64,000 nucleotides of DNA, taken from the IMG/VR virus record IMGVR_UViG_3300015371_000004, positions 51,950 through 115,949 of that record; one strand, written 5' to 3'. How positions within the stretch are numbered: position 1 is the stretch's first letter; every line of letters begins with the position of its first letter. Below, in pieces: positions 1 to 64,000 of the stretch. The stretch is from a virus. Both the position numbers and the translations under genes were made by a program. The notes under the pieces are model-generated. The model made no database searches and was not told where the DNA came from. It saw only the letters and a program-made list of their open reading frames with translations.

Positions 1-139
1 TGAGACGATGAGTTGAGGTTCGGTAAGGCCCGGGGGTCGCCTGCGGGGGCTCCCGGTGGACTCTCCCCCTGAATCCCCGCCAACTGGCCTTCCTTGAGAC
101 AGGCCGCCGAGAACGCCCGGCGGCCCCTGCCGTATCTAG

Positions 140-168
140 GGAACCTTTTTGCCGTATAATACGTCTAA
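140..168 (+). promoter_or_regulatory. ECF-sigma-type promoter GGAAC-N17-CGTCTAA
   Basis: GGAAC at 140-144 and CGTCTAA at 162-168, followed by GGAGG RBS and ATG 187; same architecture at four other sites. Confidence 0.75.
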
Positions 169-186
169 ATAGGTGGAGGGTTCCTG

Positions 187-546
187 ATGAAGATGCTGAC
201 GAAGGAACTGGCAAGCACGATTCCCCCGCTCTACACCAACGAGAACGTCACGGACCCCATGGTGGTCGCCAAGTACTTCACCCCATGGTCGAACTGGACG
301 TGGTACGTCACCGAGGGTGGCGCCCGCGTCGGCGAGAACGAGAACACGGTCCCGCTGAGCGAGGTCGCGAACCTCGACGCGGCCGACGTGCTCTTCTTCG
401 GCTACGTCGAGGGCCTTGAGAACGAGCTGGGCTACTTCAGCCTGAACGAGCTGAAGTCGGTGAGAGGCCCGATCGGCCTGAAGATCGAGCGCGACCTCTA
501 CTTCACCCCGGCGCCGCTTTCAACTTTCAAGAAGGAGCGCACATGA
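187..546 (+). CDS. DUF2958-like protein
   Basis: KYFTPWSNWTWYVTE...FFGYVEGLENELGYFSLNEL...IERDLYF pattern typical of DUF2958; RBS present. Confidence 0.75.
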   Translation: MKMLTKELASTIPPLYTNENVTDPMVVAKYFTPWSNWTWYVTEGGARVGENENTVPLSEVANLDAADVLFFGYVEGLENELGYFSLNELKSVRGPIGLKIERDLYFTPAPLSTFKKERT

Positions 547-677
547 CCGTCTACGTCGTCAGCAACGATCTCAACGCGGTCGCGGTGTTCTCGACGTTCG
601 AGGCCGCCTCGCGATACGCAGAGCCCCGCGGGCTGCAAATCACGATCTTCGAGGTCGACGAGAAGGAGCGCACATGA
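530..677 (+). repeat. 17-bp direct repeat AGAAGGAGCGCACATGA at 530-546 and 661-677
   Basis: identical copies at consecutive gene junctions. Confidence 0.9.
543..677 (+). CDS. small hypothetical protein (44 aa, MTVYVVSNDL...EKERT)
   Basis: AAGGAG RBS and ATGA overlaps at both ends; below ORF-track cutoff, translated by hand. Confidence 0.6.
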   Translation: MTVYVVSNDLNAVAVFSTFEAASRYAEPRGLQITIFEVDEKERT

Positions 678-883
678 GAATCTACACGTCAGCCAATGAC
701 CCGCTCGACTTCTGCAAGCGCCACACCCCGTCCGAAAAGACCGCGGAGAAGCGGTACGGCAACGTCGGGGATGGCCCGGATGGCCGCGGCAATTGCTTCG
801 CCTACGACGCCGAGCACCCCGACTATGATGGCGAGCACAAGTGCCGGTCGTGCGGGCGCGTGCTCGATGAGACTGACAGCTAG
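674..883 (+). CDS. small Cys/His-rich hypothetical protein
   Basis: RBS and ATGA coupling; CxxC near C-terminus. Confidence 0.6.
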   Translation: MRIYTSANDPLDFCKRHTPSEKTAEKRYGNVGDGPDGRGNCFAYDAEHPDYDGEHKCRSCGRVLDETDS

Positions 884-1047
884 TTGTCGGGCGGGAAGTC
901 CGGCGAGACCTTGACCCAGCCCTGCTGACCCAGCTTCTGATCGCGCCACTCGCGCAGCGTCACCGTCTTGGTCTCACCCGTCTCCGGGTTCTGGGCTTCG
1001 TACGACTGTTCTTTCTCGTCGGTCGGTTCCTTCGCAGGATCGGGCAT
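880..1047 (-). CDS. small hypothetical protein (55 aa, MPDPAKEPTDEK...)
   Basis: GGAGG RBS; ATG overlaps stop of zeta-toxin-like gene; hand translation. Confidence 0.55.
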   Translation of the reverse strand: MPDPAKEPTDEKEQSYEAQNPETGETKTVTLREWRDQKLGQQGWVKVSPDFPPDN

Positions 1048-2162
1048 CAGATTCCTCCGCTGGAGAGCATACTGCCCCGGCGCTGAAAACGCCGCTGGAA
1101 ATTTTCGGCGTAGCGCTGGGCCGCCACGACTTCTCGATACGACCCGGGCTCGTCCGCCCGCCAGTACACCTCGTCGAGCGCCGTGAACCCCCAGACGTGC
1201 GGCGGCGCGACCTCGGTCAGCTTCCCGTGCCGGTTGAGCACGGTCGCCTTGGCGCCGCGGTTGTCGACGACGACGTACGCGTCGAACAGGTGCTTGACCT
1301 TCTCGAACGTCCGCCGCGGGCGCGTCCCGTACTGCTTGTCGTAGTTGGATTTGATGTAGCCGATCGGCACGTACCGGCCCTTGCCGGTCTCGGCCCGCTG
1401 CTTCATGTAGCGCTGGAGCGACCGGGAGACGGACGTGTTGATGTCGACGTCGGTGAAGCGCGCCTCCACCCGGTAGCCTGCCTGCTTGAGCGACTTGATC
1501 CGGCCCATGGCGCCGCCGCCGTAGCGCGCGGTCTCATAGTCGACGCCGCCCAGATCCTTCATGGTCGAATCGAGCACCATGTTGTACTTGTTCGCCCGGC
1601 CGATCTCGATCAGCCGATCGACGATGTCGTTCGACTCGTCGTGGAGGACGCTGGCGTTGCTGCCCGTCCACTCGGGGAAAAGCGTCTTGATGTCGTCGGA
1701 ATTGATGGCCAGCTTGTTCGAGTAGTCGAGGCCCGCCGCGGCCGTCGTCTTCCCCGAGGCCGTCATCCCGGACATCATCACGGCCACCGGATGCTGCTGG
1801 GGTTCGAGGGGGTTGGTGCGCGGCTTCCAGCCTGCCTTGGTGACCTCGTGGGTCAGCACCTTCTGAATGATCTCGTCGTGGAGCTTCTGGCGCTCGGTCG
1901 TGTACTCACCGGTCTTCTCGTCGAAGTACTTCGACTTGGTCCCGCGAGGGCCCCACTCGGCGAGCATCTTCCGGTTGGCCAGCTCGGCCTGCGCGATCTC
2001 CTTGGCGTACTTGGTCTCTTCCGGCGTGTCGGCGCTCTTGCGGACCTGCGCTTCGAGGTCGGTCGCGTGGCCCGGCTCGCAGTCGCCGACGCCTTTGTCG
2101 GCAAACTTCCCATCACGTGGATCGTGACAGGGGTTGAATTCGCTGAGGGGAACGAGGTGCAT
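1047..2162 (-). CDS. zeta-toxin-family P-loop kinase with N-terminal peptide tag
   Basis: VMMSGMTASGKTT Walker A, INSDDIK, LHDES, MVLDST, GYRVEA, RYVP motifs. Confidence 0.8.
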   Translation of the reverse strand: MHLVPLSEFNPCHDPRDGKFADKGVGDCEPGHATDLEAQVRKSADTPEETKYAKEIAQAELANRKMLAEWGPRGTKSKYFDEKTGEYTTERQKLHDEIIQKVLTHEVTKAGWKPRTNPLEPQQHPVAVMMSGMTASGKTTAAAGLDYSNKLAINSDDIKTLFPEWTGSNASVLHDESNDIVDRLIEIGRANKYNMVLDSTMKDLGGVDYETARYGGGAMGRIKSLKQAGYRVEARFTDVDINTSVSRSLQRYMKQRAETGKGRYVPIGYIKSNYDKQYGTRPRRTFEKVKHLFDAYVVVDNRGAKATVLNRHGKLTEVAPPHVWGFTALDEVYWRADEPGSYREVVAAQRYAENFQRRFQRRGSMLSSGGI

Positions 2163-2166
2163 CTCG

Positions 2167-3231
2167 TCAGGGGTTCCAGCGGAACACGGCCGGATTTTTT
2201 CGGAACTCCGCTCGACGGCGCTGCTCTTTCCGCACCTTCGATGGCACCGCAGCCCACCGCTTGGCCTGCTCAGGCGTATCGAACTTCTTCAGCACACCAT
2301 CCGCGTCTCTGACCTCCCACGGCCGTCTGGGCACGGGTGCCCACTGCAGCATCAGGCCGCCATTGTCTAGGCTGGGCAATCCGTCAAACCGACCAAAGCG
2401 CTCACGCGGCAGGTCCGTCCGCTCCGGCTCCTCACGTGGCTGCTTCCGTCGGCGCCTGAAGTTCTCGCGCGGCAGGTCAGTACGCGCTCCGGGGTCTGGG
2501 TTCATCAACGCCCGGGACAAGCGAGCCTTCGGCTGGTCAGGCTTCACGATCTCCGCCCTCGCATAGTCGCTATCGTTGATCGACGCGAACCTGACGATGA
2601 ACCCGGGCCGGTCGTACTTGCTGGCCTTCCGAATCGCGACGTCGTGGCCCGTCTGATTGGCACGTGCACGCGCCGCGGATGCCGCGTCATGGTAGCTGTC
2701 GAAATGTTCCCTCCCGGGCTGGTCGCCCCCACCCGTCGAGCAGAACTGCCCACCATCCGGCGACCCACCCGGCTTGTGGCAATCGTTGGCCTCGGCTACC
2801 TTCGCGGCGCCCGGGGCGACGACGGACATGAACGGATCCTTCTTCACGACGTCGATCGCCTGCTGCCGGACCTGCGTGAGCGCCGCCAGCCGCACCGACT
2901 CCTCGTTCCGGCCATGCATGACCCGGAGCGCCTGCAGCCGGTCCAGCTCCCGGCGCTGGGTGGCCACGAGGTCGTCCACGTTCATGCGGCCACTCTTGAC
3001 CAGATCGACGATGTCCCGGACGGCCGAATCAATGGGGCCCGGCTCGCGCCGTTCGAGGAGGGCCGTCCTCTTCTGGGCCTCCCGGTCCATGGCACAGCGA
3101 GCCATCGCCAAGGCGGCCGAGCCCGAGGGCCGCTTCTCCCGGCAGGGGCGGTCATCGGCCTGCTTCTGCAGCCACGAGTTCGAGGCGGCCGTGTTCGAGC
3201 CTTTGAGTGCTGCGACGTGGATGCGGCTCAT
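2167..3231 (-). CDS. hypothetical protein with internal EANDCH...GGQF tag
   Basis: long ORF; start moved to ATG 3231, 7 nt downstream of GGGGTAATAC. Confidence 0.7.
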   Translation of the reverse strand: MSRIHVAALKGSNTAASNSWLQKQADDRPCREKRPSGSAALAMARCAMDREAQKRTALLERREPGPIDSAVRDIVDLVKSGRMNVDDLVATQRRELDRLQALRVMHGRNEESVRLAALTQVRQQAIDVVKKDPFMSVVAPGAAKVAEANDCHKPGGSPDGGQFCSTGGGDQPGREHFDSYHDAASAARARANQTGHDVAIRKASKYDRPGFIVRFASINDSDYARAEIVKPDQPKARLSRALMNPDPGARTDLPRENFRRRRKQPREEPERTDLPRERFGRFDGLPSLDNGGLMLQWAPVPRRPWEVRDADGVLKKFDTPEQAKRWAAVPSKVRKEQRRRAEFRKNPAVFRWNP

Positions 3232-3247
3232 GTTTGGTGTATTACCC

Positions 3248-3775
3248 CTAGTCCGAGGGCCACGGGGCACGCTCAAGTTCGTATTCTTCCCGGTCTCGCT
3301 CCAGACGCGACCGATGGATCCCCCGCCGATAGCTGGCTTTCGTCTTCCCGCTCCAGCGCCGATTCCGGTGTTCCGCGCGCGCCTGTTGGCGGTACTTGTC
3401 GAGCAGGTCCTTGCTCATCGGCTTCTCAGGCGTGCCGCGAGCCATCGCGTCCAGCGCTTCTGGAGACATCCCTTTGAGGGCCCTAATTCCATGCCGCTGA
3501 AGCGCGGCCAGCTGGGCCTTCAGGTCCGCGTAGATTTCCTGCTGATTTTGCTGCTTGCGCGCGGCCTGCCGCGCCATCTTCTCAGCCCTCCGCTGCTGAT
3601 GGGCAGCGCCGCGCTGCTGGCGCGCCGCGCGCGCCCGGTCCACCGCGCTCATCCCGGTCGACGCGCAGAACTGCCCGCCGCCCGGCCCGGACGGATTATG
3701 GCAGGGGTTGGCTTCGCTGAACGGACGTCCCTCGCTGGCGGGCCATAGTTCCCACATACTCATCCCTCTCGACAA
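3248..3775 (-). CDS. basic hypothetical protein with N-terminal EANPCH...GGQF tag
   Basis: ORF directly after terminase; Arg/Lys-rich. Confidence 0.7.
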   Translation of the reverse strand: MSRGMSMWELWPASEGRPFSEANPCHNPSGPGGGQFCASTGMSAVDRARAARQQRGAAHQQRRAEKMARQAARKQQNQQEIYADLKAQLAALQRHGIRALKGMSPEALDAMARGTPEKPMSKDLLDKYRQQARAEHRNRRWSGKTKASYRRGIHRSRLERDREEYELERAPWPSD

Positions 3776-3777
3776 GC

Positions 3778-4656
3778 TCAGTACGTCTCCCCCGGAGGTG
3801 GGGGGTCGAGCGGCCGATGCCGAATTCGCACCCCACGCCGCTTCACGTCGTCCACCCGCTGGCAGACGAAGTCAGTCGTGTCCCGGATGGTCGAGGTCAC
3901 GAGGAGCTTGTAGGCCCCCGGAAACCGCGTCGTCAGGGACTTCATCAAGCCCGTGTGGATCCCCGGCGCCAAGTCCGTCTCGCCCGCCAGCATGAAGGCG
4001 GCCTCGTCCATGACCCCCATCATCGTGTGATACCCAAAGACGGCCGTCGAGATACTCGACACCGAGAGCCCATAGATCCGCTTGGGGAAGCGGGCCTTGC
4101 GCGCCCCCGCCTTGAATCCCCGGCCGACAAACCATGGCGAGTGCTCGACGCGCGCCTTGAACTCGGTGAAGACGACGTCCGAGGCCTGATCCTTCGAGGA
4201 CGAAGCGTTCAAGACCGCAATGCGCGAATTCGGGCCCAGCATGTAGAAGAGGTCCGCCCGCCTGAGGCAGACGAGCTTGTAGATCGTCCGGGCCATGGCG
4301 CAGCCCGCGATGAAGCCCTTGCCAGAGCCCGAGCCCGCCAAGATGTCGACCTCCCGGACCTGCGGCAGGTCGAAGTAGATCATCAGGTCGACCTTGTCCT
4401 GATTGACCAGCCCTTTGAGGTTCAGGTACTTGGCGCCGAGCATGAACTCCTCGACGTCGACCGGGATCTCGTCGTAGATGAGTTCGTAGACGGCTTCGAG
4501 GCCGGAGAGGTCCCCGGCCTGCGCGCGCTTGAGCAGCCGGTAGATCGCGGTGCGATCCGAGGGCGTCAGCCGCCGGATCTCGTCGAAGGCGTCGAAGCGC
4601 TCCTCTTCAGTCGCGTCCGGCGGGAGAGTCGGGGTCGGATTGAGGGATCTTGGCAT
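3778..4656 (-). CDS. terminase large subunit, ATPase domain only
   Basis: IPVDVEEF..KYLNL N-terminus, AGSGSGKG Walker A, SKDQASDVVF, VMDEAAF Walker B, LLVTST motif III; no nuclease domain. Confidence 0.7.
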   Translation of the reverse strand: MPRSLNPTPTLPPDATEEERFDAFDEIRRLTPSDRTAIYRLLKRAQAGDLSGLEAVYELIYDEIPVDVEEFMLGAKYLNLKGLVNQDKVDLMIYFDLPQVREVDILAGSGSGKGFIAGCAMARTIYKLVCLRRADLFYMLGPNSRIAVLNASSSKDQASDVVFTEFKARVEHSPWFVGRGFKAGARKARFPKRIYGLSVSSISTAVFGYHTMMGVMDEAAFMLAGETDLAPGIHTGLMKSLTTRFPGAYKLLVTSTIRDTTDFVCQRVDDVKRRGVRIRHRPLDPPPPGETY

Positions 4657-5080
4657 CGGCCTGCGTGCGGGTGAACATCTCGATCACAGCCCGGGCACCC
4701 TGCACGGAGACCCCGGCTTCCTGCAGCTTCTCGGCCGCCGTCCGCGCGCGCTCGGCCTCAGCCTGATCCACGTCCTCGTCGAAGTCGACGTTCTTGGCCA
4801 TGCGCGAGAGGAGCGACATCTCGTTGTAGATTTTCGGGTCGACCTTGCCTTCGGCCCGCTCTCTGAGCACCATCACGGCCACCCGCCACCGCTGCACGTT
4901 GAAGGTCAGCCACGGGATCTTGGCAGGCGCGCCGGTCGTCAAGAGACCGAGCGCCTTGTCCATCTCGGCTTCGGCCTCCTGCAGCTTGCGCGACCCCTCC
5001 TCGTCAGAGGGTGGCGTAAGCGCCGACTCGTTCGCGTGCGGGAGATCCCGCTCGACGACGGTCGCAATGGACTCGCTCAT
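4607..5080 (-). CDS. hypothetical helical protein, possible terminase small subunit
   Basis: position immediately upstream of TerL ATPase; function inferred from synteny only. Confidence 0.45.
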   Translation of the reverse strand: MSESIATVVERDLPHANESALTPPSDEEGSRKLQEAEAEMDKALGLLTTGAPAKIPWLTFNVQRWRVAVMVLRERAEGKVDPKIYNEMSLLSRMAKNVDFDEDVDQAEAERARTAAEKLQEAGVSVQGARAVIEMFTRTQADAKIPQSDPDSPAGRD

Positions 5081-5639
5081 GTTTGGGTACCGGAACTTCG
5101 CACAAAATGGATCGGTGGGTCAACAGCCGCGCCAGCATCTCGGCGTAGCGCTTGGCGATCCGGCTCTCACTGGCGGCAAAGTACGTGGCGGCCTGCGCCA
5201 GATGCTGCCGGACCCGTGGCGACGGCAGCCCGACCCGCTTGGCCGTCTCGGCCTGCGAGGACGTCTGCGAGAACTCCGCCAGAATCTGGGGCATGTGCTC
5301 GGGCGCATCCGGCCAGACCCGGCCCAGATCTCGCCGGACCTCCCAGATCATGAGTCTCGGATGGTCAAGGAGAAACGCTAGCCGCTCGCAGGCGCGCTGC
5401 ATGCGATGGCTGACGGCTTGCTGGGTGAGGTGCAGGGCCTCCCCAATTTGGTCCTGATTTTTTCCGGCGAAGAAATGCAGCTCGATGACGTCACGCTCGA
5501 CTGGCGGGATGGTCTTGAGCAGGCGGCGGACTTGGAGGAGGCGCTCCGGGTTGTGCTCGTCGGCAGGCCGCACAAACTCGATCCATGACCGCAGGTGGAA
5601 GGTCTCGGGATCGATGTCGGTGAGGCTCAGCTCGCGCAT
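5004..5639 (-). CDS. sigma-70 region-4-like HTH protein with a second HTH
   Basis: IPPVERDVIELHFFAGKNQDQIGEALHLTQQAVSHRMQRACERL, plus SQAETAKRVGLPSPRVRQHL. Confidence 0.7.
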   Translation of the reverse strand: MRELSLTDIDPETFHLRSWIEFVRPADEHNPERLLQVRRLLKTIPPVERDVIELHFFAGKNQDQIGEALHLTQQAVSHRMQRACERLAFLLDHPRLMIWEVRRDLGRVWPDAPEHMPQILAEFSQTSSQAETAKRVGLPSPRVRQHLAQAATYFAASESRIAKRYAEMLARLLTHRSILCEVPVPKHERVHCDRRRAGSPARERVGAYATL

Positions 5640-5643
5640 CGGC

Positions 5644-5838
5644 TCACTGAATCGGGAGATGCTGGAGGAGCCACCACCCGTTTTCGGGTAGCTCGGGATG
5701 CTGCTTGAGGTGACGCTCAAGAAGATAGAAGCCAAGGTTCTTGGCCGCGCAGGGCGTTTCCCCTATCGTCTCGAACATCAGCTGCTGTCCCGTCCCCTCC
5801 GTGAAGATCGTTTGGTACTTCCGGACCGGTCGACTCAC
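5644..5838 (-). CDS. hypothetical protein
   Basis: fills gap between NusG-like and sigma-4-like genes with GTGA overlap. Confidence 0.5.
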   Translation of the reverse strand: MSRPVRKYQTIFTEGTGQQLMFETIGETPCAAKNLGFYLLERHLKQHPELPENGWWLLQHLPIQ

Positions 5839-6329
5839 ACCCGCTCCAGCTCGTACAACGCCGCTCGTACCGAGATGTGCCTAGAGTGTAACCGAATTTG
5901 GACATCGGCACGATTTTGCCGTTTGTCGACCCGCTGCACCTTCCCGGTCATGCCCGTCCATGCCCCCAAGAGGAGGCGCACTTTCGAGCCCCGCCGGAGG
6001 AGCCGCGGACGCACCGACCGCCGGACGTCCTTCATCTGGGTCGGCGACAGCCGTTCGAAGGCCTGCCCGTCCGAGGTTCGTACAAGTTTGTCCACAAAAC
6101 GCGACCGCTCGACGCGCTGCACGTGCGCGTCCGGGCTCACCTCAAGGAAGGCGTAGCCCCCGTAGGCGTGGGCCCATGCGATGGTACCGGTGCAAGTTTC
6201 CGCAGGAAAGAAGACGCGAACGCCCGGCAGGTACCGGGCGAAGTCTCTCTGGATGTCAGCCGTGGGGACGTCGGACACCGTGTCCGCCAGCATTGCAATC
6301 ACCCACTCGCTGGCCGCACGCTTTGCCAC
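5835..6329 (-). CDS. nusG: NusG-family transcription factor (NGN + KOW)
   Basis: VFFP...YGGYAFLE NGN-like region; GSKVRLLLGAWTGMTGKVQRVD KOW motif. Confidence 0.75.
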   Translation of the reverse strand: MAKRAASEWVIAMLADTVSDVPTADIQRDFARYLPGVRVFFPAETCTGTIAWAHAYGGYAFLEVSPDAHVQRVERSRFVDKLVRTSDGQAFERLSPTQMKDVRRSVRPRLLRRGSKVRLLLGAWTGMTGKVQRVDKRQNRADVQIRLHSRHISVRAALYELERV

Positions 6330-6356
6330 TCTGAGGCGAGGACTTTACCACAACCG

Positions 6357-7079
6357 CTAGTGGGTCCCCTGCACAACATGCCTACTCAGAAGGTCAGTCA
6401 GGACGTTCGTCTGCCCGATTTGCAGCAGGGCGCCTGCATCTTTGGCGGGATACACCGGGGCGGATACCACGAACCCCTCGAAGGTTCCCATCTGCTGGAG
6501 CTTGAAGGCCGCGGCCCGACCGGGGAGGTCCGTGTCGAGGAGCGCCACCACCAGCTTGGCGTACCGACCAAGGAAGCGCCGCATGGGTCCCGCCACATTG
6601 GCGGTCAGGTTGGCGATCACGTCCGGCGCGCCCGCCGCGCGCACCCCGAAGTAGTCGAAGACGCCCTCCACCAAGACGACGCGCTGGCTCAGCCAGACAG
6701 CCGGGAGGGCTTCGTGCATGCCGAAGGCCCGCGGGTGGGCGCGGCTGACTTGGAAATCCGAATAGGCGTTCTGGCCTGCTTCGAGCTGGTCCGGAAGGAG
6801 CCTGACCTGAAACCCCGTCACACTGCCCATCGGATCCTTCAAGGGGAAGACGAGCCCGCCCCAGACCGGCCAGTGCTTGGTGGCCCACCCCAGAAAGGCC
6901 TTCGTGCCCACCGTGATCGGAGACAGGACCCCCACGTCATGGGCGGCAGCCACCTCCAGCGGGACCCCGCGCCCTTCGAGATAGGCGCGCGCGGCGCTCG
7001 CGTCGGGCGCCGACTGCAGGGCGTCAGAGGACCGTTTGACTAGCTCGCGGGTCCACGGACTTGAAGACGGTTCCGCCAT
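6357..7079 (-). CDS. DnaG-like primase catalytic/TOPRIM core lacking Zn finger
   Basis: ARAYLEGRG, LVFPLKDPMGSVTGFQVR, VLVEGVFD, LDTDLPG..AA, KDAG. Confidence 0.8.
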   Translation of the reverse strand: MAEPSSSPWTRELVKRSSDALQSAPDASAARAYLEGRGVPLEVAAAHDVGVLSPITVGTKAFLGWATKHWPVWGGLVFPLKDPMGSVTGFQVRLLPDQLEAGQNAYSDFQVSRAHPRAFGMHEALPAVWLSQRVVLVEGVFDYFGVRAAGAPDVIANLTANVAGPMRRFLGRYAKLVVALLDTDLPGRAAAFKLQQMGTFEGFVVSAPVYPAKDAGALLQIGQTNVLTDLLSRHVVQGTH

Positions 7080-7683
7080 GCAGGGACTCCTCGGCTTGGT
7101 AGGCCCGGTCAGCGTGGGCCAAAAATTCAGGGAGCTGGGTGACCATCAGGATCTGGAGCTTGAGCGACCGGCTCAGATCCTTGAGGAGCGCCCCGACACG
7201 GGAGAGGTAGCTGCCGTCCATCGAGACCATCGAGAACGGCTCGTCGAGCAGGATGAGCGGGGCCAGCCCCATCCGGCTGACCACGACCACCCGGAGAATG
7301 AAGGCCACCACAGACGCCGGGCCACCGCCGAAGGCATCGACGATCGGCTCGTCCACGTCTTCATGCCCGGGGCGATGGTGCACCAGATGCGGCTCCAGCC
7401 ACGGCTGGCGGAACTTCGTCTGGATGTCGAACCGGAACGTGAGGTCCTGATCGGGGAAGACGGTCTTCAGTCCGTAGGTGACCAGCCGCTCGACCTTGCC
7501 GACCGACTCGGCGCTCATGGTCTGGAGCAGCTTGTCGAGCGTGGCCTGCGTGACGGTCAGGAGCGTCGACTCCTGCTCGCCGCGGTCAACTTCGGCGGTG
7601 AGGGACGCGACGCGCTGCTGCTGTCCGCCGACGAGGCCGACGAGCCGTTCGGTTTGCTGGACGAGTTCGGGTAGGGTTTGCAT
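7024..7683 (-). CDS. SbcC/Rad50-like C-terminal half (signature + Walker B)
   Basis: coiled coil, FGGG signature, LILLDEPF, ILMVTQ. Confidence 0.8.
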   Translation of the reverse strand: MQTLPELVQQTERLVGLVGGQQQRVASLTAEVDRGEQESTLLTVTQATLDKLLQTMSAESVGKVERLVTYGLKTVFPDQDLTFRFDIQTKFRQPWLEPHLVHHRPGHEDVDEPIVDAFGGGPASVVAFILRVVVVSRMGLAPLILLDEPFSMVSMDGSYLSRVGALLKDLSRSLKLQILMVTQLPEFLAHADRAYQAEESLHGGTVFKSVDPRASQTVL

Positions 7684-8084
7684 CAGGGATGAACCTTGCA
7701 AGCGTCACGAGCGCAGTTTTGAAAAGAGGGTCCGTACTCGGCCGCGGATAGATATTTTCCGAGAGGTCAATCCGGCCGTTACACCAGAGCACGCGGTAGC
7801 GCGTACTTCGGACCTCCAACACAATGCCGCGGCTCTCAAACGGCAGCCATGGCCACCCGCGTGACACGACGTCCCCAACTTTGATGTGTCGGTCCTCGAC
7901 CGGCCGCGGATCGCTGGCGGCACTTTTCTTCATGGCTTTTTCTCGGCTAGCTGCTTCAGCGCCAGATCGCACAGCTCGACGAGGACCTTCAGGTCGACGC
8001 CCACCACCGCGCGCGGATGATTGACGACGCACGTCTTCGCGGTCTCGAAGATCCGCTTCAGCGCCTCAATGTCCGGCGCGGCAA

Positions 8085-8369
8085 TCACGCCAGCGCCTCG
8101 TTCGTGATCCGAATGACGTCGCTGCAGCCCGCAATTTCTTTCTTGATCGCGGCGTGCAGCTCGGCGACCGCCTTGTCCAGCTGGGCTTCAAGCGCCTTCA
8201 GCTCGACGTCGGCCTTGTCCGGCTCAACCCCCAGCGCGCGGATCTCCTGCTCGGTCTGCTCCAGCCGGGTCTTGGCCAGCGCCAGATTGGCCTCGGCCTT
8301 CGCGCGCAGCGTCCGCGCCTGACTCTCCAGCTCCCGCAGCTCGACAACTTTTTTGTAGGTCTGATCCAT
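8085..8369 (-). CDS. small coiled-coil protein
   Basis: heptad pattern; preceded by GGGGTATCAC. Confidence 0.65.
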   Translation of the reverse strand: MDQTYKKVVELRELESQARTLRAKAEANLALAKTRLEQTEQEIRALGVEPDKADVELKALEAQLDKAVAELHAAIKKEIAGCSDVIRITNEALA

Positions 8370-8392
8370 GGCGTCTCAGTGATACCCCAACC

Positions 8393-9151
8393 TCACAGCG
8401 ACACAGGCCCGCCGCCCGCCGGGACCTCCGGCAACATGGCCTGCTTGTTCCGGATCGAGACCCGGTAGGCCTCGCACTGCAGCGTGAACGGGCAGTACCG
8501 GCAATGGCTCCCGACCTTCGGAGACGTCAGGCCCGCCTTGAAGTCGAGCATCGTGCGATCGAGTGAGCGATCGAACGCCACGCGCTGGGCGGGCGTGAAC
8601 CGGATCCACGTGACCGTGCCCTTGCGGAAGCGCCACTGGCCCAAGTACGAAGGCTGATACGGCGTTCGCTCCAGCGCCGAGGCGTAGAACCAGAGCTGCT
8701 CCCGGTCGCCCTTGCCGGACTTACCATCGAGGAGTCGGTACCGGTTGTCGAGCCCCTTGACGAGCCAGTCCAGCCGTCCCTCGATCGACACGTCATGGAA
8801 GACCCGGCTGACTTGATACTCGACGAGTGCCGGGCCGACCAGCTGCTCCCGGCGCGCCGTCTCGACAATTTCAGGAATGAGATCGGTGACGACAACCACC
8901 TGACTCATGAGGTCGTTGGGCGTCTCCAGCGCGGCTCGCTGGAGCGCTGCGTACATTTTGGCGGTCGGGTTCGGTGTTTCCCACAGCCGCTCAGTGTAGA
9001 ACCGCTCCATGATCTTGTGCAGAAGCCGCCCACGCTCGCGGCCCTCGGACTGCACCTGCGGGATCTGCTCGGTCCGCCCCTCCCGCCGCCACGCCTGCTG
9101 CTGCGGGCAGCGCCGGAACGACGCGAACTCCGACCAGCCGACGCGTCTCAT
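8393..9151 (-). CDS. PD-(D/E)XK RecB/AddB/Cas4-like nuclease
   Basis: CPQQ, GRLLH, EGRLDWL, LDGKSG, QLWFYA, CRYCPFTLQC (4-Cys staple). Confidence 0.8.
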   Translation of the reverse strand: MRRVGWSEFASFRRCPQQQAWRREGRTEQIPQVQSEGRERGRLLHKIMERFYTERLWETPNPTAKMYAALQRAALETPNDLMSQVVVVTDLIPEIVETARREQLVGPALVEYQVSRVFHDVSIEGRLDWLVKGLDNRYRLLDGKSGKGDREQLWFYASALERTPYQPSYLGQWRFRKGTVTWIRFTPAQRVAFDRSLDRTMLDFKAGLTSPKVGSHCRYCPFTLQCEAYRVSIRNKQAMLPEVPAGGGPVSL

Positions 9152-9342
9152 TCCACTCCTCGACGCTTCAGCTCCTCGGTGATGATCTGGATCCGGGTCT
9201 CGCAGAACTCCACGTTCTCCGCGCGCGGGTCCGCGTCGCGGTCCAGCTTGAACGCCTCCCGCAGCTGCACGAGCCGATCATCAGGCCAGATCGGCGACCG
9301 GTAGAAGGCGCGCGCGTCGTCGTGGCTGCTCCGTGTTTTCAC
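9148..9342 (-). CDS. hypothetical protein
   Basis: overlapping start/stop with neighbours. Confidence 0.5.
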   Translation of the reverse strand: MKTRSSHDDARAFYRSPIWPDDRLVQLREAFKLDRDADPRAENVEFCETRIQIITEELKRRGVE

Positions 9343-10346
9343 GCCACCGCCTCCTCCGCCGCCGTCAGGTACTGCTGGACCCGCGCGCGCACATCGTCTT
9401 CCACGTCGAGCGCCGCGACCCGCTCCGAGAGGGACTGCGTCGACACCAGCGACAGAAAGTCGTCGGCGATCTGCTGCCCCAGCCCGGCCTCGAACTGCGC
9501 GGCTACAGTCTTCTCGTACGCGTAGCGTTTTAGATCAAAAATTTTCTCGGCCGGTTCGACCTTGAGCTTGACAAGGTGTCCCTTGAACTCAAACGTCAAC
9601 CCGTCCTCGCCCTGCGGGCCCATATACTCTGTGATACCCGCATAGATCGTTCGCTGCAGCTCCTCCCCCGCCAACGACCCACGCCCAAGCGCGCCGAAGT
9701 TCAGGAAGAGCTTGGACCCCACGCGCTGCGTGGCGACGGCCGAATGATCGTGGCCGAAGTGGTAGACCTGAAACGGATAGGCCGCCAGCGCTTCATAAGA
9801 GAGCACAGTCTGCCCAAAGAACTGCCCGCCGGTCTTCGACGCAAACGCGTGCGCGAGCACGATGGCAGGCTGGAACGTGCTGACCGTCTTGGCCACCGCC
9901 GCCCACTTGGCCGGGTCCTTCGCGTCCGGCCATGGGATCCCTACGATCTGGACCGGCATAAGCGCAATGCCCTCTAGCCTGACGTCCGTCGGCACGTGGT
10001 AGGGCTGGTAGGACACGTCGATCAGCGCGCCCGTCTCGAAGAGCACCCCGAGGGGCGTCGTGCTGAGCGAGTCGAGCCGGTTGTAGCGCTCGTCGTGATT
10101 GCCGGGAATTGCCAGCACCGGGACGCCCACCGTCTTCAGCCACGCGGCCAGTCGCGCGACGATCGCGTAGGACGTGTTCACCGAATTGAACAGATCCCCG
10201 GCCACCGCGATGACGTTGACCTTCTCCAGCTGCGCAATCTCGGCGACCTGATCGAGCTTGCGGAACATCGTGTCCGGCCAGCTGTCGAGTCGGCTCGACG
10301 GGGTCAGATGCCAAAGATGCCAGTCGTTCGTGTGGAGACACTTCAT
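9339..10346 (-). CDS. SbcD/Mre11-like metallophosphoesterase nuclease
   Basis: DWH, GDLF, PGNHD, LAH, GHDH motifs. Confidence 0.85.
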   Translation of the reverse strand: MKCLHTNDWHLWHLTPSSRLDSWPDTMFRKLDQVAEIAQLEKVNVIAVAGDLFNSVNTSYAIVARLAAWLKTVGVPVLAIPGNHDERYNRLDSLSTTPLGVLFETGALIDVSYQPYHVPTDVRLEGIALMPVQIVGIPWPDAKDPAKWAAVAKTVSTFQPAIVLAHAFASKTGGQFFGQTVLSYEALAAYPFQVYHFGHDHSAVATQRVGSKLFLNFGALGRGSLAGEELQRTIYAGITEYMGPQGEDGLTFEFKGHLVKLKVEPAEKIFDLKRYAYEKTVAAQFEAGLGQQIADDFLSLVSTQSLSERVAALDVEDDVRARVQQYLTAAEEAVA

Positions 10347-11545
10347 CCGAGGAGCGCCTCCAAGTCTTCGTCGATCTGGCCCTGCCCCAACGGGACCCGC
10401 TGGCCACAGACCGGGCAGATTTTCAGGTCATGCAGGGCAGTCGCCACCGCTCCCTCCGCCTGCTCAACGTCCTGACTCGACGCCCCGAAGGCCGCCTCTG
10501 CCATGCGCAGCGAGGCCAGCGCGTTCGCGAGCTGGTTCACCAGCGCGCGCAAGGCCGTCGCCGTGTCCATCGCTTTCGAGTACCCGAGCTGTGGACTTTC
10601 CGGAGGCGGGTGAAGGCCTTTGACCACCCAGAGCTTGCGGAGGCGCGCCGCCAGATCGGCCACGCGCCAGTGACGCTCTTGCAGGACTTCGATGCCCGAC
10701 GGCTCCCGGGCCGGAGGCAGCTCGACCATGACCCCCTTCTGGAGAGCTGCACGCTTGGGGATCAGGTTGGCCAGACGCTGGCCGATGTTCGCCTGCGCTT
10801 CAATCGGCCCAAGGTCGACGGCTGTGGGGAGGTCGGCAGCCACCGCGGCCTGCAGCATCCGGCGCCGTGCCAGCGCCGCAGTCAGGCGGGAGACCCGGTC
10901 ACGCAGGGCATCAACCCGCACACTCTCCAGCTTCAACCGCTCGACCGCCTCCACGAGCTTCGCGACCGGCGGCTCGATCGTCTCCACAATCGCCTGTGCC
11001 TTGGTCAGGTCTGCCCGCCTCAGCCCCAGCAGCTGGCGCGCCGACCTAAGATCCTTGGCGCACGCCGCGCTCGCCCGAAGCAGAATGTCCAGCCGGGACG
11101 CCCGCGTGAGGATCTCGCTGACCGTGCTCCCCGGCAGCTGCAGCATGAAGATCGGATCCAGCTGGCCCCCGACCTGCGGGCGGATCGACTCCTTGTCATC
11201 GAGCTTCAGATCCCGGTAGCCCGCGTCGACCAGTGGCTGTGGCGCGTAGCGGTTCACGTTGGTGAAGGGCTCACCGTTCACCGAGAACTCGTTCACGCTC
11301 TTGCCCTTCTCCCAGACCACATGAAGCGGCGGCCCGTCCTTGGCCGGAACGTCCGTCAGCTCGACGCGCGTCTTTGACTCGCCCTTGCGGACGAAGCCTG
11401 CGCCCGGCCGATTGAAGAGGGCCCCGGTCACCGCCCGGATCAGCGCGCTCTTGCCGAGGTTCGAGCGGCCGACGATCACCGTCAGCCCCTCAGCTTCCAC
11501 CTCGGCTGATTCGAGCGACTGGAAATTTTTAACGGAGATTTTCAT
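10343..11545 (-). CDS. SbcC/Rad50-like N-terminal half (Walker A to zinc hook)
   Basis: VKNFQS, GRSNLGKSA, Q-loop, coiled coil, terminal CPVCG hook. Confidence 0.85.
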   Translation of the reverse strand: MKISVKNFQSLESAEVEAEGLTVIVGRSNLGKSALIRAVTGALFNRPGAGFVRKGESKTRVELTDVPAKDGPPLHVVWEKGKSVNEFSVNGEPFTNVNRYAPQPLVDAGYRDLKLDDKESIRPQVGGQLDPIFMLQLPGSTVSEILTRASRLDILLRASAACAKDLRSARQLLGLRRADLTKAQAIVETIEPPVAKLVEAVERLKLESVRVDALRDRVSRLTAALARRRMLQAAVAADLPTAVDLGPIEAQANIGQRLANLIPKRAALQKGVMVELPPAREPSGIEVLQERHWRVADLAARLRKLWVVKGLHPPPESPQLGYSKAMDTATALRALVNQLANALASLRMAEAAFGASSQDVEQAEGAVATALHDLKICPVCGQRVPLGQGQIDEDLEALLG

Positions 11546-11753
11546 GTGGCCACGCCACGCGGGTCCGTGTAGATCAGCTCGACCTTCTCGACATGTGAGT
11601 ACTTGATCTCATGGTGGTCTGCGGCTGCCAAGCCCAGCTCACGCACCTGCGAGACGGAGTCATCGAGGGCAAATTCCTTCTGATAGACGAAGGAGACCAC
11701 GTGCTGCCACCGAACCCCCAACGGCGACACCTCGACTCGTGCGCCGTAGATCG

Positions 11754-12809
11754 TTACGCGCCACTGAGCCATTTGAGGATCCCCGCGTCGATGAGCTTCT
11801 GCTTGATCGCCTGCATGAAGGGCGGCGTGTTTAGCGCATGGTCGTAGAGCGCCGAGTCGCCCTGCCACTTCCCGCTCTGCCCGCCCCCGTCGTCGAAGAC
11901 GAACCACGCGGCCTTCTGCTCAATGACCCCGGCCGCCTTGGCCGCATCGAGCAGCGTCTGGATGTTGTCGATCCCGTACACCTGCCGCTCTTCATCGAAG
12001 CGGATCGTGAACTCCACCTTACGGAAGGCAGGCATCACCTTGGACTTGGCGATCTCGGCTTCGTGAATGCTGGCCACCGGGACTTCGCGCTCCTTGCCGA
12101 GAAAGTCGACGGTCTTGCGCGTCTTCGAGGACTTCTTGATCTGGCGGACCCGAATCCGCATCGAGGCGTAGTACTTCAGGGCGTTGCCGCCGGACGTCTC
12201 TTCGCTGTCCTTCCCAAACCCGCCGAAGCCCGTCGCGCGCAGCTGATTGATGAAGACCACGGCAGCCTTGTTCCGTTTGATCTCGTGGAGGAGACGCGGC
12301 AGCTCCTTCGAGAGGACCCGCGCGCGCGAGGCCAGCGCGGTGTCTTCCCCAACCTGCCCTTCCAGCTCCTTCTCAGGCACCATCGCGGCCACCGAATCGA
12401 CCACCACCAGATCCACGCCCGCCTTGACCATCCGGTCGACGATTTGGAGGGTATCCTCAGCCGTCCGCGGCGCCGCAAAGAGCCCCTTACCCTGATCCTT
12501 GTAGTCGAACCCAAGGCTGGCGGCGTACCGAAGGTCCAAGGCGTTTTCCACGTCCAAGTAGACCGGGTAGAGCCCGTGGATCTGCGCCGACGCGCAGGCC
12601 GTACACGCGAGCGTCGACTTACCGCCGCTGAACGGTCCGGCGACTTCGCAGATCCGGCTACGCGGGAAGCCGCCGATCCCCGTGATGACATCGATCGCGT
12701 ACGAGCCCGAGGAGACCGCTTCGGTGTGCTCGTCGATCTCCAGCGCCTCTGGGTGGTGGCGGGTGATGTGCTTGACGGCCTCGTCGAGGTTCTTGCGATT
12801 GACAGGCAT
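11754..12809 (-). CDS. recA: RecA recombinase
   Basis: GGFPRSRICEVAGPFSGGKST, VVDSVAAM, FINQLR, SGGNALKYYASMR. Confidence 0.95.
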   Translation of the reverse strand: MPVNRKNLDEAVKHITRHHPEALEIDEHTEAVSSGSYAIDVITGIGGFPRSRICEVAGPFSGGKSTLACTACASAQIHGLYPVYLDVENALDLRYAASLGFDYKDQGKGLFAAPRTAEDTLQIVDRMVKAGVDLVVVDSVAAMVPEKELEGQVGEDTALASRARVLSKELPRLLHEIKRNKAAVVFINQLRATGFGGFGKDSEETSGGNALKYYASMRIRVRQIKKSSKTRKTVDFLGKEREVPVASIHEAEIAKSKVMPAFRKVEFTIRFDEERQVYGIDNIQTLLDAAKAAGVIEQKAAWFVFDDGGGQSGKWQGDSALYDHALNTPPFMQAIKQKLIDAGILKWLSGA

Positions 12810-13304
12810 CTACCCCCTGCATCTGCGAACGAGGCCCATGAAGGTCTGGGCGTCCACCACGGCGTATAGCCGCGATCCCGCGCGTCTGAAAAACAGCACC
12901 GCCGTCGGTTGATCCTTCGTCACGGCAGCTTCCGCCTGCTTGAGCGCCTGCCAGATATTGAGCTGCTCTTGATTCTTGACTTCGGTCGCAAACGGAAACT
13001 GGGCGCTCGCGAACGGAGAGAAATGCAGGTCGACGCCCATCTGCGCGCCCGCTTTCACCCAGACGTCGCCGTCCTGCAGCCCCAGCTTGTCCCGGATGAG
13101 GGCCGCCACTTCCAGCACGGCCGCCCGGCCCTTCTGCTTCGAGCTTTGGCCCCCGCCCTTCGCGCGCCCGACGCTGCGGGACTTCAGCACGGCTTCCGCT
13201 CGCCGCGCGTACACCTTCCAGCACTCGTTGCAGTCCCGCCGCTTTCCGGACGGCAAGTTCGGAAAGCGCGGCAGACGGCCGTGCTCGTCACAGACCGGCT
13301 GCAC
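12810..13304 (-). CDS. Holliday junction resolvase-like PD-(D/E)XK nuclease
   Basis: SKQKGR..E, GVDL, FATEVKNQE..NIWQALKQA. Confidence 0.7.
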   Translation of the reverse strand: MQPVCDEHGRLPRFPNLPSGKRRDCNECWKVYARRAEAVLKSRSVGRAKGGGQSSKQKGRAAVLEVAALIRDKLGLQDGDVWVKAGAQMGVDLHFSPFASAQFPFATEVKNQEQLNIWQALKQAEAAVTKDQPTAVLFFRRAGSRLYAVVDAQTFMGLVRRCRG

Positions 13305-13307
13305 GCC

Positions 13308-14126
13308 TTAGCCGAGCAAGTCGTCGAGCGAGGCTCCCGGGAGCGGACCGGAGGCGGCGACTGCCGCGCCGGTAGGGGCCTCCCCAATCAGCTTGCGGAT
13401 CTCGTCGTCAGGCACGTCACGCCCGATGGCTCGCCGCAGTTCGCTGTGCACTGCGTCGAGCCAGTTCTTGAGCGCGACCCCGTACTCGGCCTGAAACTTC
13501 GCGTGCGCGACCATGGCCTCCGCACACGGGACGATCGTCATGTTCTGGTACTGCTCCTCAGTGCAGGTCACCTTGACGTCGTGGGTGGCCAGATCGTGCT
13601 CCTTGTGAACCTCCTGCAGCGTCTGGAAAATCTTCGCGCCGAAGACCCAGATTTTCAGCTCGAACGAGAACGGCTTCCGGAAGGCCCCCTTCGGGTCGGT
13701 CGCGTAGACGACCACCGGCGAGGCGAACTTCTTGCTCGACTCGCCGAGCATCTCGCAGCAGCCTTCCTTCTTCGTCATGACCTCGTTGTAGAGCGTCTTG
13801 CCGTCCGGCCCCTGCGTGGTCGTGCGCCGGAAGGACGAGCGACAGATCACCGGGCCCTTGGTCGCGTCATGGAAGTGACGCCGGGCCGCCTGAATCCGCT
13901 TGAGGTCCAAGACCGCCAGCCGGTCCGTGATGTTCTTGCGGCCTTTGTAGAAGTCGACTTGTGTCCGCGCCGCCGCGGCCTCATCGCCGATCTCAACCGT
14001 CTCGTACTGCGGCAGATCCCGGAACGATTGCCCAATCGCGTTGGGCTGCTGCGCCGTGGCCGGGGGTTGCGGAGCGGTCTGAGGCAGCGCCGCGTCGAGC
14101 GGATCCGCCACTGTGGGGGTATCCAT
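13308..14126 (-). CDS. single-stranded DNA-binding protein (gp32-like)
   Basis: His/Cys cluster, KIWVFG, HDVKVT, acidic C-tail SLDDLLG; recombination-operon context. Confidence 0.6.
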   Translation of the reverse strand: MDTPTVADPLDAALPQTAPQPPATAQQPNAIGQSFRDLPQYETVEIGDEAAAARTQVDFYKGRKNITDRLAVLDLKRIQAARRHFHDATKGPVICRSSFRRTTTQGPDGKTLYNEVMTKKEGCCEMLGESSKKFASPVVVYATDPKGAFRKPFSFELKIWVFGAKIFQTLQEVHKEHDLATHDVKVTCTEEQYQNMTIVPCAEAMVAHAKFQAEYGVALKNWLDAVHSELRRAIGRDVPDDEIRKLIGEAPTGAAVAASGPLPGASLDDLLG

Positions 14127-14176
14127 AGGGGAATTCTCCAGAAAATTTTGTGGGCCGAAGTTGGCCGTCGTGGCAG

Positions 14177-14593
14177 TTATACCCCGCGGCCCGGGTATTC
14201 TTTCGGCGGCCCAATGACCCCCGCCAGCCCGTCCTCGTAGTCCGTCTTGGGCTTGTAATTGTAGTCGTTGGCGTAGCCCATCACCCGCTTGAGAGCCGTC
14301 CCCATGACGTAGCTCACCCGCAGCCGCTCCCGCTTGACCTCGAAGAGTGCGCCGGTCGTCGGGTCCCGCCGCCGGGTCGCCGACAGCCGCTTGGTCCGGA
14401 GCGCGCCGAGGCCCGCCGGGAACTGGTACTTGCCCAGCTCGAACAACGACTTGAAGAGGCTCCGGATGACCACCATGTACAGTTCCTTCATCAGGTCCCG
14501 GCTCACGTGGTGCTGGTGCTTCTTGAGGTATTCCCGCGTGAGGGTCGCCATCTCGGCAAAGGCCTCTTCCTTGTAGTCCTTCTGATTCTTCAT
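14177..14593 (-). CDS. HU/IHF-family DNA-binding protein
   Basis: GLGALRTKRLSATRRRDPTTGALFEV...VSYVMGTALK beta-arm pattern. Confidence 0.7.
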   Translation of the reverse strand: MKNQKDYKEEAFAEMATLTREYLKKHQHHVSRDLMKELYMVVIRSLFKSLFELGKYQFPAGLGALRTKRLSATRRRDPTTGALFEVKRERLRVSYVMGTALKRVMGYANDYNYKPKTDYEDGLAGVIGPPKEYPGRGV

Positions 14594-14597
14594 CGGC

Positions 14598-15143
14598 TCA
14601 CTCCAGTATGTCTTCGAGACGCTCGTCGGCCGCCTCACGTTCCACCGGCTCGCGGGCATAGAAGGCGCGCACACCCGCCTGCGCCTGATCGACGTCCGGG
14701 TCGGTCGTCGCACGAATCGTTTCGGCCTCGGTCACGGGCGGCGGCCGGTACCCGGGGGCCTGCATCCCCACCTTCAGGCACTCCAAGAGCAGACGCACAT
14801 CCGAGGAGACCCGTGCCAGCTCCCGGCGCCGGACATGCGCGCTCTCCAACAGGAACTTCAGGCGCTCGTGCTCCGTCCGGATCACGTCGAGCTTCTCCCG
14901 CTCGCCTGCCTTGGACGACGACGGCGAGATCCGGACCACGGCCTCCTGCGCGATGCGTGAGGGCAGCACCTCGCTGATGGCCCGATTGACCGCCACGACC
15001 ACCTCGGCGACCTCGGCCTGCTTCCCGCGGGCCTCGATCAGCTTCTCCTGCAGGTAGACCGGGCCGTACGTTGGGTCGTGCGCGATCGGCACGACCATCC
15101 GGTCGAGCGTCCGGTACAGCGCCTTAATGTCGTCGTCAGTCAT
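14598..15143 (-). CDS. hypothetical coiled-coil protein
   Basis: operon-coupled ORF. Confidence 0.6.
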   Translation of the reverse strand: MTDDDIKALYRTLDRMVVPIAHDPTYGPVYLQEKLIEARGKQAEVAEVVVAVNRAISEVLPSRIAQEAVVRISPSSSKAGEREKLDVIRTEHERLKFLLESAHVRRRELARVSSDVRLLLECLKVGMQAPGYRPPPVTEAETIRATTDPDVDQAQAGVRAFYAREPVEREAADERLEDILE

Positions 15144-15820
15144 AATCGACAGCTCTCATACGCCTCGGCCGCATTCGATCGTAGATGTTCTACCACGCGG
15201 GCAAGGAGCGCCGGGATCGACTGCCGGGCACTCGGCTTGTGCAAGAGGTACGACGGGTGCACCAGCGGGATCACCTGCAGGACGCGCGACGGAGCGTCAT
15301 CGAGACGCACGCGCATCGGGGCAAAGCTCATCTTCCCCATGCTCGGCGAATGCACCCCCAAGACAAACCGTGACGCCTCCTCGCCCAAGGTCAGGAGCAC
15401 CTCCACGTGCTCGAACGTCTTCAGCTCCTCGCGCAGCCACTTCGTCCCGCACACCTGCACTTCCTTTTTGGTGGGCTTCCGATCGTCGTGCGTGTGGCAC
15501 TTCACGAGATTCATCACCAGAATTTTCTGCCGGTCGATCGCCATAGCCTGCAACCAGTCGTTCAAGACATCGCCCGCCCGGCCAACGAAGGGGCTTCCGT
15601 ACTGGTCTTCCTCGCGCCCCGGGTTCCGCCCCAGCACGCCGATCCGCGCCAAGAGGGGGCCATCGCCGGGCACGACCCGCGTGGCCTCCAGCCGCGCCGA
15701 GCAGGCCGTGCAGGCCAGCAGATCCGCGTACCACGGCACGTCGCTGTACCACTGGACACCTGACGGCCGCGGCTCAGGTTCCCCGCCGAGGATCGCGTCG
15801 AGGTCGACCGCGTCACTCAC
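15140..15820 (-). CDS. uracil-DNA glycosylase family 4
   Basis: CTAC, VPGDG, GRNPGREEDQYGSPFVGRAG, NLVKC, HPSYLL. Confidence 0.9.
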   Translation of the reverse strand: MSDAVDLDAILGGEPEPRPSGVQWYSDVPWYADLLACTACSARLEATRVVPGDGPLLARIGVLGRNPGREEDQYGSPFVGRAGDVLNDWLQAMAIDRQKILVMNLVKCHTHDDRKPTKKEVQVCGTKWLREELKTFEHVEVLLTLGEEASRFVLGVHSPSMGKMSFAPMRVRLDDAPSRVLQVIPLVHPSYLLHKPSARQSIPALLARVVEHLRSNAAEAYESCRL

Positions 15821-17082
15821 GAGAGCAGCTGCTGGGCTTCCGGCCACAGCTCCACCTGACTCTCGGGCAGCGGCTGCACCGAGCCCCACGTCGACCCGGC
15901 GCTGACCGACCAGTGCATGGCCGCCCGCTCGCGCCAGCGCGCCACTGTCGGCGTCGTCACCAGCGTGGCGTGCAGCTCCCGTAGAAACCCCCGGACATCA
16001 GCGTCGACCGGCAGCTCGGCCGCGACGGCGTGCCGGGTCAGGATCATCCGGGCCCGCCACTGCTGGTCGAGCGCGCGCGCCAGCCACGCCAAGAGTTCGC
16101 CGGTCTCCTCGTAGACCCGCTGCTCCTGCGCTGGATACGCCGACAGCACGCCTTCATAGACCGAGGCCGACGGCAACCCCTGCGCCACTGCATACTCGTC
16201 CGGCGTGCTCCACGTGATCGGGTCCTCGTGAGCCGCCATGGCCGTCCGGACAAACGGCGTCGACAGGGAAAACTGGGCCCAAAATTTTCCGGACTCGGAT
16301 GGCACCGCGACTCGAAGTTCGGTCGGCAGCGTATTGAGCGCCGGGCCAGCCGCCGCAAAGGTCCAGTGCCGGTGGAACCGCCACACCGGGTTCAGGTAGA
16401 CGTAGATGCCATCCCGTTCCGACGAGGCCACGCTGGCTGCCAATCCCCCCGCGCGCTGCGCGCAGAGGTCAGCCCGGCGCCACTCCTCGTACGTCCTGAG
16501 CCAGACGGGATCTTGGCTCACGGTCTTCCACAGCTTCGACCGGCGCACCGCGCGCACCGCCACCGTCCCGAGCGCAGGCTTCAGGGCAGGCGTGAGCCGA
16601 TTGACGATCGCGACCTGCTCATCGACGACAGCCTTGTACTTGGCCTCATCGAACACGACACCGTGCCGATTGAGCGCCACCAGTACGGGCGCCACCACCG
16701 CATTTTCCACCGGGCGCGCCAAGGGCTGATCAACGAACATGGCTCGCTCGACCGCCGACTCCAGCGACGTCACATGCCAGTCCGCATCGACTCTCGCGAA
16801 CACCTGCTCGACGCTCAGGTCCTGCAGGTGGTCCCACGCGATCGACTGACGAATCCCCGGCTGCAACGTCCGCAGGACGTCGACCACGTCCCATGTCGAC
16901 ACGAGACCCCGATGCTCTGTGAGCACCGTCGCGCAGGCCATCCAGTCAGCCGACGTCCATTCCCGTGTGTCGCCGCCGTAGGCCTCGCCATCCCGGACTG
17001 CGACCAGATAGCCCGCCCCAGCAGCCAGACCCAGTCGGCCACCGATGCCCGTCAGCGCTTTCAGATCGTGGAAGGTCTTCAC
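15817..17082 (-). CDS. degenerate (apparently inactive) family-A DNA polymerase paralog
   Basis: PVLVALNRHGVVFD, GPALNTLP..LR, motif A position FSLSTPFVR, motif C position MILTRHAV, C-terminal SAGSTWG. Confidence 0.55.
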   Translation of the reverse strand: MKTFHDLKALTGIGGRLGLAAGAGYLVAVRDGEAYGGDTREWTSADWMACATVLTEHRGLVSTWDVVDVLRTLQPGIRQSIAWDHLQDLSVEQVFARVDADWHVTSLESAVERAMFVDQPLARPVENAVVAPVLVALNRHGVVFDEAKYKAVVDEQVAIVNRLTPALKPALGTVAVRAVRRSKLWKTVSQDPVWLRTYEEWRRADLCAQRAGGLAASVASSERDGIYVYLNPVWRFHRHWTFAAAGPALNTLPTELRVAVPSESGKFWAQFSLSTPFVRTAMAAHEDPITWSTPDEYAVAQGLPSASVYEGVLSAYPAQEQRVYEETGELLAWLARALDQQWRARMILTRHAVAAELPVDADVRGFLRELHATLVTTPTVARWRERAAMHWSVSAGSTWGSVQPLPESQVELWPEAQQLLS

Positions 17083-17579
17083 GCGAGCACCGGCTGAAGC
17101 GCGCCGAGCAGCGCCGCATGGTCCTTCTTCGTGATCCGGCCCGTCCGATCCACCCGCTCAATCACCGGGAGTAGCTCCGGCTTCGCCAGCAGGAACTCCC
17201 GCAGCTCACGGATGTAAAGGTCGTCGGCCTGCGTGGCGGCCTTCGCCGTCCGCGCGTCGAGCCGGTACTTGTTCTGCCACGGCCCGCCGCTGTCCACGCG
17301 GCTGTAGGCCCGATCGAGCTGGAGAGGATGCAACCGGCGGGAAGCAGCGCGATGTTTGTTCCGCGCGACACTTTGACACACGAGGTAGAGGTAGGACGTG
17401 AAGGCCGAGCGGTCCTTGGTGTAGCGGTCGAGCAGCCCGTACTTGTGCACGCGCAGGTAGACGTCCTGCACCATGTCATCAAGGTCCTCCTGCCCGATCG
17501 ACGTCACCGTCTTGAGGAAAGCCCGTATCTTGCCGTCGTAGCGCTCTACCAGTGCCTCTAGGGTCCGCGGTGCGTCCAT
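17079..17579 (-). CDS. ECF-like sigma factor, region 2 only
   Basis: LVERYDGKIRAF...DLDDMVQDVYLRV...SAFTSYLYLVCQSVARNKHR; no recognisable region-4 HTH. Confidence 0.75.
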   Translation of the reverse strand: MDAPRTLEALVERYDGKIRAFLKTVTSIGQEDLDDMVQDVYLRVHKYGLLDRYTKDRSAFTSYLYLVCQSVARNKHRAASRRLHPLQLDRAYSRVDSGGPWQNKYRLDARTAKAATQADDLYIRELREFLLAKPELLPVIERVDRTGRITKKDHAALLGALQPVLA

Positions 17580-17598
17580 AAGCGTCGCTCCTAACTGT

Positions 17599-17627
17599 TT
17601 AGACGTTGGGTTGGCCTAAATTGTTCC
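17599..17627 (-). promoter_or_regulatory. ECF-type promoter upstream of sigma-2 gene
   Basis: reverse complement GGAAC-N17-CGTCTAA, then AGGAG RBS. Confidence 0.75.
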
Positions 17628-17712
17628 CATGCTCCCCAGCGCCAAAAACGGACGATACCACGCCTTACTACTCAGAAAAAGACCTAAATTACGGTTTCGT
17701 GTAAATAGGGCC

Positions 17713-18063
17713 CTACCCCCAATTCGGTGGACTCGCCTGCCGTGTCAATCCGGCGTCCTCCGTGAACTCTCCAGTCGTCGGGTCAAACGTCAGGGCCTTC
17801 GGGTCAGGCGCCCACGTGATCACCGCCACACGGCCCGGGCAGACGTCGAGCGGGCCCATGTACGTGGAGCCCTGCCCGAGGTTCGGGAATTGGAGGAAGA
17901 GTTCCCCCAAGGGTGGTGCGCTCCCCAAGGACACGAAGGTGTGAACCTGCTCCCCATAGAGCAAGAGAACCGGGTACCGCCCGGCTGGCTTGCCCGGGTA
18001 CTTTTTCCAGACGGCCCCCACCGCCGCGCGCGCGAACTCTTCCGCCTCAGCTCGGTCCATCAC
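17713..18063 (-). CDS. hypothetical protein
   Basis: coupled to vWA gene. Confidence 0.55.
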   Translation of the reverse strand: MMDRAEAEEFARAAVGAVWKKYPGKPAGRYPVLLLYGEQVHTFVSLGSAPPLGELFLQFPNLGQGSTYMGPLDVCPGRVAVITWAPDPKALTFDPTTGEFTEDAGLTRQASPPNWG

Positions 18064-18614
18064 GCCCTGAGGTAGCCGCGAACCGCGGACGACAGCTGCT
18101 TCATCGCTGCAGGCAGCGAGAACTTGTCCCCTGAGATGACCTCCTTCGGGTCAAGCCCGAGGTCGACGATCAGCTGCTGTGGCAGGGTCTTGTTGCCCAG
18201 CGTCAGGAACAGAATGGTCCAGCGCCCCGTCTTCCGCTTGTCCTGAATCATCCGGCGCACCTCGTCGAGCGTGTACTCCGAGGAGTTCTCCTCCTGCCCG
18301 TCGGTCACGATCGCCAAGACGACACGGTTCTCGCGCGCGTTGCGTTCGAGGTCCTCGATCGAATTGCCGATCGCGTCATACAGCGCCGTCCCGCCCGAGG
18401 GGCAATAGTCGCCCGGCTGCAGCGGCTGGAACGTGCTGAGCGACTGGAAGTCGCGCGCAATGACCACGTCGTCCTCGAAGAAGGCGAGCGAGACCTTCTG
18501 GTCCACGGGCTCACGCGCCAGCTGGTCGATGAACTTGTTCACCGCCTGCCGCACCGGCTCCTCGCTTCCGCACATCGAGCCACTCTGGTCGATCACAATC
18601 CGCGTGAAAAACAT
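18060..18614 (-). CDS. vWA domain protein
   Basis: DQSGSM MIDAS, GGTALYDAIG, IVTDGQEENSS. Confidence 0.85.
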   Translation of the reverse strand: MFFTRIVIDQSGSMCGSEEPVRQAVNKFIDQLAREPVDQKVSLAFFEDDVVIARDFQSLSTFQPLQPGDYCPSGGTALYDAIGNSIEDLERNARENRVVLAIVTDGQEENSSEYTLDEVRRMIQDKRKTGRWTILFLTLGNKTLPQQLIVDLGLDPKEVISGDKFSLPAAMKQLSSAVRGYLRA

Positions 18615-18623
18615 CGGCTCCTC

Positions 18624-19037
18624 TCAGTCATCGTCGCATCCATCCCAGTAGCCGTCGAACTTCGCCTTGGCATTCGACAGGGACAGCGTCACCTGACGCT
18701 GGTCCAGCACGGCCCCACACTCCCAGCAGAGCCACGGCTCGTCAGGGGCTGCCATCCCCGGCGCCTGCGTGTCCTCCGGGTCCGTGAGGTGCGAGACCGC
18801 GTGGATCGCCTCGTCGAGGCGGCCCACCGGCACCCACCACGTCTTCCCGGCCTGCGACCACCGGCCCCCGAGGGCCTTGACGTACCCCTTGGCCTTATAG
18901 GTCCGCGTCCCCCGAATCGGGACGAAGTTATCAACCGTGACGTTCGGCGGCGGCGCTCCGAAGGGCTCATCGCAATTCGGGCAATACCAGCCCCCGCGAC
19001 GATCTCGAAACGGCTGACAGACCGGGCTACAAGGCAC
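18624..19037 (-). CDS. hypothetical protein with CxxC motifs
   Basis: TYKAKGYVKALGGRWS..KTWWV segment; preceded by GGGGTATTAC. Confidence 0.55.
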   Translation of the reverse strand: MPCSPVCQPFRDRRGGWYCPNCDEPFGAPPPNVTVDNFVPIRGTRTYKAKGYVKALGGRWSQAGKTWWVPVGRLDEAIHAVSHLTDPEDTQAPGMAAPDEPWLCWECGAVLDQRQVTLSLSNAKAKFDGYWDGCDDD

Positions 19038-19056
19038 CTCAGCCGGGTAATACCCC

Positions 19057-19455
19057 TCAGATGCGGATCTCGATCGTGCGAACCGAGACGAACAGGTAAT
19101 ACCCGTGGCGGCTGAACGGCAGGTACCCCTTCCCGATCGCCGAGGCCACGATTGCCCCGTCGAGGACCCGCTGGTTCTCCATGAGCGCGCCGGGACGGTG
19201 CGCCTTCACGACGCGGAACAGCCGCTTGGCCTGCGCCGTGTCGAGCGCGCGCGTGGGAATGATCTTGACCTCGGCGCCCTTCGGGTAACAGTAGCGCAGC
19301 TCCGGCCGGTACCGGTTGAGCGTCTCAACAAGGAGCTTGAGCGCCGACTGGCTCTCGGGCTGGGCCGTCTGCGGATGGGCCGCGCGCGCCAGCAGGTGCT
19401 TGGCCTGCCGGAGCACCGTCTCCGGCGACTTCAGCTTTACTGCGTGGGGCGCCAT
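19057..19455 (-). CDS. hypothetical protein
   Basis: 3' part of ORF 19057-19983 from ATG 19455. Confidence 0.55.
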   Translation of the reverse strand: MAPHAVKLKSPETVLRQAKHLLARAAHPQTAQPESQSALKLLVETLNRYRPELRYCYPKGAEVKIIPTRALDTAQAKRLFRVVKAHRPGALMENQRVLDGAIVASAIGKGYLPFSRHGYYLFVSVRTIEIRI

Positions 19456-20042
19456 AGGCTGCTCGCGTCGATGACAGAGTCTGGGGCAAAGATGATCGGA
19501 TCCAAGCCGTCCCAAACCCCGCAGCGCTTGTGCCAGATCAGCCACCCGCACGTCACCGAGTCCGTCGAGGGCTCGCCTCTGCTGTTCAGCCGATACCGGA
19601 TCCGCGGCAGCACGAGGTTCTGCGTCGGCGGGAGATCCCGCAGCAGCGACCGCCTCAGCCCACCCTTGAGCGGTTCGAGAAAGGACAGGCGTACGTGCAT
19701 GGCGATCCCGGAGGTCACGACCGGCCACGCGTGCTGGAGAATCGGCGCCGCGATCGAGAACGCCGGGTTGACCGCCACCCAGTCGACCATGCCCGGCAAA
19801 AACTGGCGCCAGTAGCGCGGGTCGGAGGCGTCCTCGTGGGCCATCGCGTCCCACTGCGGGTCGAGATCGTTCGTGATGAACGCGACCTCGGGATACCGCG
19901 CGCCAATGACCCTCGTCATCGCGCCAGCACCCACGCAGGGATCGACCACCGTCCCCTGAAACCGCACGTGGTCGCAGAGCCACTCGGTCACGAAGGGCGG
20001 GGTCTCGTAGAACTCGTAGTCTATTTGTGCCGGTGTGGCCAT
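19437..20042 (-). CDS. DNA amino-methyltransferase
   Basis: FYETPP, VDPCVGAGA motif I, NPAF motif IV, RLSFLEP. Confidence 0.8.
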   Translation of the reverse strand: MATPAQIDYEFYETPPFVTEWLCDHVRFQGTVVDPCVGAGAMTRVIGARYPEVAFITNDLDPQWDAMAHEDASDPRYWRQFLPGMVDWVAVNPAFSIAAPILQHAWPVVTSGIAMHVRLSFLEPLKGGLRRSLLRDLPPTQNLVLPRIRYRLNSRGEPSTDSVTCGWLIWHKRCGVWDGLDPIIFAPDSVIDASSLWRPTQ

Positions 20043-20219
20043 AGCGCGATCTCGCCGGATGGTCCGGTCTCCGCCGGTTCGGCGAGGATCTTCGCCGCCC
20101 GCTGCCGCAGGAGGTCCGCTTGGGCCCGGCGGCGCGCGGTGCTCTCCCGCAACCGCTCGTCCGCCTTCTGCGTGCTCTGGCGCTCGCGGAGGCGCGCGCC
20201 CTTGTCCTTCAGGAGCTGA

Positions 20220-20648
20220 TCAAGCCTTCGGTCTTCGTCCGTTTGTTGCGCCCGACGCCACCAGCCCATCTCGTCCTCCCTCTGGTATTACCCCGTCGCG
20301 CCGGTCACGTGGGAGCAGGAACGGATAGCGGTCGCGTCGATTCTGGTCAGGCGTCCCCCAGTAGCCATGGAAGGGATTGACGCATTCCTCATTGTCGCAT
20401 TCGGGCAGGTGGCAGGCCTCGAAGCCGTTGTGGTCGTAGAGCGCGGTGTTGTCCCTGATGCAGAGGGCGACCCGGAAGGCCGGGACGATCAGCTGTTTCT
20501 TGGTGCCCGGGTCTCGGCAGATCCAGATCACCGGGCGCCTGTAGCCGCCGAGCTTGATCGACATGGCGCCGGTCCAGTCCCAGCAGCTGAACCAGTCGGT
20601 GATGACCACCTTGTCCCAGAACCTGCGGCGGAGCGGCTCGTCGATCAC
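20220..20648 (-). CDS. HNH endonuclease
   Basis: RFWDKV, CWDWTG, ACHLPECDNEECVNPFH.YWGT..QN. Confidence 0.75.
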   Translation of the reverse strand: MIDEPLRRRFWDKVVITDWFSCWDWTGAMSIKLGGYRRPVIWICRDPGTKKQLIVPAFRVALCIRDNTALYDHNGFEACHLPECDNEECVNPFHGYWGTPDQNRRDRYPFLLPRDRRDGVIPEGGRDGLVASGATNGRRPKA

Positions 20649-20651
20649 CTA

Positions 20652-20927
20652 CTACTCCATCCGAACAAGCCCATCGACAGGGAGATCGAGCGTGAACTCC
20701 ACGCCCCCAAGGCAGTCATGGAGAAGCGCGGGCAGCTCGCGGCGCAGCTCCTCAGACATATCCCGGAAGTTGACGCAGTGCAGCAAGCTCAGCACGCTGT
20801 ACGCGCGGACGTCGGGGACATTGCCGATCACCTTGATGATTTTGTCGATGACGCAGATGTTAAAGCTGCCATCGCCAACCATTTTGCGGAGCGCGGCGAT
20901 GACCGCCGCCCGTTCAATGGCGTCCAC
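20652..20927 (-). CDS. hypothetical protein
   Basis: GTG 6 nt downstream of GGGGTATAAC. Confidence 0.55.
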   Translation of the reverse strand: MDAIERAAVIAALRKMVGDGSFNICVIDKIIKVIGNVPDVRAYSVLSLLHCVNFRDMSEELRRELPALLHDCLGGVEFTLDLPVDGLVRME

Positions 20928-21310
20928 GCGGAGGTTATACCCCAGCCCTAAGGCCACGTGTAGGGAGTCTTCCAGACCTCCCTGATCATCGTCGCGACCC
21001 CACCTTCGACCGTGCCCGTCCGCCAGCCTTGCTCGACCAGCGACGCCCACTCAATCGAGTGGTAAATTGTCTTTCGATACTCGTAGCGTCGAAACATCAG
21101 GCTTCCTCCCATCCGCCAAGGACCACCCACTTGCCGGTCGCCAGCTCTCGGCCGTAGTGGAGACCTCGGTGATTCTTGTACTGGAAGATTCGGAACCGTC
21201 GGCCGTCCTTCTGAGCAACACCGTAGACGTAGCGCCCGGACTGGCCGTCGGTACTGCGGTGAAGCGCGTCCCTGATTCCGTAAAAGTTCGTCACCAACGC
21301 AACCCTCCCT

Positions 21311-22027
21311 TCACTCAACGGGATCCCCGGCCACGACCTCGACGTTCGATCCGGCCGTGAAGACCCTCGTGCCGTTCGCCAGCTCCAACCCCACCCTCTC
21401 GTAGTTCTCGTCGTCAGCGAAGCCATAAGACCGGGCCAGCGCCGAGTAGGCGGAACGCTTGAACTTGTCTTTGCCAGCCCAGAAGACCCGGCCGACCGTG
21501 CCCTTCGGGACCTTCCGGCCCTTGACCACCTTGACCGTCCGGCCGACCTTGGGGAGCTTGGCCTCGGCCGCCGCGCGCGCTGCGCGGGCCCTAGCTCGCT
21601 TGCGCTCCGACCATGCCTCGTAGGCCGCGAGGACCTCGGGGGTCGCATCCACGCTGGCGCCGTTCGGGTAGGACCAGCCGCGGGTTGAGGCGTAGGTGAC
21701 GCGCTCGGTCTTGCCCTCCTCTGGATTCCAGACCACCGCGTAGAAGTCGCTGTCGTCGTAGCCGTTGTACTCGCCCGTCGAGAGCACCAGCCCCTCGTGG
21801 GTGGTCTTCATGTAGAGCGGGCCATGCACGAAGCACCGACCGCCGTCCCGGAGGTAGTCGGTCAAGCAGCCCTCGGAGAGGGCTCCAGATTTGTCGTAGC
21901 CTTTGGCCCGGTTGGGGCACTTGCTGTCGTGAGAGACCGCGCCCGTCTCGTGGCCGGGGTAATCATTGACCGTCTCGACGTTCGGCAGGCCAGCCTCGTC
22001 GGGTCCGGTCATCATACGGATCGCCAT
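21311..22027 (-). CDS. hypothetical phage protein (YDDSDFYAVVWN; KVVKGRKVPKG)
   Basis: first gene after ECF promoter; GGAGG RBS. Confidence 0.7.
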   Translation of the reverse strand: MAIRMMTGPDEAGLPNVETVNDYPGHETGAVSHDSKCPNRAKGYDKSGALSEGCLTDYLRDGGRCFVHGPLYMKTTHEGLVLSTGEYNGYDDSDFYAVVWNPEEGKTERVTYASTRGWSYPNGASVDATPEVLAAYEAWSERKRARARAARAAAEAKLPKVGRTVKVVKGRKVPKGTVGRVFWAGKDKFKRSAYSALARSYGFADDENYERVGLELANGTRVFTAGSNVEVVAGDPVE

Positions 22028-22046
22028 CTTTCCTCCTTCCACTTAT

Positions 22047-22091
22047 TTAGACGTACGGAAGGCAGGAAAAGTTCAATTACAGGACTGTAAT
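22047..22091 (-). promoter_or_regulatory. ECF-type promoter with palindromic operator
   Basis: TGAAC-N17-CGTCTAA; ATTACAG-GA-CTGTAAT at 22076-22091. Confidence 0.75.
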
Positions 22092-22092
22092 C

Positions 22093-22278
22093 CTAGATGG
22101 GGTGGTTGGGGGTATCGGGGAGTCGACCCAGCCGCCTGAGCCGGGCCAGCTCATCTTCCAGTTCGGCGTAGTAGGCGGCCTCCTCGGCCGTCCTGACAAG
22201 CCTCTGCCGACGGGCTTGGTCCAGCGTCATGCCCCGCTGGATCGCGGCCCACATCGACTCCATGCGGTCGGTGTCCAT
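22093..22278 (-). CDS. small helical protein downstream of zeta-like toxin
   Basis: ATG 5 nt after GGGGTAGTAC. Confidence 0.6.
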   Translation of the reverse strand: MDTDRMESMWAAIQRGMTLDQARRQRLVRTAEEAAYYAELEDELARLRRLGRLPDTPNHPI

Positions 22279-22286
22279 ACGTGGTA

Positions 22287-23378
22287 CTACCCCGTCTCCA
22301 GCGTCTTCTTCCGGGCCTTGAGCCGGAAGCTCTTCCAGAGCCGCTTGTTGTGGATGACGAGCGCCGGGCCGCGCGCCGAGGCCACCAGCCGCGGCTCCCC
22401 CAGCTTGTTCGTGTCCCAGAGCCGGAACTCCGTGAAGAGCCCCCGGCGGACCACCCGCGGGACCACCTGCGAGACACCCCGATGAGCCTCCCGGATGTAG
22501 GGGTGCGGCGTGTAGCGCCCCTGCCGTGGGCCCGGCTTGAGCGCCCCCTGATCGGACAACCGGAGCGCCAGTTCCACCGAATTCGTCGCGTAGTCGGCGA
22601 TCACCCGGTAGCCCTTCTTCCGGAACCCTTCGAGCTTGTCCGTCAGCTTGTCGATGCTGCTGTCGCCCACGCCATCGAGCACGATGTCCTGCCCGTTGCT
22701 GAGCGCCTTCATGATCACCTTGAACGTGATGTCGCTGCTCTCCTCATGGCTGAGCGTCGAGGCCCGGTGGTCCCCGCCCAAGACCATCGCCTGATACTCC
22801 GGGATCCGCGCTTTGACCGCGTCCGGGTTGGCGTAGACCGCGAGGCCCGTCGGCGGGAACTTCACCAGCCCGGTATTGACCATGGTCGACTTGCCACTGG
22901 CCGGGCCGCCGCCCGTCATGTAGACCGTCTGGTTGGTGCTCTTCGGGATGCCGCGTGTCAGCTCGTCCACAATCCGGTCGTGGAGCTTCAGTCGCTCAGC
23001 CGTATAGACTCCGTCCTTCGAGTATATCTGCTTGGTGTCCGGCGGCAGCGCCTCGAAGTCCTCGCAGATCCCGGTGCCCTTCGGCGCGAACCGGCCGCCG
23101 ATGCCCGAGCCTGCGGGCTCATGGCAGCGGTTGAATTCCTGAAGACGCCGGGTCCAGTCCCGCCTCCGGCTGAGCAGGAAGTCAGCCCAGCTGACGTTTC
23201 CCGTCCGGCGTTTCCACTGCTGGAAATGGCTCTGCAGGACCTTGAGGACGCCAACCGCCGTGCCGCTGTCCGCCGGTCTTCCCCGATGGGAAGCGAAGCG
23301 GCCAAGCCGGTCGTGGTAGTGGTTGTACTCCCGGGTCCGCGGCAGCTCGGGCTCGGAATTCGAGGCGGGAACAATCAC
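22287..23378 (-). CDS. second zeta-toxin-family kinase with two peptide tags
   Basis: MTGGGPASGKST, NPDAVK, HEESS, VLDGVG, GYRV, LWDTN. Confidence 0.8.
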   Translation of the reverse strand: MIVPASNSEPELPRTREYNHYHDRLGRFASHRGRPADSGTAVGVLKVLQSHFQQWKRRTGNVSWADFLLSRRRDWTRRLQEFNRCHEPAGSGIGGRFAPKGTGICEDFEALPPDTKQIYSKDGVYTAERLKLHDRIVDELTRGIPKSTNQTVYMTGGGPASGKSTMVNTGLVKFPPTGLAVYANPDAVKARIPEYQAMVLGGDHRASTLSHEESSDITFKVIMKALSNGQDIVLDGVGDSSIDKLTDKLEGFRKKGYRVIADYATNSVELALRLSDQGALKPGPRQGRYTPHPYIREAHRGVSQVVPRVVRRGLFTEFRLWDTNKLGEPRLVASARGPALVIHNKRLWKSFRLKARKKTLETG

Positions 23379-23655
23379 ACTAAAGGCGGGCGCACAAGCT
23401 CAGGGGGCGCTTTGGCCAGCATCCGCTCGGCTTCCTTGTGCTTCGACCATCCGACGTGCCCGCAGTCCTTGCAGCGGTACTCCACAAACTTTGACCCGAT
23501 CCGCGATCCTCCGCGCCCGTCCCTTCGCGGGCGCCAGCGCCCCGTGGCTTCGAGGTTCATGCCTCTCGTCGTTCCCATAAAGGCGCGCCGCCACGTCCGG
23601 CACTTCGCGCAGACGAAGTAGTACGGCTGGCCCGTTCCACCATTCGTCCCGGGCA

Positions 23656-23889
23656 TCAGTCCGCCTTGAAGTCGAAGTAGACCCGCGGGCTGTGTTTGAA
23701 GACCAGCGTCCCCCGGACTCCATCGGCCCGCCGCCTCACCACCACGTAAGGCGCCAGAAAACCGATGACCTCGAAGTCCCGGGTCAGCTCGTCGGTTGTC
23801 CACGTCTGGCCCGTCGGCACGAATGCCGGGTCGTTGATTTCAGGGACCAACGCGCGGCGCGCGCCTTCCGTCGGATCATCGGTCTGCAT
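23656..23889 (-). CDS. hypothetical protein
   Basis: GGAGG RBS; coupled ORF. Confidence 0.65.
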   Translation of the reverse strand: MQTDDPTEGARRALVPEINDPAFVPTGQTWTTDELTRDFEVIGFLAPYVVVRRRADGVRGTLVFKHSPRVYFDFKAD

Positions 23890-24142
23890 TGGCTCCTCCC
23901 ATCGCTACCCGTTTCTGAGCCCACACCAAGTGCTTCCGCAAGGACGCGTGCAGGTCCTTGCGATACGTCTTGGCCGAATAGAGCCCCGCGCGCACGGCCG
24001 CCTCCCCAAGCGCTTCGAGCCGGGGCAGCAGCTCGTGCGGCACCGTCGCGGGCCACGCTGGGATCCCCGTCCACAGCGCCGTGTTCTCGGCCAGCCATGA
24101 GACCTTGTCTTCGATCGTCGTCCGGCTAGGCCCTCGCGCCAC
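23876..24142 (-). CDS. hypothetical protein
   Basis: GAGG RBS; coupled ORF. Confidence 0.55.
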   Translation of the reverse strand: MARGPSRTTIEDKVSWLAENTALWTGIPAWPATVPHELLPRLEALGEAAVRAGLYSAKTYRKDLHASLRKHLVWAQKRVAMGGANADR

Positions 24143-24461
24143 GCGCCGCCTCCTCTGCCAGAACTCGATCGCGTGCTTCCAACCCGGACATCCGGATCAG
24201 CTTCGCGATGATGATCTCCCATGCCCGGATGGCCGCGAACTTCGTCGGGTAGATCGGCGCGCCCTTGAGCAGCGGGTTGTCGACCGTCCAGCCCCGGCCC
24301 AGCCTGCGAACCGGGTAGCTGGCCGACCCGAACCGGCTGTTGTGCGTGAGCACCATCCGCTCGTCCTCCGTCAGGCGCGCGCCGTTTTCGTAGGCCTCTT
24401 CAGCGAGGGCGTCGCCAGTCTTGGTGATCTCGTCGTGGTAGTCCCGGCCTTCGTTTTTCAT
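24126..24461 (-). CDS. hypothetical protein
   Basis: coupled ORF. Confidence 0.55.
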   Translation of the reverse strand: MKNEGRDYHDEITKTGDALAEEAYENGARLTEDERMVLTHNSRFGSASYPVRRLGRGWTVDNPLLKGAPIYPTKFAAIRAWEIIIAKLIRMSGLEARDRVLAEEAARGARA

Positions 24462-25367
24462 GTCAGATCCTTGCCGCAATAGCGGGTGAGATACAGGCGT
24501 TGAAGTACGTGCGTGGGCGCGTTAGTGTCGAACTTGACGTGGGCGACCCGCAGGCGGCGCTTCAGCCAGAGCCGTCGCGGAATCTGAGCAGCCTCCGGCA
24601 GTCGAGGCCCGCGCCCATAGAACATCTGGTCAAGCGCTCCCGCTCGACTGACGGTTCTCATCGGATCCTCCGACCCTTCGTGGAATGCGGCCCGGCAAAC
24701 CGGGCAAAGATGACGTCGTAATTGGCGTCCCGGACGACCACGGTGGCTGACCGACCCCGGCGCCATGTGCGGGCGGCGGCGTTGATGGCCAGCTGACGCG
24801 CGGAGGCCGGAGGATCTTCCCGGTCGCCAAACTCGGCGGCGCCCAAGAACTCACCCCGGCTGCCGGTGCGTTCAACGAGAAAGGTTTCTGACGTCATGAC
24901 GCCCTCACAGGGATCACCGCGGTCGCCGCGCCTGTCCGCCATGCGCGCCCGCTCGCGCGGCTGTCGATCACGAGCCGGTACCACCCGGCCTTACTCGTTT
25001 TGACGTTGAGGACGTTGGACTTCGGGAACCGAAAGCGCTCACCAATCACCAGCGCCGAGAAGGGGACCGCTTCGGGCCCACCAAGCACCTTCGCCCACGC
25101 CATCCGATTGCCCTCTCTCAAGTGCCGATCGAGATTCGTCATGAGTCCCTCCCGAGAAGGTTCAGCGCCTCGCGCGCCGCGGCTCGTGCCGCCACCGTCA
25201 GCGTCATGCCGGACCGACGCAGGGTCCCCGGGGACACCCGGTACGGCCGCGCGCGGTACGCCGTCAGCAGCCGCTTGAAGCTCAGGGCCGCGTTGCGCAC
25301 CTCAGTGGCTTTCCACCCCATCTTCAGGCTCGTTGGAAGGGACATCCTCAAACCTCCTACCACTTAT

Positions 25368-25412
25368 TTAGACGTAAGGTAGGGTCAAAAGGTTCCATTA
25401 CAGAACTGTAAT
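25368..25412 (-). promoter_or_regulatory. ECF-type promoter with palindromic operator
   Basis: GGAAC-N17-CGTCTAA; ATTACAG-AA-CTGTAAT at 25397-25412. Confidence 0.75.
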
Positions 25413-25601
25413 CTACTCCCCCTTCGGGCGCCGGAGCAGCTCGTCGACCTCCCGCTTGCTGACGTGCACCCGCCCGGGCGCCACCCCCTCGATCTGGACC
25501 TCGACCGCGCCCGCCTTCCGGGACACGACCTCGGCCGGGTACCACGACTCGGCAAACCGGACCTCGACCTTGTCGCCCCTCTTGAGTTTCAACCTCGACA
25601 T
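25413..25601 (-). CDS. small SH3/Tudor-like protein
   Basis: KRGDKVEVRFAESWYPAEVV pattern. Confidence 0.55.
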   Translation of the reverse strand: MSRLKLKRGDKVEVRFAESWYPAEVVSRKAGAVEVQIEGVAPGRVHVSKREVDELLRRPKGE

Positions 25602-25818
25602 CGTCAGATCCTCGGCCAGCAGTGATGACTGATGGATTCGGCCAAGAGGGCGGCCACCTGCTCGGCCGTGTGTGACCGCGACCCCGGCATGTTGATCCGG
25701 ATCTTCCGGCCCGCCATCACGAGCGAGGCGTCGTAGCCTTTCTGCCGGTTCCCGTCGATCACGATCTGGACGTTGTAGACCTCAATCGGGTCCATCGGCT
25801 TTTCCACGGCGCTCCTCC

Positions 25819-26223
25819 TCACGCGGCCACCTCCGAATTCGTGAAGGTGAGGACGTTCGCCTTCAGCTCCTCGTAGATCGGCCGCTCGCGCACGGTCGCC
25901 ACGATCTTGGCCAGCGTCTTCGCGTTGAAGGCCTTGGCCTCGTCCAAGAACGCCTTCTTACCGCTCTGCCCCATCGTGAAGCGCTCCGAGAAGAAGTGCT
26001 CGCCCCGGCTCAGCTCGACCTTCGTCACGTGCAGGTAATACCCGCGCCGGTCGGTCTGGTAGGTGAAGTAGTTGATCCCGCCCTTGCTGTAGGCCACTGA
26101 GACCTTCAGGTAGGGCTCGAAGACGTCGAGGGCGGACGGCTCGGACGGCGGACCCGCGAGCGCGATCAGCTCGATCGGGACCTCCTGCTTGCGGACTTTC
26201 AGATCGGACACGGTAAACGGCAT
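25819..26223 (-). CDS. hypothetical protein
   Basis: GAGGAGGAG RBS. Confidence 0.65.
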   Translation of the reverse strand: MPFTVSDLKVRKQEVPIELIALAGPPSEPSALDVFEPYLKVSVAYSKGGINYFTYQTDRRGYYLHVTKVELSRGEHFFSERFTMGQSGKKAFLDEAKAFNAKTLAKIVATVRERPIYEELKANVLTFTNSEVAA

Positions 26224-27315
26224 GGTCTCCTCCTCTTAGGCTTGCAGTGTAGGCACGTCACCTTCTCGGCCTTGTCCGTGTGGACCACGTCGAAGCTCTT
26301 CCGACCACACGCCGTCCGATACGGGTGACGCCGCGACAGTCGATGAACGCGGGGCTCTCTCACACGGTCTCCTCTCCGATTGCCTTGGCCAGCTCAGCCA
26401 AGGCCAGCTCGGCATACGTGTCCGCCTCAGTCGCCTCCCGGCGGGCCTTATCGGCTCGATCCTGCTCGTCCGCCGCCAGCCGTCGAAGCGCCTGCCACGC
26501 CGTCGTCGACCAGAGCTTTATCTGGTAGGCGTCCCAGCGCGTCCTATCGTCGAGGGTCACGAGATGCTTGCCGATGCCCTTGACCGTCCGCGCCGAGACT
26601 TCCACGGCCGAGGGATCGCCGTGAAATCGGGGCACTCGATGCGCCCGGTAGAGGGTCTGACCTTTCACGACGTCCAAGGCTGGAGCCATCACGCGGCCTC
26701 CTTGAATTCCACGGTTGCCCGGCTCAAGACCTTCGGGCCCGACCAGCTCACGAGGGTCGTCGCGGTCGGCGCCGTCCGATACCAGCGCCGGAGCAGCCGG
26801 AGCGCCGCGGGCCAGCCCTTCAGCGTCGTGCGCCGCCAGCGACCTCGAATCACTTTGACCGGAGTCATGACGCCCTCCATCGGTCGAGCGCCCGATCGCG
26901 CGCAGGCGACGGCGGGAGATCGGCGAACGGGGCCACACTCGACGCCACCGCCCGGCGGGCCGTGGCCAGCGCCAAGGCCGCCCGCGTCTTGTCCTCAAAC
27001 GTGTCGGTCGAGACCCGGAGACTCGCGTCCGGGACCCGCGTCAGAATCGACTTGGCCGTCAAGAAGACTTCCTCGATCGAGCCGAGAAAGTAGGCCAGCC
27101 GGGAGCCGTCTGGATTCGTCATGTAGAGCCGGTATCGCGTCATTGCATTCCTCCTCATGTCAGCCTCCACGCCACCCGCGCCAGCGTCAGCGACGGCCGG
27201 AACAGCGGGTTTCTCAGCACCAGCCCCGTCAAATAGGCCAGCCGAAAGACCGCCACCGCCAGCTCGTCCGCCCAAAACAGAAGCGCCGCCATTGCCCCAA
27301 CCTCCCTACACCTAT

Positions 27316-27360
27316 TTAGACGTGTGGAAGGGGCAAAAGGTTCCAATTACAGAAGTGTAA
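27316..27360 (-). promoter_or_regulatory. ECF-type promoter with imperfect operator
   Basis: GGAAC-N17-CGTCTAA; ATTACAG-AA-GTGTAA at 27346-27360. Confidence 0.75.
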
Positions 27361-27736
27361 GGCTAGGGCAGCCGCCCTACGTCGATGGAGCCGATGAGCC
27401 AGAGGAGGAAGAGCGCGACGGCTGCGGCGGCGACTTCAACGCTCGCGTCCGATCGGAAGGCGCGGCCCGGGTCGTCGGCCTCGGGCGGGGGTGTCGGGCG
27501 GCTGGTCGCTCAGGTCGTCACTCCAGATCAACCGGCTCATGTGTCCTCCTTGGCAATCGCGTCGAGCGCCTTCGCGCGCTCGGCAGGAAACGCCCCAATC
27601 GCCCGGGCCAAGGCGTCGCGCATCGGCGGGACCAGCACGGCCATGTAGCAGGCCGCCAGCTCGGCATCCGTATGCAGGGCCAGCGGCGCCCCGCAGATTT
27701 TGCAGCCGCGCGTGCCGCTGGCGTAGACAGCGCTCA

Positions 27737-28156
27737 TCAGGTCGGCCGCCACTCGCCGGGGTGCAGCGCGTAGTAGGGCTGATTGTAGAGGTAGCGCGTC
27801 ATCGGCGCCGGGCCCGACTCGCCCACGCACGAGAGCCACCACCAGCCGTCTTGGAGCGGCCCGCCGACCTCGGAGAGAAACCGGCCCGCCCACCCGTAGA
27901 CGTGGACCTTCTCAGCCTCGTCGTGGAAGACCGTCTCCCCCGGATAGCATTCCCGGGCCAGCGCGACCAAGCCGCGCTTGACCGCCCAGTAGCTCGGCTC
28001 GGCAATCGGGATCCGCAGGCCCGCGGCGTCGGGCGTCTTGGGCACCCGCACCAAGAGGGCCTGCACCTTCTGGTGCAGGATGTCGCGCCGGATCGCGTCC
28101 TCCATCACGTCCCACCGGGACCCGTCTTCGGCTTCGAAGATCGTCAGCTGTTTCAT
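27737..28156 (-). CDS. hypothetical protein
   Basis: GGAGG RBS; ATGA coupling. Confidence 0.6.
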   Translation of the reverse strand: MKQLTIFEAEDGSRWDVMEDAIRRDILHQKVQALLVRVPKTPDAAGLRIPIAEPSYWAVKRGLVALARECYPGETVFHDEAEKVHVYGWAGRFLSEVGGPLQDGWWWLSCVGESGPAPMTRYLYNQPYYALHPGEWRPT

Positions 28157-28782
28157 TTTCGCCTCCGCGCCGCCTTGGTCGGTGGTTTGGTCGCGTAGTC
28201 CGACAGGGTCTTCTTCCGGAACGCCTTCGCTTTCTTCGCGAGATTCCCGGCCGCGACCAGCTGCCGCCAGTGCGCCTCGACCTCCGGATGGGCATGGGTC
28301 TTCTCGGCCAAGAGCTTCTCGGCCTGCTCACCCAGCCACGGCTGCCATCCGAGGATCGCCTCCCGCAGCCGCTGCTGGAGGTTGAACTGGGGGTAGAGCG
28401 CATCCTCCCCCTTGAGGAGGATGAAGGGCCCCTTGATGCCCCGCGTCCGCCGGATGACGTCGAAGTCGGCGCAGCTGGCCTGAAACCCGGTCATGCCCAG
28501 CGTCCCGCAGACGTAGTTGAACGTCGCCGTCGCCGAGAGACTCGCCGCGTAGACGCACGTCCCATAGGTATGCGCCCCAGTCACCAGCCCCCGGATGTAG
28601 TCGCCCAGCTCGGCCTCGGTCTTCGGCCACGGCGCCGCCGCGTCCCGCATGGCCGCTTCGACGTGACCGGCCGCCTTGGCCTCCCGTTCGGCCTTCCGCT
28701 CGTCCTTCTGCAGCTGAGTCCTGATTTGCGTCTTGGCCGACGCCCCCCAGCTCTTTCGCTTCTTCTGTGCCTTCCGCCTCAT
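28153..28782 (-). CDS. hypothetical phage protein
   Basis: RBS; coupled ORF. Confidence 0.65.
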   Translation of the reverse strand: MRRKAQKKRKSWGASAKTQIRTQLQKDERKAEREAKAAGHVEAAMRDAAAPWPKTEAELGDYIRGLVTGAHTYGTCVYAASLSATATFNYVCGTLGMTGFQASCADFDVIRRTRGIKGPFILLKGEDALYPQFNLQQRLREAILGWQPWLGEQAEKLLAEKTHAHPEVEAHWRQLVAAGNLAKKAKAFRKKTLSDYATKPPTKAARRRK

Positions 28783-29120
28783 CCCTGCCTCCCCGGTGTC
28801 ACCTTCGTCGCCTGCCCGCTCCGGAGCAAGGCTTCCGTGATGTCCCCGTCTTGGACGCAGAGCTGCGCAGCCGTCAGCGTCACCACGTCCGGGACGTCGT
28901 AGACGAGAAACCGCAGCTGCCCCTCCTCAAACAGGAAATCCAGATCCTTGGCCAGCTCCGGGTCGGTCGGCTCCCACGCGCAGACGATGTACTTCGGCAG
29001 CCGCCCGAGGATCCGCTCATAGGCCACCCGGACCGCCTCGGTGAGGGCCTCAGCCGACCCGGCAGGCGCCTGCCCCTCAATCTCTCCGACCGAACACGTC
29101 CAACTGCGCCGATCCGTCAT
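28779..29120 (-). CDS. hypothetical protein
   Basis: GGAGG RBS downstream of GGGGTAACAC. Confidence 0.6.
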   Translation of the reverse strand: MTDRRSWTCSVGEIEGQAPAGSAEALTEAVRVAYERILGRLPKYIVCAWEPTDPELAKDLDFLFEEGQLRFLVYDVPDVVTLTAAQLCVQDGDITEALLRSGQATKVTPGRQG

Positions 29121-29179
29121 GACCCCTCCTGCCCCTCTACCGGCATCACGTCCCCCTTCTGCCAGAGTGTTACCCCAAC

Positions 29180-30390
29180 CAGAGGGTCTTCTCCCTGAGA
29201 GTCGTCTGCTTCAGCTCAGGGTCAGAGAATTCCCCGGAAAATTTCTCTACGGGGGACGGATCTGGGGAGGGGACTCATCATGCTCTGCGTTTAGCGCGAT
29301 CTGGCCCGGTCGATCGCGAGGACGACGCTCGGGTCAGCGGAGCGAAGACGCCACGGGCCTGCCGCGCCCACGCTCAGGCTGTAGCTCAGGCCAATTCAGA
29401 TGTGCAACAGGGTCAAACACTGAGTAGGGCAGGTGGCAGTCTGTGATCTGTGTGCGTATTGTGAGGATGTACCGGTACAGGGCCCCACGCCACAGGAGCA
29501 GCGCCTGCCTGCGGTAGGAGGGGCGGGTATGCCTCAGGGCCTCGGTGAGCTGCAGGTAGTCCTGCAGGGCCTTCTCCAGCCGAAATTCGGTCCGATACTT
29601 TTCAGAGCGCCAAATAGGCATACCGGGCAGGGTCGAGCATACCACCCCAGACAAGCCTCCTGATCACGTATCCAGAAAGTCAGCCTCCACTGTCAGGAAA
29701 TTTGTCTTTAGATTCAACAACTTACAGTCGATCTGGGGCGACGTCTGATAACAGGTCTTATGTTGAGTCGTCACAGGGGTTAACTCTTTTAGAATCAGTG
29801 AGTTAACTCTTTCGCTTTGCGGGCGAAACTGCATAGACGCGTGCATAGGGCAGGCTTACGTAGAAATTGTGGCGAGCTGGGCTCTGGGCTTTCGCCTAGA
29901 GCTGCGCTCGGTGTCGCCTCGGGGAAAACGTCCTCTCTCGATCAAAAGACTGAGCAATTCTGCTAATCCCAATACTGGGAATCAGGGGCACTTTCGCCTG
30001 TGTGTGCTTCCCACTTTGCCTGTGTGAGGGGGCTGGAGGGGTGTAGGGCCCCTAAAATGACCAGAATTGTCCTCAGCAGAGTACAGATCCGAGCTAGATC
30101 TCCCCCTATAGCAGCACTGATACTGACCTAGTAGAGCATGACTATGAATGAGGGAATGACTGCACTACTGAGGGGGATATGACTGAGGGAGGAGAGGGGA
30201 ATGAGGGGAGGCTCAGTAATAGGGGGCTGGTATATAGACCAGCTGATGAGGGGCCGGTTTTCTCAGGGGATTTTTGCTGAGGGTGTGGGTATATGAGGTT
30301 CAGAAGCGAAGAGAAGACGACACGGTCACGGGAACAAGTATTCGGGGGCTGGGAACAAGAATACGGGCCCGAGAAGGCCACGAAAAACGG
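29180..30390. other. compositionally atypical, largely non-coding island (candidate origin, terminus or packaging region)
   Basis: lower GC, visibly CpG-poor, clustered CTGAG/CTCAG, two IHF-like sites; only weak ORFs. Confidence 0.5.
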
Positions 30391-30391
30391 G

Positions 30392-30730
30392 TCAGAGACG
30401 GGGGTCTTTGAGATGCAGGGTGAGGACATTTCCCTCACACGAGAGCGTGAGATCGAGGGAGGTGTCATTGACCAGTTTGAGGCGGGGCATGTCTTCGAGG
30501 AGGGCAATCACCTCGGCAAGAGAGACGGACTCGTCAGCTGAGGCATAGAAGTCGATGCTGAAGGGGGGCGGCGTCTCGGGGACCGGGTGGAGGCCGGAGT
30601 GGCCCATGCTGAGAATGGGGGCGTCGAAGGGCAAGGACCGGGAGGCCTCGGCGTGTTGGCGTTCGAGGGCGTCCGAGCAGGCCCGGAGAATTCTGATGGC
30701 GCGCTGGCGCGGGGTCTCAGGGTCGGTCAT
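30392..30730 (-). CDS. hypothetical protein
   Basis: ORF in minus-strand operon. Confidence 0.5.
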   Translation of the reverse strand: MTDPETPRQRAIRILRACSDALERQHAEASRSLPFDAPILSMGHSGLHPVPETPPPFSIDFYASADESVSLAEVIALLEDMPRLKLVNDTSLDLTLSCEGNVLTLHLKDPRL

Positions 30731-30919
30731 GGGGTGGGAGGGTCAGCCAGCCGAGGAGCTGGAGGAGGCCGGAGACGACGAGCGTCAGGACGAGGAGCGG
30801 CCAGAAAAGAGCCAGCGCCCCGCGCATGTTCAGGGAATCGAGGGGCCGGGCGCAGAACCGGGCGACGAGGATCCCGAGGCCCACGTAGGCACCGACCGAG
30901 ACGGTCCACGCGAGAACGG

Positions 30920-31111
30920 TCATGGCTGGGCGGCCTGCTGGGTCATCCACGCGGTCACTTCCTCTTCGACCCAGCGGATGGTGCGAGCCGTCAGGTAGCG
31001 CCGACGCGGGAACGTCCCGGCCTGTTCGAGGCGGAGGATAGTCGACCGGCTCAGCGTCGTCAGGGCCGAGACCTCGTCGAGCCGGAGCATGCGGAGCGGG
31101 GCGTCCGTCAT
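30920..31111 (-). CDS. AlpA-family HTH regulator
   Basis: MLRLDEVSALTTLSRSTILRLEQAGTFPRR...RWVEEEV.AW. Confidence 0.85.
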   Translation of the reverse strand: MTDAPLRMLRLDEVSALTTLSRSTILRLEQAGTFPRRRYLTARTIRWVEEEVTAWMTQQAAQP

Positions 31112-31490
31112 GGACGGCGCCGGGGACCGGGGGCCGGGATGGGTGGAATCGGCTGGGCCTCGGCGAGGGCCTGCTGATAGGCCTGCTGGCTGAGCCGGGC
31201 GTTGAGCTGCCGCTGCTGAATCTCAAGGACGAGCAGGTCCTTGACGAAGGGCAGGAGTTCCTGCCGGGTATAGGTCAGACAGGCCGTCAGGGCCGTGAGC
31301 GCGTCTTCGAGCACGCCTTGGCCGCTCTCGGTGGTAGCTTGGGCAAGGGCCTGCTCGTATTTCTTGGGCATGGGGAATCTCCTTGAGGAATACGCCTTCG
31401 GGGGACGACGAGAGACAAACCGATGAGAAAGCCCTCGCCGCACCCTGCCACGGGCCACCTCCCTGCGGTGCCCCCGAAGTCGAGAGAGTA

Positions 31491-31721
31491 TTACCCCGAA
31501 TGCCGGTGGGGCGTCGAGACGACCCGCACGGTGCCCTGCGGCTGCCATTCGAGGACGGTGCCGCAGATGGTGCACTGCCAGCGCGCGCAGTCGCCATGGC
31601 CGTGCACCTCAAAGGTCGGGCTATGGGGGTAGAGCGTGCCTGCCGAGACGAGCGTCACACGCTCGACGCGGACCAGATCGGCATTGGCGCACATCGGACA
31701 GACCAGCGGTTCGTTGGCCAT
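31491..31721 (-). CDS. Zn-ribbon protein
   Basis: CPMC...CTIC. Confidence 0.55.
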   Translation of the reverse strand: MANEPLVCPMCANADLVRVERVTLVSAGTLYPHSPTFEVHGHGDCARWQCTICGTVLEWQPQGTVRVVSTPHRHSG

Positions 31722-32362
31722 CAGAGAATCTCCTGCCAGTTGACGTTGGGCGGCACGGGTTCATCGGGCTCGGCCCTGAGGAGCGTCAGACTCCACCAGC
31801 TGGCCTCGTCGGCCAGAAGCAGGCGCCCGGGGGCCGGGGCCGTGCGGGGATGGTCCTGCCGCAGATGGTCGCGCATCGCCTTGACAAGCAGCCCCGCGTC
31901 GGTCTCCCACGTGCTCTCGGTGAGCAGGCCGCAGTTCAGGCATTTGAGCCAGTACGCAGTCAGGTCTTCTTTGTGGACGCCTGGCGGGACGCTGAGGATC
32001 GGGCCCAGCTCGACGCCCACGGTGTCCGGCCAGCGCGCGAGTCGCTGGGGGAGGAGCAGCCCCAACGGATGGACCGCCCAGCCGTAGAGATACTGGTCGC
32101 TGGCGCTGGAAAATGCCCAGCTGTGCCCCGGGGACCCGGAGACCGGCCCCATGGCGACCGGGACAAACCCTCCGGCCGATGGACTGGAGCCCTGTGCCAC
32201 CCCGACACTCGGCCCTCGGCGCCCGATCCCCCCGACGTAGGGCGGGTAAAAACCGGAGTGTGCACGCGTCAGACACGCCACGCACACCAACTCCGTGTCG
32301 TCGAGGCGGATCGGGCTGAGCGCGACCGGCATCACCCGCTGGCAGGTGTGGCAGACGGGCAT
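31721..32362 (-). CDS. Zn-finger protein
   Basis: CHTC/CVAC and CLNC...HLRQDH. Confidence 0.6.
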   Translation of the reverse strand: MPVCHTCQRVMPVALSPIRLDDTELVCVACLTRAHSGFYPPYVGGIGRRGPSVGVAQGSSPSAGGFVPVAMGPVSGSPGHSWAFSSASDQYLYGWAVHPLGLLLPQRLARWPDTVGVELGPILSVPPGVHKEDLTAYWLKCLNCGLLTESTWETDAGLLVKAMRDHLRQDHPRTAPAPGRLLLADEASWWSLTLLRAEPDEPVPPNVNWQEIL

Positions 32363-32787
32363 CAGAGATTTCCCAAGAGGGCGGGCCAGTCAATCGAGGG
32401 CGGCGGCCCCTCATCCTCGACGAGGAAGACGCCCACGGCGCGCATCCACTGCGGGCGGATGTCAGTCCGGGCAAACACATGCGAGATGAAGTGCTGACCC
32501 GCCTCGCGCTCGATCACCTCGATGGACGTCTCTTCGGAGGACCGCGACTGCCAGCCACAGCCCACCTTAGGGCAGACCATCCAGTAGACGTAGCCCGAGG
32601 TCAGAAACCCGTGCGCTTTCTTGAGCAGGCTGGCCATGGTCGCGGGCGGGTCGCAGTTCATGACGACGTAGGCGCCGATGAGATTGGGGGGCGCGTCGGG
32701 CAGGCACGACGCGCAGATGAACGCATCGCCCAAGATCAAAGGCACGTCGCAGGTGCCCTTGCAGACCCCGCAGGTTTCGGTCGCCAT
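32362..32787 (-). CDS. Zn-finger protein
   Basis: CGVC/CASC and CPKVGC...HFISH. Confidence 0.6.
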   Translation of the reverse strand: MATETCGVCKGTCDVPLILGDAFICASCLPDAPPNLIGAYVVMNCDPPATMASLLKKAHGFLTSGYVYWMVCPKVGCGWQSRSSEETSIEVIEREAGQHFISHVFARTDIRPQWMRAVGVFLVEDEGPPPSIDWPALLGNL

Positions 32788-33554
32788 CAGAGCACGTCGT
32801 CGAAGTTGACCGCCGACGGCGGCGGGGGCGGATCTTCAGTGTGTGCGCGCAGCCGCTCGATCTCCCGGAGCATCGCGACCATGAGGCCCGGCAAGGAGAT
32901 CATGACCCGCTGGCCCGCGATTGTCAGCCCGAAGCTCATCTGATACAGCTGGGCGTCGTGCTGGACTTCCTGACAGACCAGTTCAAGTTCGGCGAGCGAC
33001 ACGGTGTCGAGCGGGAAGGCCATGGGCGTATAAATGGGCGCAGGCGGTGGCAGCCACCGGCTTTTGTCGAGCATATGAGCCCCGGACCGGAGCACGCGCC
33101 GGTTCCCGAAGGCTGTTTCGGTTGTGAGTGTGAAGTGGGCGACATCCACGACATCGGGCTGCGTCGGCGAGTGCACATAGGAGACCGGTGGAAAGTTCGA
33201 GACCTCTAGGGACGGTCGGCCGGAGGGCACCGTCATTTCCATCCACCAGCCGGTCATGTCGACGAGGATGACCCGCTCCCCGGCTTTCAGTGACCCGGTC
33301 GGGGTGGAGGCCGACGGGCACTTCGGGCAGAGGGGCATGAACTGGCCCCGTCGAAGGTCCAGCCGCCATGCCGGATACTGCGTGAGCAGGATCTGCAGGA
33401 GATCCTGCAGGGTGTACGGCTCGTCACGCTCGGCGAGGAGATACCGCACGCGGGTGCCGCAGCCCGCGCACTCGGCCGTCTGCGTCAGCATGGTCGGCAC
33501 GTGGGCAGGCTTACCGGCCACGGCACCGGGGACAGAGAATGCGCCCGCCGACAT
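32787..33554 (-). CDS. Zn-ribbon-containing hypothetical protein
   Basis: CAGC...CPKC. Confidence 0.55.
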   Translation of the reverse strand: MSAGAFSVPGAVAGKPAHVPTMLTQTAECAGCGTRVRYLLAERDEPYTLQDLLQILLTQYPAWRLDLRRGQFMPLCPKCPSASTPTGSLKAGERVILVDMTGWWMEMTVPSGRPSLEVSNFPPVSYVHSPTQPDVVDVAHFTLTTETAFGNRRVLRSGAHMLDKSRWLPPPAPIYTPMAFPLDTVSLAELELVCQEVQHDAQLYQMSFGLTIAGQRVMISLPGLMVAMLREIERLRAHTEDPPPPPSAVNFDDVL

Positions 33555-33674
33555 AGACCGGTGACCAGCCTGCGGCGATGGCGGCCTGTATGGTCGGAAC
33601 CTCAGTGCCGAGCGGCGTCGGTGGGGGCGGGACCTCGACCTTGAAGGTCTGGCGGAACCCGCAGCGCGTGCACT

Positions 33675-34229
33675 CTAGGGCTGAGGTGACGAATCGCTGC
33701 TTGGTGAGTCGATCGAGACGCATGCTGCCCCCACGAGTGGCCAGCCCTGATCCTTCGTCGACAGGATCCGCGGGCGGCCGGGCCACTGAATCCCGATGGC
33801 CGGATCGTCCCACCTCAGGCCCGCTTCGGCCTCCGGCCGGTACGCGCCGGTGACGGTGTAGACCACGATCGTCCCCTCGCGCATCACGAAGTAGCCGTGC
33901 GCGCACCCTGCGGGCACGGCCAGCGCCCACGGGGACTGATCGCTCAGGTAATACCCCACCCAGCGCCGGAAGGTGTCACCGGGCCTCAGGTCCACGATCA
34001 CATCAAAGATTTCGCCCTTGATCACGCTGATGAGCTTGGCCTGCTCGTACGGCGGCTGCTGGTAGTGCAGGCCGCGAAGCGTCCCGTAGTACGGATTCTC
34101 GACGACGTTGACCTGCGTGACGGGGCTGATGGGGCTGACGGTCGAGAGCGCGCCGCGCACGTCCCGGAACGCGAATTTCGGGACGAGTTGCACGCCGGGC
34201 AGGTCTTCGAGTGGCAGACCGGATGCCAT
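33675..34229 (-). CDS. rmlC: dTDP-4-dehydrorhamnose 3,5-epimerase family (cupin)
   Basis: FRDVRG, GTLRGLHYQ, QAKLISVIKGEIFDVIVDLR, VPAGCAHGY, WDDPAIGIQWP, LSTKD. Confidence 0.9.
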   Translation of the reverse strand: MASGLPLEDLPGVQLVPKFAFRDVRGALSTVSPISPVTQVNVVENPYYGTLRGLHYQQPPYEQAKLISVIKGEIFDVIVDLRPGDTFRRWVGYYLSDQSPWALAVPAGCAHGYFVMREGTIVVYTVTGAYRPEAEAGLRWDDPAIGIQWPGRPRILSTKDQGWPLVGAACVSIDSPSSDSSPQP

Positions 34230-34350
34230 TACGCGATGCGCTTGCGCAGGATCACCTGCCACTTCTGCGGGCCTTCCGACCATGCCGCGATGTAGACACT
34301 CCACCCATCGGCCTCCAGCTTCGCCAATTCAGTGGGGAGTTCCCCCGAGG

Positions 34351-34866
34351 TCAGTTTGCAGACTTTGTACTCGAACACGGGTCCTCCTCGGCCGCCTCGA
34401 ACATGGCCAACGCCGCCCGGTACCGCTTGGCGAGGGCTGCCGGGCAGCCGTCGCGCAGATTATCACGCAGGTCGGCGAGCTTGACCGCGCGCGCCAGCCC
34501 ATTTCTCGACGTGATGATGCGCAGGATGTACTTCAGGTAGGTCTCCTCGGGCTGCCGTGTGAGCACGACCACCGCATAGACCACCTCGGGCCAGAACAGG
34601 TCGGCCAGATGCTCGATCTGCGTGTCGGTGTCTTCGAGAATGTCGTGCAGCCACGCCACCCGCTCGGCCATGATCAGGTCCCGCCCGTGGAGGCCCGATT
34701 CGTTCCGGACGGCCAAGGCCACCCGCTCCACGTGGGCCAGCTTGGGCTGGCCCTGCTTGTCCTCGCCCCGCATGGTCATCCGGGCGAAAAGCTGCGCGTC
34801 CCCATACAGGGACGCGCCATACCCGCCGACGGTGGGTAACGATTTTGTCATTGATACGGTCTCCAT
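34351..34866 (-). CDS. HD-domain hydrolase (small alarmone hydrolase/Mesh1-like)
   Basis: HVERVA, AWLHDILEDT, LT...Y..YI, VKLADLRDN. Confidence 0.8.
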   Translation of the reverse strand: METVSMTKSLPTVGGYGASLYGDAQLFARMTMRGEDKQGQPKLAHVERVALAVRNESGLHGRDLIMAERVAWLHDILEDTDTQIEHLADLFWPEVVYAVVVLTRQPEETYLKYILRIITSRNGLARAVKLADLRDNLRDGCPAALAKRYRAALAMFEAAEEDPCSSTKSAN

Positions 34867-34884
34867 CAGATTCCTCCCATAGGG

Positions 34885-34933
34885 GTTATACCCCAACCCT
34901 GTGACCCAACCTGTCACGCGGCCGGGGTATAAC
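34885..34933. promoter_or_regulatory. back-to-back GGGGTATAAC elements at the strand switch
   Basis: GTTATACCCC at 34885-34894 (minus) and GGGGTATAAC at 34924-34933 (plus). Confidence 0.75.
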
Positions 34934-35002
34934 TCTCATGAAGGCAGGGATTGGACGACGGCAATCAGGCCGACCCGCTCCCTACCAGACAGGATGGTCC
35001 CA

Positions 35003-36124
35003 GTGAAGCAAGGTCGATCCCTCCAAGAGCTGGCCGCCGAACTCGAACGCCAGACGGTTACCCGCAAAGACTACATCGCGCCGCAGGGCAAGCTCGAAGC
35101 CGTGACGAACGGGGATGGAGCGCAGGTCACCATTCGCGGGCTGAACGGTGACGAGTACGGCGTCACCCCGCACGCCCACCGCCAGATCGCGGAAGTGCTG
35201 GGCATTCCCCAGCGCTACTACGACACGATGCTCGTCGAGCAGCCCCAGCTGCTGACCCAGAACATCAACACATGGCTCAAGGCCACCCCGGACGAGGGAC
35301 GCATGGTCCGCACCCTCGATGCCAAGGTCCGCGCCTTCATGAGCCCGAAGTACCGCCCGCTCGACAACTACCCGCTGGCCGGTGCGGTGCTGCCCAAGCT
35401 CATCGAGGTCGGCGCCGAGGTCCAGTCCTGCGAGCTGACCGCCACGCGCCTCTACATCAAGGCCACCCTCCCGGGACTCTCCGATGAGCTGCCCGAGGGC
35501 CTGCAGTGGGGCGTGGGCCACAACCGGGTCGAAGGCGGCAAGATTTGCGCCGCCGTCGTCATCGCCAACAGCGAAGTCGGCGCGGGCACGCTCCGGGTCG
35601 AGCCCTCGGTCTTCACGTCCAGCTGCACGAATCTCCTGATTCTCGTGGCCGCGGCGATGAAGAAGTATCACATCGGGCGCGCGTTCGATGCGCAGGAAGA
35701 CTTCAGCATCTACCGCGACGAGACCCGGGAGCAGGACGACAAGGCCTTCTTCATGAAGGTGCAGGACGTCGTCGAACGGGCCTTCAATCGGGAGGCCTTC
35801 AAGGCCGCAGCTGACGGGATCCGCAAGGCGGCCCTGACGCCGATTGCCAAGGACAAGGACGCGCTCAACCTGCCTGCCACGGTCGAGCAGACCGTGAAGG
35901 TGCTGGCCCTGCCTGAGCGGACCGGCTCGAACATCCTGACCCACTTGGCCGCGGGCGGCGACTTCAGCCTCTGGGGGCTGTCGAGCGCCATCACGCGGAC
36001 GGCCAACGATGCGGCCGATTACGAGGAGGCCACCGCGCTCGAACGGGCCGGGGGTCGCGTGCTCGCGCTGCCGGAGAGGGACTGGAATGCCATTCTTACC
36101 GCTGGCGATAAAGCCGCCGCGTAA
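35003..36124 (+). CDS. DUF932-family protein
   Basis: KQGRSLQELAAEL, IPQRYYD, RAFMSPKYRPLDN, IANSEVGAG, CTNL, LERAGG; start may be ATG 34994. Confidence 0.75.
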   Translation: MKQGRSLQELAAELERQTVTRKDYIAPQGKLEAVTNGDGAQVTIRGLNGDEYGVTPHAHRQIAEVLGIPQRYYDTMLVEQPQLLTQNINTWLKATPDEGRMVRTLDAKVRAFMSPKYRPLDNYPLAGAVLPKLIEVGAEVQSCELTATRLYIKATLPGLSDELPEGLQWGVGHNRVEGGKICAAVVIANSEVGAGTLRVEPSVFTSSCTNLLILVAAAMKKYHIGRAFDAQEDFSIYRDETREQDDKAFFMKVQDVVERAFNREAFKAAADGIRKAALTPIAKDKDALNLPATVEQTVKVLALPERTGSNILTHLAAGGDFSLWGLSSAITRTANDAADYEEATALERAGGRVLALPERDWNAILTAGDKAAA

Positions 36125-36323
36125 GCGGGCGACACGTCACACGCAACCGAGGGGCCCTGCCCCTCGGTTGGTCCGTCGAGTGTGGCTGGGCACGAAGCAG
36201 CATCAGGACTGGGCCCCCTGCCCACGGTGCAGGGCTCTCACCCCATGGATCCTCGGCGCACGGGGCAGCCACTGGGTCCGATGGTGTAACGCTTGTCAGA
36301 TTTCCTTTTGAAGGGAGCCGAGT

Positions 36324-36521
36324 ATGGTGGACCTCGACACGCAGTTTCAGGCGCCGACCGAGCAGCAAGTCATTCGGATGAAAGTCATCCAAGGCGCCGC
36401 GAAGGCACTGGCGATGGCGATCATCAACAACGCTCCTGCAGGCGAAGGGCAAGTGGACGCCCTCAAGAAAGTCCGCGAGGCGATGATGGCCGCGAACATC
36501 TTGATCGTCTTGGAAAAGTAG
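36324..36521 (+). CDS. Acb2/Tad1-like helical-hairpin protein (candidate signalling-nucleotide sponge)
   Basis: F.AP...Q..RM..I..AAK.LA..I..NAP.G...AL.K.REAMM.AN pattern. Confidence 0.55.
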   Translation: MVDLDTQFQAPTEQQVIRMKVIQGAAKALAMAIINNAPAGEGQVDALKKVREAMMAANILIVLEK

Positions 36522-37183
36522 GGAGGATCCCATGTGTAAATGCGGATGCAACGTCGGGGATTGCTCATGCGACACGGGCGCGTACGCCTTTTTCCGGTGG
36601 GTGCAGGAGGAGTTTGCGGAGTGGGCCGCGAACCTGATCTTCTGGCACTGGCGCTGAGGGAAGCCATGGCTCGCGTACAGATTCACGTCGTCGATCGCTA
36701 TGCCAACGGGGCTGCCATCAATCGGGCCTACGATCAGGCCGCCACCGACTTTCAGCAGCGCGGTGGCGCCCATGTGACCCTCGATGAAGGCCTCATGACC
36801 GTGCGGGTCACGATCACCCCGGATATTGGCGACTGGGCGGCTATCCACCCTGATCGCAAAGGGGACTGGCCCACGATGCTTCGATGACCGCGCCACCCAA
36901 GCCGACGCCACCTCCGCTCCGAGAGCAGGCGGACTTCACAGTCAGCACGATCATCGGGCTCTGGTTCATCGTGGTCCTCTTAATCGTCGTCGGCGTCACC
37001 GTGGGTGCGCTGATCTGGCCGCGACCCGGGGTATAACCCTCCGCACGCCATGAATGTTCCGGTCAAGCGGTTACTTCGACGTAACTACAGGTGGCGTGTC
37101 AGGCACTACCAGTTCGTGGAAATGGGCCTGCTTTGGGCGTTTCTATCTAGCCTGATGGTGCTCGCATATTTTCTCGATGGCCG

Positions 37184-38938
37184 ATGAAGACAATCCCTGA
37201 AGTCCTCGCCGAGGCACGCCGGACCGGCGACGTGAGCTTGGCGCCCTGCGCCTTGCTCACCGACGTCTTCGATCTCGGCCCGCCCTACAAAGTCGGCATC
37301 CTGCACCTGCTGCTCCAGCGTCGGCTGCTCCTCAACGATCCGGTGGGCACCGGCAAGACCGCCTGCGCGCTGGGCGCCTACGCGTACTACCGGCAGAAGG
37401 CGCTCGGCCGTCTCGTCGTCTTGGCCAATGACTCAGCGCTCTTCCAGTGGCAGGCCGAGGTCCACCGGCTCACGACGTTCAAGGCCGAGGTCTACGGCTA
37501 CAAAGGGAAGCAGATGCTGGAGCCGGACGCGCGCCGCGCGCGCTACCTCGCCAGTCCGGCTGACGTCTGGATCCTGACGTACGGGCTGGCCGCTCGGGAC
37601 ATCCCGACGCTGCTCCAGCACCCGTTCATTCTGGTCTGCGACGAAATCCAGTTCATGCGCGGCAGCGGGCAGCGGCGCAAGGTCGTTGAGATCGTGGGAG
37701 GCCGAAAGCACACGACGTGGAAGGCGGCGCTCCTCCACCCGGCCGCACGCGCCCTGAGCACCCGGGCGATCGGGGCGTGGGGACTCAGCGCCACGCCCTT
37801 CATGAAGCAGATCGAGGACGTGCACGGCGTCTACGACGTCCTCGTGCCCGGGCTCCTCGGCACGCGGCCCCAGTTCCAGAAGCGCTACATCCGGACCATG
37901 AACCTGACCCGGAAGGACGGGCGCACCTTCCCGAAGGTCATCGGCTACATGAACGAGGCCGAGCTGACCGCGAGACTCGCGCCCTACACGCTGGCGCGCG
38001 ACGAGGGCCAGCTGGCCGCCTACCTGCCCAAGGTCCTGCCGCTCCGGCGGGTCGATGTCGAGCTAGGGCCCGCGCAGCGCGCGCTCTACGACCGGATCCT
38101 CACCGAGTTCCCGGGCGGGACGCCGACGGCGGGCGAGAAGCTCGCCGCCCTCGTCCATGCGCAGATGGCGACCGACGCGCCCGCGGCGCTCGGCTATCCC
38201 AAGGTGCCCTCGGCCAAATGGGAGGCCCTCAAGGACTTTCTGACCGACGAGACGGCGGGCAAGCAGGCCGTCGTCTACACATTCTTCGCCTCCGTCGCGC
38301 GCTGGCTCCACGAGCAGTGCACCGCGGCAGGCATCACGGCCGGGCTCATCACGGGAGACCAGAGCACCGTCAAGCGGTTTGACGTGCAGCAGGCCTTCCA
38401 GAAGGGTGAGATCCGCGTCGTGATCGTAACCTCTGCAGGGATCTATGGGGTGAACCTCCGGGCGCCCGTGTTTGTGTTCTACGGGCTCCCGTGGGTCTGG
38501 GGCGACAGTATTCAGGCGGTCGGCCGAACCCGCCGACGCGTCACGAACGGCCATCCGGGTAGCCTCATGGTCCTTGCATTGCTCGCCACCAACACGATGA
38601 ACGAACACGCTCTCGCTGCCTTGCGGCAGAGTCAGGAGGCCAACGAGCGCCTGTACGGCCCGATCCGGAATTCATCAAAACATTCAGCGTTAAGGACGAT
38701 TCCGGAGAGCACGATGATGTCGAGTAGTACGATCAGTACTACGAGAGATCAAGATCCTACTTTAAGTACTCAGAGATCTTTGGATCTTGATTTTGATCTG
38801 AAGAGTGAGGGGGATGAGTCTGATGGGCTCAAGGGCCTCTCGGACTCGTCCTCCCTCCATGCCCTCTTTGCGTCCGTGAAGCGGGGAGTGGCCCCCGAGA
38901 CCGGGCCCCTCCCGGAGTTCTTTGCGGACGCCTCCTAG
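37184..38938 (+). CDS. SNF2-family helicase/ATPase
   Basis: NDPVGTGKT, QWQAE, LTYG, CDEIQ, LSATP, SAKW, AGIYGVNL, QAVGRTRR. Confidence 0.85.
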   Translation: MKTIPEVLAEARRTGDVSLAPCALLTDVFDLGPPYKVGILHLLLQRRLLLNDPVGTGKTACALGAYAYYRQKALGRLVVLANDSALFQWQAEVHRLTTFKAEVYGYKGKQMLEPDARRARYLASPADVWILTYGLAARDIPTLLQHPFILVCDEIQFMRGSGQRRKVVEIVGGRKHTTWKAALLHPAARALSTRAIGAWGLSATPFMKQIEDVHGVYDVLVPGLLGTRPQFQKRYIRTMNLTRKDGRTFPKVIGYMNEAELTARLAPYTLARDEGQLAAYLPKVLPLRRVDVELGPAQRALYDRILTEFPGGTPTAGEKLAALVHAQMATDAPAALGYPKVPSAKWEALKDFLTDETAGKQAVVYTFFASVARWLHEQCTAAGITAGLITGDQSTVKRFDVQQAFQKGEIRVVIVTSAGIYGVNLRAPVFVFYGLPWVWGDSIQAVGRTRRRVTNGHPGSLMVLALLATNTMNEHALAALRQSQEANERLYGPIRNSSKHSALRTIPESTMMSSSTISTTRDQDPTLSTQRSLDLDFDLKSEGDESDGLKGLSDSSSLHALFASVKRGVAPETGPLPEFFADAS

Positions 38939-39518
38939 GTTCCGGGGCGGTCGGCCGGGACAGACGGCCGCGCAAGCGGGCTGGGAACTTCGGCGCGCAA
39001 GACGAACGGGCCGTCCCGGGTCAATGTAGCCGGGGGCGGCGATTGGGAGCGCTGGAGATTGCGGCTCGGCCGCCAATTCTGCGTTGGGGGAATACACGGT
39101 ATGGCAATCTGGTTGGTCCCAGTGACCGTGACTGAATACGGCCGCCGGGCAAGGGTTGAGGCGGACACCAAGGTCGAGGCGATCCGCAAGGCGCGCGCCG
39201 CCGACTGGGAAGAGCTGCTTGACGCGGAGCGCTACCGTGTCCGCATCGCAGGGCGAACCGAGCCGGAGTTTGTCGGCCACACGAAGCGAACCCCATGACC
39301 CACCTCGAAGCCTACGAGCGGGCCGCCAAGATTTGGGGCCATGACCGCATCCTGAACGTCCACGTGACGGTTGGGGGCGGGGCCGATGTCGAGCTGAAGC
39401 CGGGCATGTCGTGGGAGCCCGGGCCCAGCGTCCGGGGCCACCTCATGTGCTGGCACGTGCTCGACTCGAATGGGCACCCTGCCTGTCATGACGAATGCCG
39501 GAAGCTGGAGGGCTGACG

Positions 39519-39740
39519 ATGGCATTAAAGCGCAACGATTCGTGTTTTCAGAAAGCGGCTGACGACGAGCCGATATTCACCTTGCGGGCAAAGGACGTCC
39601 TCGCGCCGCAGATTGTCGAAGCATGGGCTGATCTAGCACAGCGTCACGGCACGCCAGAGGCGAAGCTCACCGAGGCCCGAGAATGTGCTGTGTCGATGCG
39701 CGTCTGGCAAATCAGCCATACCGCGAAGATCCCAGACTGA
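39519..39740 (+). CDS. small phage protein (DDEPIFTLRAKD motif)
   Basis: GGAGG RBS; motif familiar from small phage proteins. Confidence 0.6.
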   Translation: MALKRNDSCFQKAADDEPIFTLRAKDVLAPQIVEAWADLAQRHGTPEAKLTEARECAVSMRVWQISHTAKIPD

Positions 39741-39750
39741 AGGACGGGAC

Positions 39751-40167
39751 ATGCCTGAGACCATCATGAACCTGACCTCAGGCCGCGCGCCACGGCTGAC
39801 GGACCCTTTCACCGACAGCCTGCTCCTCATCTGTCGGCTGCTGGTCTGCCGGGGGGAGGGACGATTGCGGCTGGCCTACGCCGAAAAAGACGAGACCATG
39901 GACTTTGACCCTGAGGCACAGGAGCATCTGAAGCTCGACGGGAAGCGGCTGGGTCGGGACATCCGGGTCTACGGGTTCATGGGCCGCCTCTCTGCCGTAG
40001 GAGAGGGCACGGCTCTTGGGTGCTTTGCCGAAGAGATCCTCGCGCCACTCAAAGTGGCCCGGCCGGAGGCGTTCACGGCGACGCTGCCTGCCATCCGCAA
40101 GCTGAGCCTCTTTCTGGTGGAGGAGCTACAGCAGGACTGGGTCAACCTCTGGGCGGAGGAGAACTAA
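39751..40167 (+). CDS. hypothetical protein
   Basis: ORF in plus operon. Confidence 0.55.
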   Translation: MPETIMNLTSGRAPRLTDPFTDSLLLICRLLVCRGEGRLRLAYAEKDETMDFDPEAQEHLKLDGKRLGRDIRVYGFMGRLSAVGEGTALGCFAEEILAPLKVARPEAFTATLPAIRKLSLFLVEELQQDWVNLWAEEN

Positions 40168-40381
40168 TGGGGCGCCTGCAGTTTGATTGCACCGAGGACG
40201 TCTTTCTCGACCGTGTCTTCAACAGGCGGGCCGTGTCGGGTCCTCCGTCGATCTTTACCACCCTGCGCGACGTACTGATCGACCACGTCCACGGGACGGT
40301 GTCGATCATTGTCGAAGACCCGGAGGTCGCCGACATCCCAGAGGGAAACAAGCCCTACCCGATTCGGTTGGACCCGATCTG

Positions 40382-40960
40382 ATGAGCAAAGGCCTGACCC
40401 CGCTCCCGGTTCCAGCACAGGTGGCCGCGGCAGCTGCCCGCTACCGCCAGCAGGTGGTCCATCTGCTCGACCAGCTGAAGAGCCCGCTGACCCCGGCCCA
40501 GAACGCGGTCGCCATCCTCGGCGCCCTCTCGGCGGCGTGGGTGGAGTTTGCCGTCCATGGCCATGACCTCGTTACGACCGGGACCGACGAGGACCGCGCG
40601 CTCTTTAGCAAGGCCCGGGCGGTCTACGCCAACCAGATGTGGGCGATTGGCGGCAGCGCGTCCCCGGATCTGGCGGCTGACGCGATGGGCTGGGTGAAGC
40701 CCAGCAAGCACGTGCTGCTGCTCCATCCGGACGGCCGATCCGAAGAGGCCACGATCACTGAGGGCACCGACCATCGCGCGCTCCTCGGTCTCTCGAAGTC
40801 GGCGTACGTCGAGATTGTGCCCCTGCCGGACCGCCGCCTCTTGGCCTTTTCTCCCCAGCGCGGCGAGGTCAACGTCGAGGCCACCAAGCTCCTCCGGAGC
40901 GTCAAGCCCGCATCGGTCGCCATCCGCGGCTGCGCCCTCGTCACGCGTGACGTAGAATAG
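40382..40960 (+). CDS. hypothetical protein
   Basis: 3' part of ORF 40187-40960 from ATG 40382. Confidence 0.55.
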   Translation: MSKGLTPLPVPAQVAAAAARYRQQVVHLLDQLKSPLTPAQNAVAILGALSAAWVEFAVHGHDLVTTGTDEDRALFSKARAVYANQMWAIGGSASPDLAADAMGWVKPSKHVLLLHPDGRSEEATITEGTDHRALLGLSKSAYVEIVPLPDRRLLAFSPQRGEVNVEATKLLRSVKPASVAIRGCALVTRDVE

Positions 40961-41163
40961 GCGGCATGCTGACACTGGTCCTCGCGTGGGTGTGCGTGAT
41001 CTTCGCGTTGGTGATTGGCCTGCAGCAGGCGCTCGCCGCGCCGCGCAACAGCCCACAGCTCTGGTACGCGCTGGCCCTCATCACACTGGCCATCGCGATG
41101 ATCCTGACCACGAAGCTCTGGCCGCTGACCTCGTAAGGGGTATAACAGCCGCGGACGTTCCTT

Positions 41164-41751
41164 CTGGGCACCACGCCAGCCTGCTCGACGTGTGGCGATA
41201 GCAAGCACATCCGAACCCCCGCGGGCTGGCGCCGATGCGCGTGCGCGCGCCATGCGCAGGTTCTCCCGGTCATCCGGCATGGGGAGGAGGCCTTCCCGGA
41301 TCGCTACCTGACCGACCTGCCCTTCCCGACCGACCAGAACCTGCTCTACATCGGCGACGTCGAGCACGCCTACACCGACTGGCGCTACCGGGTCTGGCGG
41401 TCCGTCGTGGACTACCACCGGCTCTACGAGTACCTCGACGCCTACCGGATCGTCGAGATCCACTTCGAGAAGGACGACAAGTACCAGACTGAGCGCGAGC
41501 TGGTCTCGCTCGACCTGCTGATCGTGGTGCTGGGGCTGGCCGAGCTGCAGAACCGGATGCTGGGCCCGATTGTCTGCAAGGTGCTCACGCTCCGCCAGCA
41601 CGAAGGCCGCCCCACGTGGATCTATCTCCCGATGCTGCTCGGGAAGGTGCGCGACGTGTACGGGGAGGCCCTGTCCACGCTACTCGCGAACTTCCCTAGC
41701 GTTCGCCCGGGCGTCAGCGTGCACGCGCCGCGCAACGTGTCGCATATCTGA
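41164..41751 (+). CDS. degenerate DnaC/DnaI-like helicase loader with probable non-canonical start
   Basis: open frame from 41146 with CSTC...CAC Zn motif, NLLYIGD, SLDLLIVVLG, RQHEGRPTWI; adjacent to DnaB. Confidence 0.6.
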   Translation: MGTTPACSTCGDSKHIRTPAGWRRCACARHAQVLPVIRHGEEAFPDRYLTDLPFPTDQNLLYIGDVEHAYTDWRYRVWRSVVDYHRLYEYLDAYRIVEIHFEKDDKYQTERELVSLDLLIVVLGLAELQNRMLGPIVCKVLTLRQHEGRPTWIYLPMLLGKVRDVYGEALSTLLANFPSVRPGVSVHAPRNVSHI

Positions 41752-43235
41752 TGCAGCTGCCCGACGCCGTCCTTCGGAGCGTGCTCAGGCTCCCGGCCGA
41801 CGATGGGGCCGTCATCGAAGCCAACTTCGTCACCGTGCACGCCGCGGCCGACGAACTCCTCGATGCGGGGAGCATCGATCGGCAGCTCATCGAGTTCACC
41901 GCCGACGTCTTCCAACGGTCGAAGGGCTACCCGGACTACGCGCTGGTCTACGGCCACTTCCGGGGCAAGGCGGATCAAGGGGACGGCGTGGCCATGGCGG
42001 TCGCGACCCGGCTGGACCTCGTCACGGTCTCACCCCCGGCGCTGCTCCTCGGGGCCGCCCTCACGTATGCGCTCGATCAGTTTCGGGCGGACGTCTTCGG
42101 TCAAGCGCTTGGGCAGGCGCTCTTTCAGGCCAGCCAGATCCTCGGATCCGGGATCGATCAGACCGTCATGCACCACGGCCAGCGGATCACCCAGCGGCTG
42201 CAGGGACCGCAGCACGCCTACGATTTCCTGTCGAACGAGATGGGCCATCTGTCAAAAGTGACAGTCGGCGCGCCTGCCGAGGGGTCGCTCCATGAGGACA
42301 CCGAGGCAGTCTGGAAGCTCTACGAGTACCGGCGGGATCACCCGCTGGAGACCGGGATCCTCTCGGGGATCGACACAATCGACTCGGCCCACCATGGCCT
42401 CAGGCGCGGGGATCTGGCACTCGTCCTCGGGTTCACGGGGCACTTCAAGACCACGTTCACGATGAGCTGGGCCTACAAGGCGGCCATCCGGCAAGGCAAG
42501 CACGTCGCCGTCGTCTCGTGTGAGACGGCGCTCGATGATCTGCGCGCGATCTTCTACGTAATGCACGCGACCCATCCGAAGTTTCAGGATGACCCCAGCT
42601 ACCTGACCATCAGTGTGGACGCGGTGGTCCGGGGCACGCTGACCCGGGCGCAGGAGCGCTTCTTCAAGCACGTCATCGACGACCTGAAGACGAACACGAC
42701 GTACGGACGCGTGGTCTACCGGGAGCCCTCGGCCGACATGACGGTCGCCGACATCCAGCGCTGGGCCGAGGCGCGCAACCGCGAGACCGAGATCGCGCTC
42801 CTCCTCATCGACTACTTGGGGCTGGTCAAGCCCAGTGCCTCTCTGCGCGCCGCCGACACCGGCTCCCGGCTCAATGACGTGATTCGATCGTCCAAGCTCC
42901 TTGCCATGGGATTTGCCGCCGGGCGCGGGGTATCACTCCTCAGCCCGTTCCAAGCGAGTCGCGAGGGCTGGAAGAATGCGGAGAAGGTGGGCGGCAAGTA
43001 CCGGCTGAGCGATTTCTCGTGGGCGAACGAAGCCGAGAAGAGCGCCGACGTGATCTACTACGTCTGGCTCGACGATCTGCTCCGCAGCTCGAAGGAACTG
43101 GCGATTGGCAATCTGAAGACGCGGGTGGTGCCGATGATTCCCGATCAGTTTCGCATTTTCGTGGACCCGGTGACGCGCCTCGTCGACAATCTCGACCTGA
43201 CGTCGCCTGCGCAGGCACCCGTCGACATTTCGTGA
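41751..43235 (+). CDS. dnaB: DnaB-like replicative helicase
   Basis: SGIDTID...GLRRGDLALVLGFTGHFKTT, VSCE, LIDYLGLV, FQASR, EAEKSAD. Confidence 0.85.
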   Translation: MQLPDAVLRSVLRLPADDGAVIEANFVTVHAAADELLDAGSIDRQLIEFTADVFQRSKGYPDYALVYGHFRGKADQGDGVAMAVATRLDLVTVSPPALLLGAALTYALDQFRADVFGQALGQALFQASQILGSGIDQTVMHHGQRITQRLQGPQHAYDFLSNEMGHLSKVTVGAPAEGSLHEDTEAVWKLYEYRRDHPLETGILSGIDTIDSAHHGLRRGDLALVLGFTGHFKTTFTMSWAYKAAIRQGKHVAVVSCETALDDLRAIFYVMHATHPKFQDDPSYLTISVDAVVRGTLTRAQERFFKHVIDDLKTNTTYGRVVYREPSADMTVADIQRWAEARNRETEIALLLIDYLGLVKPSASLRAADTGSRLNDVIRSSKLLAMGFAAGRGVSLLSPFQASREGWKNAEKVGGKYRLSDFSWANEAEKSADVIYYVWLDDLLRSSKELAIGNLKTRVVPMIPDQFRIFVDPVTRLVDNLDLTSPAQAPVDIS

Positions 43236-43245
43236 GGAGGGGCCT

Positions 43246-43509
43246 ATGACACGGATACCCGGGGAACCTCAGACACCCGAGGTACGGGGGAAGGGACAGA
43301 AGATCGGCAACCTGCATCGGGACTGTCGGGTCTACCGGTACGAAGACGAGCAGCCTGAGACATGGTACGTCGTCCCGATGGCGGGGACACCGGCTGCGGC
43401 GCTCTTGGCCAAAGATGCGGCTGGGCGCTGGCCGACCTTCCCTACCTACGAGGCGGCGACCGCGGCGATCGATGCGGTCGTGCCGGACCTGCCCAGCGCC
43501 TTCAAGTGA
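43246..43509 (+). CDS. hypothetical protein
   Basis: GAGGAGG RBS. Confidence 0.55.
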   Translation: MTRIPGEPQTPEVRGKGQKIGNLHRDCRVYRYEDEQPETWYVVPMAGTPAAALLAKDAAGRWPTFPTYEAATAAIDAVVPDLPSAFK

Positions 43510-43522
43510 GAGGAGACCTCTT

Positions 43523-43723
43523 GTGAACGGACGGATTACACGCTTACTCGTCGACAAAGGGTTCGGGTTCATTCAGGACGCCGAGGGCACCGAGTACTTC
43601 TTCCATCGGAGCGCCGTTGAGGGCGCGGACTTCCGGCTGCTGGCTGAAGGGCAGACCGTCATCTTCGATCCGGAGGAGGGTCAGAAGGGTCCGCGCGCGG
43701 CCAACGTCAAGGTCCAAGGCTGA
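43523..43723 (+). CDS. cold-shock domain protein
   Basis: KGFGFI (RNP1), YFFHRSA (RNP2), EGQKGPRAANV; AGGAG RBS before GTG 43523. Confidence 0.9.
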   Translation: MNGRITRLLVDKGFGFIQDAEGTEYFFHRSAVEGADFRLLAEGQTVIFDPEEGQKGPRAANVKVQG

Positions 43724-43725
43724 CC

Positions 43726-44244
43726 GTGATTTCGGCCGCATGGTTCTCGTCGCAGATCACCATCTTCCAAGTGCTCGAAGCCTTGGGGGTGGGTGACGGC
43801 GGCCCGGAAGAGACGCGCCAGATCGCCTGCCCGGTCCATCAGGACCGGCGGCCCTCGGCGCGCGTCTACGGCGGCGACGAGAACCGGCTCTACTGCTTCA
43901 CCTGCGGTCGGGGCTGGGACGTGGTCGGCCTTGTCATGGCCGTCCAGCACCTGACCTACCCAGCCGCGGCCGACTGGCTGATGGAGACGTTCAACCTCGG
44001 GCGGCCGTCCGACCTGCCCGGCCAGATCCGGCAGGCGCTCCTGTCCACAGCGACGTCGATCCAGCCGCTTTTCTCGATGACCGAGCAGGCGCTCCGGGAG
44101 TCCCGATTGACCATGGGGTGCGACCGCTACACCCGGGCCTCGATGGCGCTCGACGTCGTGCAGGAGCTGTACCTGACGAAGGCGATCGACCGGAAGACCG
44201 CGCAGCAGGACCTGACGCGCATTCTTCGTTTCGTGAAGAGGTGA
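43726..44244 (+). CDS. CHC2 zinc-finger (primase Zn-binding domain) protein
   Basis: CPVHQDRRPS...YCFTCGRGWDVV. Confidence 0.8.
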   Translation: MISAAWFSSQITIFQVLEALGVGDGGPEETRQIACPVHQDRRPSARVYGGDENRLYCFTCGRGWDVVGLVMAVQHLTYPAAADWLMETFNLGRPSDLPGQIRQALLSTATSIQPLFSMTEQALRESRLTMGCDRYTRASMALDVVQELYLTKAIDRKTAQQDLTRILRFVKR

Positions 44245-44608
44245 GCATGACCGACCCCGTGCAGGGCCGCCCGCTTCGCGTACTGCGCAAGCTGAACGTC
44301 GGCTACCGCCGCTATTCCAAACGGATGGACCGGCTACGTGCGCTCCGCGCCTCGCCCCCGCGGCGCCGGGTCAAGAAACCGGGGAACCGGCGATGACCGT
44401 CCGACTCCTAATCGAGCTGCTGAAGCAGGCGCCGCCGGACGCCCTTGTGGTCAGCCCAGACTCCGGCCAGCTCTTCGAAGTGAACGCGTACGAAGACCGG
44501 AAGGTGCATGTCCTGCACGGCCGACCGTACCGGTGCGATGGGCCCGCGTTCGGCTGCATGCACTGCGGAGTGGGCCACACCCCGGTCGCCGCGATCTATT
44601 TGTAGCCC

Positions 44609-46816
44609 GTGTTCACCGTTCTCACCGACGACCAGTCGTTTGTCGGCGGCGCGCGCTCGTGGATGGCCTCCACGGACTACCGGCTGGCCACGTCTCCCGA
44701 TGACCTCTGGAACTACGCCGATGGCTATCTGCAGCGGGGGATCTCCCCGGCCGCCGACTTCGAAGCCACCGGGCTGAACGTCTGGACCGACAAGATCGTC
44801 GGCATGTCCCTCAGCTTCGAGAAGGGGCACGGCATCTACGCGCCCTGCCGCCACTTCGAAGGCGCCGAGTACAACATCCCCGTCCCCACGCTCGTCGAGG
44901 TCATCGACGCGATCGACAAGCGCGCCGACGAGTGCTGGTGGTACCACAGCGACTTCGACCATGAGATGGCCCGGAACGACTGGCGGTGGCAGCCGACGTT
45001 TGGCAAGTGGCGGGACGCCATGATCGGCGTCTTTCTGGAGTTCCCGGACGCGCTGACCCACGGCCTCAAGGACACGGCGTACCGGCTGCTCGGCTGCGAG
45101 CTGATCGAGTATCTGGAGATCATCGGCTACGTCAAGCGCAAGGGGCAGCCGATCCCCGGGTTCGAACGGGTCCATCCAGTCGATGCCCCGTCCTATGCCT
45201 GCGCCGACAGCGACTTCACCCGGCGGCTGGCGCGGCTCTCCATCGTCCAGAAGGCGATCAAGGACCAGTCGCTCATCTGGGATCTGGAGCACAAGATCCT
45301 GCCGCCCATCCGCGCCGGGATCGACCATGGGGTCCCGACCGACGGGATCTACCTGACGCTGCTCTCGGCTGACGTGCGCCGTCAGCTGGCGATCCTCGAA
45401 CAGGAGGTCAAGGAGGCGCTGGGCGTCCCCACCGACTTCAACCTCCGGAGCCGGGAGAAGCTGGGCGACCGGCTCGAAGCCCTTGGCGTGCCGGTCGCCG
45501 AGCGGGTCACAAAGATCAACCCGCGGACGGGCGCCGGGTTCATGTCGACACGGAAGGCCACGCTCGACCTCCATGCGGACCGGTTCCCGTTCTGCGCGTC
45601 CCTCGTGAAGTACGCCGAGCTGGGCGCCGCCGAGCGCAATTACATCCGCAAGGCGATTGCCGCGCGCGACCACTTCGGCCCCAAAGTCCGGATTGCCTTC
45701 AACACCATCGGCGCGCCGACCGGGCGCATGTCCTCCGGGGGCGCGGGAAGGACGCAGGCCGAGGCGTTCTCGAAGGGGTACGCGAACCTCAACGGGCAGT
45801 CATGGCCGGACCCGGAGAAGAAGGACTACCTGCCGGACGTCCGGGCGGGGGTGAGCGTGGCCGCGCTCGACACCGACGAGTGGGTCATCGTCGCCATCGA
45901 CTACGAGCAGGTCGAGCTGCGGGTCCTCGCCAACGTCTCGGGCGAGGAGGTCTGGGCGGAGTCCTTCCGGAAGGGGATCGACATTCACCGGACGACGTAC
46001 GCCACGGCCCACAATGTCCCGGTCGCGACGGTCGACAAGCCGAAGCGCAAGAAGGGCAAGACGCTCTCCTTCGCGATCGTCTATCAGGCCACCCCGAAGA
46101 CGGTCGCCAAGCAGGCCGGGATCCCGGAGGCCGAGGCCGACCGGCTCATCAAGGCCGTGCTCGACCGCTGCCCGCGCCTGAAGAAGTGGGTCCTCGCCAC
46201 CAAGGCCCATGCGGCGGCCTACGGGTTCGTCCAGACGTTCTTTGGCCGTCGGCGCGTGCTCAAGCATTACTTCGGGGGCGACTACTCCACCAAGGCCGCG
46301 AGGAAGCTGAAGGCGCAGGGGGAGCGTGAAGGCGTGAACGCGCCGATCCAAGGGGGAGCGGCCGACGTCTTCAAGATTGCCGTCTACAAGGTCGCCAAGC
46401 TCCTGCAGGGCCTACGTGCGGAGGAGGACTGGATCCCGATCATGTGGGTGCACGATGAGACGGTCTCCCTTGTCCGCCGGAGCCGCCTGTACGAGCTGCT
46501 GCCCAAGGTGGTCGAGACGATGGAGTTCAAGGTCAAGGGCTGGACCGTTCCCCTGAAGGTGGTGCCCGAAGTGGGCTGGAACTGGGGGCTGGACGACCGG
46601 CGCAACCGGGGCGCAGGGCTCCTCTCGTGGGGAACATGGTGCCAGCGGTACCCACCGGAGACGGCCTCGACGCCCTTGGTCTGCTGGCTGCCCGCCTCAG
46701 CCTACCCGGCGCCGCCGCCAGCCCCAGCTCCGGAGCCCGAGGACGAGACGCTCGACGATCTGCTCGATGAGGACCTCGACGACATCACCGATGCGCTCGA
46801 TGGGGACTCGGGGTAA
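44609..46816 (+). CDS. polA: family-A DNA polymerase with 3'-5' exonuclease
   Basis: DFEATG ExoI, YACAD ExoIII, TGRMSS, IDYEQVELR motif A, KTLSFAIVY motif B, NAPIQG, WVHDE motif C. Confidence 0.92.
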   Translation: MFTVLTDDQSFVGGARSWMASTDYRLATSPDDLWNYADGYLQRGISPAADFEATGLNVWTDKIVGMSLSFEKGHGIYAPCRHFEGAEYNIPVPTLVEVIDAIDKRADECWWYHSDFDHEMARNDWRWQPTFGKWRDAMIGVFLEFPDALTHGLKDTAYRLLGCELIEYLEIIGYVKRKGQPIPGFERVHPVDAPSYACADSDFTRRLARLSIVQKAIKDQSLIWDLEHKILPPIRAGIDHGVPTDGIYLTLLSADVRRQLAILEQEVKEALGVPTDFNLRSREKLGDRLEALGVPVAERVTKINPRTGAGFMSTRKATLDLHADRFPFCASLVKYAELGAAERNYIRKAIAARDHFGPKVRIAFNTIGAPTGRMSSGGAGRTQAEAFSKGYANLNGQSWPDPEKKDYLPDVRAGVSVAALDTDEWVIVAIDYEQVELRVLANVSGEEVWAESFRKGIDIHRTTYATAHNVPVATVDKPKRKKGKTLSFAIVYQATPKTVAKQAGIPEAEADRLIKAVLDRCPRLKKWVLATKAHAAAYGFVQTFFGRRRVLKHYFGGDYSTKAARKLKAQGEREGVNAPIQGGAADVFKIAVYKVAKLLQGLRAEEDWIPIMWVHDETVSLVRRSRLYELLPKVVETMEFKVKGWTVPLKVVPEVGWNWGLDDRRNRGAGLLSWGTWCQRYPPETASTPLVCWLPASAYPAPPPAPAPEPEDETLDDLLDEDLDDITDALDGDSG

Positions 46817-46831
46817 TACTCAGGCGGCACA

Positions 46832-47167
46832 ATGACTGATTGGACCACCGTCATGCTCTGGCTCTTCATGGCGCAGCTCTTGATGCTCGGCGTCTGGGTC
46901 TACGTGGCCAAGACGATCGGGGCGCCTCCAGCCGCCTTCATTTTCATGCCCATTTCTCATGCCCTCAAGCTCCTCTGGGCATGGGGCCTCGTGATCTTGG
47001 CCGTCGTGCTGGCGCTGTTCGCCGGGAGCGCGCTGGTCGTCTGGCTGTCGAGCCTCGCCATGGCGCTGACCGGGCTTGCCCTCGTCACCCGGGCCACTCG
47101 GTCGTACGCCCACATGCTGATCGAGCGGGGCGCCGACAAGTTTCGGAAGCGGTATGGGCGAGCCTGA
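46832..47167 (+). CDS. membrane protein
   Basis: multiple hydrophobic segments; preceded by GGGGTAATAC. Confidence 0.6.
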   Translation: MTDWTTVMLWLFMAQLLMLGVWVYVAKTIGAPPAAFIFMPISHALKLLWAWGLVILAVVLALFAGSALVVWLSSLAMALTGLALVTRATRSYAHMLIERGADKFRKRYGRA

Positions 47168-47438
47168 GTTCACGCCGGATTGGGACAAGCGCGTGCCACC
47201 GCTCACGCCGCGGGATACGTGGGACAAGCAGCTTGGGGTCTACGTGGCCTTTGGAATTATGTTCTTTATGTTCTTTGCGGCTGTATTCACCATCGCTTAC
47301 GGCCTCGGTCGGCAGGCCGGGATTTGGCGCACGTGCCAGCAGCTGGGCTACTCGTTCGGGGAAGAGCGAGCTGGTGGGGTCATCGTCTGCTGGACCGACG
47401 AGCGGCATGAGTTCACGCCGGGGCCGGTGAAGAAGTGA
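47154..47438 (+). CDS. membrane protein
   Basis: one hydrophobic segment. Confidence 0.55.
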   Translation: MGEPEFTPDWDKRVPPLTPRDTWDKQLGVYVAFGIMFFMFFAAVFTIAYGLGRQAGIWRTCQQLGYSFGEERAGGVIVCWTDERHEFTPGPVKK

Positions 47439-47770
47439 TTCACAAGATCAACCCCGTGCAGAGCGGGCTGGCGAACTTCACGCCCGCGGAGAGGACCGAG
47501 TGGGCCTACATCGGCGGGCGGCTCTTCTTTCGCAACATGCCCCCGAAACTTGCGGCCCACAAGGGCGGCAATTCGATCGACAGCACCTCCCGGCTCTGGT
47601 ACCGGCCCTCGGGGGAAACCGCTGGCGGGATGCGCTGGGACGTGGACCCGACCCCGCCGCATCTGATGTGTGAGTGCGGCAGCGACACCTTCGTGCTGTC
47701 GTACGGCGACTACCAGCTGATTGCCACGTGCACGAACTGTCAGTACACCGAGAGCGTCTTCGATGGCTAA
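47435..47770 (+). CDS. Zn-ribbon hypothetical protein
   Basis: CECG...CTNC. Confidence 0.55.
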   Translation: MIHKINPVQSGLANFTPAERTEWAYIGGRLFFRNMPPKLAAHKGGNSIDSTSRLWYRPSGETAGGMRWDVDPTPPHLMCECGSDTFVLSYGDYQLIATCTNCQYTESVFDG

Positions 47771-49592
47771 GCCCATCTATCTTGGCCAGCATGCCTCGCT
47801 CGCGCTCGACAAGCTCCTGACGACGCGCCTCCTCGTACAGGCGATGTCCGGGGCGGGCAAGACGTACGCGCTCCGGCGGCTGCTCGAACAGAGTCACGGC
47901 GCCGTCCAGCATCTGGTCATCGACCCGGAGGGTGAGTTCCCCTCCCTCCGGAGTCGATTCGATTACGTCTTGGCGGCCAAGCGTGAGGGCGATACGCTGG
48001 CGGATCCACGGACGGCCAAGCTCCTCGCCGAGCGGCTCCTCGAACTAGGCGTCTCGGCGGTGCTCGACATCTACGAGCTGCAGCACCATCAGCGGATCGC
48101 GTTCGTGAAGACCTTCCTCGAAACGCTGGTCGATGCGCCCAAGCGGCTCTGGCATCCGGTGCTCGTGGTCCTCGATGAGGCGCATGTCTACGCGCCCGAG
48201 AAGACCGGCGCCGAGAGCCTGAGCGCGGTCATTGATCTGGCGACTCGGGGGCGGAAGCGCGGCTACTGCCTGATCGCGGCCACCCAGCGGCTCTCGAAGT
48301 TCCACAAGGACGTGGCGGCTGAACTCGGCAACAAAATGATCGGGCGGACGACGCTCGACGTGGATCTGAAGCGCGCAGCCGACGAGCTGGGGCTCATGAA
48401 GGAGGACTGGGCGGCGCTCCGCGACCTGAAGGACGGCGAGTTCTATGCCTTCGGGCCCGCGTTCAATCACGTGAGCGTGAAGACCATCACGGTCGGCGAC
48501 GTGCAGACGCATCACCCGAAGTCTGGGGCGCACGCCGCGGCCGTCGTGCCGCCGCCCTCCGACAAGGTCAAGGCCGTCTTGGCGAAGATTGCCGACCTGC
48601 CTGCCGAAGTCGAGCAGAAGGCGAAGACCGAGGCCGATCTCAAGAAGCAGATCGCCGAGCTGCAGCGGGAGAACCGGCAGTGGAAGACCGCGACGGTGGG
48701 TGGGGCGATCCATGGGGCGCCGAAGCCTGCGATCTCCGACACCACGCGCGGGCTCTTCAAGGCGGTCGTTCAGGCGACGGACAATGTGGCTGGCGTCATC
48801 GAGACGCTGGAGGCCGAGGCGCAGGCCGCGCTCAGGAAAGCGATGGCGCCGGTTGTGGTCAAGCTGCGCGCCCCGCTTGAGAATCTGCGTAAAGCGCAGC
48901 GCGGGATCTCAGTCCTGCTTGATGGGCAGAAGACGCTGGCGGCGGCCACCGCGATCAACGTAGAGATGCACAAGCTGGCAAAGATGGGGGAGCTGCCTCC
49001 GGGTCGGATCAAGGAGCTGCCAGCTTCGAAGCGCCGCGTGTTCGGCGGGTTCATTCGCGCGCCTCTGCCTGCCCCCGGAGAAGAGATGCTCACCGGCCCG
49101 GAGCAGCGGATTCTGAACGCGCTGGCCCAGCTCGACCAACTCGGCAACACCGAGCCGACCGAGACGGCCGTGGCCTTCCTCGCGCGCTACACGGTGAGCG
49201 GCGGTGGGTTCAACAATCCCAAGGGTCGCCTGCGCAGCCGGGGCTGCATCGAGTACCTGCCCGGCGGACGGCTCCGGCTGACCGAGCAGGGGAAGGCACG
49301 CGCCCACTGGCCGGACGTCCCGGTCACCAATGAGGACCTGCACGCGAACATCTTCAGCTTACTAGACGGACCGCAGACCAAGATCCTCAAGCCGCTCTTG
49401 GACATCTATCCCGGGGAGCTGTCTCTCGATGAGCTGGCCGAGCGGACCGGCTACAGTGTGGACGGCGGTGGGTTCAACAATCCCAAGGGCCGACTCCGAT
49501 CGCTCGGGCTGATCGAGTACCGGCCGCAACGCAAGGTCGTCGCGTCGGCGGCCTGCTTCGTTGAGGAGCCCGTTGAAGGACCCCATGTATAA
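47763..49592 (+). CDS. HerA/DUF87-like P-loop ATPase with coiled coil and tandem winged-helix-like tail
   Basis: AMSGAGKT, IDPEGEF, LDEAH, GRKRG, ATQR; duplicated GGGFNNPKGRLRS.G.IEY. Confidence 0.75.
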   Translation: MAKPIYLGQHASLALDKLLTTRLLVQAMSGAGKTYALRRLLEQSHGAVQHLVIDPEGEFPSLRSRFDYVLAAKREGDTLADPRTAKLLAERLLELGVSAVLDIYELQHHQRIAFVKTFLETLVDAPKRLWHPVLVVLDEAHVYAPEKTGAESLSAVIDLATRGRKRGYCLIAATQRLSKFHKDVAAELGNKMIGRTTLDVDLKRAADELGLMKEDWAALRDLKDGEFYAFGPAFNHVSVKTITVGDVQTHHPKSGAHAAAVVPPPSDKVKAVLAKIADLPAEVEQKAKTEADLKKQIAELQRENRQWKTATVGGAIHGAPKPAISDTTRGLFKAVVQATDNVAGVIETLEAEAQAALRKAMAPVVVKLRAPLENLRKAQRGISVLLDGQKTLAAATAINVEMHKLAKMGELPPGRIKELPASKRRVFGGFIRAPLPAPGEEMLTGPEQRILNALAQLDQLGNTEPTETAVAFLARYTVSGGGFNNPKGRLRSRGCIEYLPGGRLRLTEQGKARAHWPDVPVTNEDLHANIFSLLDGPQTKILKPLLDIYPGELSLDELAERTGYSVDGGGFNNPKGRLRSLGLIEYRPQRKVVASAACFVEEPVEGPHV

Positions 49593-50298
49593 CCGCACGC
49601 TCCACCCGGATGATCTGACGAGCGGCCCGCTCGTCCCGTACGTCGAACGGCTCGCCGCCTTCGAGAAGCGGCTTTCCTCGCTCGGGATTGCCTACCGGAA
49701 GGACCATGGCTACCGGGCGTGGGAGTACGCGACCCTGCTCCAGCTCTTGGAAGACCGAGCCGTCCCGAAGGATGCCGCCATCCTCGACACGGGCAGCGGC
49801 GCGTCCTACCTCCCGCTCTATCTGGTCGCCGAGGCGGGCTACACCAACGTCACGGTCACCGACTCGATGGCCTACGGCGACATCGAGCCGATGCTCGTCG
49901 AGCAGTGTCTGGGGCTCGGGATCCTCGTGCCGATGCGCCGGGTGTCGGTGGAGGGTCTGATCGAGGAGTTCGGTCCGGCAACCTTCGACGTCTCGATCTG
50001 CGTCTCGACCATCGAGCATGTGGCCAACGATCTCTACCCGGCGGCGATGCGCAGCCTGATCGAGGTGACGAAGCCGGGCGGGATCGTCTATCTCACGACG
50101 GACGTCTTCCCGGATTTCCAGTCCCACGCGGCCTCGCCCTTCAAGCAGATCCAGCACACGATCTTCACCCCGACCGGGCTGACCCGGCTGCCTGACGTCT
50201 ACCCGGTGGACTACATCGGGCCGGTCGACTTCACCTACCGGGGGAGCTTTGTCCACAACTACACGTTCGGGGCGATGGCGTTCACGAGGAGAGCGTGA
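49585..50298 (+). CDS. class I SAM-dependent methyltransferase
   Basis: RAWEY, ILDTGSGAS, FDVSICVSTIEHV, KPGG. Confidence 0.8.
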   Translation: MYNRTLHPDDLTSGPLVPYVERLAAFEKRLSSLGIAYRKDHGYRAWEYATLLQLLEDRAVPKDAAILDTGSGASYLPLYLVAEAGYTNVTVTDSMAYGDIEPMLVEQCLGLGILVPMRRVSVEGLIEEFGPATFDVSICVSTIEHVANDLYPAAMRSLIEVTKPGGIVYLTTDVFPDFQSHAASPFKQIQHTIFTPTGLTRLPDVYPVDYIGPVDFTYRGSFVHNYTFGAMAFTRRA

Positions 50299-51077
50299 GA
50301 GACGTCTCCATCTGCTTCGTGTACTTCAAGACGTTAGAGCTGCGGCATCTCGACGCGGCGTGGTTCAGCGTCTCGAAGCAGGACTTCTCGTACGTCAACA
50401 CGGTCTACTTTCTTGACAACAGCACGGACGATGACCTCTTCGCCATTCAGGAGGTCCTCAGCCGCTACCCGCTGCCGGTGCCACTTGTCTTCTGCTCGGA
50501 CAAGCATGGGCGGTCCGATCGGACGCAGTCATGGTCGGTCAATCGTGTCTGCCAGATGGCGGTCGGGCCGTGGATCTTTTTCACGAGGGCTGACTACATT
50601 CTCGACTTCGACGCGGTGACTCGCATGGCCGGGCGAGCGCGCGCGATGGAGGCCGCCGGTCAGAAGCCGTTCGTCTCGGGCTGGTGCTGGCAGATGGCCT
50701 ACGACCGGGAGGCCGCCAACCTGAACGCCTTCGTCGACATCGAGCAGTACGGCTGGCGGGAGAAGGGGATGGCGGCGCTCCTCCCCGGCCCTGATGGGAC
50801 GGGCGGGCATCCGTACGCCTTCCGTTTCCACGAGACCGACCGGGACGCGGGCGTCTGGATGACCCAGAAGACCTACATGGCGCAGGCGGGCTGGATGAAC
50901 GAGAAGATGGTGTCGTGGGGCTTCCAGCAGTCGGTGTGGCAGCGGGTGCTCCAGCGATCGGCGGGCGTCACGTGCCACGCGATCGAAGACTACCTCTTCG
51001 CCCATCAGCATCACTGGGCGCCGCGCGACTTCACGACGGCGCACGATGAGTACGGGCGGTTCGGCGGGAGCCAATGA
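50295..51077 (+). CDS. GT-A fold (GT2-like) glycosyltransferase
   Basis: LDNSTDD, FTRADYILD, MNEKMVSWG, HQHH. Confidence 0.6.
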   Translation: MRDVSICFVYFKTLELRHLDAAWFSVSKQDFSYVNTVYFLDNSTDDDLFAIQEVLSRYPLPVPLVFCSDKHGRSDRTQSWSVNRVCQMAVGPWIFFTRADYILDFDAVTRMAGRARAMEAAGQKPFVSGWCWQMAYDREAANLNAFVDIEQYGWREKGMAALLPGPDGTGGHPYAFRFHETDRDAGVWMTQKTYMAQAGWMNEKMVSWGFQQSVWQRVLQRSAGVTCHAIEDYLFAHQHHWAPRDFTTAHDEYGRFGGSQ

Positions 51078-51470
51078 ATCTGGGCGACTCCGGATGGGCC
51101 GTGCTTGACCTGCTGCTCTTCATGGTCTGGGCGAACGCGCGCGGGTGGTGGACGTGGAGGCGCCCGTGACCCTCTACTTCGGCTGTGGGATTCACGAGGC
51201 GGGCGACTCCTTGGAGACGAACTGCCCAATCTGTACGCGGGAGGCGCATGACCGGCACGTTCGGAGCGCAGGCACTACCTCCGAATTGCGCAAGGGTGAC
51301 TTGACGGTCGAGGCGTATCTGGATGGGAGTTTCGAGATCCAGCTGAAAGGGCATGGCAGGCTCCGTGTCTTTGGCTACGACGTGGAGGCGCAAGCCATGA
51401 ACCTCATCGACCTGCTGCAAGCGTACCTGCTGGTCCGGAAGACCAACCATTTCCGGGTGAAGGATGACCG

Positions 51471-51860
51471 ATGATGAACCTCATCGACTTGCGTGAACAC
51501 GTTGTCGACCCCTTCGAGCGCGGCAAGATCATCGAGTGGCTGGAGCGCGAAGGCTTCAAGGACTACAGTGGCCTCGGCTATTGGGAGAAGTGCTACTCGC
51601 TGAACTACAGCTACCCAGTGATGCGCGTCGGGATGCCCGAGGGGCAGCTCTGCGCGACGATCGCGTTGTCGGACGCCAGCACGACGGACGCCGTGCATCA
51701 GGATCGGCGCACCGTGTACCTTGGGGAGGCGTACACCGTGCCGGTCATCGCGGCCTTGTGGGCCGTGCTGAATCTCTTCGACTTCGATGAGAGCCGCAGT
51801 CACGCGTACTGGCGCGACTATCACGAGCGGCGGTATCCGATGCCCGCTAAGAAGGAGTGA
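51471..51860 (+). CDS. hypothetical protein
   Basis: coupled ORF. Confidence 0.55.
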   Translation: MMNLIDLREHVVDPFERGKIIEWLEREGFKDYSGLGYWEKCYSLNYSYPVMRVGMPEGQLCATIALSDASTTDAVHQDRRTVYLGEAYTVPVIAALWAVLNLFDFDESRSHAYWRDYHERRYPMPAKKE

Positions 51861-52479
51861 CCGATGCCCAATAACCCCCCGATCCCCTTCGGGTCTGCGC
51901 TGCCGATCAACGTCAAGGCGCCGATTCACCATGCGGCCAACGGCAGCTGCGTCTTCACGTGCAGCTGCGGCATGGGGCCGATGATGATCGGCAGCTACGA
52001 CTCGGCGGTCGTCTGCACGGGCTGCCACACGCTCTGGCAGATTCAGGAAGCGCACATGCGGCGGACGCCGGAGGGCGTCGAGGTGCTCGTCAAGCTCGGG
52101 CACACCCAAGCGCCAGCCACGAGGCCCATGTGAGCTACCAGCGCTGGACGACCGGCGACGCCTACGTGTACGGCTACGAGATCCAGTCGACAGGGGAGCG
52201 CGGGTTCGTCTGTTGCGCCTGCGAGCTGCAGACGGACATCACCCAGCCGAGCGGCTACCTGAACCACTTCACGACGTACCGCGGGATCATCGCGCATTTG
52301 GAGACCTACCACACCGACTCCGAGTACGCCTTGGAGACCCTCCGCGCCGAGGCTGAGGTGATGGGGCTCGATGGGGTCTACCCGTTGCGTGATGATCCAA
52401 ACTTCGACCGCCTCACCGAGATCGCCATCCGCCTCAATGCTGACCCGGCTCGCCAAGCCAAAGGCCGGGTGAACCCTAG

Positions 52480-52821
52480 ATGATTACCACGACGATTACA
52501 ATCAACAAGGAGACGTTTATGCCTGAAGGCGATCCGCAGCTGAGGATCACAGCGGCCCGCAAGGGCCCCGTCAAGAAGGGAAGCAAGGGCACGAAAAAGA
52601 AGGCCAAGGCCAAAGAGAAGACCTCGATCCCCATCGCGACCGTCGCCGGGCGGCTCCTGAACGGACGGGGGCTCGTCGAGGCCGAGCGCTGGCTCCGGAA
52701 CCTGACGCTCTATGACACGTCGGCGACCGACGAGGACCGGACCAACGCGCTGACCATCCTCGGGGCGATCGAAGGGATGCGGCGGCTGGCGGGGTCGGCG
52801 CTGACCCAGCGGGAGAAGTAA
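52480..52821 (+). CDS. hypothetical Lys-rich protein
   Basis: coupled ORF; AAGGAG before an internal ATG. Confidence 0.55.
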   Translation: MITTTITINKETFMPEGDPQLRITAARKGPVKKGSKGTKKKAKAKEKTSIPIATVAGRLLNGRGLVEAERWLRNLTLYDTSATDEDRTNALTILGAIEGMRRLAGSALTQREK

Positions 52822-53064
52822 GGGTGCCCGGGCCCGTCAGCGAGTCGAGTCGGGGGCCGTCTGACGACGCTCCCTACGTCCCTAACTGGTGCTACCCGAA
52901 GGGCCCGCGGATGTGCCCGTGCGGCCACCATGAGGGCTACCACGACGATCACGGCGCCTGCCTGCACGCGGCTCGCTGTGGGTGCGTGGGCATTCCAGTC
53001 GACTGCGTGACTCCGGACGATGAGATGGTAGACTGAGGCTTCCGAAGAGAGGCTCGTACGGCAG

Positions 53065-53107
53065 ACAGCCGAGGGTGGCCTGCCCCACTCTCGGCTGTTT
53101 TTGTTTT
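53065..53107 (+). terminator. rho-independent terminator
   Basis: ACAGCCGAGGGTGG / CCACTCTCGGCTGT stem followed by TTTTGTTTT. Confidence 0.8.
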
Positions 53108-53413
53108 CCCTACCGCGGATGAATCTTCGGCGCCGGAGGCGGCGTATGCGTCCCCGGAGGCGTCGTCGGCGGTGACGTCGGCGGCGTCGAGGGCGGCGGA
53201 CTCGGTGGCGAAGGCGGCGACGGGTTCGAAGGATTGGGCACGGTCAGCTCACTTTCTGGAGGCGCAGCTCCGCCTACCATCCTGCACGTTCGGTGCCTAC
53301 CTGAGCATCTTGGGTTTGTAGACCCGCCATTCATGTAGGCGGGTACGTCACCCGCCAACCTTGGCATCCACTGGAGGGCGCCACCCTCCTGACAACGGAC
53401 AGAAGGTTGGTAC

Positions 53414-55033
53414 ATGGGGAAGATCATCAGTCTGGCCAGCTCGGCCTATCAGATGAGCGAGCCGAGCGCCTGTGAAGTCCAAGGCTCCGGGTTGCCGCTC
53501 GGGCCGGTGCCACCGAAGAAAATCCACTGCATTCTCCCGTCGAGCCCGTGGCTCGCCGACTCGAAGACCAACATTCCTCTCGGCGTGCTCTACGTGGCGG
53601 GCCTGCTCCGGGCTCATGGCCACGAGGTCTGCGTCACCTCGATGCTCGACAAGCGCTACGAGGGGAACATCCACCTGCCCGAGGAGGTCATGGACGCCGA
53701 CGTCCATATGTTCGGGTTCTGTACGCCGCAGTTTGGGGAGGCGCTTGAGCTGGCGGCCTACATCAAGGACCGGGTTCCGAACGCCCTCCTTGTGGCGGGT
53801 GGGCCCCATCCGAGCTACGAACCGGCCGAGGTGAAGGCCGCCGTCCGGCAGGAGAGCTACCACACCAAGGGCCCGCTCCGGGCCCGGCGCGACTACGGCA
53901 AAGGGATTGACACCCGGCCACTCTTTGACACCGTCATTGTCATGGAAGGTGAGCGCGCGGTGCTCCAGATGCTGTCCGACTGGTATCAGGGCGTGCTCCA
54001 GCCCTTCTACTACGGGGACAAGCAGGACGCCATGGATCTGGACGCGATCCCGTTCCCGGCGTGGGACCTGCTCCCCGATGATCACATCTTCAACGACGGC
54101 GTCGCGGTCATGAAGAAGCGCTACATGGAGTCGCCGGTCCGCCCGGGCACGTGGCCGGTGATGTCGATGATCGGGACCCGCGGCTGCCCCTACAAATGCA
54201 CGTACTGCTCGACGCCGTGGATCGGGCAGAAGCCGCGGTACCGCTCGCCCGCCAATCAGATCGCCGAGCTGCAGGCGATCTTCGATCAGGGCGTCCGGCA
54301 GATCAAATGGCAGGACGACACCTACACGCTCCACCGGACCAAGCTCCGGGAGCTGGCCGAGGCGATCGATCAGGCGTTCGGGCGGGAGACGTTCGCCAGC
54401 CGCGTGCACACCCGGGTCAACACCATGGACGACCACGTCGCCGAGTCGCTCACGATGATGAGCTGCAAGGTCACCTGCTTCGGCATCGAGTCGGGGTCTC
54501 AGCAGGTGCTCGACGCCAACCAGAAGGGCACCAAGGTCGCCCAGAACACGGCCGCGCTCATCAAGGCCAAGGAGCACGGGTTCTCGACGGTGGCGTTTCT
54601 GGTGGCCGGGCTGGCAGGCGAGACCATGGAGACGGCCAAGGAGACGCTCGGCTGGCTGGAGAAGGTCCGGCCGTCCCTCGACTACTGCAATCTGGCGGTC
54701 GGGATCCCCTACCCCGGCTCCCGGTTCTGGACCCATCCGAGGGAGTCAGGGATCGAGATCGTCGACTACAACTACGACAACACATGGATTGTCGGGTTCA
54801 ATGCGCGCGACGAGATTCTGGTCCGGCCCGACGGCTGCACCATCGACGAGATGTTCCGGATCAAGGAGATGATGTTCAAGGGGCTCTGCGATCTCGGATT
54901 TGCGAAGGCGGAGTGGGACGAGGACGTCCGCATCCGTCGGCAGCAGGAGGCCGCGGCCAGCGCAGGCGTGCTTGCGAAAGCGGCCGAAGAAGGTGGGACT
55001 GCGGCCGGGAGCCTGAGCTACGCCGGGCACTGA
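53414..55033 (+). CDS. B12-binding radical SAM protein (class B methyltransferase-like)
   Basis: PLGVLYVAG, VAGGPHPS, TRGCPYKCTYC, FGIESGSQ, GLAGET. Confidence 0.9.
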   Translation: MGKIISLASSAYQMSEPSACEVQGSGLPLGPVPPKKIHCILPSSPWLADSKTNIPLGVLYVAGLLRAHGHEVCVTSMLDKRYEGNIHLPEEVMDADVHMFGFCTPQFGEALELAAYIKDRVPNALLVAGGPHPSYEPAEVKAAVRQESYHTKGPLRARRDYGKGIDTRPLFDTVIVMEGERAVLQMLSDWYQGVLQPFYYGDKQDAMDLDAIPFPAWDLLPDDHIFNDGVAVMKKRYMESPVRPGTWPVMSMIGTRGCPYKCTYCSTPWIGQKPRYRSPANQIAELQAIFDQGVRQIKWQDDTYTLHRTKLRELAEAIDQAFGRETFASRVHTRVNTMDDHVAESLTMMSCKVTCFGIESGSQQVLDANQKGTKVAQNTAALIKAKEHGFSTVAFLVAGLAGETMETAKETLGWLEKVRPSLDYCNLAVGIPYPGSRFWTHPRESGIEIVDYNYDNTWIVGFNARDEILVRPDGCTIDEMFRIKEMMFKGLCDLGFAKAEWDEDVRIRRQQEAAASAGVLAKAAEEGGTAAGSLSYAGH

Positions 55034-55340
55034 ACGGGGGTATAACCGAATCGTGAGCCAAGCCATCCAGTCGTCGTTTGTCTGCACCAAGCCGGGCCGG
55101 TACGTCGTCAAGGCGACGCGGACGGACACGACGGACCTGCTCAGCGTCTACGTCGATCGGGTCAAGAAGCTCTGGACCGACGACCCAGTCAACCAGCAGG
55201 TGACCGGGACGCTCAAGCTCAGCACCCATGACGTGGTCGAATCGACCGGCACGCTCACCATCGAGCGCATCGTGGACGAACTCGCCGAGTGAATCTGCTA
55301 CAGTAGAGCACCGAATTTCCCCTTGAAGGAGGGATCCACC

Positions 55341-55667
55341 ATGCCGCTCGCGCTAGCCTGCTCGAATGAAGAGAAAATCAAAGTCACCGCCAGCCCCACG
55401 ACCCCCGGTGGCAATCCGGCAACCCTCGACGGCGGCCTACAGGCGGAGGTGATCTCCGGCGACGGCACGGTCGAGCCCGATCCGTCTGACCCGAACTCGT
55501 TTTTCGCGGTGAGCGGTGTCGCGCTTGGCATCACTGAGTTTCGGGTCCATGGTGACGCGGACCTCGGCAGCGGCGTCGTGGAAATTCAGGACATCGTGAC
55601 GCTGACGGTCGGCGGTGCCATGGCGGCCAACTTTGGCCTGACGGCCTCGGCGCCGATCCCGAAGTAG
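55341..55667 (+). CDS. small beta-rich (Ig-like) protein
   Basis: GGAGG RBS; beta-strand pattern, DADLG. Confidence 0.55.
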   Translation: MPLALACSNEEKIKVTASPTTPGGNPATLDGGLQAEVISGDGTVEPDPSDPNSFFAVSGVALGITEFRVHGDADLGSGVVEIQDIVTLTVGGAMAANFGLTASAPIPK

Positions 55668-55674
55668 GGACATC

Positions 55675-56031
55675 ATGAGCAAAGTCGACGAGGCCATCGC
55701 CGAGATCGATCAGGCGCTGGCCGACATGGCCCCCGCGCATGAAGGGCTGAACGACTACAGCGCCTTGGACATCAAGCCGGAGACCAAGGCACAGGTCGAC
55801 GCGGCCATTGCGCTCTACGACACGCGGAAAACCAAGCTCGAAGCGGCGCGCGAGGGTCTCGTGAGTCTGGTCGGGAACGGGTACCCGGTCTTGGAGATCC
55901 CGGACGTGAGCGCTTCGGTCTTGGCCGACCTCCAAGAGAACGCGGCGACCATCGAGGCGGCGCTGGCGAAGTTCTCCTCGAACGCGCCGACATCCCTCGG
56001 ACTATCGGGAGCACCGCCGGTCCCGAAGTAG
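55675..56031 (+). CDS. hypothetical helical protein
   Basis: ORF; C-terminus (LGLSGAPPVPK) resembles that of the upstream gene (FGLTASAPIPK). Confidence 0.6.
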   Translation: MSKVDEAIAEIDQALADMAPAHEGLNDYSALDIKPETKAQVDAAIALYDTRKTKLEAAREGLVSLVGNGYPVLEIPDVSASVLADLQENAATIEAALAKFSSNAPTSLGLSGAPPVPK

Positions 56032-56358
56032 GTTCCCGTGGCTGTCGTCGTCATCGCCCCGTGCGGCTGCTCGTTGATCAAGGTCAAGGCCGGGCTGTGT
56101 GACAGTTATGGCCCGGCCGACGTCCCGGCCCTCGAACGGGGGGAATTCCCGCCCAGCCGGGACGAGCTGCCGACGGCCCCGATGTCGACCCTCCGTGAGC
56201 TGCTCCGCTGCCCGGCCTGCCGCCAGCACTTCGACGAACAGATCTGTCTGGCGGCCGATGACCTCTCCATGGTCCTGTCCGAGGACCAGATCGCCGCCGC
56301 CAAGCACCTGCTCCAGAAGCACCACGCCAAGCACGGCTGACCGGGGTATAACCCCGGT

Positions 56359-56910
56359 ATGGATGACCTTCGGCTCTTGGTAATGACGGAGGCCCGGTTC
56401 CGGGAAATCTGGAACGGGAGCGTCACAGATGGCGAGGACGGGAGCTGCAAGCTCGTCGAGCTATTCGCAGAAGTCCGCGCGCAGGCAACCCGCGTCCGTG
56501 AGCTGGAGCAGGCGAAGACCAAGGTCTACCTCGTCTGGTCGGGGCGGTACTCCGACAAGAAAGTTGTGGCCGCCGCGTCAACTCCCGGGTACGCCCAGAA
56601 GCTGATCGAGACGTTCGGGGACGGGCTGGACCAGCCGCGGATCGAGCCACGCGGCCTTGACCAGTACGTCGATGAAGTCGCGGCTGGACTTCGGCCGTAC
56701 GACGTGGTGATGCGCGGCGAGGAAACCACTGCCAAACTCAGTGAGTACCCGGAGACCGTTGGGAAGCCTGTCTATAAGATCGTGTACGCCAACCTCAACC
56801 TTCCAACTGCATACGTAGTGACGGTTTGGGCCACCGACGACGCGCACGCGATCAAAATTGCCTCCGACAAGATCGCCGCATTCAAGGCCGCCGATGCACC
56901 TGTGTCCTGA
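56359..56910 (+). CDS. hypothetical protein
   Basis: ATG 6 nt after GGGGTATAAC; KVYLVWSGRYSD motif. Confidence 0.6.
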   Translation: MDDLRLLVMTEARFREIWNGSVTDGEDGSCKLVELFAEVRAQATRVRELEQAKTKVYLVWSGRYSDKKVVAAASTPGYAQKLIETFGDGLDQPRIEPRGLDQYVDEVAAGLRPYDVVMRGEETTAKLSEYPETVGKPVYKIVYANLNLPTAYVVTVWATDDAHAIKIASDKIAAFKAADAPVS

Positions 56911-56920
56911 GGAGATCGCG

Positions 56921-57424
56921 ATGGCGTTGCCTATGGCCGCCCACGTCTGGCACTTCGTCTACGTCGTGATTCACAAGGTCGCCCTCGTCTTTCACGGGAT
57001 CCGCTACGGAGTCCCATGGAGCCGTCTCTGGCGCCATGACCTCTCGAAGTTCCGGAAGGATGAGTGGTCGGACTACACCGAGGCGTTCTGGGCGTCCTTG
57101 CAGCGCCTTCCGCTCCCCAAGCGGTTCCGGCAGGTGGTCCTGACCCACGCCCTTCGGAATCGCCATCACTGGGAGCGCTGGTGCGTCATTCAGAGCGCGA
57201 TCTTTGCTGACGGTAAGTCCCACACGGTCTTTCCGGACGTCGTGCCGCATCAGATGGATGACGTGTCCGTGCGGGAGATGGTGGCCGACTGGCACGCCGC
57301 GGCGGCCTCGAAAGCCGCCTTCGGGCTCCCCCATGACTCGCCGCGGGACTTCTACGAGCTGAACCGGGACCAGATTCGGTTGCACCCGGCCACCCGTCAA
57401 CGTGTGGAAGAATTACTGCAATGA
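56921..57424 (+). CDS. DUF5662-like HD-related protein
   Basis: HK, HDLSKF..DEW, NRHHWE, EMVADW, LHPATR. Confidence 0.7.
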   Translation: MALPMAAHVWHFVYVVIHKVALVFHGIRYGVPWSRLWRHDLSKFRKDEWSDYTEAFWASLQRLPLPKRFRQVVLTHALRNRHHWERWCVIQSAIFADGKSHTVFPDVVPHQMDDVSVREMVADWHAAAASKAAFGLPHDSPRDFYELNRDQIRLHPATRQRVEELLQ

Positions 57425-57626
57425 CCTACTATTTAGTGCCCGTCGAGATGTGCGAAGCGCTCGTGCGTGTCTTCGAACGGGAGTACGTCCAGCGCACGCC
57501 GGACGGTGAGCTGGTGCAGGAGTTCATGCGGCGGGTCGACCGGAAGACGTTTGAGAAGCAGATCGACCTCTTCCCTCGTCACAAGGAACTGCTCAAGGAC
57601 GAGGGGCCTGCGCCGAACAAGCTGTT

Positions 57627-57932
57627 CTAAAGATTCGCCAGCACGGTGAATTTCAACCGGGACGTGTACCACTGCCCGGAGGGCAGGAGCGACCGCGTCT
57701 GCACTTCCCAGTTCCCCGCCTGATTAATATCCCCGTCGATGGTGTTGTAGTCGACGAAGCCGGACGCATTTTGGAAGGCCGAGGGCGTGACGGTGAAGGT
57801 GGTGCCGTCGGGCCGCTTGAAGGTGACCGGCGACTCAATGGCGGTCGTGAGATCGACCGGACGCCCGTTCGGATGCTTCACCCGCAGGCGGATCTTTGTG
57901 TTGATCGGGTTGACCTGTAGGTGCGCAGGCAT
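57627..57932 (-). CDS. BppU-N-like small virion beta-sandwich protein
   Basis: VDLTTA, FKRPDG, GFVDY...GDINQAGNWEVQ; AGGAG RBS. Confidence 0.6.
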   Translation of the reverse strand: MPAHLQVNPINTKIRLRVKHPNGRPVDLTTAIESPVTFKRPDGTTFTVTPSAFQNASGFVDYNTIDGDINQAGNWEVQTRSLLPSGQWYTSRLKFTVLANL

Positions 57933-60478
57933 CAGTCCTCCTTGGCGCTCGCGCCGCCGGTCCCGGCAATCACGGTCGTGATGGTCACGACCCCGTTGAG
58001 TTCCTGCACGAGCTTGACGTCTCCGCTCAGATCCTGCACGAGGTAGACGTCCCCTTCGAGAATAAAGTGCGGGGACGCCAGAATCGTGGACGTCCCCACA
58101 TACGCGAAGCTCTGCAGGCGGAAGAAGCGGTCGGCCTGCACGAAGTCCGGGTAGCTCGGCGCCCAGCTGAGCGGCGGCACGGCCTGCGCGGACAGGAACC
58201 CCGTCGGCTCGAAGGTGGAGGGCACTCGGGACGCGTGCACCTCCTGCCGCGGGATCCAGACCGGCCACTGCCCGCGCCATCCGAACTGGTCGACGGGGAC
58301 CGGGAGCACGAGCGACCCCACGACCACGCTGGAGGCGAGCGGCACCGGGAGCAGAAGGCTCGGGTAGTCCGGCGACCAGCTGAGCGGCACGACTTGCGGC
58401 AGCGGGTGCCGGAAGACGGCCGGATGGTGGGCCGCGGTCAGCGTGACCGGCGGTAGCCAGACCGGGTAGGTCGGTGACCAGCTCAGCAGGGGCGCCGCCG
58501 CCATGGGCAGCGGACTCTTGAAGTAGAACGGCTGCTGAGCGGTCAGGATCGAGCGGCCGGGCTCAATGAAGAGCGGGTAGCTCGGCCCCCATGAGAGCGG
58601 CGGAGCCGCGGCCATCGGCAGCGGGGACTTGAAGTAGGCCTGCTGCTGAGCGGCAAGGAGGGCCTTCGGCGGCGGATGGAGGTCCGGCCACACGCCCTGC
58701 CAGTGGAGCTGGTCGACCGCCTGAACGACGTAGACGAGCGCCTGATAGGGCAGCGTCTGCACCGGCAGGCGCGTCGGCTGCGGCCAGACCGGCGTCCAGC
58801 TGAGGAGCGGCGCCGCGGGCATCGGCAGCGGCGACTTGAAGTAGGCCGGAACCCTCGACGCATGGACGAGTGACGCGAAGACCTGATCCGGCCACGACCC
58901 GCGCCAGCCAAACTGGCTCGTGGGGACGGCGATCGGGAACGGGTCGAAGAAGACCGCCCGCTGGAGCGCGGCGGCGAGCGAGAGCGCGCCGAGCGCGCGG
59001 TCTGGATAGACCGGCCCCCATGAGAGCGGAGGCGCTGCCGCCATGGGCAGCGGGCTCTTAAAGAAGGCCTGCTGCTGACCTGTCAGAAGTGACAGGGGCG
59101 GCGCGAGGAGGTCCGGGTAGACGCCACGCCAGCCCAACTGGTCGACCGCCTGAACGACGTAGACGAGCGAGAGCCACCCCGGTGTGACCAAGGCGCTGCG
59201 GGTCGCCTCGGGATAGCTCGGGGCCCAGCTGAGCAGCGGCGCCGAGGCCATGGGCAGCGGCGACTTGAAGTAGAACGGCGTCGCGGCTGTCAGAAGCGAC
59301 AGAGGACCGAGGGCTCGGTCAGGGTAGCTTGGCCCCCATGACAACGGCGGCGCCGCAGCCATCGGCAGCGGCGACTTGAAGTAGCTCGGGACGTGCGCGG
59401 CCGTCAGCTCGCGGCGGAAGACCTGATCGGGCCAGACCCCTCGCCACGCGAACTGATCCGGTGCCGTGATCGGGAACGGGTTGAAGAAGTGCCACCGCTG
59501 CAGCGCCGCGTGCAGGCTGAGCGGCCCGGTCGCGAAGTCCGGGTACGTTGGGTGCCACGAGAGGGCTGGGGCCGCCGCCATCGGCAGCGGCGACTTGAAC
59601 GAGGACGGCCACAGGTGCGCGCCGGTCCACGGGACGAGGTGCTGGTCGGGCTCCTGTCCGCGCCACCCCAGCCGGGCGATGTCGTCCGGCTCACGAAGCG
59701 GCCGGACATACCAGCCGGTGGGCTCAGGAATGCGCCGTTCGATCCAATCCGGGCGTTGACTGCGCCACCCGAGGCGCGCGATGTCCGGCGGCTCGTTCTG
59801 CGGCTTCGCATACCACCCGCTGTAGTCCGGCCGGTGCCGGATGACCTGATCCGGGAAGACCCCGCGCCACTGATAGAGCGCGCTGAGTTCAGGCCCACGA
59901 ACAGACCACCCTTCGTAGGTCGGGATCTGCCGGTCTATTCGAGCCGGATAGTTCGGAGACCACGACAGCGGCGGTGCAGCTGGGAGCGGGGTCTCAGGCT
60001 TGAAGTACCAGTCCAGCTGCGACGCGTGGACGTCTTGACGCTCAACACGATCCGGGAAGTAGCCGCGCCATGCGTACTGGTCGACGTTCTGGACGACTGG
60101 CGTGAACGAGGACCAGAAGTGGAATGGCGCGAGCGGCGCGTGAAAGCTCGGCCGGAAGAGATAGTCTTGGAACTCCGGATACCACTGCGAAATCTCTTCT
60201 TCGGCGGCCTCGGGCAGCGTCGAGCCGATCGCGTAGGGCTGCTCAAGGACCACGTCGTAGCACGGCGTCCAGTCGAGCTGGTTCGGGTTGTACGTGGACG
60301 GAATAACCGCCCCGGCCACAAAGAAGATGGCTGGGATCAGATTGGCGGTGATGACGCCGCGTAGTCCAACTTGATCGGGGTAGCTTGGGAGCCAGCTGTT
60401 CTTCGGAATGTTCTGGCCCGGTACCATGACCGGACCGAAGATTTGCTGCTGATTCTCGGTGAGCGGGTCCTGCGCCAT
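57932..60478 (-). CDS. 848-aa Trp/Pro-rich repeat protein (probable virion component)
   Basis: ~22 W-x-(P/G)-x-(Y/W/F)-P-D-like units; 7 copies of FKSPLPM. Confidence 0.75.
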   Translation of the reverse strand: MAQDPLTENQQQIFGPVMVPGQNIPKNSWLPSYPDQVGLRGVITANLIPAIFFVAGAVIPSTYNPNQLDWTPCYDVVLEQPYAIGSTLPEAAEEEISQWYPEFQDYLFRPSFHAPLAPFHFWSSFTPVVQNVDQYAWRGYFPDRVERQDVHASQLDWYFKPETPLPAAPPLSWSPNYPARIDRQIPTYEGWSVRGPELSALYQWRGVFPDQVIRHRPDYSGWYAKPQNEPPDIARLGWRSQRPDWIERRIPEPTGWYVRPLREPDDIARLGWRGQEPDQHLVPWTGAHLWPSSFKSPLPMAAAPALSWHPTYPDFATGPLSLHAALQRWHFFNPFPITAPDQFAWRGVWPDQVFRRELTAAHVPSYFKSPLPMAAAPPLSWGPSYPDRALGPLSLLTAATPFYFKSPLPMASAPLLSWAPSYPEATRSALVTPGWLSLVYVVQAVDQLGWRGVYPDLLAPPLSLLTGQQQAFFKSPLPMAAAPPLSWGPVYPDRALGALSLAAALQRAVFFDPFPIAVPTSQFGWRGSWPDQVFASLVHASRVPAYFKSPLPMPAAPLLSWTPVWPQPTRLPVQTLPYQALVYVVQAVDQLHWQGVWPDLHPPPKALLAAQQQAYFKSPLPMAAAPPLSWGPSYPLFIEPGRSILTAQQPFYFKSPLPMAAAPLLSWSPTYPVWLPPVTLTAAHHPAVFRHPLPQVVPLSWSPDYPSLLLPVPLASSVVVGSLVLPVPVDQFGWRGQWPVWIPRQEVHASRVPSTFEPTGFLSAQAVPPLSWAPSYPDFVQADRFFRLQSFAYVGTSTILASPHFILEGDVYLVQDLSGDVKLVQELNGVVTITTVIAGTGGASAKED

Positions 60479-60480
60479 GG

Positions 60481-61293
60481 TCAGGCCGCCCTACGCGGAA
60501 CCCAGAGCCCAGACTGGCGGCGCACGAGTACGTCCGGAGCCTTGCGGCACCCGGGTGTCATCCCGCCCTGCATGACCGGACGCTCAGGCCCTTGGAGCGC
60601 GGTATCGGCGTAGCGCCCCCGCCATCCGAGCGTGCGAACATCAGCGGGATGGACCGCGATTGTGAAGGCCGTCCAATCATCAAGCGTCCCGGCCACACTC
60701 CAGACACCAGCGTTCTCGGAACTCGCGGTCGCCGTCCTGTTGGCCGCGCCACACGTGACGTTTGTGGTCACCGCACCGACCGTGCCGCTATTCGCAAACA
60801 GCTGATTCGAGGCGTAGTTGGTCGGATACGTCGTGACGCCGGTCTGCTCACCTTCCATCCCATACACGGTGATCCACAGATAGTCCTTGGACCCACCGGT
60901 TGGTGTGACGGTTCCCGCATCCGGCTGTGTCGCGCTGCCCGTCGTGCGCGCGCCGACCTCTGGGGCTTGAACGGTCGGACTCTCGGCGCCAGTAATCCGC
61001 CACGACAACGCGGCGAACTTCGCATTGCCATTCGCGGTGAGCGTGACCGTCGCGCCTTCAGACCCATCGGCCTTCCGCCACGCAAGACTCTGCACGTCAT
61101 CGGCCGCGTCCGGGCTCTCGTCGAAAATTTCATTCCATCCAGCAGGCCACGTGTGACCGCCAATGATAGCCACCCGGATATAAGCGATCAGGAGGTCGCC
61201 GGAGAGGATGCCCGTCGGAAGATTGATCGCGGCGGTGCCTGTTGCGGTGGTGCCGTTCGTCGTATTCGTCTGGCTGACGGATGGGAACGCCAC
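60481..61293 (-). CDS. Thr/Gly-rich virion fibre/adhesin-like protein
   Basis: LPTGILSGDLLIA, TWPAGW, WRKADGSEG; GTG overlaps upstream stop. Confidence 0.65.
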   Translation of the reverse strand: MAFPSVSQTNTTNGTTATGTAAINLPTGILSGDLLIAYIRVAIIGGHTWPAGWNEIFDESPDAADDVQSLAWRKADGSEGATVTLTANGNAKFAALSWRITGAESPTVQAPEVGARTTGSATQPDAGTVTPTGGSKDYLWITVYGMEGEQTGVTTYPTNYASNQLFANSGTVGAVTTNVTCGAANRTATASSENAGVWSVAGTLDDWTAFTIAVHPADVRTLGWRGRYADTALQGPERPVMQGGMTPGCRKAPDVLVRRQSGLWVPRRAA

Positions 61294-62534
61294 TACCGCA
61301 TCCCACGACGCAGAATCGTCGGATGACCGCCCATCCACCCCATCGGGGGTGGGTGCGTGACGCTGACCGTGGGCGTGGTCGCCCTCACGCTCAGCATGGC
61401 CGACTGCAGGGTCGTCCCGGACGCGCCGACCACCGTCTGATAATTCACCTCGTCGGTGGCCACCACCGCATCCGAATTGCTCGCATCTTCAAAGAACCCA
61501 GTCGCCCCCGATCCGATGCTGATCGACTGGTTCCCATTCGCCCCATTCTTCCGGAATCGAATCGTCGAGGTCGCCGTGACCCCATTCGAGATCACGTGGC
61601 TCGTCATCTTTGAGAACGTGTGGCTGACTGGCACTTCCTGACGCACATCCGCCTCGGTCGTGGTCGACTCCAGCTCGCCAGCGAGCCCGTTGTAGTACGT
61701 CGTCGCCGCCGACAGAAAGACGTTTCCGTTCAGCGCCCCGATCGTATAGGCGGCATCCGTGACCAGCTCGGCCGAGAGCAGCGGGAAGTTCGACGACACC
61801 ATCGCCAACCCGGCGGTGACCGAGAGATTGATGGTGTCCCCAGCCGCAATCGTGTCCGTGTGCGTCGTATCCTCGAACTGGCCGCTCGCGCCTGATCCGA
61901 GCGTGACGATGTTGGTCCCGTCCGCCCCGTTGATCCGCGTCTTGAAGGTGAGGGGATTCGCGCCGTTATTCGTGCCGACCACGAACAGCGCCTTGAGCGA
62001 CCCACCCGCCAGCACCTTCCAGTGATGATCCGATTCCGTCGTGGTCAGGCCCAGCGCCGAGCGTCCAATAATGTTGGTGAACAGCGTGTTGTCGCTGAAG
62101 TTGACGGTCAGGTTCGTCGAGTTTAGACAGTAGGTCGAGAACTGCGTGGGCGACGCCGTCTCGAACTGCGTGGACACTAGGCCAAACGTGACCAGCGTCC
62201 CGCCCGTGCTGACAAAGCGGAGGCCCACGAGGTCCCCGGCCGCGACCGCATCGCTGTGCGTCGTGTCCGTGAACTCCCCGGTCGCGCTCGCGCCGACCGT
62301 GAACGTGAGCGTCCCGTTCGCGGTGTTGATGCGCGAGGTCGCCACAATGGACGTGTGGTCGTTGTTGAGGATGCGCGCGTACAGCTGACTTAGGGTGCCC
62401 GCCGTCCGGAACGTGCGCTGCTGACTCGCTTCGGTCAACAGCATGTTCGGATGCCCGATCCCGACGCAGCAGTGCCGCGTATTGGCGTCGGACGTGAAAC
62501 CGCCCGCCCGGCGTGTGAGCATCAGGGCCTTCAC
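61293..62534 (-). CDS. Thr/Gly-rich virion protein with three internal repeats
   Basis: R.NGANG...GSGATG.FED.T.SD.V.AGD-like unit three times. Confidence 0.7.
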   Translation of the reverse strand: MKALMLTRRAGGFTSDANTRHCCVGIGHPNMLLTEASQQRTFRTAGTLSQLYARILNNDHTSIVATSRINTANGTLTFTVGASATGEFTDTTHSDAVAAGDLVGLRFVSTGGTLVTFGLVSTQFETASPTQFSTYCLNSTNLTVNFSDNTLFTNIIGRSALGLTTTESDHHWKVLAGGSLKALFVVGTNNGANPLTFKTRINGADGTNIVTLGSGASGQFEDTTHTDTIAAGDTINLSVTAGLAMVSSNFPLLSAELVTDAAYTIGALNGNVFLSAATTYYNGLAGELESTTTEADVRQEVPVSHTFSKMTSHVISNGVTATSTIRFRKNGANGNQSISIGSGATGFFEDASNSDAVVATDEVNYQTVVGASGTTLQSAMLSVRATTPTVSVTHPPPMGWMGGHPTILRRGMR

Positions 62535-62866
62535 CGCCGCACAACCTTCGCCGGAACATTGCGCGCGGCCAGCTCGCTACGTACGGCCACCTCATCCGCG
62601 GCGCTCAGGCCGCGAAACGAGACAATGGGCTGGCGGTCGGCCCCGAACGTCACGACCGGCTCCTCATTCGCCAGTCCAGGGACCGCGGCGCGGGCAGCCG
62701 CCACCGCTTGATTCTTTGGCTTGTTCTCGCCGTGGTAGACGGACGCGAACACGTCCGCGTGCCCGGCATGCACCGGGCACGCCGAGACGACGGTGTGCTG
62801 GCCGGTCTCCCAGTCCAGTACGTCGATCACGCAGCCACAGGTATCTGGTCTCCACCGCGTCGCCAT
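62531..62866 (-). CDS. small protein with WRPDTCGC and CPVH motifs
   Basis: GGAGG RBS; coupled ORF. Confidence 0.6.
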   Translation of the reverse strand: MATRWRPDTCGCVIDVLDWETGQHTVVSACPVHAGHADVFASVYHGENKPKNQAVAAARAAVPGLANEEPVVTFGADRQPIVSFRGLSAADEVAVRSELAARNVPAKVVRR

Positions 62867-64000
62867 CTAGCCTCCGCAGGTCTTCGTCATGAGCGGCGTC
62901 GTCACGGCCGGGACGCCGGTCGCCGTCCAGACGATGTAGAACGAATGCACGCCGGGCGCCACGTTCGCATTCTTCGAGAAGGGCGCCGTGTTATCCGAGC
63001 CCAGCACGATGTTCGCGTCCCGACGGAAACTGGCCGTCCAGTTGTGCATCGTATCCGGGGGCATCGTCGCCTCCAGCACATAAATGCAGTTGGTCTGCGT
63101 CGCGGTCGGTGGCGGAACTGGCTGAGGCGCCGCGTTGTCTACCGTGCGGGTCAGCGGCGTCACGAGCGACCCGTTGTTCCCCGCCGCGTCCTTCCCGATC
63201 ACGGAGAACGTATGCGACGTATTGGCCAGCGTCGTGGTATCCACGCTGAAGGAGTACGGCGCGCTCGTGAGTGGAGCCCCGGCATTCGTCCCGTCAATCA
63301 CGAGCTGCAGGCTCGTGCAGGCGACGTTGTCGCTGCAGGTCGCCGTGATGGTGATCGTGTTCTTCAGCGGAGACGGCGGCACCGTCAAGGTGACCGCCGG
63401 TGGCACCGTGTCCGGTGGCGGCGGCTGTGACCCAATCGTGACCGACGCCGTCTGGGGGGCCCCATTCGCCACGACGCGGACGACCGCGATGGAGCCCACC
63501 GGGAACCGGTTCGACCCGCCTTCGTCCACGTAGACCGTGAACACCGTTCCAGCAGTGTTGAAGGGCCCAGTCGGGCCATTCACAAGCGGCCCGTTGACCG
63601 TCGTGCTGACACCGGCCACCCAGCTTGGTGTTGCGTCCGACTCCCACGTGCCATTCCCATTGGCCGCATCGACGCGGACCGATGAGAGAGTCACGGACGA
63701 GGGGAATGTCACTGAGAATGCGGCGTCTCGTGTCCCGTTCGGGCTCAAGACCCGTCCCGGCGAGACCTTGTCATACAGCTGGTTCCCGAGGTAGGCGACC
63801 GTCAGCGTCGGCGGCGGACCCCCATTCTTGACCGTCACCGTGACGACGGCTGACGTCGTACTGTTGCCCGCGGCGTCTCGCGCGACCGCCGTGAGCGTGT
63901 GCTGGCCATCAGCCACCCCGAGCGTGGACCACTGAGTGGTCCATGGCGGCGAGGTGAACTCGCTGCCGAGGTTCGCGCCGTCGAGCTTGAACTGCACCCC
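62867..64000 (-). CDS. Ig-like domain virion protein (5' truncated by window)
   Basis: VQFKLDGANLG, HTLTAVARDAAGN, DTVPPAVTL, KDAAGN. Confidence 0.75.
   Translation of the reverse strand, partial: GVQFKLDGANLGSEFTSPPWTTQWSTLGVADGQHTLTAVARDAAGNSTTSAVVTVTVKNGGPPPTLTVAYLGNQLYDKVSPGRVLSPNGTRDAAFSVTFPSSVTLSSVRVDAANGNGTWESDATPSWVAGVSTTVNGPLVNGPTGPFNTAGTVFTVYVDEGGSNRFPVGSIAVVRVVANGAPQTASVTIGSQPPPPDTVPPAVTLTVPPSPLKNTITITATCSDNVACTSLQLVIDGTNAGAPLTSAPYSFSVDTTTLANTSHTFSVIGKDAAGNNGSLVTPLTRTVDNAAPQPVPPPTATQTNCIYVLEATMPPDTMHNWTASFRRDANIVLGSDNTAPFSKNANVAPGVHSFYIVWTATGVPAVTTPLMTKTCGG

Follow-up and report, generated by a model that had tools for sequence, protein, structure and literature searches.

The window analyzed here, a stretch of 64,000 nucleotides, comprises bases 51950-115949 of a 115,949-bp IMG/VR record of an uncultured phage. 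A search of this window for GAAC-N17-CGTCTAAA returned five matches, at 141-169 on the plus strand and at 17598-17626, 22046-22074, 25367-25395, and 27315-27343 on the minus strand, versus none in 100 dinucleotide shuffles, and to within 1 nt these are the sites of the original prediction. On its own, CGTCTAAA was found in the window at the same five places and at no others (0.4 expected). Immediately 5' of GAAC, four copies have a G and the fifth has a T (22075). As had been anticipated, each copy precedes a ribosome binding site (SD) and a start codon (at 187, 17579, 22027, 25345, and 27292, respectively).

The full record contains ten such sites rather than the five members originally proposed, the additional ones lying outside the window at genome positions 14506-, 14593+, 15116+, 51863-, and 51927+. 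All ten CGTCTAA heptamers of the genome belong to a site, with GGAAC (TGAAC once) located 16 to 17 nt upstream. In a genome-wide scan, a position weight matrix made from the sites scored them at 34.6 to 56.2 bits, and nothing else in the genome exceeded 10 bits. The -35 box is GGAAC in nine sites and TGAAC in one, with a T-run next to it, and the -10 box ACGTCTAA is present in all ten. The 17-nt spacing, thought to be invariant, is so in the five window copies but not genome-wide, with N17 in nine sites and N16 at 51927+ (17 or 16 nt from GGAACTT to TCTAA). Nine of the ten copies are near-identical over about 45 nt, from about -37 through the SD, and thus beyond both boxes, and an A stands immediately 5' of CGTC in every copy. 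All sites are intergenic and nine are co-oriented with the downstream gene. In the same proportion (9/10), an SD and a start codon follow 17 to 21 nt downstream of CGTCTAAAT, while no ORF lies downstream of the tenth site, 51927+. Judged by these sequence features, all ten can be taken as genuine promoters belonging to a single class, with -35 GGAACyTTTT and -10 ACGTCTAAAT, and they represent a real regulon because one copy stands before the phage's own half-sigma gene. Transcription is predicted to start at a conserved G about 6 nt past TCTAA, which would give a leader of 12 to 20 nt containing GGAGG.

The plus-strand promoter of the window (140..169, GGAAC-N17-CGTCTAAA) heads a DUF2958 gene (187-546) and two small genes. 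On the minus strand, the TGAAC variant at 22046..22075 heads a gene encoding 238 amino acids (21311-22027), and the promoters at 25367..25396 and 27315..27344 head cassettes of small genes, the first of which are located at 25139-25345 and 27155-27292, respectively. The minus-strand promoter at 17598..17627 precedes the phage sigma gene (17079..17579), as the original prediction had it. Of all copies, it scores lowest (34.6 bits) and diverges most, retaining the conserved core only (GGGAAC/N17/CGTCTAAA). Outside the window, the first gene behind the copy at genome position 51863- encodes a Zn-ribbon protein, and the terminase-nuclease, portal, and major-head genes come next; the head of this packaging/structural block carries an ECF-type promoter only. 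Because of this copy, the suggestion that the promoters drive cassettes for early host takeover is not supported.

A feature overlooked previously is a 16-bp palindrome, ATTACA-N4-TGTAAT, which adjoins the -35 of seven of the ten promoters and is absent at 140..169 and at the sigma gene's promoter. In the window, ATTACAGGACTGTAAT (22076..22091) and ATTACAGAACTGTAAT (25397..25412) abut the -35 of the promoters at 22046..22075 and 25367..25396, and ATTACAGAAGTGTAAG (27346..27361), with one mismatch, lies 1 nt from the -35 of that at 27315..27344. Divergent promoter pairs have one or two of these operators in common. A dimeric phage DNA-binding protein may occupy ATTACA-N4-TGTAAT, centered near -44 to -48, and would gate seven of the ten promoters, leaving that of the sigma gene ungated. 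Since the candidate operator is situated just upstream of the -35 and not over it, both activation and repression are conceivable. The arrangement resembles operator-gated phage promoters of the lambda type in its short perfect inverted repeat, fixed position, and association with many copies of one promoter class; however, lambda-type operators lie over the -35. Conserved inverted repeats are also found near the early promoters of phiC31.

The sigma gene (17079..17579, minus strand) encodes the 166-amino-acid protein P0001, in which residues 1-82 form a sigma region 2 of the ECF type and are followed by a three-helix tail. It matches Pfam Sigma70_r2 at 2e-7, its best Foldseek match is region 2 of E. 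coli sigmaE (rmsd 1.9 Å, 30% identity), and sigmaE is the sole match in a phmmer search against the PDB. The L3 loop, DRSAFTSYLY, resembles D-SAFYTWLY of sigmaE and the loops of cellular ECF sigmas behind CGTCTAAAT promoters, and the core-binding D-x-x-Q motif of true sigmas is retained. The original assignment of region 2 without region 4 is borne out. P0001 covers only positions 11-127 of 191 in a profile from cellular ECF sigmas and model positions 3-77 of 165 in TIGR02937, with a score below the cut-off; about 29 amino acids comprising the helix-turn-helix (HTH) are deleted in the alignment; and the tail, folded by itself, had no sigma4/HTH neighbor (best E-value, 1.7). P0001 is thus a sigmaE-like region-2 protein without the region-4.2 HTH, the loss of which is common to its family of four members among 15 billion proteins. 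The stop codon of the sigma gene overlaps the GTG start (GTGA) of an ORF of up to 421 amino acids (15817..17082, minus strand), which has no Pfam or PHROG match and occupies the usual position of the anti-sigma gene in ECF operons.

The only other sigma-like ORF in the record, which contains no further region-2 sigma gene, encodes P0045/P0049 (211 amino acids; 5004..5639, minus strand), consisting of sigma region 4 and a second HTH. P0045 is a candidate partner for reading the -35. It matches Pfam Sigma70_r4 at 1e-15 and covers positions 117-180 of the ECF profile and 102-161 of TIGR02937 (47.8 bits, above the cut-off), the halves complementary to those covered by P0001. Its closest solved sigma4 domains are those of SigF and SigB. 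Of the sigmaE residues reading GGAAC, namely, R176, S172, F175, and R171 (PMC1540707), the equivalent of R176 alone is kept in the P0045 family, with S, H/L, and Q/R/K at positions 171, 172, and 175. All nine cellular ECF sigmas examined behind the motif have K-S-R-x-x-R in the recognition helix (171 = K, 172 = S). Alternatively, P0045 could be the protein that binds the palindrome. The P0001 and P0045 genes are located on the same strand, 12 kb apart, with class II promoters (see below) between them; they are neither adjacent nor cotranscribed, and the P0045 gene has no promoter of the ECF class. Homologs of both halves, P0003 for P0001 (49% identity) and P0053 for P0045 (53% identity), are each encoded on a Logan contig with a length of 116,863 bp, and the other relatives are on fragments. 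Searches of IMG/VR, INPHARED, and JGI contigs yielded no relatives.

A second promoter class, class II, likewise escaped notice in the original prediction. It consists of a -10-only element, GGGGTANNAC, whose GGGTA -10 is SigB/F-like. The copy GGGGTATTAC (19047..19056, minus strand) lies upstream of the sigma gene on the same strand, and no terminator-like sites were found between 19047 and 17579; the first sigma transcripts probably arise by read-through from this element. For the region-4 gene, the closest recognizable promoter upstream is another copy, GGGGTATCAC (8379..8388, minus strand). In the replication block (SNF2, DnaB, and PolA), GGGGTANNAC promoters are the only ones. Sigma70-type consensus promoters are not enriched.

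The ECF-type architecture recognized originally agrees closely with characterized cellular promoters. E. coli sigmaE uses -35 GGAACTTTT and -10 (T/C)GGTCAAAA with a spacer of 15-19 (PMC1312014), and S. coelicolor sigmaE uses GGAAC-N17-CGTCT (PMC6767563). The consensus GGAACyTTTT-N12-CGTCTAAAT of this phage equals the E. coli sigmaE logo and the S. coelicolor sigmaE spacing. Bacterial genomes contain the 18-base pattern at least 120 times, versus roughly 20 expected by our estimate, and the cellular matches listed are intergenic, have A/T-rich upstream DNA, and often precede SigW/RpoE/SigM/SigV-like ECF genes; at least 12 of them stand directly before a full ECF sigma gene. RpoE/SigE/SigW-type (group 4) promoters, such as those of the E. 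coli and S. coelicolor sigmaE regulons, share with the phage sites the -35 GGAACTTTT, the -10 (C)GTC(T/A)AA(A), a spacing within 15-19 nt, a copy upstream of a sigma gene, and A/T-rich DNA upstream of the -35. The phage sites differ in their near-identity, in the 16-bp palindrome that replaces the loose A/T-rich UP region, and in the adjacent phage sigma lacking region 4. A further difference is the A before CGTC, invariant in the phage and present in 15-20% of same-type cellular promoters among the matches listed, which may indicate that the phage has its own specificity.

The original prediction left a choice between a host ECF sigma and an autoregulated phage sigma, and we lean toward the latter, together with a separately encoded region-4 protein. 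Our best, though tentative, explanation is that transcription starts from the -10-only class and that a two-part sigma of the phage then reads the ECF-type promoters in a positive-feedback loop. Host core RNA polymerase would carry this phage-made sigma, in which P0001 would melt and read CGTCTAA and P0045 would contribute region 4 for the -35. The first P0001 and P0045 molecules may derive from the same-strand GGGGTANNAC copies upstream, at 19047 and 8379 of the window, and the sigma gene's own ECF-type promoter would close the feedback loop. Genes switched on by the ECF class would then comprise the packaging/structural block, several small-gene cassettes, and the recombination/repair operon that follows the sigma gene.

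This explanation is favored by a motif that is far beyond chance, strictly intergenic, gene-oriented, and all-or-none, and by its presence directly upstream of the record's only region-2 sigma gene, autoregulation being the standard route for inferring ECF targets. The sigmaE-like region 2 of P0001, the complementary profile halves, and the homologs, each on a 116,863-bp Logan contig, point in the same direction, as do the invariant A before CGTC and the division of labor between a replication block with GGGGTANNAC only and a packaging/structural head with the ECF type only. Against it stand the SigF/SigB-type recognition helix of P0045, in which most sigmaE contacts to GGAAC are missing, the 12 kb between the two genes, and the lack of an ECF-class promoter at the P0045 gene.

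Precedents for split sigmas with positive feedback exist. In B. subtilis SigO-RsoA, Tn916 Sig7-Sig8, T4 gp55/gp33, and SPO1 gp33/gp34, region 2 and region 4 functions likewise reside on separate proteins, and Tn916 Psig7 exemplifies a feedback promoter before the sigma gene, the arrangement proposed here. These systems serve late or element-wide expression. Their genes are adjacent, whereas those of P0001 and P0045, whose partnership is presumptive, are not, and the phage halves are mismatched in type, the region-2 half being clearly ECF-type and the region-4 half SigF/SigB-like. Moreover, T4 and SPO1 late promoters lack the ECF-type -35 present here. Single-chain ECF-like (group-4-like) phage sigmas that redirect host core RNA polymerase include phiEco32 gp36 and Rm378p144 (199 amino acids) of Rhodothermus phage RM378. 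The RM378 sigma is the only INPHARED match to P0001 (34% identity over residues 8-82); in contrast to the P0001 family, both are full-length sigmas that have region 4 as well as region 2.

The main rival explanation, which we consider rather unlikely but serious, attributes the reading of all ten promoters to a host ECF sigma of the RpoE/SigE/SigW class, one of the two alternatives of the original prediction. Since the phage sites match the cellular consensus over 18 positions, such a sigma could suffice: the units would be launched by envelope stress upon infection or by basal ECF activity, and P0001 would be a regulon product, which might serve the -10-only GGGGTANNAC class as T4 gp55 serves late promoters. 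Besides the agreement with the E. coli logo and S. coelicolor spacing and the abundance of the pattern in bacterial genomes, often before ECF genes, this would accord with a P0001 devoid of region 4, a P0045 helix devoid of the ECF residues for GGAAC, the lack of enrichment of sigma70-type promoters, and the notion that a region-2-only sigma is the natural partner of a -10-only promoter. However, a packaging/structural block behind one copy, with replication on the other class, would be an odd order if the ECF class were the earliest, and region 2 of P0001 is ECF/sigmaE-like, suiting CGTC rather than the SigB/F-like GGGTA of class II. Because anti-sigma factors normally keep ECF sigmas in check, reliance on such a sigma alone would be risky. 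Moreover, the A before CGTC is invariant in the phage but not in cells, and no phage is known to us that relies on an ECF sigma of its host. The stricter version, in which the phage has no sigma for these promoters, a host envelope-stress ECF sigma reads them, and the region-2-only protein frees the host sigma by titrating its anti-sigma or, like T4 gp55, serves the GGGGTANNAC class, appears unlikely to us. With a host sigma as the reader, the host stress response would control not only the accessory cassettes and the sigma-like gene but even the head of the structural block, to our knowledge the first phage program built on a host ECF sigma.

A mixed start, purely inferential and in our estimation improbable, would reconcile the perfect cellular consensus with a phage region-2 protein behind such a promoter. 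The host ECF sigma would make the first transcripts, including that of P0001, before either the phage sigma took over at the same promoters or P0001 acted as a region-2 decoy freeing the host sigma from its anti-sigma, with positive feedback in both cases. Anti-sigma factors bind ECF regions 2 and 4, and PDB 1or7 and 8z6g are among the structural neighbors of P0001; on the other hand, the D-x-x-Q core-binding motif would be superfluous in a mere decoy. It is very improbable that the repeats are not promoters at all but copies of a mobile or recombination cassette (for instance, PeSL-like shuffling modules) or binding sites of another protein. Nine copies are indeed alike well past the boxes, as duplicated cassettes would be, yet what the most diverged copy preserves is precisely the -35 and -10 boxes and the 17 nt between them, the geometry is that of validated ECF promoters, and the intergenic, gene-oriented placement is that of promoters. 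Nor was a consistent upstream hairpin found (fold z-scores, -1.75 to +1.0).

Phage-encoded sigmas with private promoters are a classic theme, to which this phage adds a textbook cellular ECF consensus combined with a phage sigma without region 4 and a region-4 protein encoded elsewhere, as well as a dedicated operator at most promoter copies and a second, -10-only class in the same genome. Together, the pair of half-sigmas, the single operator, and the two classes of promoters make up a compact, testable transcription program, which poses the question of whether the phage brings its own ECF-like sigma or exploits a host stress sigma. Provided that the two-part sigma is functional, its small components could, like the ten near-identical promoter/leader modules, be used as orthogonal expression parts.

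We found five copies of GAAC-N17-CGTCTAAA in the window, against an expectation of 0, each within 1 nt of its predicted position. The set is larger than the five members of the original prediction, since the whole record carries ten such sites (class I), which account for every CGTCTAA heptamer in the genome. The motif is not as common within genes: all ten sites are intergenic. Nine of them point at a gene, with a GGAGG-type Shine-Dalgarno (SD) sequence and start codon 17 to 21 nt after CGTCTAAAT. A position weight matrix built from the sites and scanned across the genome scored them at 34.6 to 56.2 bits and everything else at 10 bits or less, revealing no weaker class I copies. We consider it highly improbable that these ten sites are not promoters. 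Their consensus is tGGAACyTTTT-N10-tACGTCTAAATArGTGg-aGGAGG. The outlier is the copy in front of the gene for P0001, the phage sigma region 2 protein, which retains just GGGAAC, the 17-nt spacing, and CGTCTAAA; their retention in such a divergent copy marks these elements as the constrained parts of the promoter. Judging from the geometry of sigmaE promoters, transcription should start at the conserved G of GTGG, with a leader of 12 to 20 nt.

One class I promoter, 51927+, has an N16 spacer and lies in a segment at genome positions 51907-52090 (L011:11907-12090), the 3' part of which corresponds to window 1-140. It is followed by an SD sequence, a two-codon ORF (ATG AGT TGA), and a GC-rich stretch of approximately 130 nt, with an 8-bp hairpin at its end, right before the next promoter; no ORF of at least 20 aa is present behind it. 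A small RNA at this place was considered and rejected (fold z-score of 0.03, no Rfam match). PeSL-like terminator-promoter cassettes were likewise rejected, as an upstream hairpin was not consistent across the sites.

The class I promoters are associated with a putative operator. The genome contains six copies of a 16-bp palindrome, ATTACA-N4-TGTAAT (0.01 expected; none in shuffles of the window), each situated 0 to 4 nt upstream of a class I -35 box. Seven of the ten promoters have it, with one copy between the members of the divergent pair 51863-/51927+ and two copies, 23 bp apart, between those of the pair 14506-/14593+; it is absent from 15116+, 52111+ (window 140), and the promoter of the sigma gene. 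The palindrome is centered at about -44 to -48, a location that fits an activator or a repressor alike. None of the genes next to the palindromes encodes a clear helix-turn-helix (HTH) protein. A search for an operator-binding protein among the first genes that follow these promoters turned up Zn-ribbon or unknown proteins, with no clear HTH repressor among them. The products of two of these first genes, L009:14621-14926 (+) and L011:11366-11839 (-), are small and contain CxxC...CxxC zinc-ribbon motifs.

A second group of promoter-like elements, class II, is defined by GGGGTANNAC, GGGGTA(T/A)(T/A)AC, and lacks a conserved -35. It is represented by 23 copies in the genome and 18 in the window (0.9 expected), the latter located between 3239 and 56352 [e.g., 34885-34894 (-) and 34924-34933 (+)]. 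In agreement with gene direction, minus-strand copies all lie to the left of position 34,900 and plus-strand copies all to the right. Class II elements are often only 4 to 12 nt from a start codon, which would render the transcripts leaderless or nearly so. Their GGGTA core is similar to the -10 box of promoters of the SigB/SigF type (PMC8346170). At the strand switch (window 34850-34935), a divergent class II pair surrounds the inverted repeat GTGACAGGTTGGGTCAC, and the whole has the appearance of an early control region that possesses an operator of its own.

By sequence, class I has the boxes and spacing of ECF promoters. Those of E. coli sigmaE comprise the -35 GGAACTTTT and the -10 (T/C)GGTCAAAA, separated by a 15- to 19-nt spacer, together with a discriminator of 5/6 nt, a start at a purine, and A/T-rich DNA upstream (PMC1312014), and S. 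coelicolor sigmaE targets carry GGAAC-N17-CGTCT (PMC6767563). When prokaryote species, each represented by one genome, were scanned for the pattern GGAACNTTTT-N12-CGTCTAAAT, at least 120 matches were obtained, compared to about 20 expected by chance according to our own estimate. Among the matches listed, Clostridia predominate, with some Anaerolineae, Aminicenantes, Planctomycetota, Acidimicrobiales, and Armatimonadetes; these matches are intergenic with A/T-rich upstream DNA, and the first ORF behind 12 of 104 encodes a full ECF sigma of the SigW/RpoE/SigM/SigV type. The phage sites are thus the same as a widespread, autoregulated type of cellular ECF promoter. In two Clostridia, the same motif precedes genes for proteins of 80 to 83 aa [L075:7159-7398 (+) and L123:2138-2386 (-)], which contain nothing but a sigma region 4-like HTH and have no adjoining region 2 gene.

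The record contains just two sigma-like ORFs, P0001 (window 17079-17579) and P0045 (window 5004-5639). The region 2 fold of P0001 is confidently predicted, its nearest solved relative by both structure and sequence is region 2 of E. coli sigmaE, and its L3 loop is sigmaE-like. A profile built exclusively from cellular ECFs matches P0001 at positions 11-127 of 191, and alignment with these proteins revealed that the region 4.2 HTH of about 29 aa is missing. The three-helix tail of P0001 was rejected as a minimal region 4, since folded alone it had no sigma4 or HTH neighbor. The P0001 family has four members among approximately 15 billion proteins. P0045 aligns to positions 117-180 of the cellular ECF profile and is matched by TIGR02937 at positions 102-161 with a score above the cutoff. 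A P0001 homolog and a P0045 homolog were each found on a contig of 116,863 bp. However, a simple split ECF factor is disfavored because the helix of P0045 is SigF/SigB-like and, of the four GGAAC-reading residues of sigmaE, retains the R176 equivalent alone. Downstream of the P0001 gene, an ORF of up to 421 aa [window 15817-17082 (-)] has a GTG start overlapping the sigma stop codon (GTGA); neither Pfam nor PHROG gave a match for this ORF, and it occupies the place of the anti-sigma gene in cellular ECF operons.

The record is linear (115,949 bp, 65% G+C, estimated completeness of 76%), and the window comprises its bases 51950-115949. It is a tailed phage, with a portal, a major head protein, the nuclease part of a terminase, and a gene whose size (1,897 aa) is that of a tape measure. 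Genes were mapped with a crude GC3-based caller. A replication block encodes an SNF2 helicase, DnaB, and a family A polymerase, and a recombination/repair block encodes UDG, RecA of the phage type, an SbcCD-like protein, and PD-(D/E)XK; the window contains no tRNAs. Of the large terminase [genome 50242-51117, L011:10242-11117 (-)], the C-terminal nuclease part alone is recognizable, upstream of the portal gene. The ATPase half was not found adjoining it, and the terminase may be split, interrupted, or partly encoded elsewhere. Also encoded are a 371-aa protein with a zeta-toxin-like kinase domain [window 1047-2162 (-); Pfam Zeta_toxin, 1e-21] and, within the replication-side block, a 539-aa B12-binding radical SAM protein [window 53414-55033 (+)]. 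No close relative was detected in INPHARED, including by megablast with 13 kb of phage DNA, or in IMG/VR, scanned with P0001, its family alignment, the portal, and the promoter pattern; the sole IMG/VR DNA match (L012) was dismissed as an AT-rich chance match. tblastn with the portal and P0001 returned only remote matches, in Microcystis phage Mae-JY22 and Rhodothermus phage RM378, and JGI metagenomes a single distant region 2 match (L013) without the promoter motif.

A single region 2 domain is unable to recognize CGTCTAAAT as well as GGGGTATAAC, and the record yielded no phage RNA polymerase; at least one of the two classes must therefore be read by a host sigma. We tentatively propose that class II would be host-read and early, and that class I would be read by P0001 with a region 4 partner. 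This arrangement is suggested by the fit of an ECF region 2 to the CGTC -10, by the sigma gene lying behind a class I promoter, and by the fact that extended -10-only promoters do not need region 4. It is further suggested by the distribution of the elements: the replication block has class II only, and class I stands at the head of the structural block as its only promoter, in the sense that no further copy of either motif class heads it. Reading of class I by a two-part phage sigma is a serious possibility, which we hold with some reservation. A host ECF sigma acting alone at class I, proposed in the original prediction beside autoregulation of the phage sigma gene, would agree with the exact match of the phage sites to the cellular consensus and with the non-ECF-like helix of P0045; we consider it the less likely of the two. 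A mixed or decoy scheme is more doubtful still.

Phage sigmas with private promoters are already known, as are split sigmas and phage promoters gated by operators. What is new in this phage is the combination of private promoters, separate sigma halves, and putative operators.

Follow-up and report, generated by a model that had tools for sequence, protein, structure and literature searches.

The systems closest to the one described here are the polyvalent proteins (Iyer et al. 2017, PMC5512222) and the MuF toxins (Jamet et al. 2017, PMC5576092), which share with it the effectors ART-PolyVal, Zeta kinase, zincin MPTase, TopoIB, GNAT and RelA/SpoT as well as the anchors MuF and portal; in both cases the proteins are predicted to be processed and delivered together with the DNA. 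PMC5512222 and PMC5576092 are both silent on any linker, junction or header motif. T4 and SPN3US are established cases of Glu-specific prohead proteases and of N-terminal targeting propeptides (PMC10052503). The capsid targeting sequence of T4 and the propeptides of phiKZ and SPN3US resemble the peptide reported below in being short (about 10-20 residues) and N-terminal, in ending with hydrophobic-x-Glu, in preceding unrelated cargo and in being accompanied by a gp21-fold prohead protease encoded in the same head module. The pre-toxin motifs of polymorphic toxins (VENN in CdiA, DPxGL in Rhs) are also short peptides that border a constant delivery part and swappable toxins and are possible processing sites. 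Encapsulin cargo-loading peptides are likewise short and portable and direct unrelated enzymes into an HK97-fold shell, but they are usually C-terminal, remain uncleaved, have another sequence and bind one defined shell family. Phages do inject proteins along with their DNA, but to our knowledge the rules by which these proteins are selected, loaded and released are not known outside T4 and a few jumbo phages.

Tagged proteins in the window and the whole contig

The window, a stretch of 64,000 nt, comprises bases 51950-115949 of the 115,949-bp contig (~116 kb) of an uncultivated phage. A six-frame regex scan for E-x-N-x-x-H-x(1-12)-G-x-F returned exactly five matches, all on the minus strand, recovering every copy that an initial annotation had located, against a mean of 0.03 when the residues of each frame were shuffled. 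The core E-[FAY]-N-x-[CY]-H had no match in such shuffles. The whole contig holds ten copies of this peptide (the tag) in eight minus-strand ORFs, the five copies outside the window lying among the head-tail and tail genes of the structural module. Eight unrelated proteins of the contig thus share one peptide of ~30 residues. The relevant features are as follows.

1047..2162, minus strand: carrier 1, tag and Zeta-toxin-type P-loop kinase (kinase 1), 371 aa (PF06414, E 1.2e-21)
2103..2141, minus strand: tag copy 1, short-loop variant E-F-N-P-C-H-D-P-R-D-G-K-F-A, its Asn being residue 10 of kinase 1
2142..2162, minus strand: short hydrophobic leader M-H-L-V-P-L-S, beginning at the kinase 1 start codon
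2167..3276, minus strand: carrier 2, tag between two modules without assigned function
2743..2793, minus strand: tag copy 2, E-A-N-D-C-H-K-P-G-G-S-P-D-G-G-Q-F-C, internal, at about residue 165 of carrier 2
3248..3757, minus strand: carrier 3 (ORF 3248-3775), leader M-W-E-L-W-P-A-S..F-S-E, tag and basic helical body; start at 3757 taken from the called product P0006
3668..3715, minus strand: tag copy 3, E-A-N-P-C-H-N-P-S-G-P-G-G-G-Q-F-C, N-terminal in carrier 3
3778..4656, minus strand: ATPase half of a split large terminase, 292 aa
22287..23378, minus strand: carrier 4, tag, tag and Zeta-toxin-type kinase, 363 aa (PF06414, E 5.8e-21)
23088..23138, minus strand: tag copy 4, E-F-N-R-C-H-E-P-A-G-S-G-I-G-G-R-F-A, second tag of carrier 4
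23295..23330, minus strand: tag copy 5, Cys-less variant E-Y-N-H-Y-H-D-R-L-G-R-F-A, N-terminal in carrier 4
Genome 39054-40352, outside the window: two-tag carrier with separate modules
Genome 47312-48250: MuF-like gene, separate and untagged, with C-terminal CPIC…HPNCRC (Pfam E 0.025)

Three carriers had been placed directly downstream of terminase, which is correct, the 292-aa gene there being the ATPase half only; the island of tagged genes starts immediately beyond it. Carrier 4 is not part of the structural module; 18 kb separate it from the structural genes. Both kinases also match phrog_16619, a 'minor head protein' family (E 1.4e-14 for carrier 1 and 3.5e-36 for carrier 4). Family searches gave no match for the basic helical body of carrier 3, and for carrier 2 a sub-threshold match only, of its N-terminal module to the antitoxin family TIGR02293. 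Two of the four carriers in the window were therefore matched, while about 4-5 of the eight in the genome were without a family match. The cargo of the eight includes the two Zeta-type kinases and one zincin-signature (HExxH) protein encoded outside the window, effectors that belong to the repertoire of polyvalent proteins.

A leader and hydrophobic-x-Glu open six of the eight carriers, as in T4-type targeting. The kinase 1 leader is of the same type as the M-P-x-F-L-V-P-L-H-E leader of G001, a syntenic 130-kb relative in which 12 of 15 tags are opened by this sequence; all 12 occurrences of M-P-x-F-L-x-P-L in the G001 genome begin a gene and are followed by a tag. Tag copy 5 is preceded by V-I-V-P-A-S-N-S-E, and its homologue P0043 begins M-I-V-P-A-S-N-S.

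Unlike in polyvalent proteins, the modules here form separate genes (eight in this genome), each with leader and header, and MuF is separate and untagged. Polyvalent proteins are defined by two to fifteen unrelated effector domains per polypeptide, which does not describe the carriers of this contig generally: two of the eight (2167-3276 and genome 39054-40352) have clearly separate modules, and the other six consist of a tag and one body. The relatives P0007, P0011 and P0024 do hold two to fifteen effector domains. This lineage has its cargo divided among separate genes, as against one giant polyvalent protein elsewhere. Nor does the locus belong to the MuF polymorphic toxin class, defined by an N-terminal MuF-toxin fusion, since its MuF-like gene stands alone; fused forms occur in relatives. 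The tag differs from the CdiA and Rhs motifs in sequence, in its setting (phage head versus secretion system) and in standing before every module rather than only the last.

Spread of the tag and selection on the peptide

The initial annotation had called for a motif-profile scan. At E<=1e-3, the tag profile matched 562 protein clusters in public data, so that the motif is not confined to the loci of the window. The profile matched up to ten stretches per protein, and a looser regex counted 11 in P0007. Among the 150 best tagged proteins, the regex found 317 copies with a median spacing of 222 aa; a copy lay within 45 aa of the N-terminus in 115 of the 150 and near the C-terminus in only about four. 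In giant polyvalent proteins the tag stands before each module of ~220 residues. The tag is thus widespread and positioned as a module header. A Pfam tally of 111 tagged proteins placed ART-PolyVal, GNAT, Zeta, PI3K-like, TopoIB, RelA/SpoT, Fic and SAM lyase domains behind it.

The peptide itself appears in no described family: seven tag segments had zero Pfam matches at E<=10, NCBIfam gave no match over the tag, a PDB sequence search returned nothing below E 0.85, and we found no account of it in the literature. A tblastn search of a 50,697-record collection found no cultured phage with the tag, and no virion proteome came to light.

Copies of an identical 18-residue tag differ synonymously at 8 of 18 codons, and nucleotide identity among tag copies is 54-87% while the peptide is kept. 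Because of this synonymous divergence, the copies offer poor DNA homology and selection acts at the level of the peptide; the tag is real and selected as such. Together with the 562 clusters, this disposes of the alternative that the copies are remnants of simple duplication, and, with the diversity of the domains behind the tag, it bears out the idea of a portable tag on unrelated cargo. A related alternative is that the header itself does nothing biochemically and is a conserved recombination seam through which effector modules swap in frame. Modules behind the tag do vary freely between related phages, but a seam would not be expected to keep the peptide while its DNA diverges; moreover, separate genes need no seam, and the covariation and lineage-specific residues described below indicate a structure and a partner. 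Of all the explanations considered, we give this one the least credence.

Association with the phage head

The carriers of this phage adjoin the terminase half and lie among head-tail genes, whereas in relatives the tag joins cargo covalently to head proteins: P0192 is a portal-tag-Zeta fusion, P0015 a portal with six tags and P0102 an XkdF protease-tag-kinase fusion, and MuF is flanked by tags in P0065, P0157, P0158, P0173 and P0178. In three related phages the tagged genes lie between the two terminase halves, and in an unrelated phage of 51% GC they lie between portal and MuF/protease/capsid genes. These fusions to portal, MuF and XkdF-type prohead protease, with tagged genes inside head modules, substantiate the proposed tie to the phage head and associate the tag with head-internal anchor domains and with the effector repertoire of polyvalent proteins.

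A portal-fused kinase must be cut off, or it could not reach the host, and the tag is the sole conserved element of that linker. Since eight unrelated proteins and the modules of hundreds of polyvalent proteins carry it, the tag most likely marks head-carried cargo and the place where that cargo would be cut free. The portals and capsids with which the tag works belong to at least three unrelated families, which argues against a specific capsid docking partner.

Residue pattern and fold of the tag

The header consists of a short hydrophobic strand followed by [L/V/I/F]-x-[E]-x-N-[P/D]-[C/Y/N]-H-x-P-x-G-(loop)-G-G-x-F-[C/A/T]. As a tripeptide, h-x-E is a common one. Asn and His are the two invariant residues, and N, H, P and G-x-F are kept across lineages regardless of the flanking residues. 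The residue two before Asn (-2) is uniform within a protein or genome and differs between them (E, K, D or F); it is Glu in all ten tags of the contig. Compared with the T4, phiKZ and SPN3US signals, the tag has no sequence similarity, places its 20 conserved residues after the presumed cut, is also internal and repeated, exchanges Glu for Lys, Asp or Phe in other lineages and is known from sequence alone.

The cysteines at +2 and after Phe are strongly coupled (Cys/Cys 173 versus Cys/other 13, with no Tyr/Cys pair), and the switch between Cys and non-Cys is seen even within single proteins. This coupling shows that the tag folds back on itself with the cysteines in contact, and it agrees with the initial annotation, which had suggested metal binding or disulfides. 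An AF2 model of the isolated tag (pLDDT only 62) contains a small bridge pairing C-H with Q-F.

These observations would also fit a header that is never cut, but stays on each module as a small metal-binding (Cys-His-Cys, perhaps with Glu) or aromatic-packed hairpin. Such a hairpin might tether the module to the packaged DNA or inner head, or be a handle for feeding through portal and tail at ejection. It would account for the constancy of N, H, P and G-x-F whatever the flanks and for the independence from portal and capsid family; one header per module, fused or split, suggests that each module needs its own. However, modules fused to portal or protease would still have to be released before acting in the host, roughly one third of the copies lack cysteines, the isolated tag folds with low confidence, and it matches no DNA- or metal-binding family. 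On balance we regard this explanation as unlikely.

A further alternative dispenses with any protease: the invariant Asn would cyclise with help from the invariant His and so break the chain. Chain breakage of the Asn type occurs in the N-P-T-H site of FlhB/YscU, in C-terminal cleavage of inteins and in Asn autocleavage of capsids. It would explain why the tag is independent of capsid and protease lineage, and N-P-x-H makes up 47% of copies. Yet the residue after Asn varies (among the 317 copies Pro 47%, Asp 29%, also Ser, Gln, Glu, Thr, His and Arg), the motif lies within a low-complexity linker rich in Gly, Ser and Pro rather than in a folded domain, and tagged proteins so often bring peptidases. 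We therefore consider self-cleavage improbable; an FlhB/YscU-type N-P-T-H site in particular was rejected, as Pro is not general, Thr is unused next and the linker is of low complexity.

Prohead protease and proposed cleavage at the header

The phage encodes a prohead protease of the gp21/assemblin fold: His84 and Ser152 of this serine protease are invariant, and its AF2 model (pLDDT 80.6) had T4 gp21 as best PDB fold in Foldseek (5jbl, E 6e-5). About 30 relatives conserve L-x-E-S where the protease domain ends, as well as L-x-E-A-N in the N-terminus of the capsid protein, and F-R-E-S in the protease tail of this phage matches F-R-E of four of its own tags. Covariation between tag and putative protease site could be followed in two genomes only (F-x-E here, L-H-E in G001).

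Cleavage after Glu, as initially proposed, is made plausible for this phage by the gp21-fold head protease and the conserved L-x-E-S and L-x-E-A-N sites, circumstantial as these are, so that cargo may be loaded and then cut. It does not extend to the tag at large: with Lys, Asp or Phe at -2 elsewhere, a Glu-specific cut cannot be the general mechanism, nor can one specificity cover all tags. The most conserved residues (N, H, P, G-x-F) would follow the proposed cut and stay on the mature protein, which suggests a further role.

We propose that the motif forms the core of a cargo header of ~30 residues placed before every effector module carried in tailed-phage heads. Many phages string these modules together in a single giant polyvalent protein or attach them to portal, MuF or prohead protease; the present lineage has the string broken into eight separate genes, each with header and N-terminal leader (15 tags in the relative). 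Leader and header would bring the protein into the procapsid, and the gp21-fold serine protease, apparently cutting after hydrophobic-x-Glu, or alternatively a tagged zincin peptidase, would clip at the header and free the modules from anchor or leader for delivery with the DNA. We judge the case for this scheme to be evenly balanced. The header shows polyvalent proteins and sets of small tagged genes to be two forms of one system, allows the injected arsenal of a phage to be listed from sequence alone and supplies a defined peptide for loading and cleavage tests. More tentatively, and with some doubt on our part, the address may be general, transplantable and in two parts, with the hydrophobic leader bringing any protein into the procapsid and a Cys-His-Cys knuckle docking the prohead protease, which would cut at a lineage-specific residue (Glu here). 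The virion-delivered effectors of thousands of uncultivated phages could then be read from sequence, and arbitrary proteins loaded into such heads. The lineage-specific residue beside an otherwise universal core represents a natural experiment on protease-substrate co-evolution.

The header could instead be recognised or cut by the zincin-like MPTase that accompanies polyvalent proteins, rather than by the prohead serine protease, a reading that we think distinctly unlikely. MPTase processing of polyvalent proteins was predicted by Iyer et al. 2017 (PMC5512222). The lineage-specific -2 residue could fit either protease, and a zincin could simply be another effector. Searches of Pfam, PHROG and PDB matched nothing to the candidate zincin domain of this phage, whose zincin fold is therefore a putative one. 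HExxH occurs in only 36 of the 150 tagged proteins themselves, but it is 12-fold enriched among them (48 observed, 3.85 in shuffles). At least one tagged HExxH protein is encoded in this genome, in G001 and in four of five other tag-bearing loci examined, none being seen in the L004 stretch or at the Bifidobacterium locus L055, and the HExxH protein of this phage is 39% identical to that of G001.

Copies of the tag in the phage genome

A six-frame regular-expression scan of the whole window returned exactly five matches to E-x-N-x-x-H-x(1-12)-G-x-F, all on the minus strand and all inside the ORFs to which the initial annotation had assigned its five copies. Since shuffled frames gave only 0.03 matches on average, a chance motif was ruled out. 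Over the complete contig (115,949 bp, 65% GC; "genome" coordinates below), of which the window represents bases 51950-115949, ten copies were found in eight ORFs, again exclusively on the minus strand.

Tag copies (regular expression on the window translations) and carriers outside the window
Window 2103-2141, minus: tag copy
Window 2743-2793, minus: tag copy
Window 3668-3715, minus: tag copy
Window 23088-23138, minus: tag copy
Window 23295-23330, minus: tag copy
Genome 18317-19321, minus: 334-aa carrier with an HExxH signature
Genome 19328-20074, minus: 248-aa carrier
Genome 38100-38621, minus: 173-aa carrier
Genome 39054-40352, minus: 432-aa carrier with two tag copies

Inspection of the eight C-termini disclosed no common C-terminal motif among the carriers. 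The tags at genome positions 40131 and 54692 are identical over 18 residues and differ in 8 of 18 codons, every change being synonymous, and pairwise nucleotide identity among the copies ranges from 54 to 87%. Such synonymous divergence beneath identical peptides indicates that selection acts at the peptide level. A simple duplication remnant confined to these loci had been named beforehand as a reading that would undo the tag; it was rejected, as was a DNA repeat, on account of this divergence and of the presence of the tag in 562 clusters elsewhere.

Distribution of the tag and its position as a header

A profile built from the ten tag copies was searched against 1.84 billion cluster representatives, retrieving 562 proteins at E<=1e-3, of which 82 reached E<=1e-10. 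Besides these database proteins, scans of the genome and of relatives, as proposed in the initial annotation, yielded the ten copies of this contig and 15 tags in the syntenic relative phage G001. In the best 150 of the 562 proteins, 317 copies were counted. Successive copies are spaced by a median of 222 residues, the last copy precedes the C-terminus by a median of 242 residues, 115 of the 150 proteins have one no more than 45 residues from the N-terminus, and close to a C-terminus there are only about four real copies. Owing to this spacing, the N-terminal placement and the rarity near C-termini, we regard the tag as a header preceding a domain-sized module. The profile matched at most ten stretches in one chain, P0007 (2992 aa), in which a looser regular expression counted 11, and six in P0011 (3105 aa).

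Among cultured phages, neither megablast of the window nor tblastn of two tag variants gave anything usable. With the Tyr-type tag, tblastn produced weak matches in FR725450.1 (5638-5697; E 0.02) and MW202897.1 (16844-16909; E 2). The former lies in an annotated portal gene of the Nitrososphaera provirus Pro-Nvie1, the latter in one of an uncultured phage; the Pro-Nvie1 match hints that the header reaches into archaeal viruses. The bacterial genomes searched contained one tag locus only, in a Bifidobacterium. In an unrelated phage of 51% GC, with other portal and capsid families, tagged genes are situated between the portal gene and those for the minor head protein, protease and capsid. Both tag subtypes occur in neighbouring head-module genes of one phage contig of 51% GC (IMGVR_UViG_3300027887_000015, stretch L004, 1151-10129): a Cys-type, K-x-N-[D/E/P]-C-H…G-G-Q-F-C, and a Tyr-type, K-Y-N-P-Y-H-D-A-K-G-R-F-T.

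Anatomy and covariation of the tag

The counting pattern itself requires the Asn (position 0) and the His, and both proved invariant in independent alignments.

Residues of the tag (317 copies)
Position -4: hydrophobic, 81%
Position -2: E in 163, K in 100
Position 0: N, 317/317 copies counted
Position +1: P 47%, D 29%
Position +2: C in 186, Y in 57, N in 47
Position +3: H, 317/317 copies counted
Position +5: P 88%
After the loop: G-G-x-F and, behind it, a linker rich in Gly/Ser

The residue at +2 and that following the Phe form the pairs C/C (173 copies), [Y/N/H] with [A/T] (about 106) and C with another residue (13), while Y is never paired with C; the same switch is seen between tags within the single proteins P0007, P0015, P0028 and P0048. 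These two positions covary and must therefore touch, through metal binding, a disulfide or the packing of an aromatic on a small residue. The metal or disulfide role suggested earlier for the Cys and His residues accordingly gains support, with aromatic-on-small packing as a further option for the contact. An AlphaFold model of the 44-residue tag (49 sequences) was of low confidence (pLDDT 62) and draws a two-residue bridge from C-H to Q-F.

Position -2 hardly varies within any one protein; depending on the protein, it is E, K, D or F throughout. A role of Glu as fourth metal ligand was ruled out, as its association with Cys dissolves when considered protein by protein; because P0007 has Lys with Cys/Cys throughout, that association is a lineage effect. 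Constancy within a genome and variability between genomes would be expected of a residue that determines specificity and is recognised by a co-evolving partner.

Tagged genes in the head module and the split terminase

PHROG and Pfam scans gave the following gene order along the minus strand.

Head-module genes
Window 3778-4656, minus: terminase ATPase half, followed by three tagged genes and a short plus-strand cassette
Genome 50239-51117 (1,710 to 832 bases ahead of the window), minus: terminase nuclease half
Genome 48165-50402, minus: portal
Genome 47312-48250, minus: MuF-like gene with a C-terminal CPIC…HPNCRC signature (Pfam E only 0.025)
Genome 44064-45659 (L003:8064-9659), minus: protease-scaffold protein, 531 aa
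Genome 42420-43469, minus: Mu gpT-like capsid protein

A glycosyltransferase gene separates the MuF-like and protease-scaffold genes, and beyond the capsid gene come two tagged genes interspersed with head-tail genes, then the tape measure and another two tagged genes. The three carriers reported directly downstream of the terminase are therefore present, after its ATPase half. Two genes, one for the ATPase half and one for the nuclease half, thus encode the large terminase, and a variable island of tagged genes separates them; tagged genes fill this gap in three of three related phages. The gap measures 4.6 kb in this phage and about 12 kb in G001; in a third lineage (G002), the tagged array extends over at least 12 kb, reaching the fragment end.

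Split terminase with the same island in related phages
G001: 65636-66517 and 78981-79775
G002 lineage: L005 6905-7687; L008 8779-9633

Directly upstream of the terminase ATPase gene, window 5004-5735 encodes a 243-aa protein consisting only of two sigma-70 region-4 domains (Pfam E 1e-15). G001 carries a tagged 269-aa gene between portal and MuF that overlaps the portal stop (81858-82667; L018:1858-2667), unlike this phage, which has no tagged gene at that place.

Cargo and fusions to head proteins

The two kinases of the window belong to the Zeta-toxin family (Pfam, E about 1e-21). Both further match phrog_16619, a "minor head protein" profile of 1440 positions; this gave a first hint that the kinase of relatives sits within a large virion protein. 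Residues 66-147 of the second carrier (window 2167-3276) match the putative antitoxin family TIGR02293 below threshold (E 0.018); this N-terminal module lies just upstream of the Zeta kinase gene and may be an immunity or antitoxin-like module accompanying the kinase.

A Pfam tally of 111 tagged proteins comprised ART-PolyVal (17), GNAT (13), exotoxin-type ART (8), Zeta toxin (6), PI3/PI4-kinase-like (5), topoisomerase IB (4), Phage_Mu_F (2) and XkdF-type prohead protease (2), and further RelA/SpoT, Fic, ParB-like nuclease, SAM lyase and 2'-5' RNA ligase domains. HExxH is enriched 12-fold in tagged proteins (48 observed versus 3.85 in shuffles). This effector repertoire is the same as that of phage-type polyvalent proteins (Iyer et al. 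2017, PMC5512222).

Fusions among tagged database proteins
P0192: portal-tag-Zeta kinase
P0015: portal, then six tags
P0102: RNA ligase-XkdF protease-tag-kinase
P0065, P0157, P0158, P0173, P0178, P0024: MuF with tags on both sides

In relatives, the tag-Zeta cassette of the window is thus covalently joined to head-interior proteins. The portable sorting tag on head cargo envisaged in the initial annotation is well supported by comparative evidence. N-terminal capsid targeting with Glu-specific removal is familiar from T4 and phiKZ-like phages. Our main argument comes from the portal fusion: because a portal-fused kinase must be cut off to act in the host, and because the tag is the sole conserved element of the portal-kinase linker, the header would be a processing site or adjoin one.

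Candidate proteases and putative cleavage sites

The 531-aa protein is a predicted prohead serine protease with a helical, acidic scaffold-like tail. Alignment of its N-terminal 320 residues with 27 relatives revealed invariant His84 and Ser152, and the AlphaFold model of the protease domain (pLDDT 80.6) matched best T4 gp21 (5jbl, E 6e-5, probability 1.0), with herpesvirus proteases next. The domain ends in D-V-V-T-x-[P/A]-[A/G]-[R/A]-G-G-x-F-x-x-L-x-E-S in nearly all of the 28 sequences reaching there. In the phage protein (genome 44064-45659), a P-A-[R/G]-G-G-x-F stretch followed by L-x-E-S occupies residues about 184-200; its P-A-G…G-G-x-F part is similar to the latter half of the tag, a likeness that may be accidental or may reflect mimicry of the protease tail.

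The capsid family, tag-less relatives included, conserves L-x-E-A-N about 40 residues from the N-terminus, within L-x-E-A-N…F-G-x-L-L-R at residues about 37-42 (genome 42420-43469; 33 related loci, L022-L054). This sequence, F-Y-E-A-N in this phage and L-H-E-T-N in G001, is probably a maturation cut site. R-F-R-E-S is present in both protease tails. The occurrence of L-x-E-S, L-x-E-A-N and R-F-R-E-S at typical places of maturation cuts suggests that the protease recognises hydrophobic-x-Glu, which is the established specificity of T4 gp21 and SPN3US gp245 (PMC10052503). All ten tags of this phage have hydrophobic-x-Glu, four of them as F-R-E, and G001 combines L-[H/Y]-E in its tags with L-H-E at its capsid site. 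Exposure of the tag by cleavage after Glu, as first proposed, is hence plausible for this lineage, given the agreement of tag, protease and capsid sites in the two genomes inspected, and does not hold in general. Only G001 among the 33 loci of the same capsid family has tags nearby, which confines the comparison of capsid site and tag to this phage and G001.

A tagged zincin is an alternative candidate cutter: a tagged HExxH protein is encoded in this genome, in G001 and in four of five other tag-bearing loci examined, and none was found in the L004 stretch or in the Bifidobacterium locus (L055).

Novelty and N-terminal leaders of the split-gene form

No Pfam, NCBIfam or PHROG model covers the tag, no PDB sequence matches it, and all named database matches of tagged proteins are "hypothetical protein". 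A search of open full text, motif strings included, found no description of the tag, and the papers on polyvalent proteins (PMC5512222) and MuF toxins are silent on any linker, junction or boundary motif. While the class itself (polyvalent proteins, MuF toxins) is already known, what is new here is the header, a previously undescribed peptide carried by polyvalent-type virion cargo; in this phage the cargo is split into separate genes with an N-terminal leader.

In G001, a 129,940-bp IMG/VR contig rated 100% complete and syntenic with this phage, the tag of 12 genes comes after an N-terminal M-P-x-F-L-[V/I/R]-P-[L/I]-[H/Y]-E, and this leader pattern was found nowhere else in its six frames. 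The G002 lineage, with 13 tags in 49 kb, has leaders of the form M-x-I-V-P-N-S-W-G-S…E, and the commonest N-terminus among tagged database matches is M-[I/R]-L-[V/I]-P-[N/D]-S-…-L-R-E. The carriers of this phage use both short and long leaders: M-H-L-V-P-L-S-E in the kinase at window 1047-2162, and the long forms M-R-L-I-P-A-S-N-N-D…F-R-E, V-I-V-P-A-S-N-S-E…T-R-E and, twice, L-D-W-R-L-Q-P-S-S-G-G-F-R-E.

Follow-up and report, generated by a model that had tools for sequence, protein, structure and literature searches.

A repeated GGGGTAWWAC element at gene boundaries of an uncultured phage as a probable -10-type promoter

Results

Genes and features of the locus

The window analysed here comprises 64,000 nucleotides of a 116-kb contig (estimated completeness, 76%) from an uncultured phage with a GC content of 65%. 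Two short sequence elements recur in it. The first, class A, is a 10-base word with the consensus GGGGTAWWAC(Y), present in approximately 20 copies, and the second, class B, reads GGAACYTTT...GTCTAA and has about ten copies in the contig. Their copies in the window are listed below together with neighbouring genes, and distances are given from the end of the motif.

140, plus strand: class B copy
3239..3248, minus strand: class A GGGGTAATAC; ATG 3231 after 7 nt, no Shine-Dalgarno sequence (SD); in-frame TTG 3276 upstream
5004..5735, minus strand: gene of a 243-aa protein; residues 60-125 form a sigma70 region-4 domain, and another, weak HTH is present; upstream of an ORF labelled terminase ATPase half in the initial annotation
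5835..6329, minus strand: NusG-like candidate, 164 aa, KOW-like motif near the C-terminus
8379..8388, minus strand: class A GGGGTATCAC; ATG 8369 after 9 nt, first start of the frame; the operon behind it holds the SbcC C-half, primase Toprim, NusG-like and sigma4 genes
14176..14185, minus strand: class A GGGGTATAAC; its TAA ends gene 14177-14713; leader of 49 nt with SD to ATG 14126, then the RecA operon
17079..17579, minus strand: gene of the 166-aa phage sigma, in which a sigmaE-like sigma2 domain is joined by a disordered linker to a small three-helix C-terminal domain
17600..17627, minus strand: class B promoter of the sigmaE type, GGAAC-N17-GTCTAA, immediately in front of the sigma gene
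19047..19056, minus strand: class A GGGGTATTAC; abuts a TGA stop; GTG 19037 after 9 nt, first start of the frame; the operon behind it extends towards the sigma gene
20285..20294, minus strand: class A GGGGTAATAC; 15-nt leader, GGGAGG SD, ATG 20269
20934..20943, minus strand: class A GGGGTATAAC; GTG 20927 after 6 nt
22047, minus strand: class B copy
22284..22293, minus strand: class A GGGGTAGTAC; its TAG ends the Zeta-like kinase gene 22287-23378; ATG 22278 after 5 nt opens a 61-codon gene, followed by a class B promoter
25369, minus strand: class B copy
27317, minus strand: class B copy
29167..29176, minus strand: class A GGGGTAACAC; SD-bearing leader to ATG 29120
31488..31497, minus strand: class A GGGGTAATAC; its TAA ends gene 31491-31721; leader of 29-44 nt, GGGAGG
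33948..33957, minus strand: intragenic class A copy within an RmlC-like gene, coding for G-Y-Y; probably background
34885..34894, minus strand: class A, leftward element of a divergent pair; 18-nt leader, GGGAGG, ATG 34866 (weak RelA/SpoT-like match)
34901..34917, no strand: palindrome GTGAC-N7-GTCAC midway between the divergent class A elements; candidate operator
34924..34933, plus strand: class A, rightward element of the pair; ATG after 4 nt; 22-codon ORF 34938-35006, overlapping a 376-aa phrog_1362 gene at its start (34994)
37028..37037, plus strand: class A; ATG after 12 nt; 45-codon ORF 37050-37187, with an ATGA overlap with the SNF2 helicase gene 37184-38938
39086..39095, plus strand: class A variant GGGGGAATAC; ATG 39101 after 5 nt
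41137..41146, plus strand: class A; abuts a TAA stop; frame 41146-41751 downstream, then DnaB; the frame has no ATG, GTG or TTG before 41407, and has an in-frame ACG 8 nt and CTG 17 nt past the motif
42927..42936, plus strand: intragenic class A copy within dnaB; probably background
46810..46819, plus strand: class A; its TAA ends the PolA gene; ATG 46832 after 12 nt
55037..55046, plus strand: class A behind a radical-SAM gene; GTG 55053 after 6 nt, first start of the frame
56343..56352, plus strand: class A; ATG 56359 after 6 nt, first start of the frame

Enrichment and conservation of the class A motif

All 17 gene-boundary sites of the initial annotation, as well as its two intragenic copies (33948 and 42927), were found at the coordinates and on the strands given there, and the proposed enrichment over shuffled sequence was confirmed. 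Exact matches to GGGGTANNAC numbered 18 in the window, where dinucleotide shuffles predicted 0.88 and gave at most 5. The whole contig contained 23 matches, against 1.9 expected and a maximum of 6 in third-order Markov simulations. Class A was on the strand of the local gene direction in 22 of the 23 contig copies (binomial p = 6e-6).

The motif tolerated very few changes when each position was relaxed in turn. The final C was invariant in the contig (23/23), and GGGGTANNA followed by A, G or T did not occur at all. The sole substitute tolerated at position 1 was C, and these variants were mostly partly palindromic sites read in reverse, or coding GGG-TAT-TAC. Only four gene-boundary sites (8379, 22284, 29167 and 39086) were one departure away from GGGGTAWWAC. 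The number of copies thus fell steeply from exact to one-mismatch matches, as expected if the binding energy of a promoter sits in one element. Positions 2-7 read GGGTAW at all sites, with A at position 6 in 20 of 20, and the AT-rich TAWWA core stands out in a genome of 65% GC.

No -35 element was found at a fixed position, in agreement with the earlier observation; upstream columns of the aligned class A sites never exceeded 0.45 bit. Words containing GGCC showed a marginal excess upstream, at variable distance. Promoters of the sigma70 type, with -35 and -10, were not above chance in the 40 kb of the window scanned for them.

Placement relative to genes and start codons

Nearly all class A copies fill a gap of 15-25 nt between the stop codon of one gene and the start codon of the next. 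As already noted in the initial annotation, the TAA or TAG within the motif doubles as the stop of the upstream gene at 14177, 22287, 31491 and 46814. A start codon follows 5-9 nt after the motif at nine sites, comprising the eight reported earlier in the window (3231, 8369, 19037, 20927, 22278, 39101, 55053 and 56359) and one at contig position 17472. In six of these cases, i.e., 8369, 19037, 22278, 55053, 56359 and contig 17472, a start further upstream is impossible, the codon being the first start of the open frame. An SD at the usual spacing of this genome, 5-8 nt, was absent from all nine. Six further class A sites have leaders of 12-20 nt, four of them with a GGAGG-like SD.

The back-to-back pair of class A elements, 34885 on the minus strand and 34924 on the plus strand, lies exactly at the strand switch, as had been described. 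The gap between them is 29 bp, and class A is the only repeated element at this place, where two promoters must exist.

Genes behind class A belong to replication, recombination, nucleotide and sugar metabolism, or are small accessory genes. In the head module the element does not precede the genes for the TerL nuclease half, portal, protease or major head protein. Approximately 33 kb of structural genes contained just one sense intragenic and one antisense copy.

The phage sigma factor and class B promoters

The nearest relatives of the phage sigma are E. coli sigmaE and AlgU, and T4 gp55 gave a weak fold match at rank 38. Its C-terminal domain consists of 49 residues in three helices, which align loosely with sigma4 of compact ECF sigmas. 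Class B was found upstream of the head-gene operon as well as of the sigma gene. Since both of these sit behind class B, this class is more likely than class A to be the natural regulon of the phage sigma. The tandem order class A, 61-codon gene, class B, next gene suggests that the two signals are used separately. The NusG-like candidate (5835-6329) was assigned by language-model similarity only, and Pfam finds no domain in its 164 residues.

Discussion

A compact -10-type promoter

We consider class A to be best read as a -10-type core promoter, which probably gives rise to leaderless or short-leader mRNAs. This part of the initial proposal is supported by the orientation of the copies, their placement between stop and start codons, the SD-less starts at 5-9 nt and the divergent pair. 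Within the motif, the G tract would serve RNA polymerase holoenzyme as an extended -10, and TAWWAC would be the hexamer that melts. The element would be self-sufficient; as the DNA in front of it belongs to the 3' end of the previous gene, contact with a -35 is not expected. Transcription would begin about 5-9 nt past the motif, where nine of the sites have their start codon; -10 elements and transcription starts are usually this far apart. At about half of the sites, transcripts would begin with the A or G of their start codon and hence be leaderless or nearly so. The remaining sites would have leaders of 12-50 nt, with an SD in most but not all, and two of them would open with a small ORF near the motif. 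The approximately 20 copies would in this manner split two divergent gene arrays into short units.

A middle or late timing had been suggested for these promoters. The element precedes replication, recombination and accessory genes and not head genes, which makes an early or middle class more plausible than a late one. Several observations speak against the promoter reading, among them the C at the end of the hexamer, discussed below. The SD at short-leader sites starts just 4-10 nt past the motif, leaving little space for a start site upstream of it. The gene at 41146-41751 has no canonical start codon. Class A was absent from the loci compared in the fetched PolA relatives, which share at most 34% identity.

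The factor that reads class A is somewhat more probably one other than the sigmaE-like sigma of the phage, since the latter has a better-matching promoter class in class B. Candidates are a sigma of the host, which a phage protein may have remodelled, and a phage factor that escaped recognition; with an estimated 76% of the genome in the contig, the missing part could also hold the gene of another polymerase or sigma. Ordinary sigmaA on an ordinary -10 cannot be the reader, because the hexamer ends in C and housekeeping sigmas strongly prefer T at -7.

Alternative readings

It is rather unlikely, though worth weighing, that class A is the promoter of the phage's own small sigma (17079-17579), used without a -35 in the way of T4 gp55. 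The reduced C-terminal domain would then be unable to hold a -35 element, and a host RpoE-like sigma would read class B and thereby turn the phage sigma on. To our knowledge, ECF sigmas normally require both -35 and -10. The replacement of a full sigma4 by a three-helix domain of 49 residues is in line with such a reader, as are the weak fold match to gp55 and the exactness of the motif, which fits a dedicated factor. Furthermore, the class A core GGTAWWA resembles a GTA-type ECF -10 and has G-T-x-T-A-A in common with the class B -10, CGTCTAA, and PDB entry 5or5 is an engineered sigmaE region 2 bound to GTAAAA. However, class B directly upstream of the sigma gene is the usual layout of ECF autoregulation, and the closest relatives, sigmaE and AlgU, read promoters of the type GGAACTT/GTC (PMC6648896). 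With class B at the head-gene operon, the structural genes would moreover hang on a host stress sigma, and class A is missing from late genes, unlike the late promoters of T4. The initial assignment of class A to the sigma-2 protein of the phage is therefore not supported, this 166-aa protein being sigmaE-like with its own gene behind class B.

We regard it as improbable that class A is a stoperator-like or operator site, at which a phage regulator blocks or tunes transcription. Stoperators of cluster A mycobacteriophages (L5 gp71 sites) are 13-bp, asymmetric, numerous, intergenic and oriented with transcription. About 20 asymmetric copies of class A in short intergenic gaps, co-oriented with transcription, resemble them, and the phage encodes HTH proteins. 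Five or six sites reach a partial dyad, GGGTA-N-TACCC, but conservation of its right half is limited to A and C. Stoperators would be expected over all operons including structural ones, since silencing should cover structural genes too, whereas the 33-kb structural operon here holds only one sense intragenic and one antisense copy. The tight spacing of 5-9 nt to SD-less starts would play no part, and neither an integrase, an immunity repressor nor other lysogeny genes were found among the approximately 75 proteins scanned, a subset of the ORFs of an incomplete contig.

A slightly smaller chance is given to class A as an ops-like site in the non-template strand that loads the NusG paralogue (5835-6329) onto elongating RNAP. 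Termination would then be suppressed along the long arrays, and ribosomes would be helped onto SD-less genes, as proposed for RfaH. The ops sequence is GGCGGTAGnnTG; a G-rich run and GGTA are common to it and class A. The strand specificity of the element, the genes without SD behind it and the presence of a candidate NusG-like gene also agree, and RfaH is reported to bind the non-template strand (bioRxiv 10.1101/264887). Against this, an ops site would be expected in a transcribed leader downstream of a promoter, and the elements at the strand switch are 29 bp apart with no space for upstream promoters. Consensus pause sites have G+1, whereas position +11 of class A is never G (0/20). The ops sites known so far are found in long leaders, one to an operon, rather than 5-9 nt ahead of starts, and the NusG assignment itself comes from language-model similarity without a Pfam match. 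Equally slight is the chance of a hand-over site, at which the NusG paralogue would couple the first ribosome to the polymerase before SD-less starts. If true, it would be a phage-wide, RfaH-like replacement for Shine-Dalgarno initiation; a -10-only promoter read by an ECF-type sigma may be a second unusual reading.

An RNA-level signal, either a long-spaced SD substitute or a nuclease site that trims mRNAs to leaderless ones, is very improbable. The element is on the coding strand, always just 5' of start codons, and GGGGU could form five pairs with the CCUCC region, one of which is G-U. However, 11-15 nt separate the end of the G tract from the start codon, against 5-8 nt for clear SDs in this genome, a separate GGAGG-like SD follows the motif at four sites, and the invariant TA..AC is left without explanation. 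In the candidate host-phylum genomes checked, the reversed control is also commoner than the motif.

Comparison with known systems

Class A has its nearest parallels in the -10-only, leaderless promoter classes of Thermus phages, in T4 late promoters and in the GGGTAT -10 of SigB/SigF sigmas. The late promoters of T4, TATAAATA, are a -10-only class with many repeats, read by gp55 together with gp33 and the sliding clamp. The analogy with them, drawn in the initial annotation, holds for the architecture of the -10-type promoter preferred here, i.e., a -10-only phage class repeated many times, but not for sequence, timing or factor. T4 late promoters have another sequence, drive virion genes, which class A does not do in the head module, and their mRNAs are not typically leaderless. 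Their reader is a sigma2-only protein, whereas the phage sigma described here is ECF-like, carries a C-terminal domain and probably reads a -35/-10 class of its own.

Compared with the housekeeping sigma70/sigmaA hexamer TANNNT, class A has the second-position A (-11) at 20 of 20 sites, but C in place of the final T (-7) in 23 of 23 copies. There is no -35 hexamer 16-18 bp upstream, and GGGG stands where TGn would be expected. Promoters of the ECF sigmaE type are matched by class B; the class A core shares part of their -10, as given above, but has A in place of the C of GTC and no AAC-type -35. SigB/SigF-type (group 3) promoters have the form GTTTAA-N12-14-GGG(A/T)A(A/T), for instance with GGGTAT or GGGTAC (PMC8346170; PMC6849360; PMC2532724). 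Class A positions 2-7 match this -10 with the near-invariant GGG and the A at its fifth position. The invariant A-C after the hexamer is outside that consensus, and a GTTT-type -35 is lacking 12-17 bp upstream or at any fixed distance. Genes for a SigB-type sigma or partner switching were not seen in the phage.

Class-specific -10-only promoters reportedly give leaderless transcripts in the Thermus phage phiYS40. In Thermus phage Lalka27a, 16 late promoters share a single conserved -10 without a -35; transcription starts 6 bp downstream of it, most of the mRNAs are leaderless, and a divergent pair occurs among these promoters (bioRxiv 10.64898/2026.04.20.719267). In Deinococcus-Thermus, an ORF-adjacent -10 element drives leaderless genes (PMC12340547). 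Thermus-phage elements obey TANNNT and mark late genes, and that of Lalka27a (TAGGGT) also has a conserved C at -25, whereas class A has an invariant final C, GGGG in front, and replication and accessory genes rather than head genes behind it. Start sites have been mapped in the Thermus phages and are predicted for class A from the spacing to start codons. The likeness consists of many copies of a sharp -10-type element without -35, a start codon about 6 nt downstream and opposed copies in a divergent intergenic region. The design is thus already known from other phages; the sequence GGGGTAWWAC itself is new.

Distribution and consensus of the class A motif

The class A motif, a putative -10-only promoter element, was counted as the exact word GGGGTANNAC. 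All its coordinates in the initial annotation were correct, and the enrichment over chance which that annotation had left to be checked was found both in the window (18 copies vs 0.88 expected) and in the whole contig (23 copies vs 1.9 expected under a third-order Markov model). Of these 23 copies, 22 were aligned with the local genes (p = 6e-6). Relaxation of single positions showed that the word is sharp: the final C was never replaced, and the sole common variant, C at position 1, came mostly from partly palindromic sites read in reverse or from coding GGG-TAT-TAC. Hardly any one-mismatch copies were located at gene boundaries. The consensus from 20 sites was GGGGTAWWAC followed by C, T or A, never by G; four probable background copies were omitted from it, i.e., two intragenic copies in the window, one inside the portal gene and one antisense copy. 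As in the initial annotation, no conserved -35 was seen, since no upstream column exceeded 0.45 bit, and a -35 at a fixed distance is thereby excluded. A word-based upstream search revealed nothing beyond a marginal excess of GGCC, whose distance varied. A full-text literature search for the 9-10-mers returned nothing relevant.

Placement of class A around genes

The element is found in the 15-25 nt that separate a stop codon from the following start. The stop of the preceding gene is placed 0-7 nt ahead of the motif or within it, the latter at 14177, 22287, 31491 and 46814, exactly the sites where the motif had been noted to supply the stop. Sites were grouped by the distance to the following start codon.

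Class A sites by distance to the next start codon (window coordinates unless marked contig)
Start 5-9 nt past the motif, nine sites: starts at 3231, 8369, 19037, 20927, 22278, 39101, 55053, 56359 and contig 17472
Leader of 12-20 nt, six sites: 20285, 34885, 37028, 46810, contig 11780 and contig 13533
More distant start, five sites: 14176, 29167, 31488, 34924 and 41137

Eight of the close starts had been listed initially and were found as described, contig 17472 being the ninth. Six of the nine are the first start of the open frame. The distance from the end of the G tract to the start codon at these nine sites was 11-15 nt, compared with 5-8 nt for the clear SDs in this genome. A clear GGAGG-like SD was present at three of the six short-leader sites (20285, 34885 and contig 13533), and at 14176, 29167 and 31488 an SD-containing leader of about 30-50 nt preceded the gene. 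At 34924, an ATG 4 nt downstream starts a 22-codon ORF (34938-35006, +), which overlaps the start of the main gene, and at 37028 an ATG 12 nt downstream starts a 45-codon ORF (37050-37187, +) with an ATGA junction to the SNF2 helicase gene; both small frames may be coupling ORFs. The gene after 41137, frame 41146-41751 (+), had no ATG, GTG or TTG before codon 88. The frame is clearly coding (GC3 0.91, Cys-rich N-terminus), is divided from the upstream gene by two in-frame TAA stops, and has an in-frame ACG 8 nt and an in-frame CTG 17 nt past the motif.

The back-to-back pair 34885 (-)/34924 (+), which had been taken to mark the change of strand, is 29 bp apart and coincides exactly with the strand switch. 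Precisely between the divergent GGGGTATAAC elements is a GTGAC-N7-GTCAC palindrome (window 34901-34917), a candidate operator for both directions.

Gene content and organization

The source contig is a linear viral sequence of 115,949 bp from IMG/VR with a CheckV completeness of 76%, i.e., about a quarter of the genome is absent; the lineage is uncultured, with a size of about 150 kb. The window covers bases 51950-115949 of this contig, and its GC content was 65%. Gene starts were called by us from GC3 and ORF lists, with no trained gene finder. Rightward genes occupy window 34.9-57.6 kb, and leftward genes extend from about 34.9 kb through the remainder of the contig, broken by two small rightward islands.

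Gene content
Window, replication and repair: PolA, DnaB, CHC2 zinc-finger protein, Toprim primase core, SNF2 helicase, RecA, Mre11, split SbcC, UDG
Window, other enzymes: PD-(D/E)XK nuclease, Zeta-like kinase, RmlC-like epimerase, radical-SAM/B12 enzyme, methyltransferases
Window, transcription proteins: one sigma70 region-2 protein, one sigma70 region-4 protein
Immediately left of the window, (-), head module: weak TerL nuclease-half match, portal, protease, major head protein

The window contained no tRNAs, and no DxDGD-type catalytic motif of a phage RNA polymerase was found within any plausible ORF. An 848-aa ORF (57932-60478, -) was rejected as a polymerase, being a repeat protein with many repeats of roughly 40-50 aa and a recurring FKSPLPMAAAP..LSW.P.YPD; Pfam gave no match for it, and a role as fibre or surface protein is possible. 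A candidate replication origin is a non-coding stretch of 737 bp (window 29655-30391), which is of lower GC, contains short direct repeats, e.g., GGGAACAAGWATWCGGG twice, 21 nt apart, and coincides with the change of GC-skew sign at about 30 kb. The ORF at 3778-4656 (-), initially called the ATPase half of the terminase, had no PHROG match, while an ORF at contig 50239-51117 (-), 4.6 kb further downstream and past a rightward gene island, matched the nuclease part of large terminases weakly. A TerL split over these two ORFs is possible but unproven. Window 33675-34304 (-), 49561-51077 (+) and 53414-55033 (+) encode an RmlC-like dTDP-sugar epimerase, a methyltransferase, a weak glycosyltransferase match and the radical-SAM/B12 enzyme; jointly these could make up a pathway for sugar or DNA modification. 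Of the intrinsic-terminator-like hairpins in the window, the strongest (53063-53100, +) has a 16-bp stem and then a T run, and it ends a rightward unit ahead of the radical-SAM/B12 gene, upstream of which neither a class A nor a class B element was found.

Class B promoters and the phage sigma factor

The second promoter class, class B, comprises about 10 highly conserved copies of GGAACYTTT, a spacer of about 17 nt in total and ACGTCTAAATA. A strong SD (GGAGG) comes next in nearly all copies, and a TTACA-N4-TGTAA palindrome lies just upstream in most. The cassette matches the sigmaE-type promoter, GGAACTT/GTC (PMC6648896).

Class B copies
Window: 140-167 (+), 17600-17627 (-), 22047-22074 (-), 25369-25396 (-), 27317-27344 (-)
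Contig: 14501 (-), 14571 (+), 15094 (+), 51858 (-), 51906 (+)

The copy at 17600-17627 is directly upstream of the gene for the 166-aa phage sigma (17079-17579, -), which is the usual layout of ECF autoregulation, and the copy at contig 51858 (-) heads the leftward run of TerL nuclease half, portal, protease and major head protein. By sequence profile the sigma was closest to E. coli sigmaE and AlgU, and its sigma2 fold superposed on sigmaE region 2 with 1.8 A over 77 residues. In the model, a confident sigma2 domain is joined by a disordered linker to a C-terminal domain of three helices (residues 117-165, pLDDT about 83). Since this C-terminal domain gives a loose alignment with sigma4 of compact ECF sigmas, the modelled protein is probably a complete mini-ECF sigma and not sigma2-only. 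Its short family had only four members among 1.8 billion representative proteins. The other transcription protein, of 243 aa (5004-5735, -), carries a sigma70 region-4 domain and a second weak HTH with no region 2, and gave a weak ArpU match (E = 0.005). It is encoded two genes upstream of ORF 3778-4656, a position typical of RinA/ArpU-type late activators.

Relatives and host

Scans of IMG/VR with single proteins and alignments (sigma, DnaB, PolA) gave loci with at most 34% PolA identity and without the motif, and the JGI metagenomes, scanned with the sigma alignment, contained a single distant fragment, in which the motif was absent. The IMG/VR DNA scan for the back-to-back pair produced two low-GC matches, which were rejected as chance. 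GTDB searched with PolA yielded cellular polA genes that showed no enrichment of the motif, the best match, at about 30% identity, being from Chloroflexota. Among cultured phages there was no blastn match, and tblastn identity of PolA was at most 28%. Closer relatives were found only as proteins from Logan assemblies (P0002, 63%; P0003, 49%; and P0124). Homologues of the RmlC-like protein were taxonomically scattered. In five Chloroflexota or Actinomycetota genomes the motif was rarer than its own reversed control.

Discussion

The best reading of class A, as judged from sequence, is a -10-type core promoter from which transcription would begin at or just before the start codon. Several features argue for it: the motif is strand-specific, it marks junctions without translational coupling, it carries an AT-rich TAWWA core in a GC-rich genome, and its gap to the SD-less starts is the usual gap between a -10 and the transcription start. 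Furthermore, it is the sole repeated element at the place where two divergent promoters must exist, and sigma70-type -35/-10 promoters were no more frequent than chance over 40 kb of the window.

The initial annotation had placed class A in the middle or late period and assigned its recognition to the phage sigma. This assignment was not upheld, as it is class B that adjoins the sigma gene and the head operon. In the simplest cascade compatible with the motif positions, class A promoters would express the replication and accessory genes, the sigma gene would be expressed by read-through from the class A site at 19047, and the phage sigma would then drive class B, and with it the head operon, several cassettes of small genes and the sigma gene itself. 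On this scheme class A would belong to the early or middle period, and it would be read by a host sigma, either as such or retuned by a phage protein, or by an unrecognised phage factor. Unmodified sigmaA is disfavoured because of the invariant C where housekeeping sigmas want T. That the phage's own sigma reads class A seems to us unlikely, even though the cores of the two classes have G-T-x-T-A-A in common and PDB entry 5or5 is, by its title, an engineered sigmaE region 2 bound to GTAAAA.

Other functions were also considered for the motif. Stoperator-like regulator sites would resemble class A in copy number, asymmetry, orientation and intergenic position; however, no lysogeny genes were found among about 75 proteins scanned, the structural operon lacks class A, and this reading gives no role to the fixed spacing to the start codon. 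An ops-like loading site for a phage NusG-like protein would account for both the strand specificity and the SD-less genes. The candidate gene (5835-6329, -) lies between the primase core and the 243-aa protein and encodes 164 aa with a KOW-like motif near the C-terminus; language-model similarity to viral NusG-like clusters was 0.91-0.93, Pfam gave no detection, and the single-sequence fold (mean pLDDT 38) was unusable. Against such a loading site, upstream promoters would have no space at the divergent pair, and the G of the consensus pause site never occurs at position +11. An SD-like or RNA-processing signal leaves the invariant TA..AC unaccounted for, and the G tract is too distant from the start codon. 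Restriction or methylation targets (expected to show no orientation bias, and avoidance rather than enrichment), replication iterons or a pac site (not expected over 100 kb), a terminator (no hairpin) and a consensus pause site (+11 never G) were all rejected.

If the promoter reading of class A is true, one lineage has two sharply defined and unrelated promoter classes which differ also in translation start, class A being -10-only and often leaderless, and class B being of -35/-10 type with a strong SD and tied to the phage mini-ECF sigma. Such a simple two-step cascade could be rebuilt in vitro. The reader of G4-TAWWAC, with C where T is near-universal, would not be obvious, and its identity would reveal a host sigma whose specificity is unusual, retuning of sigma by a phage factor, or an ECF sigma independent of a -35. 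Both motifs permit operon-level annotation of this phage genome and its relatives.

Mycobacteria translate leaderless transcripts whose first codon is ATG or GTG. Leaderless transcripts are described as common in mycobacteria (PMC4633059). The class A layout has direct precedents: in Deinococcus-Thermus a -10 element adjoining the ORFs drives leaderless genes (PMC12340547), and in Thermus phage Lalka27a, 16 late promoters share one conserved -10 (TAGGGT) and lack a -35; their start sites lie 6 bp downstream, the mRNAs are mostly leaderless, and a divergent pair is present. The authors of the Lalka27a work also report leaderless transcripts of phage YS40. The nearest known -10 by sequence is GGGTAT or GGGTAC of SigB/SigF-type sigmas, whose promoters have a GTTT -35, unlike class A. 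A phage-specific -10-only design in many copies is known from Thermus phages and T4, and class A would be alike; the architecture is thus not categorically new and the advance is modest. What is new is the combination of G4 with TAWWAC and its last C, the proposed use at non-late genes, and the pairing with a sigmaE-type class and a mini-ECF sigma.
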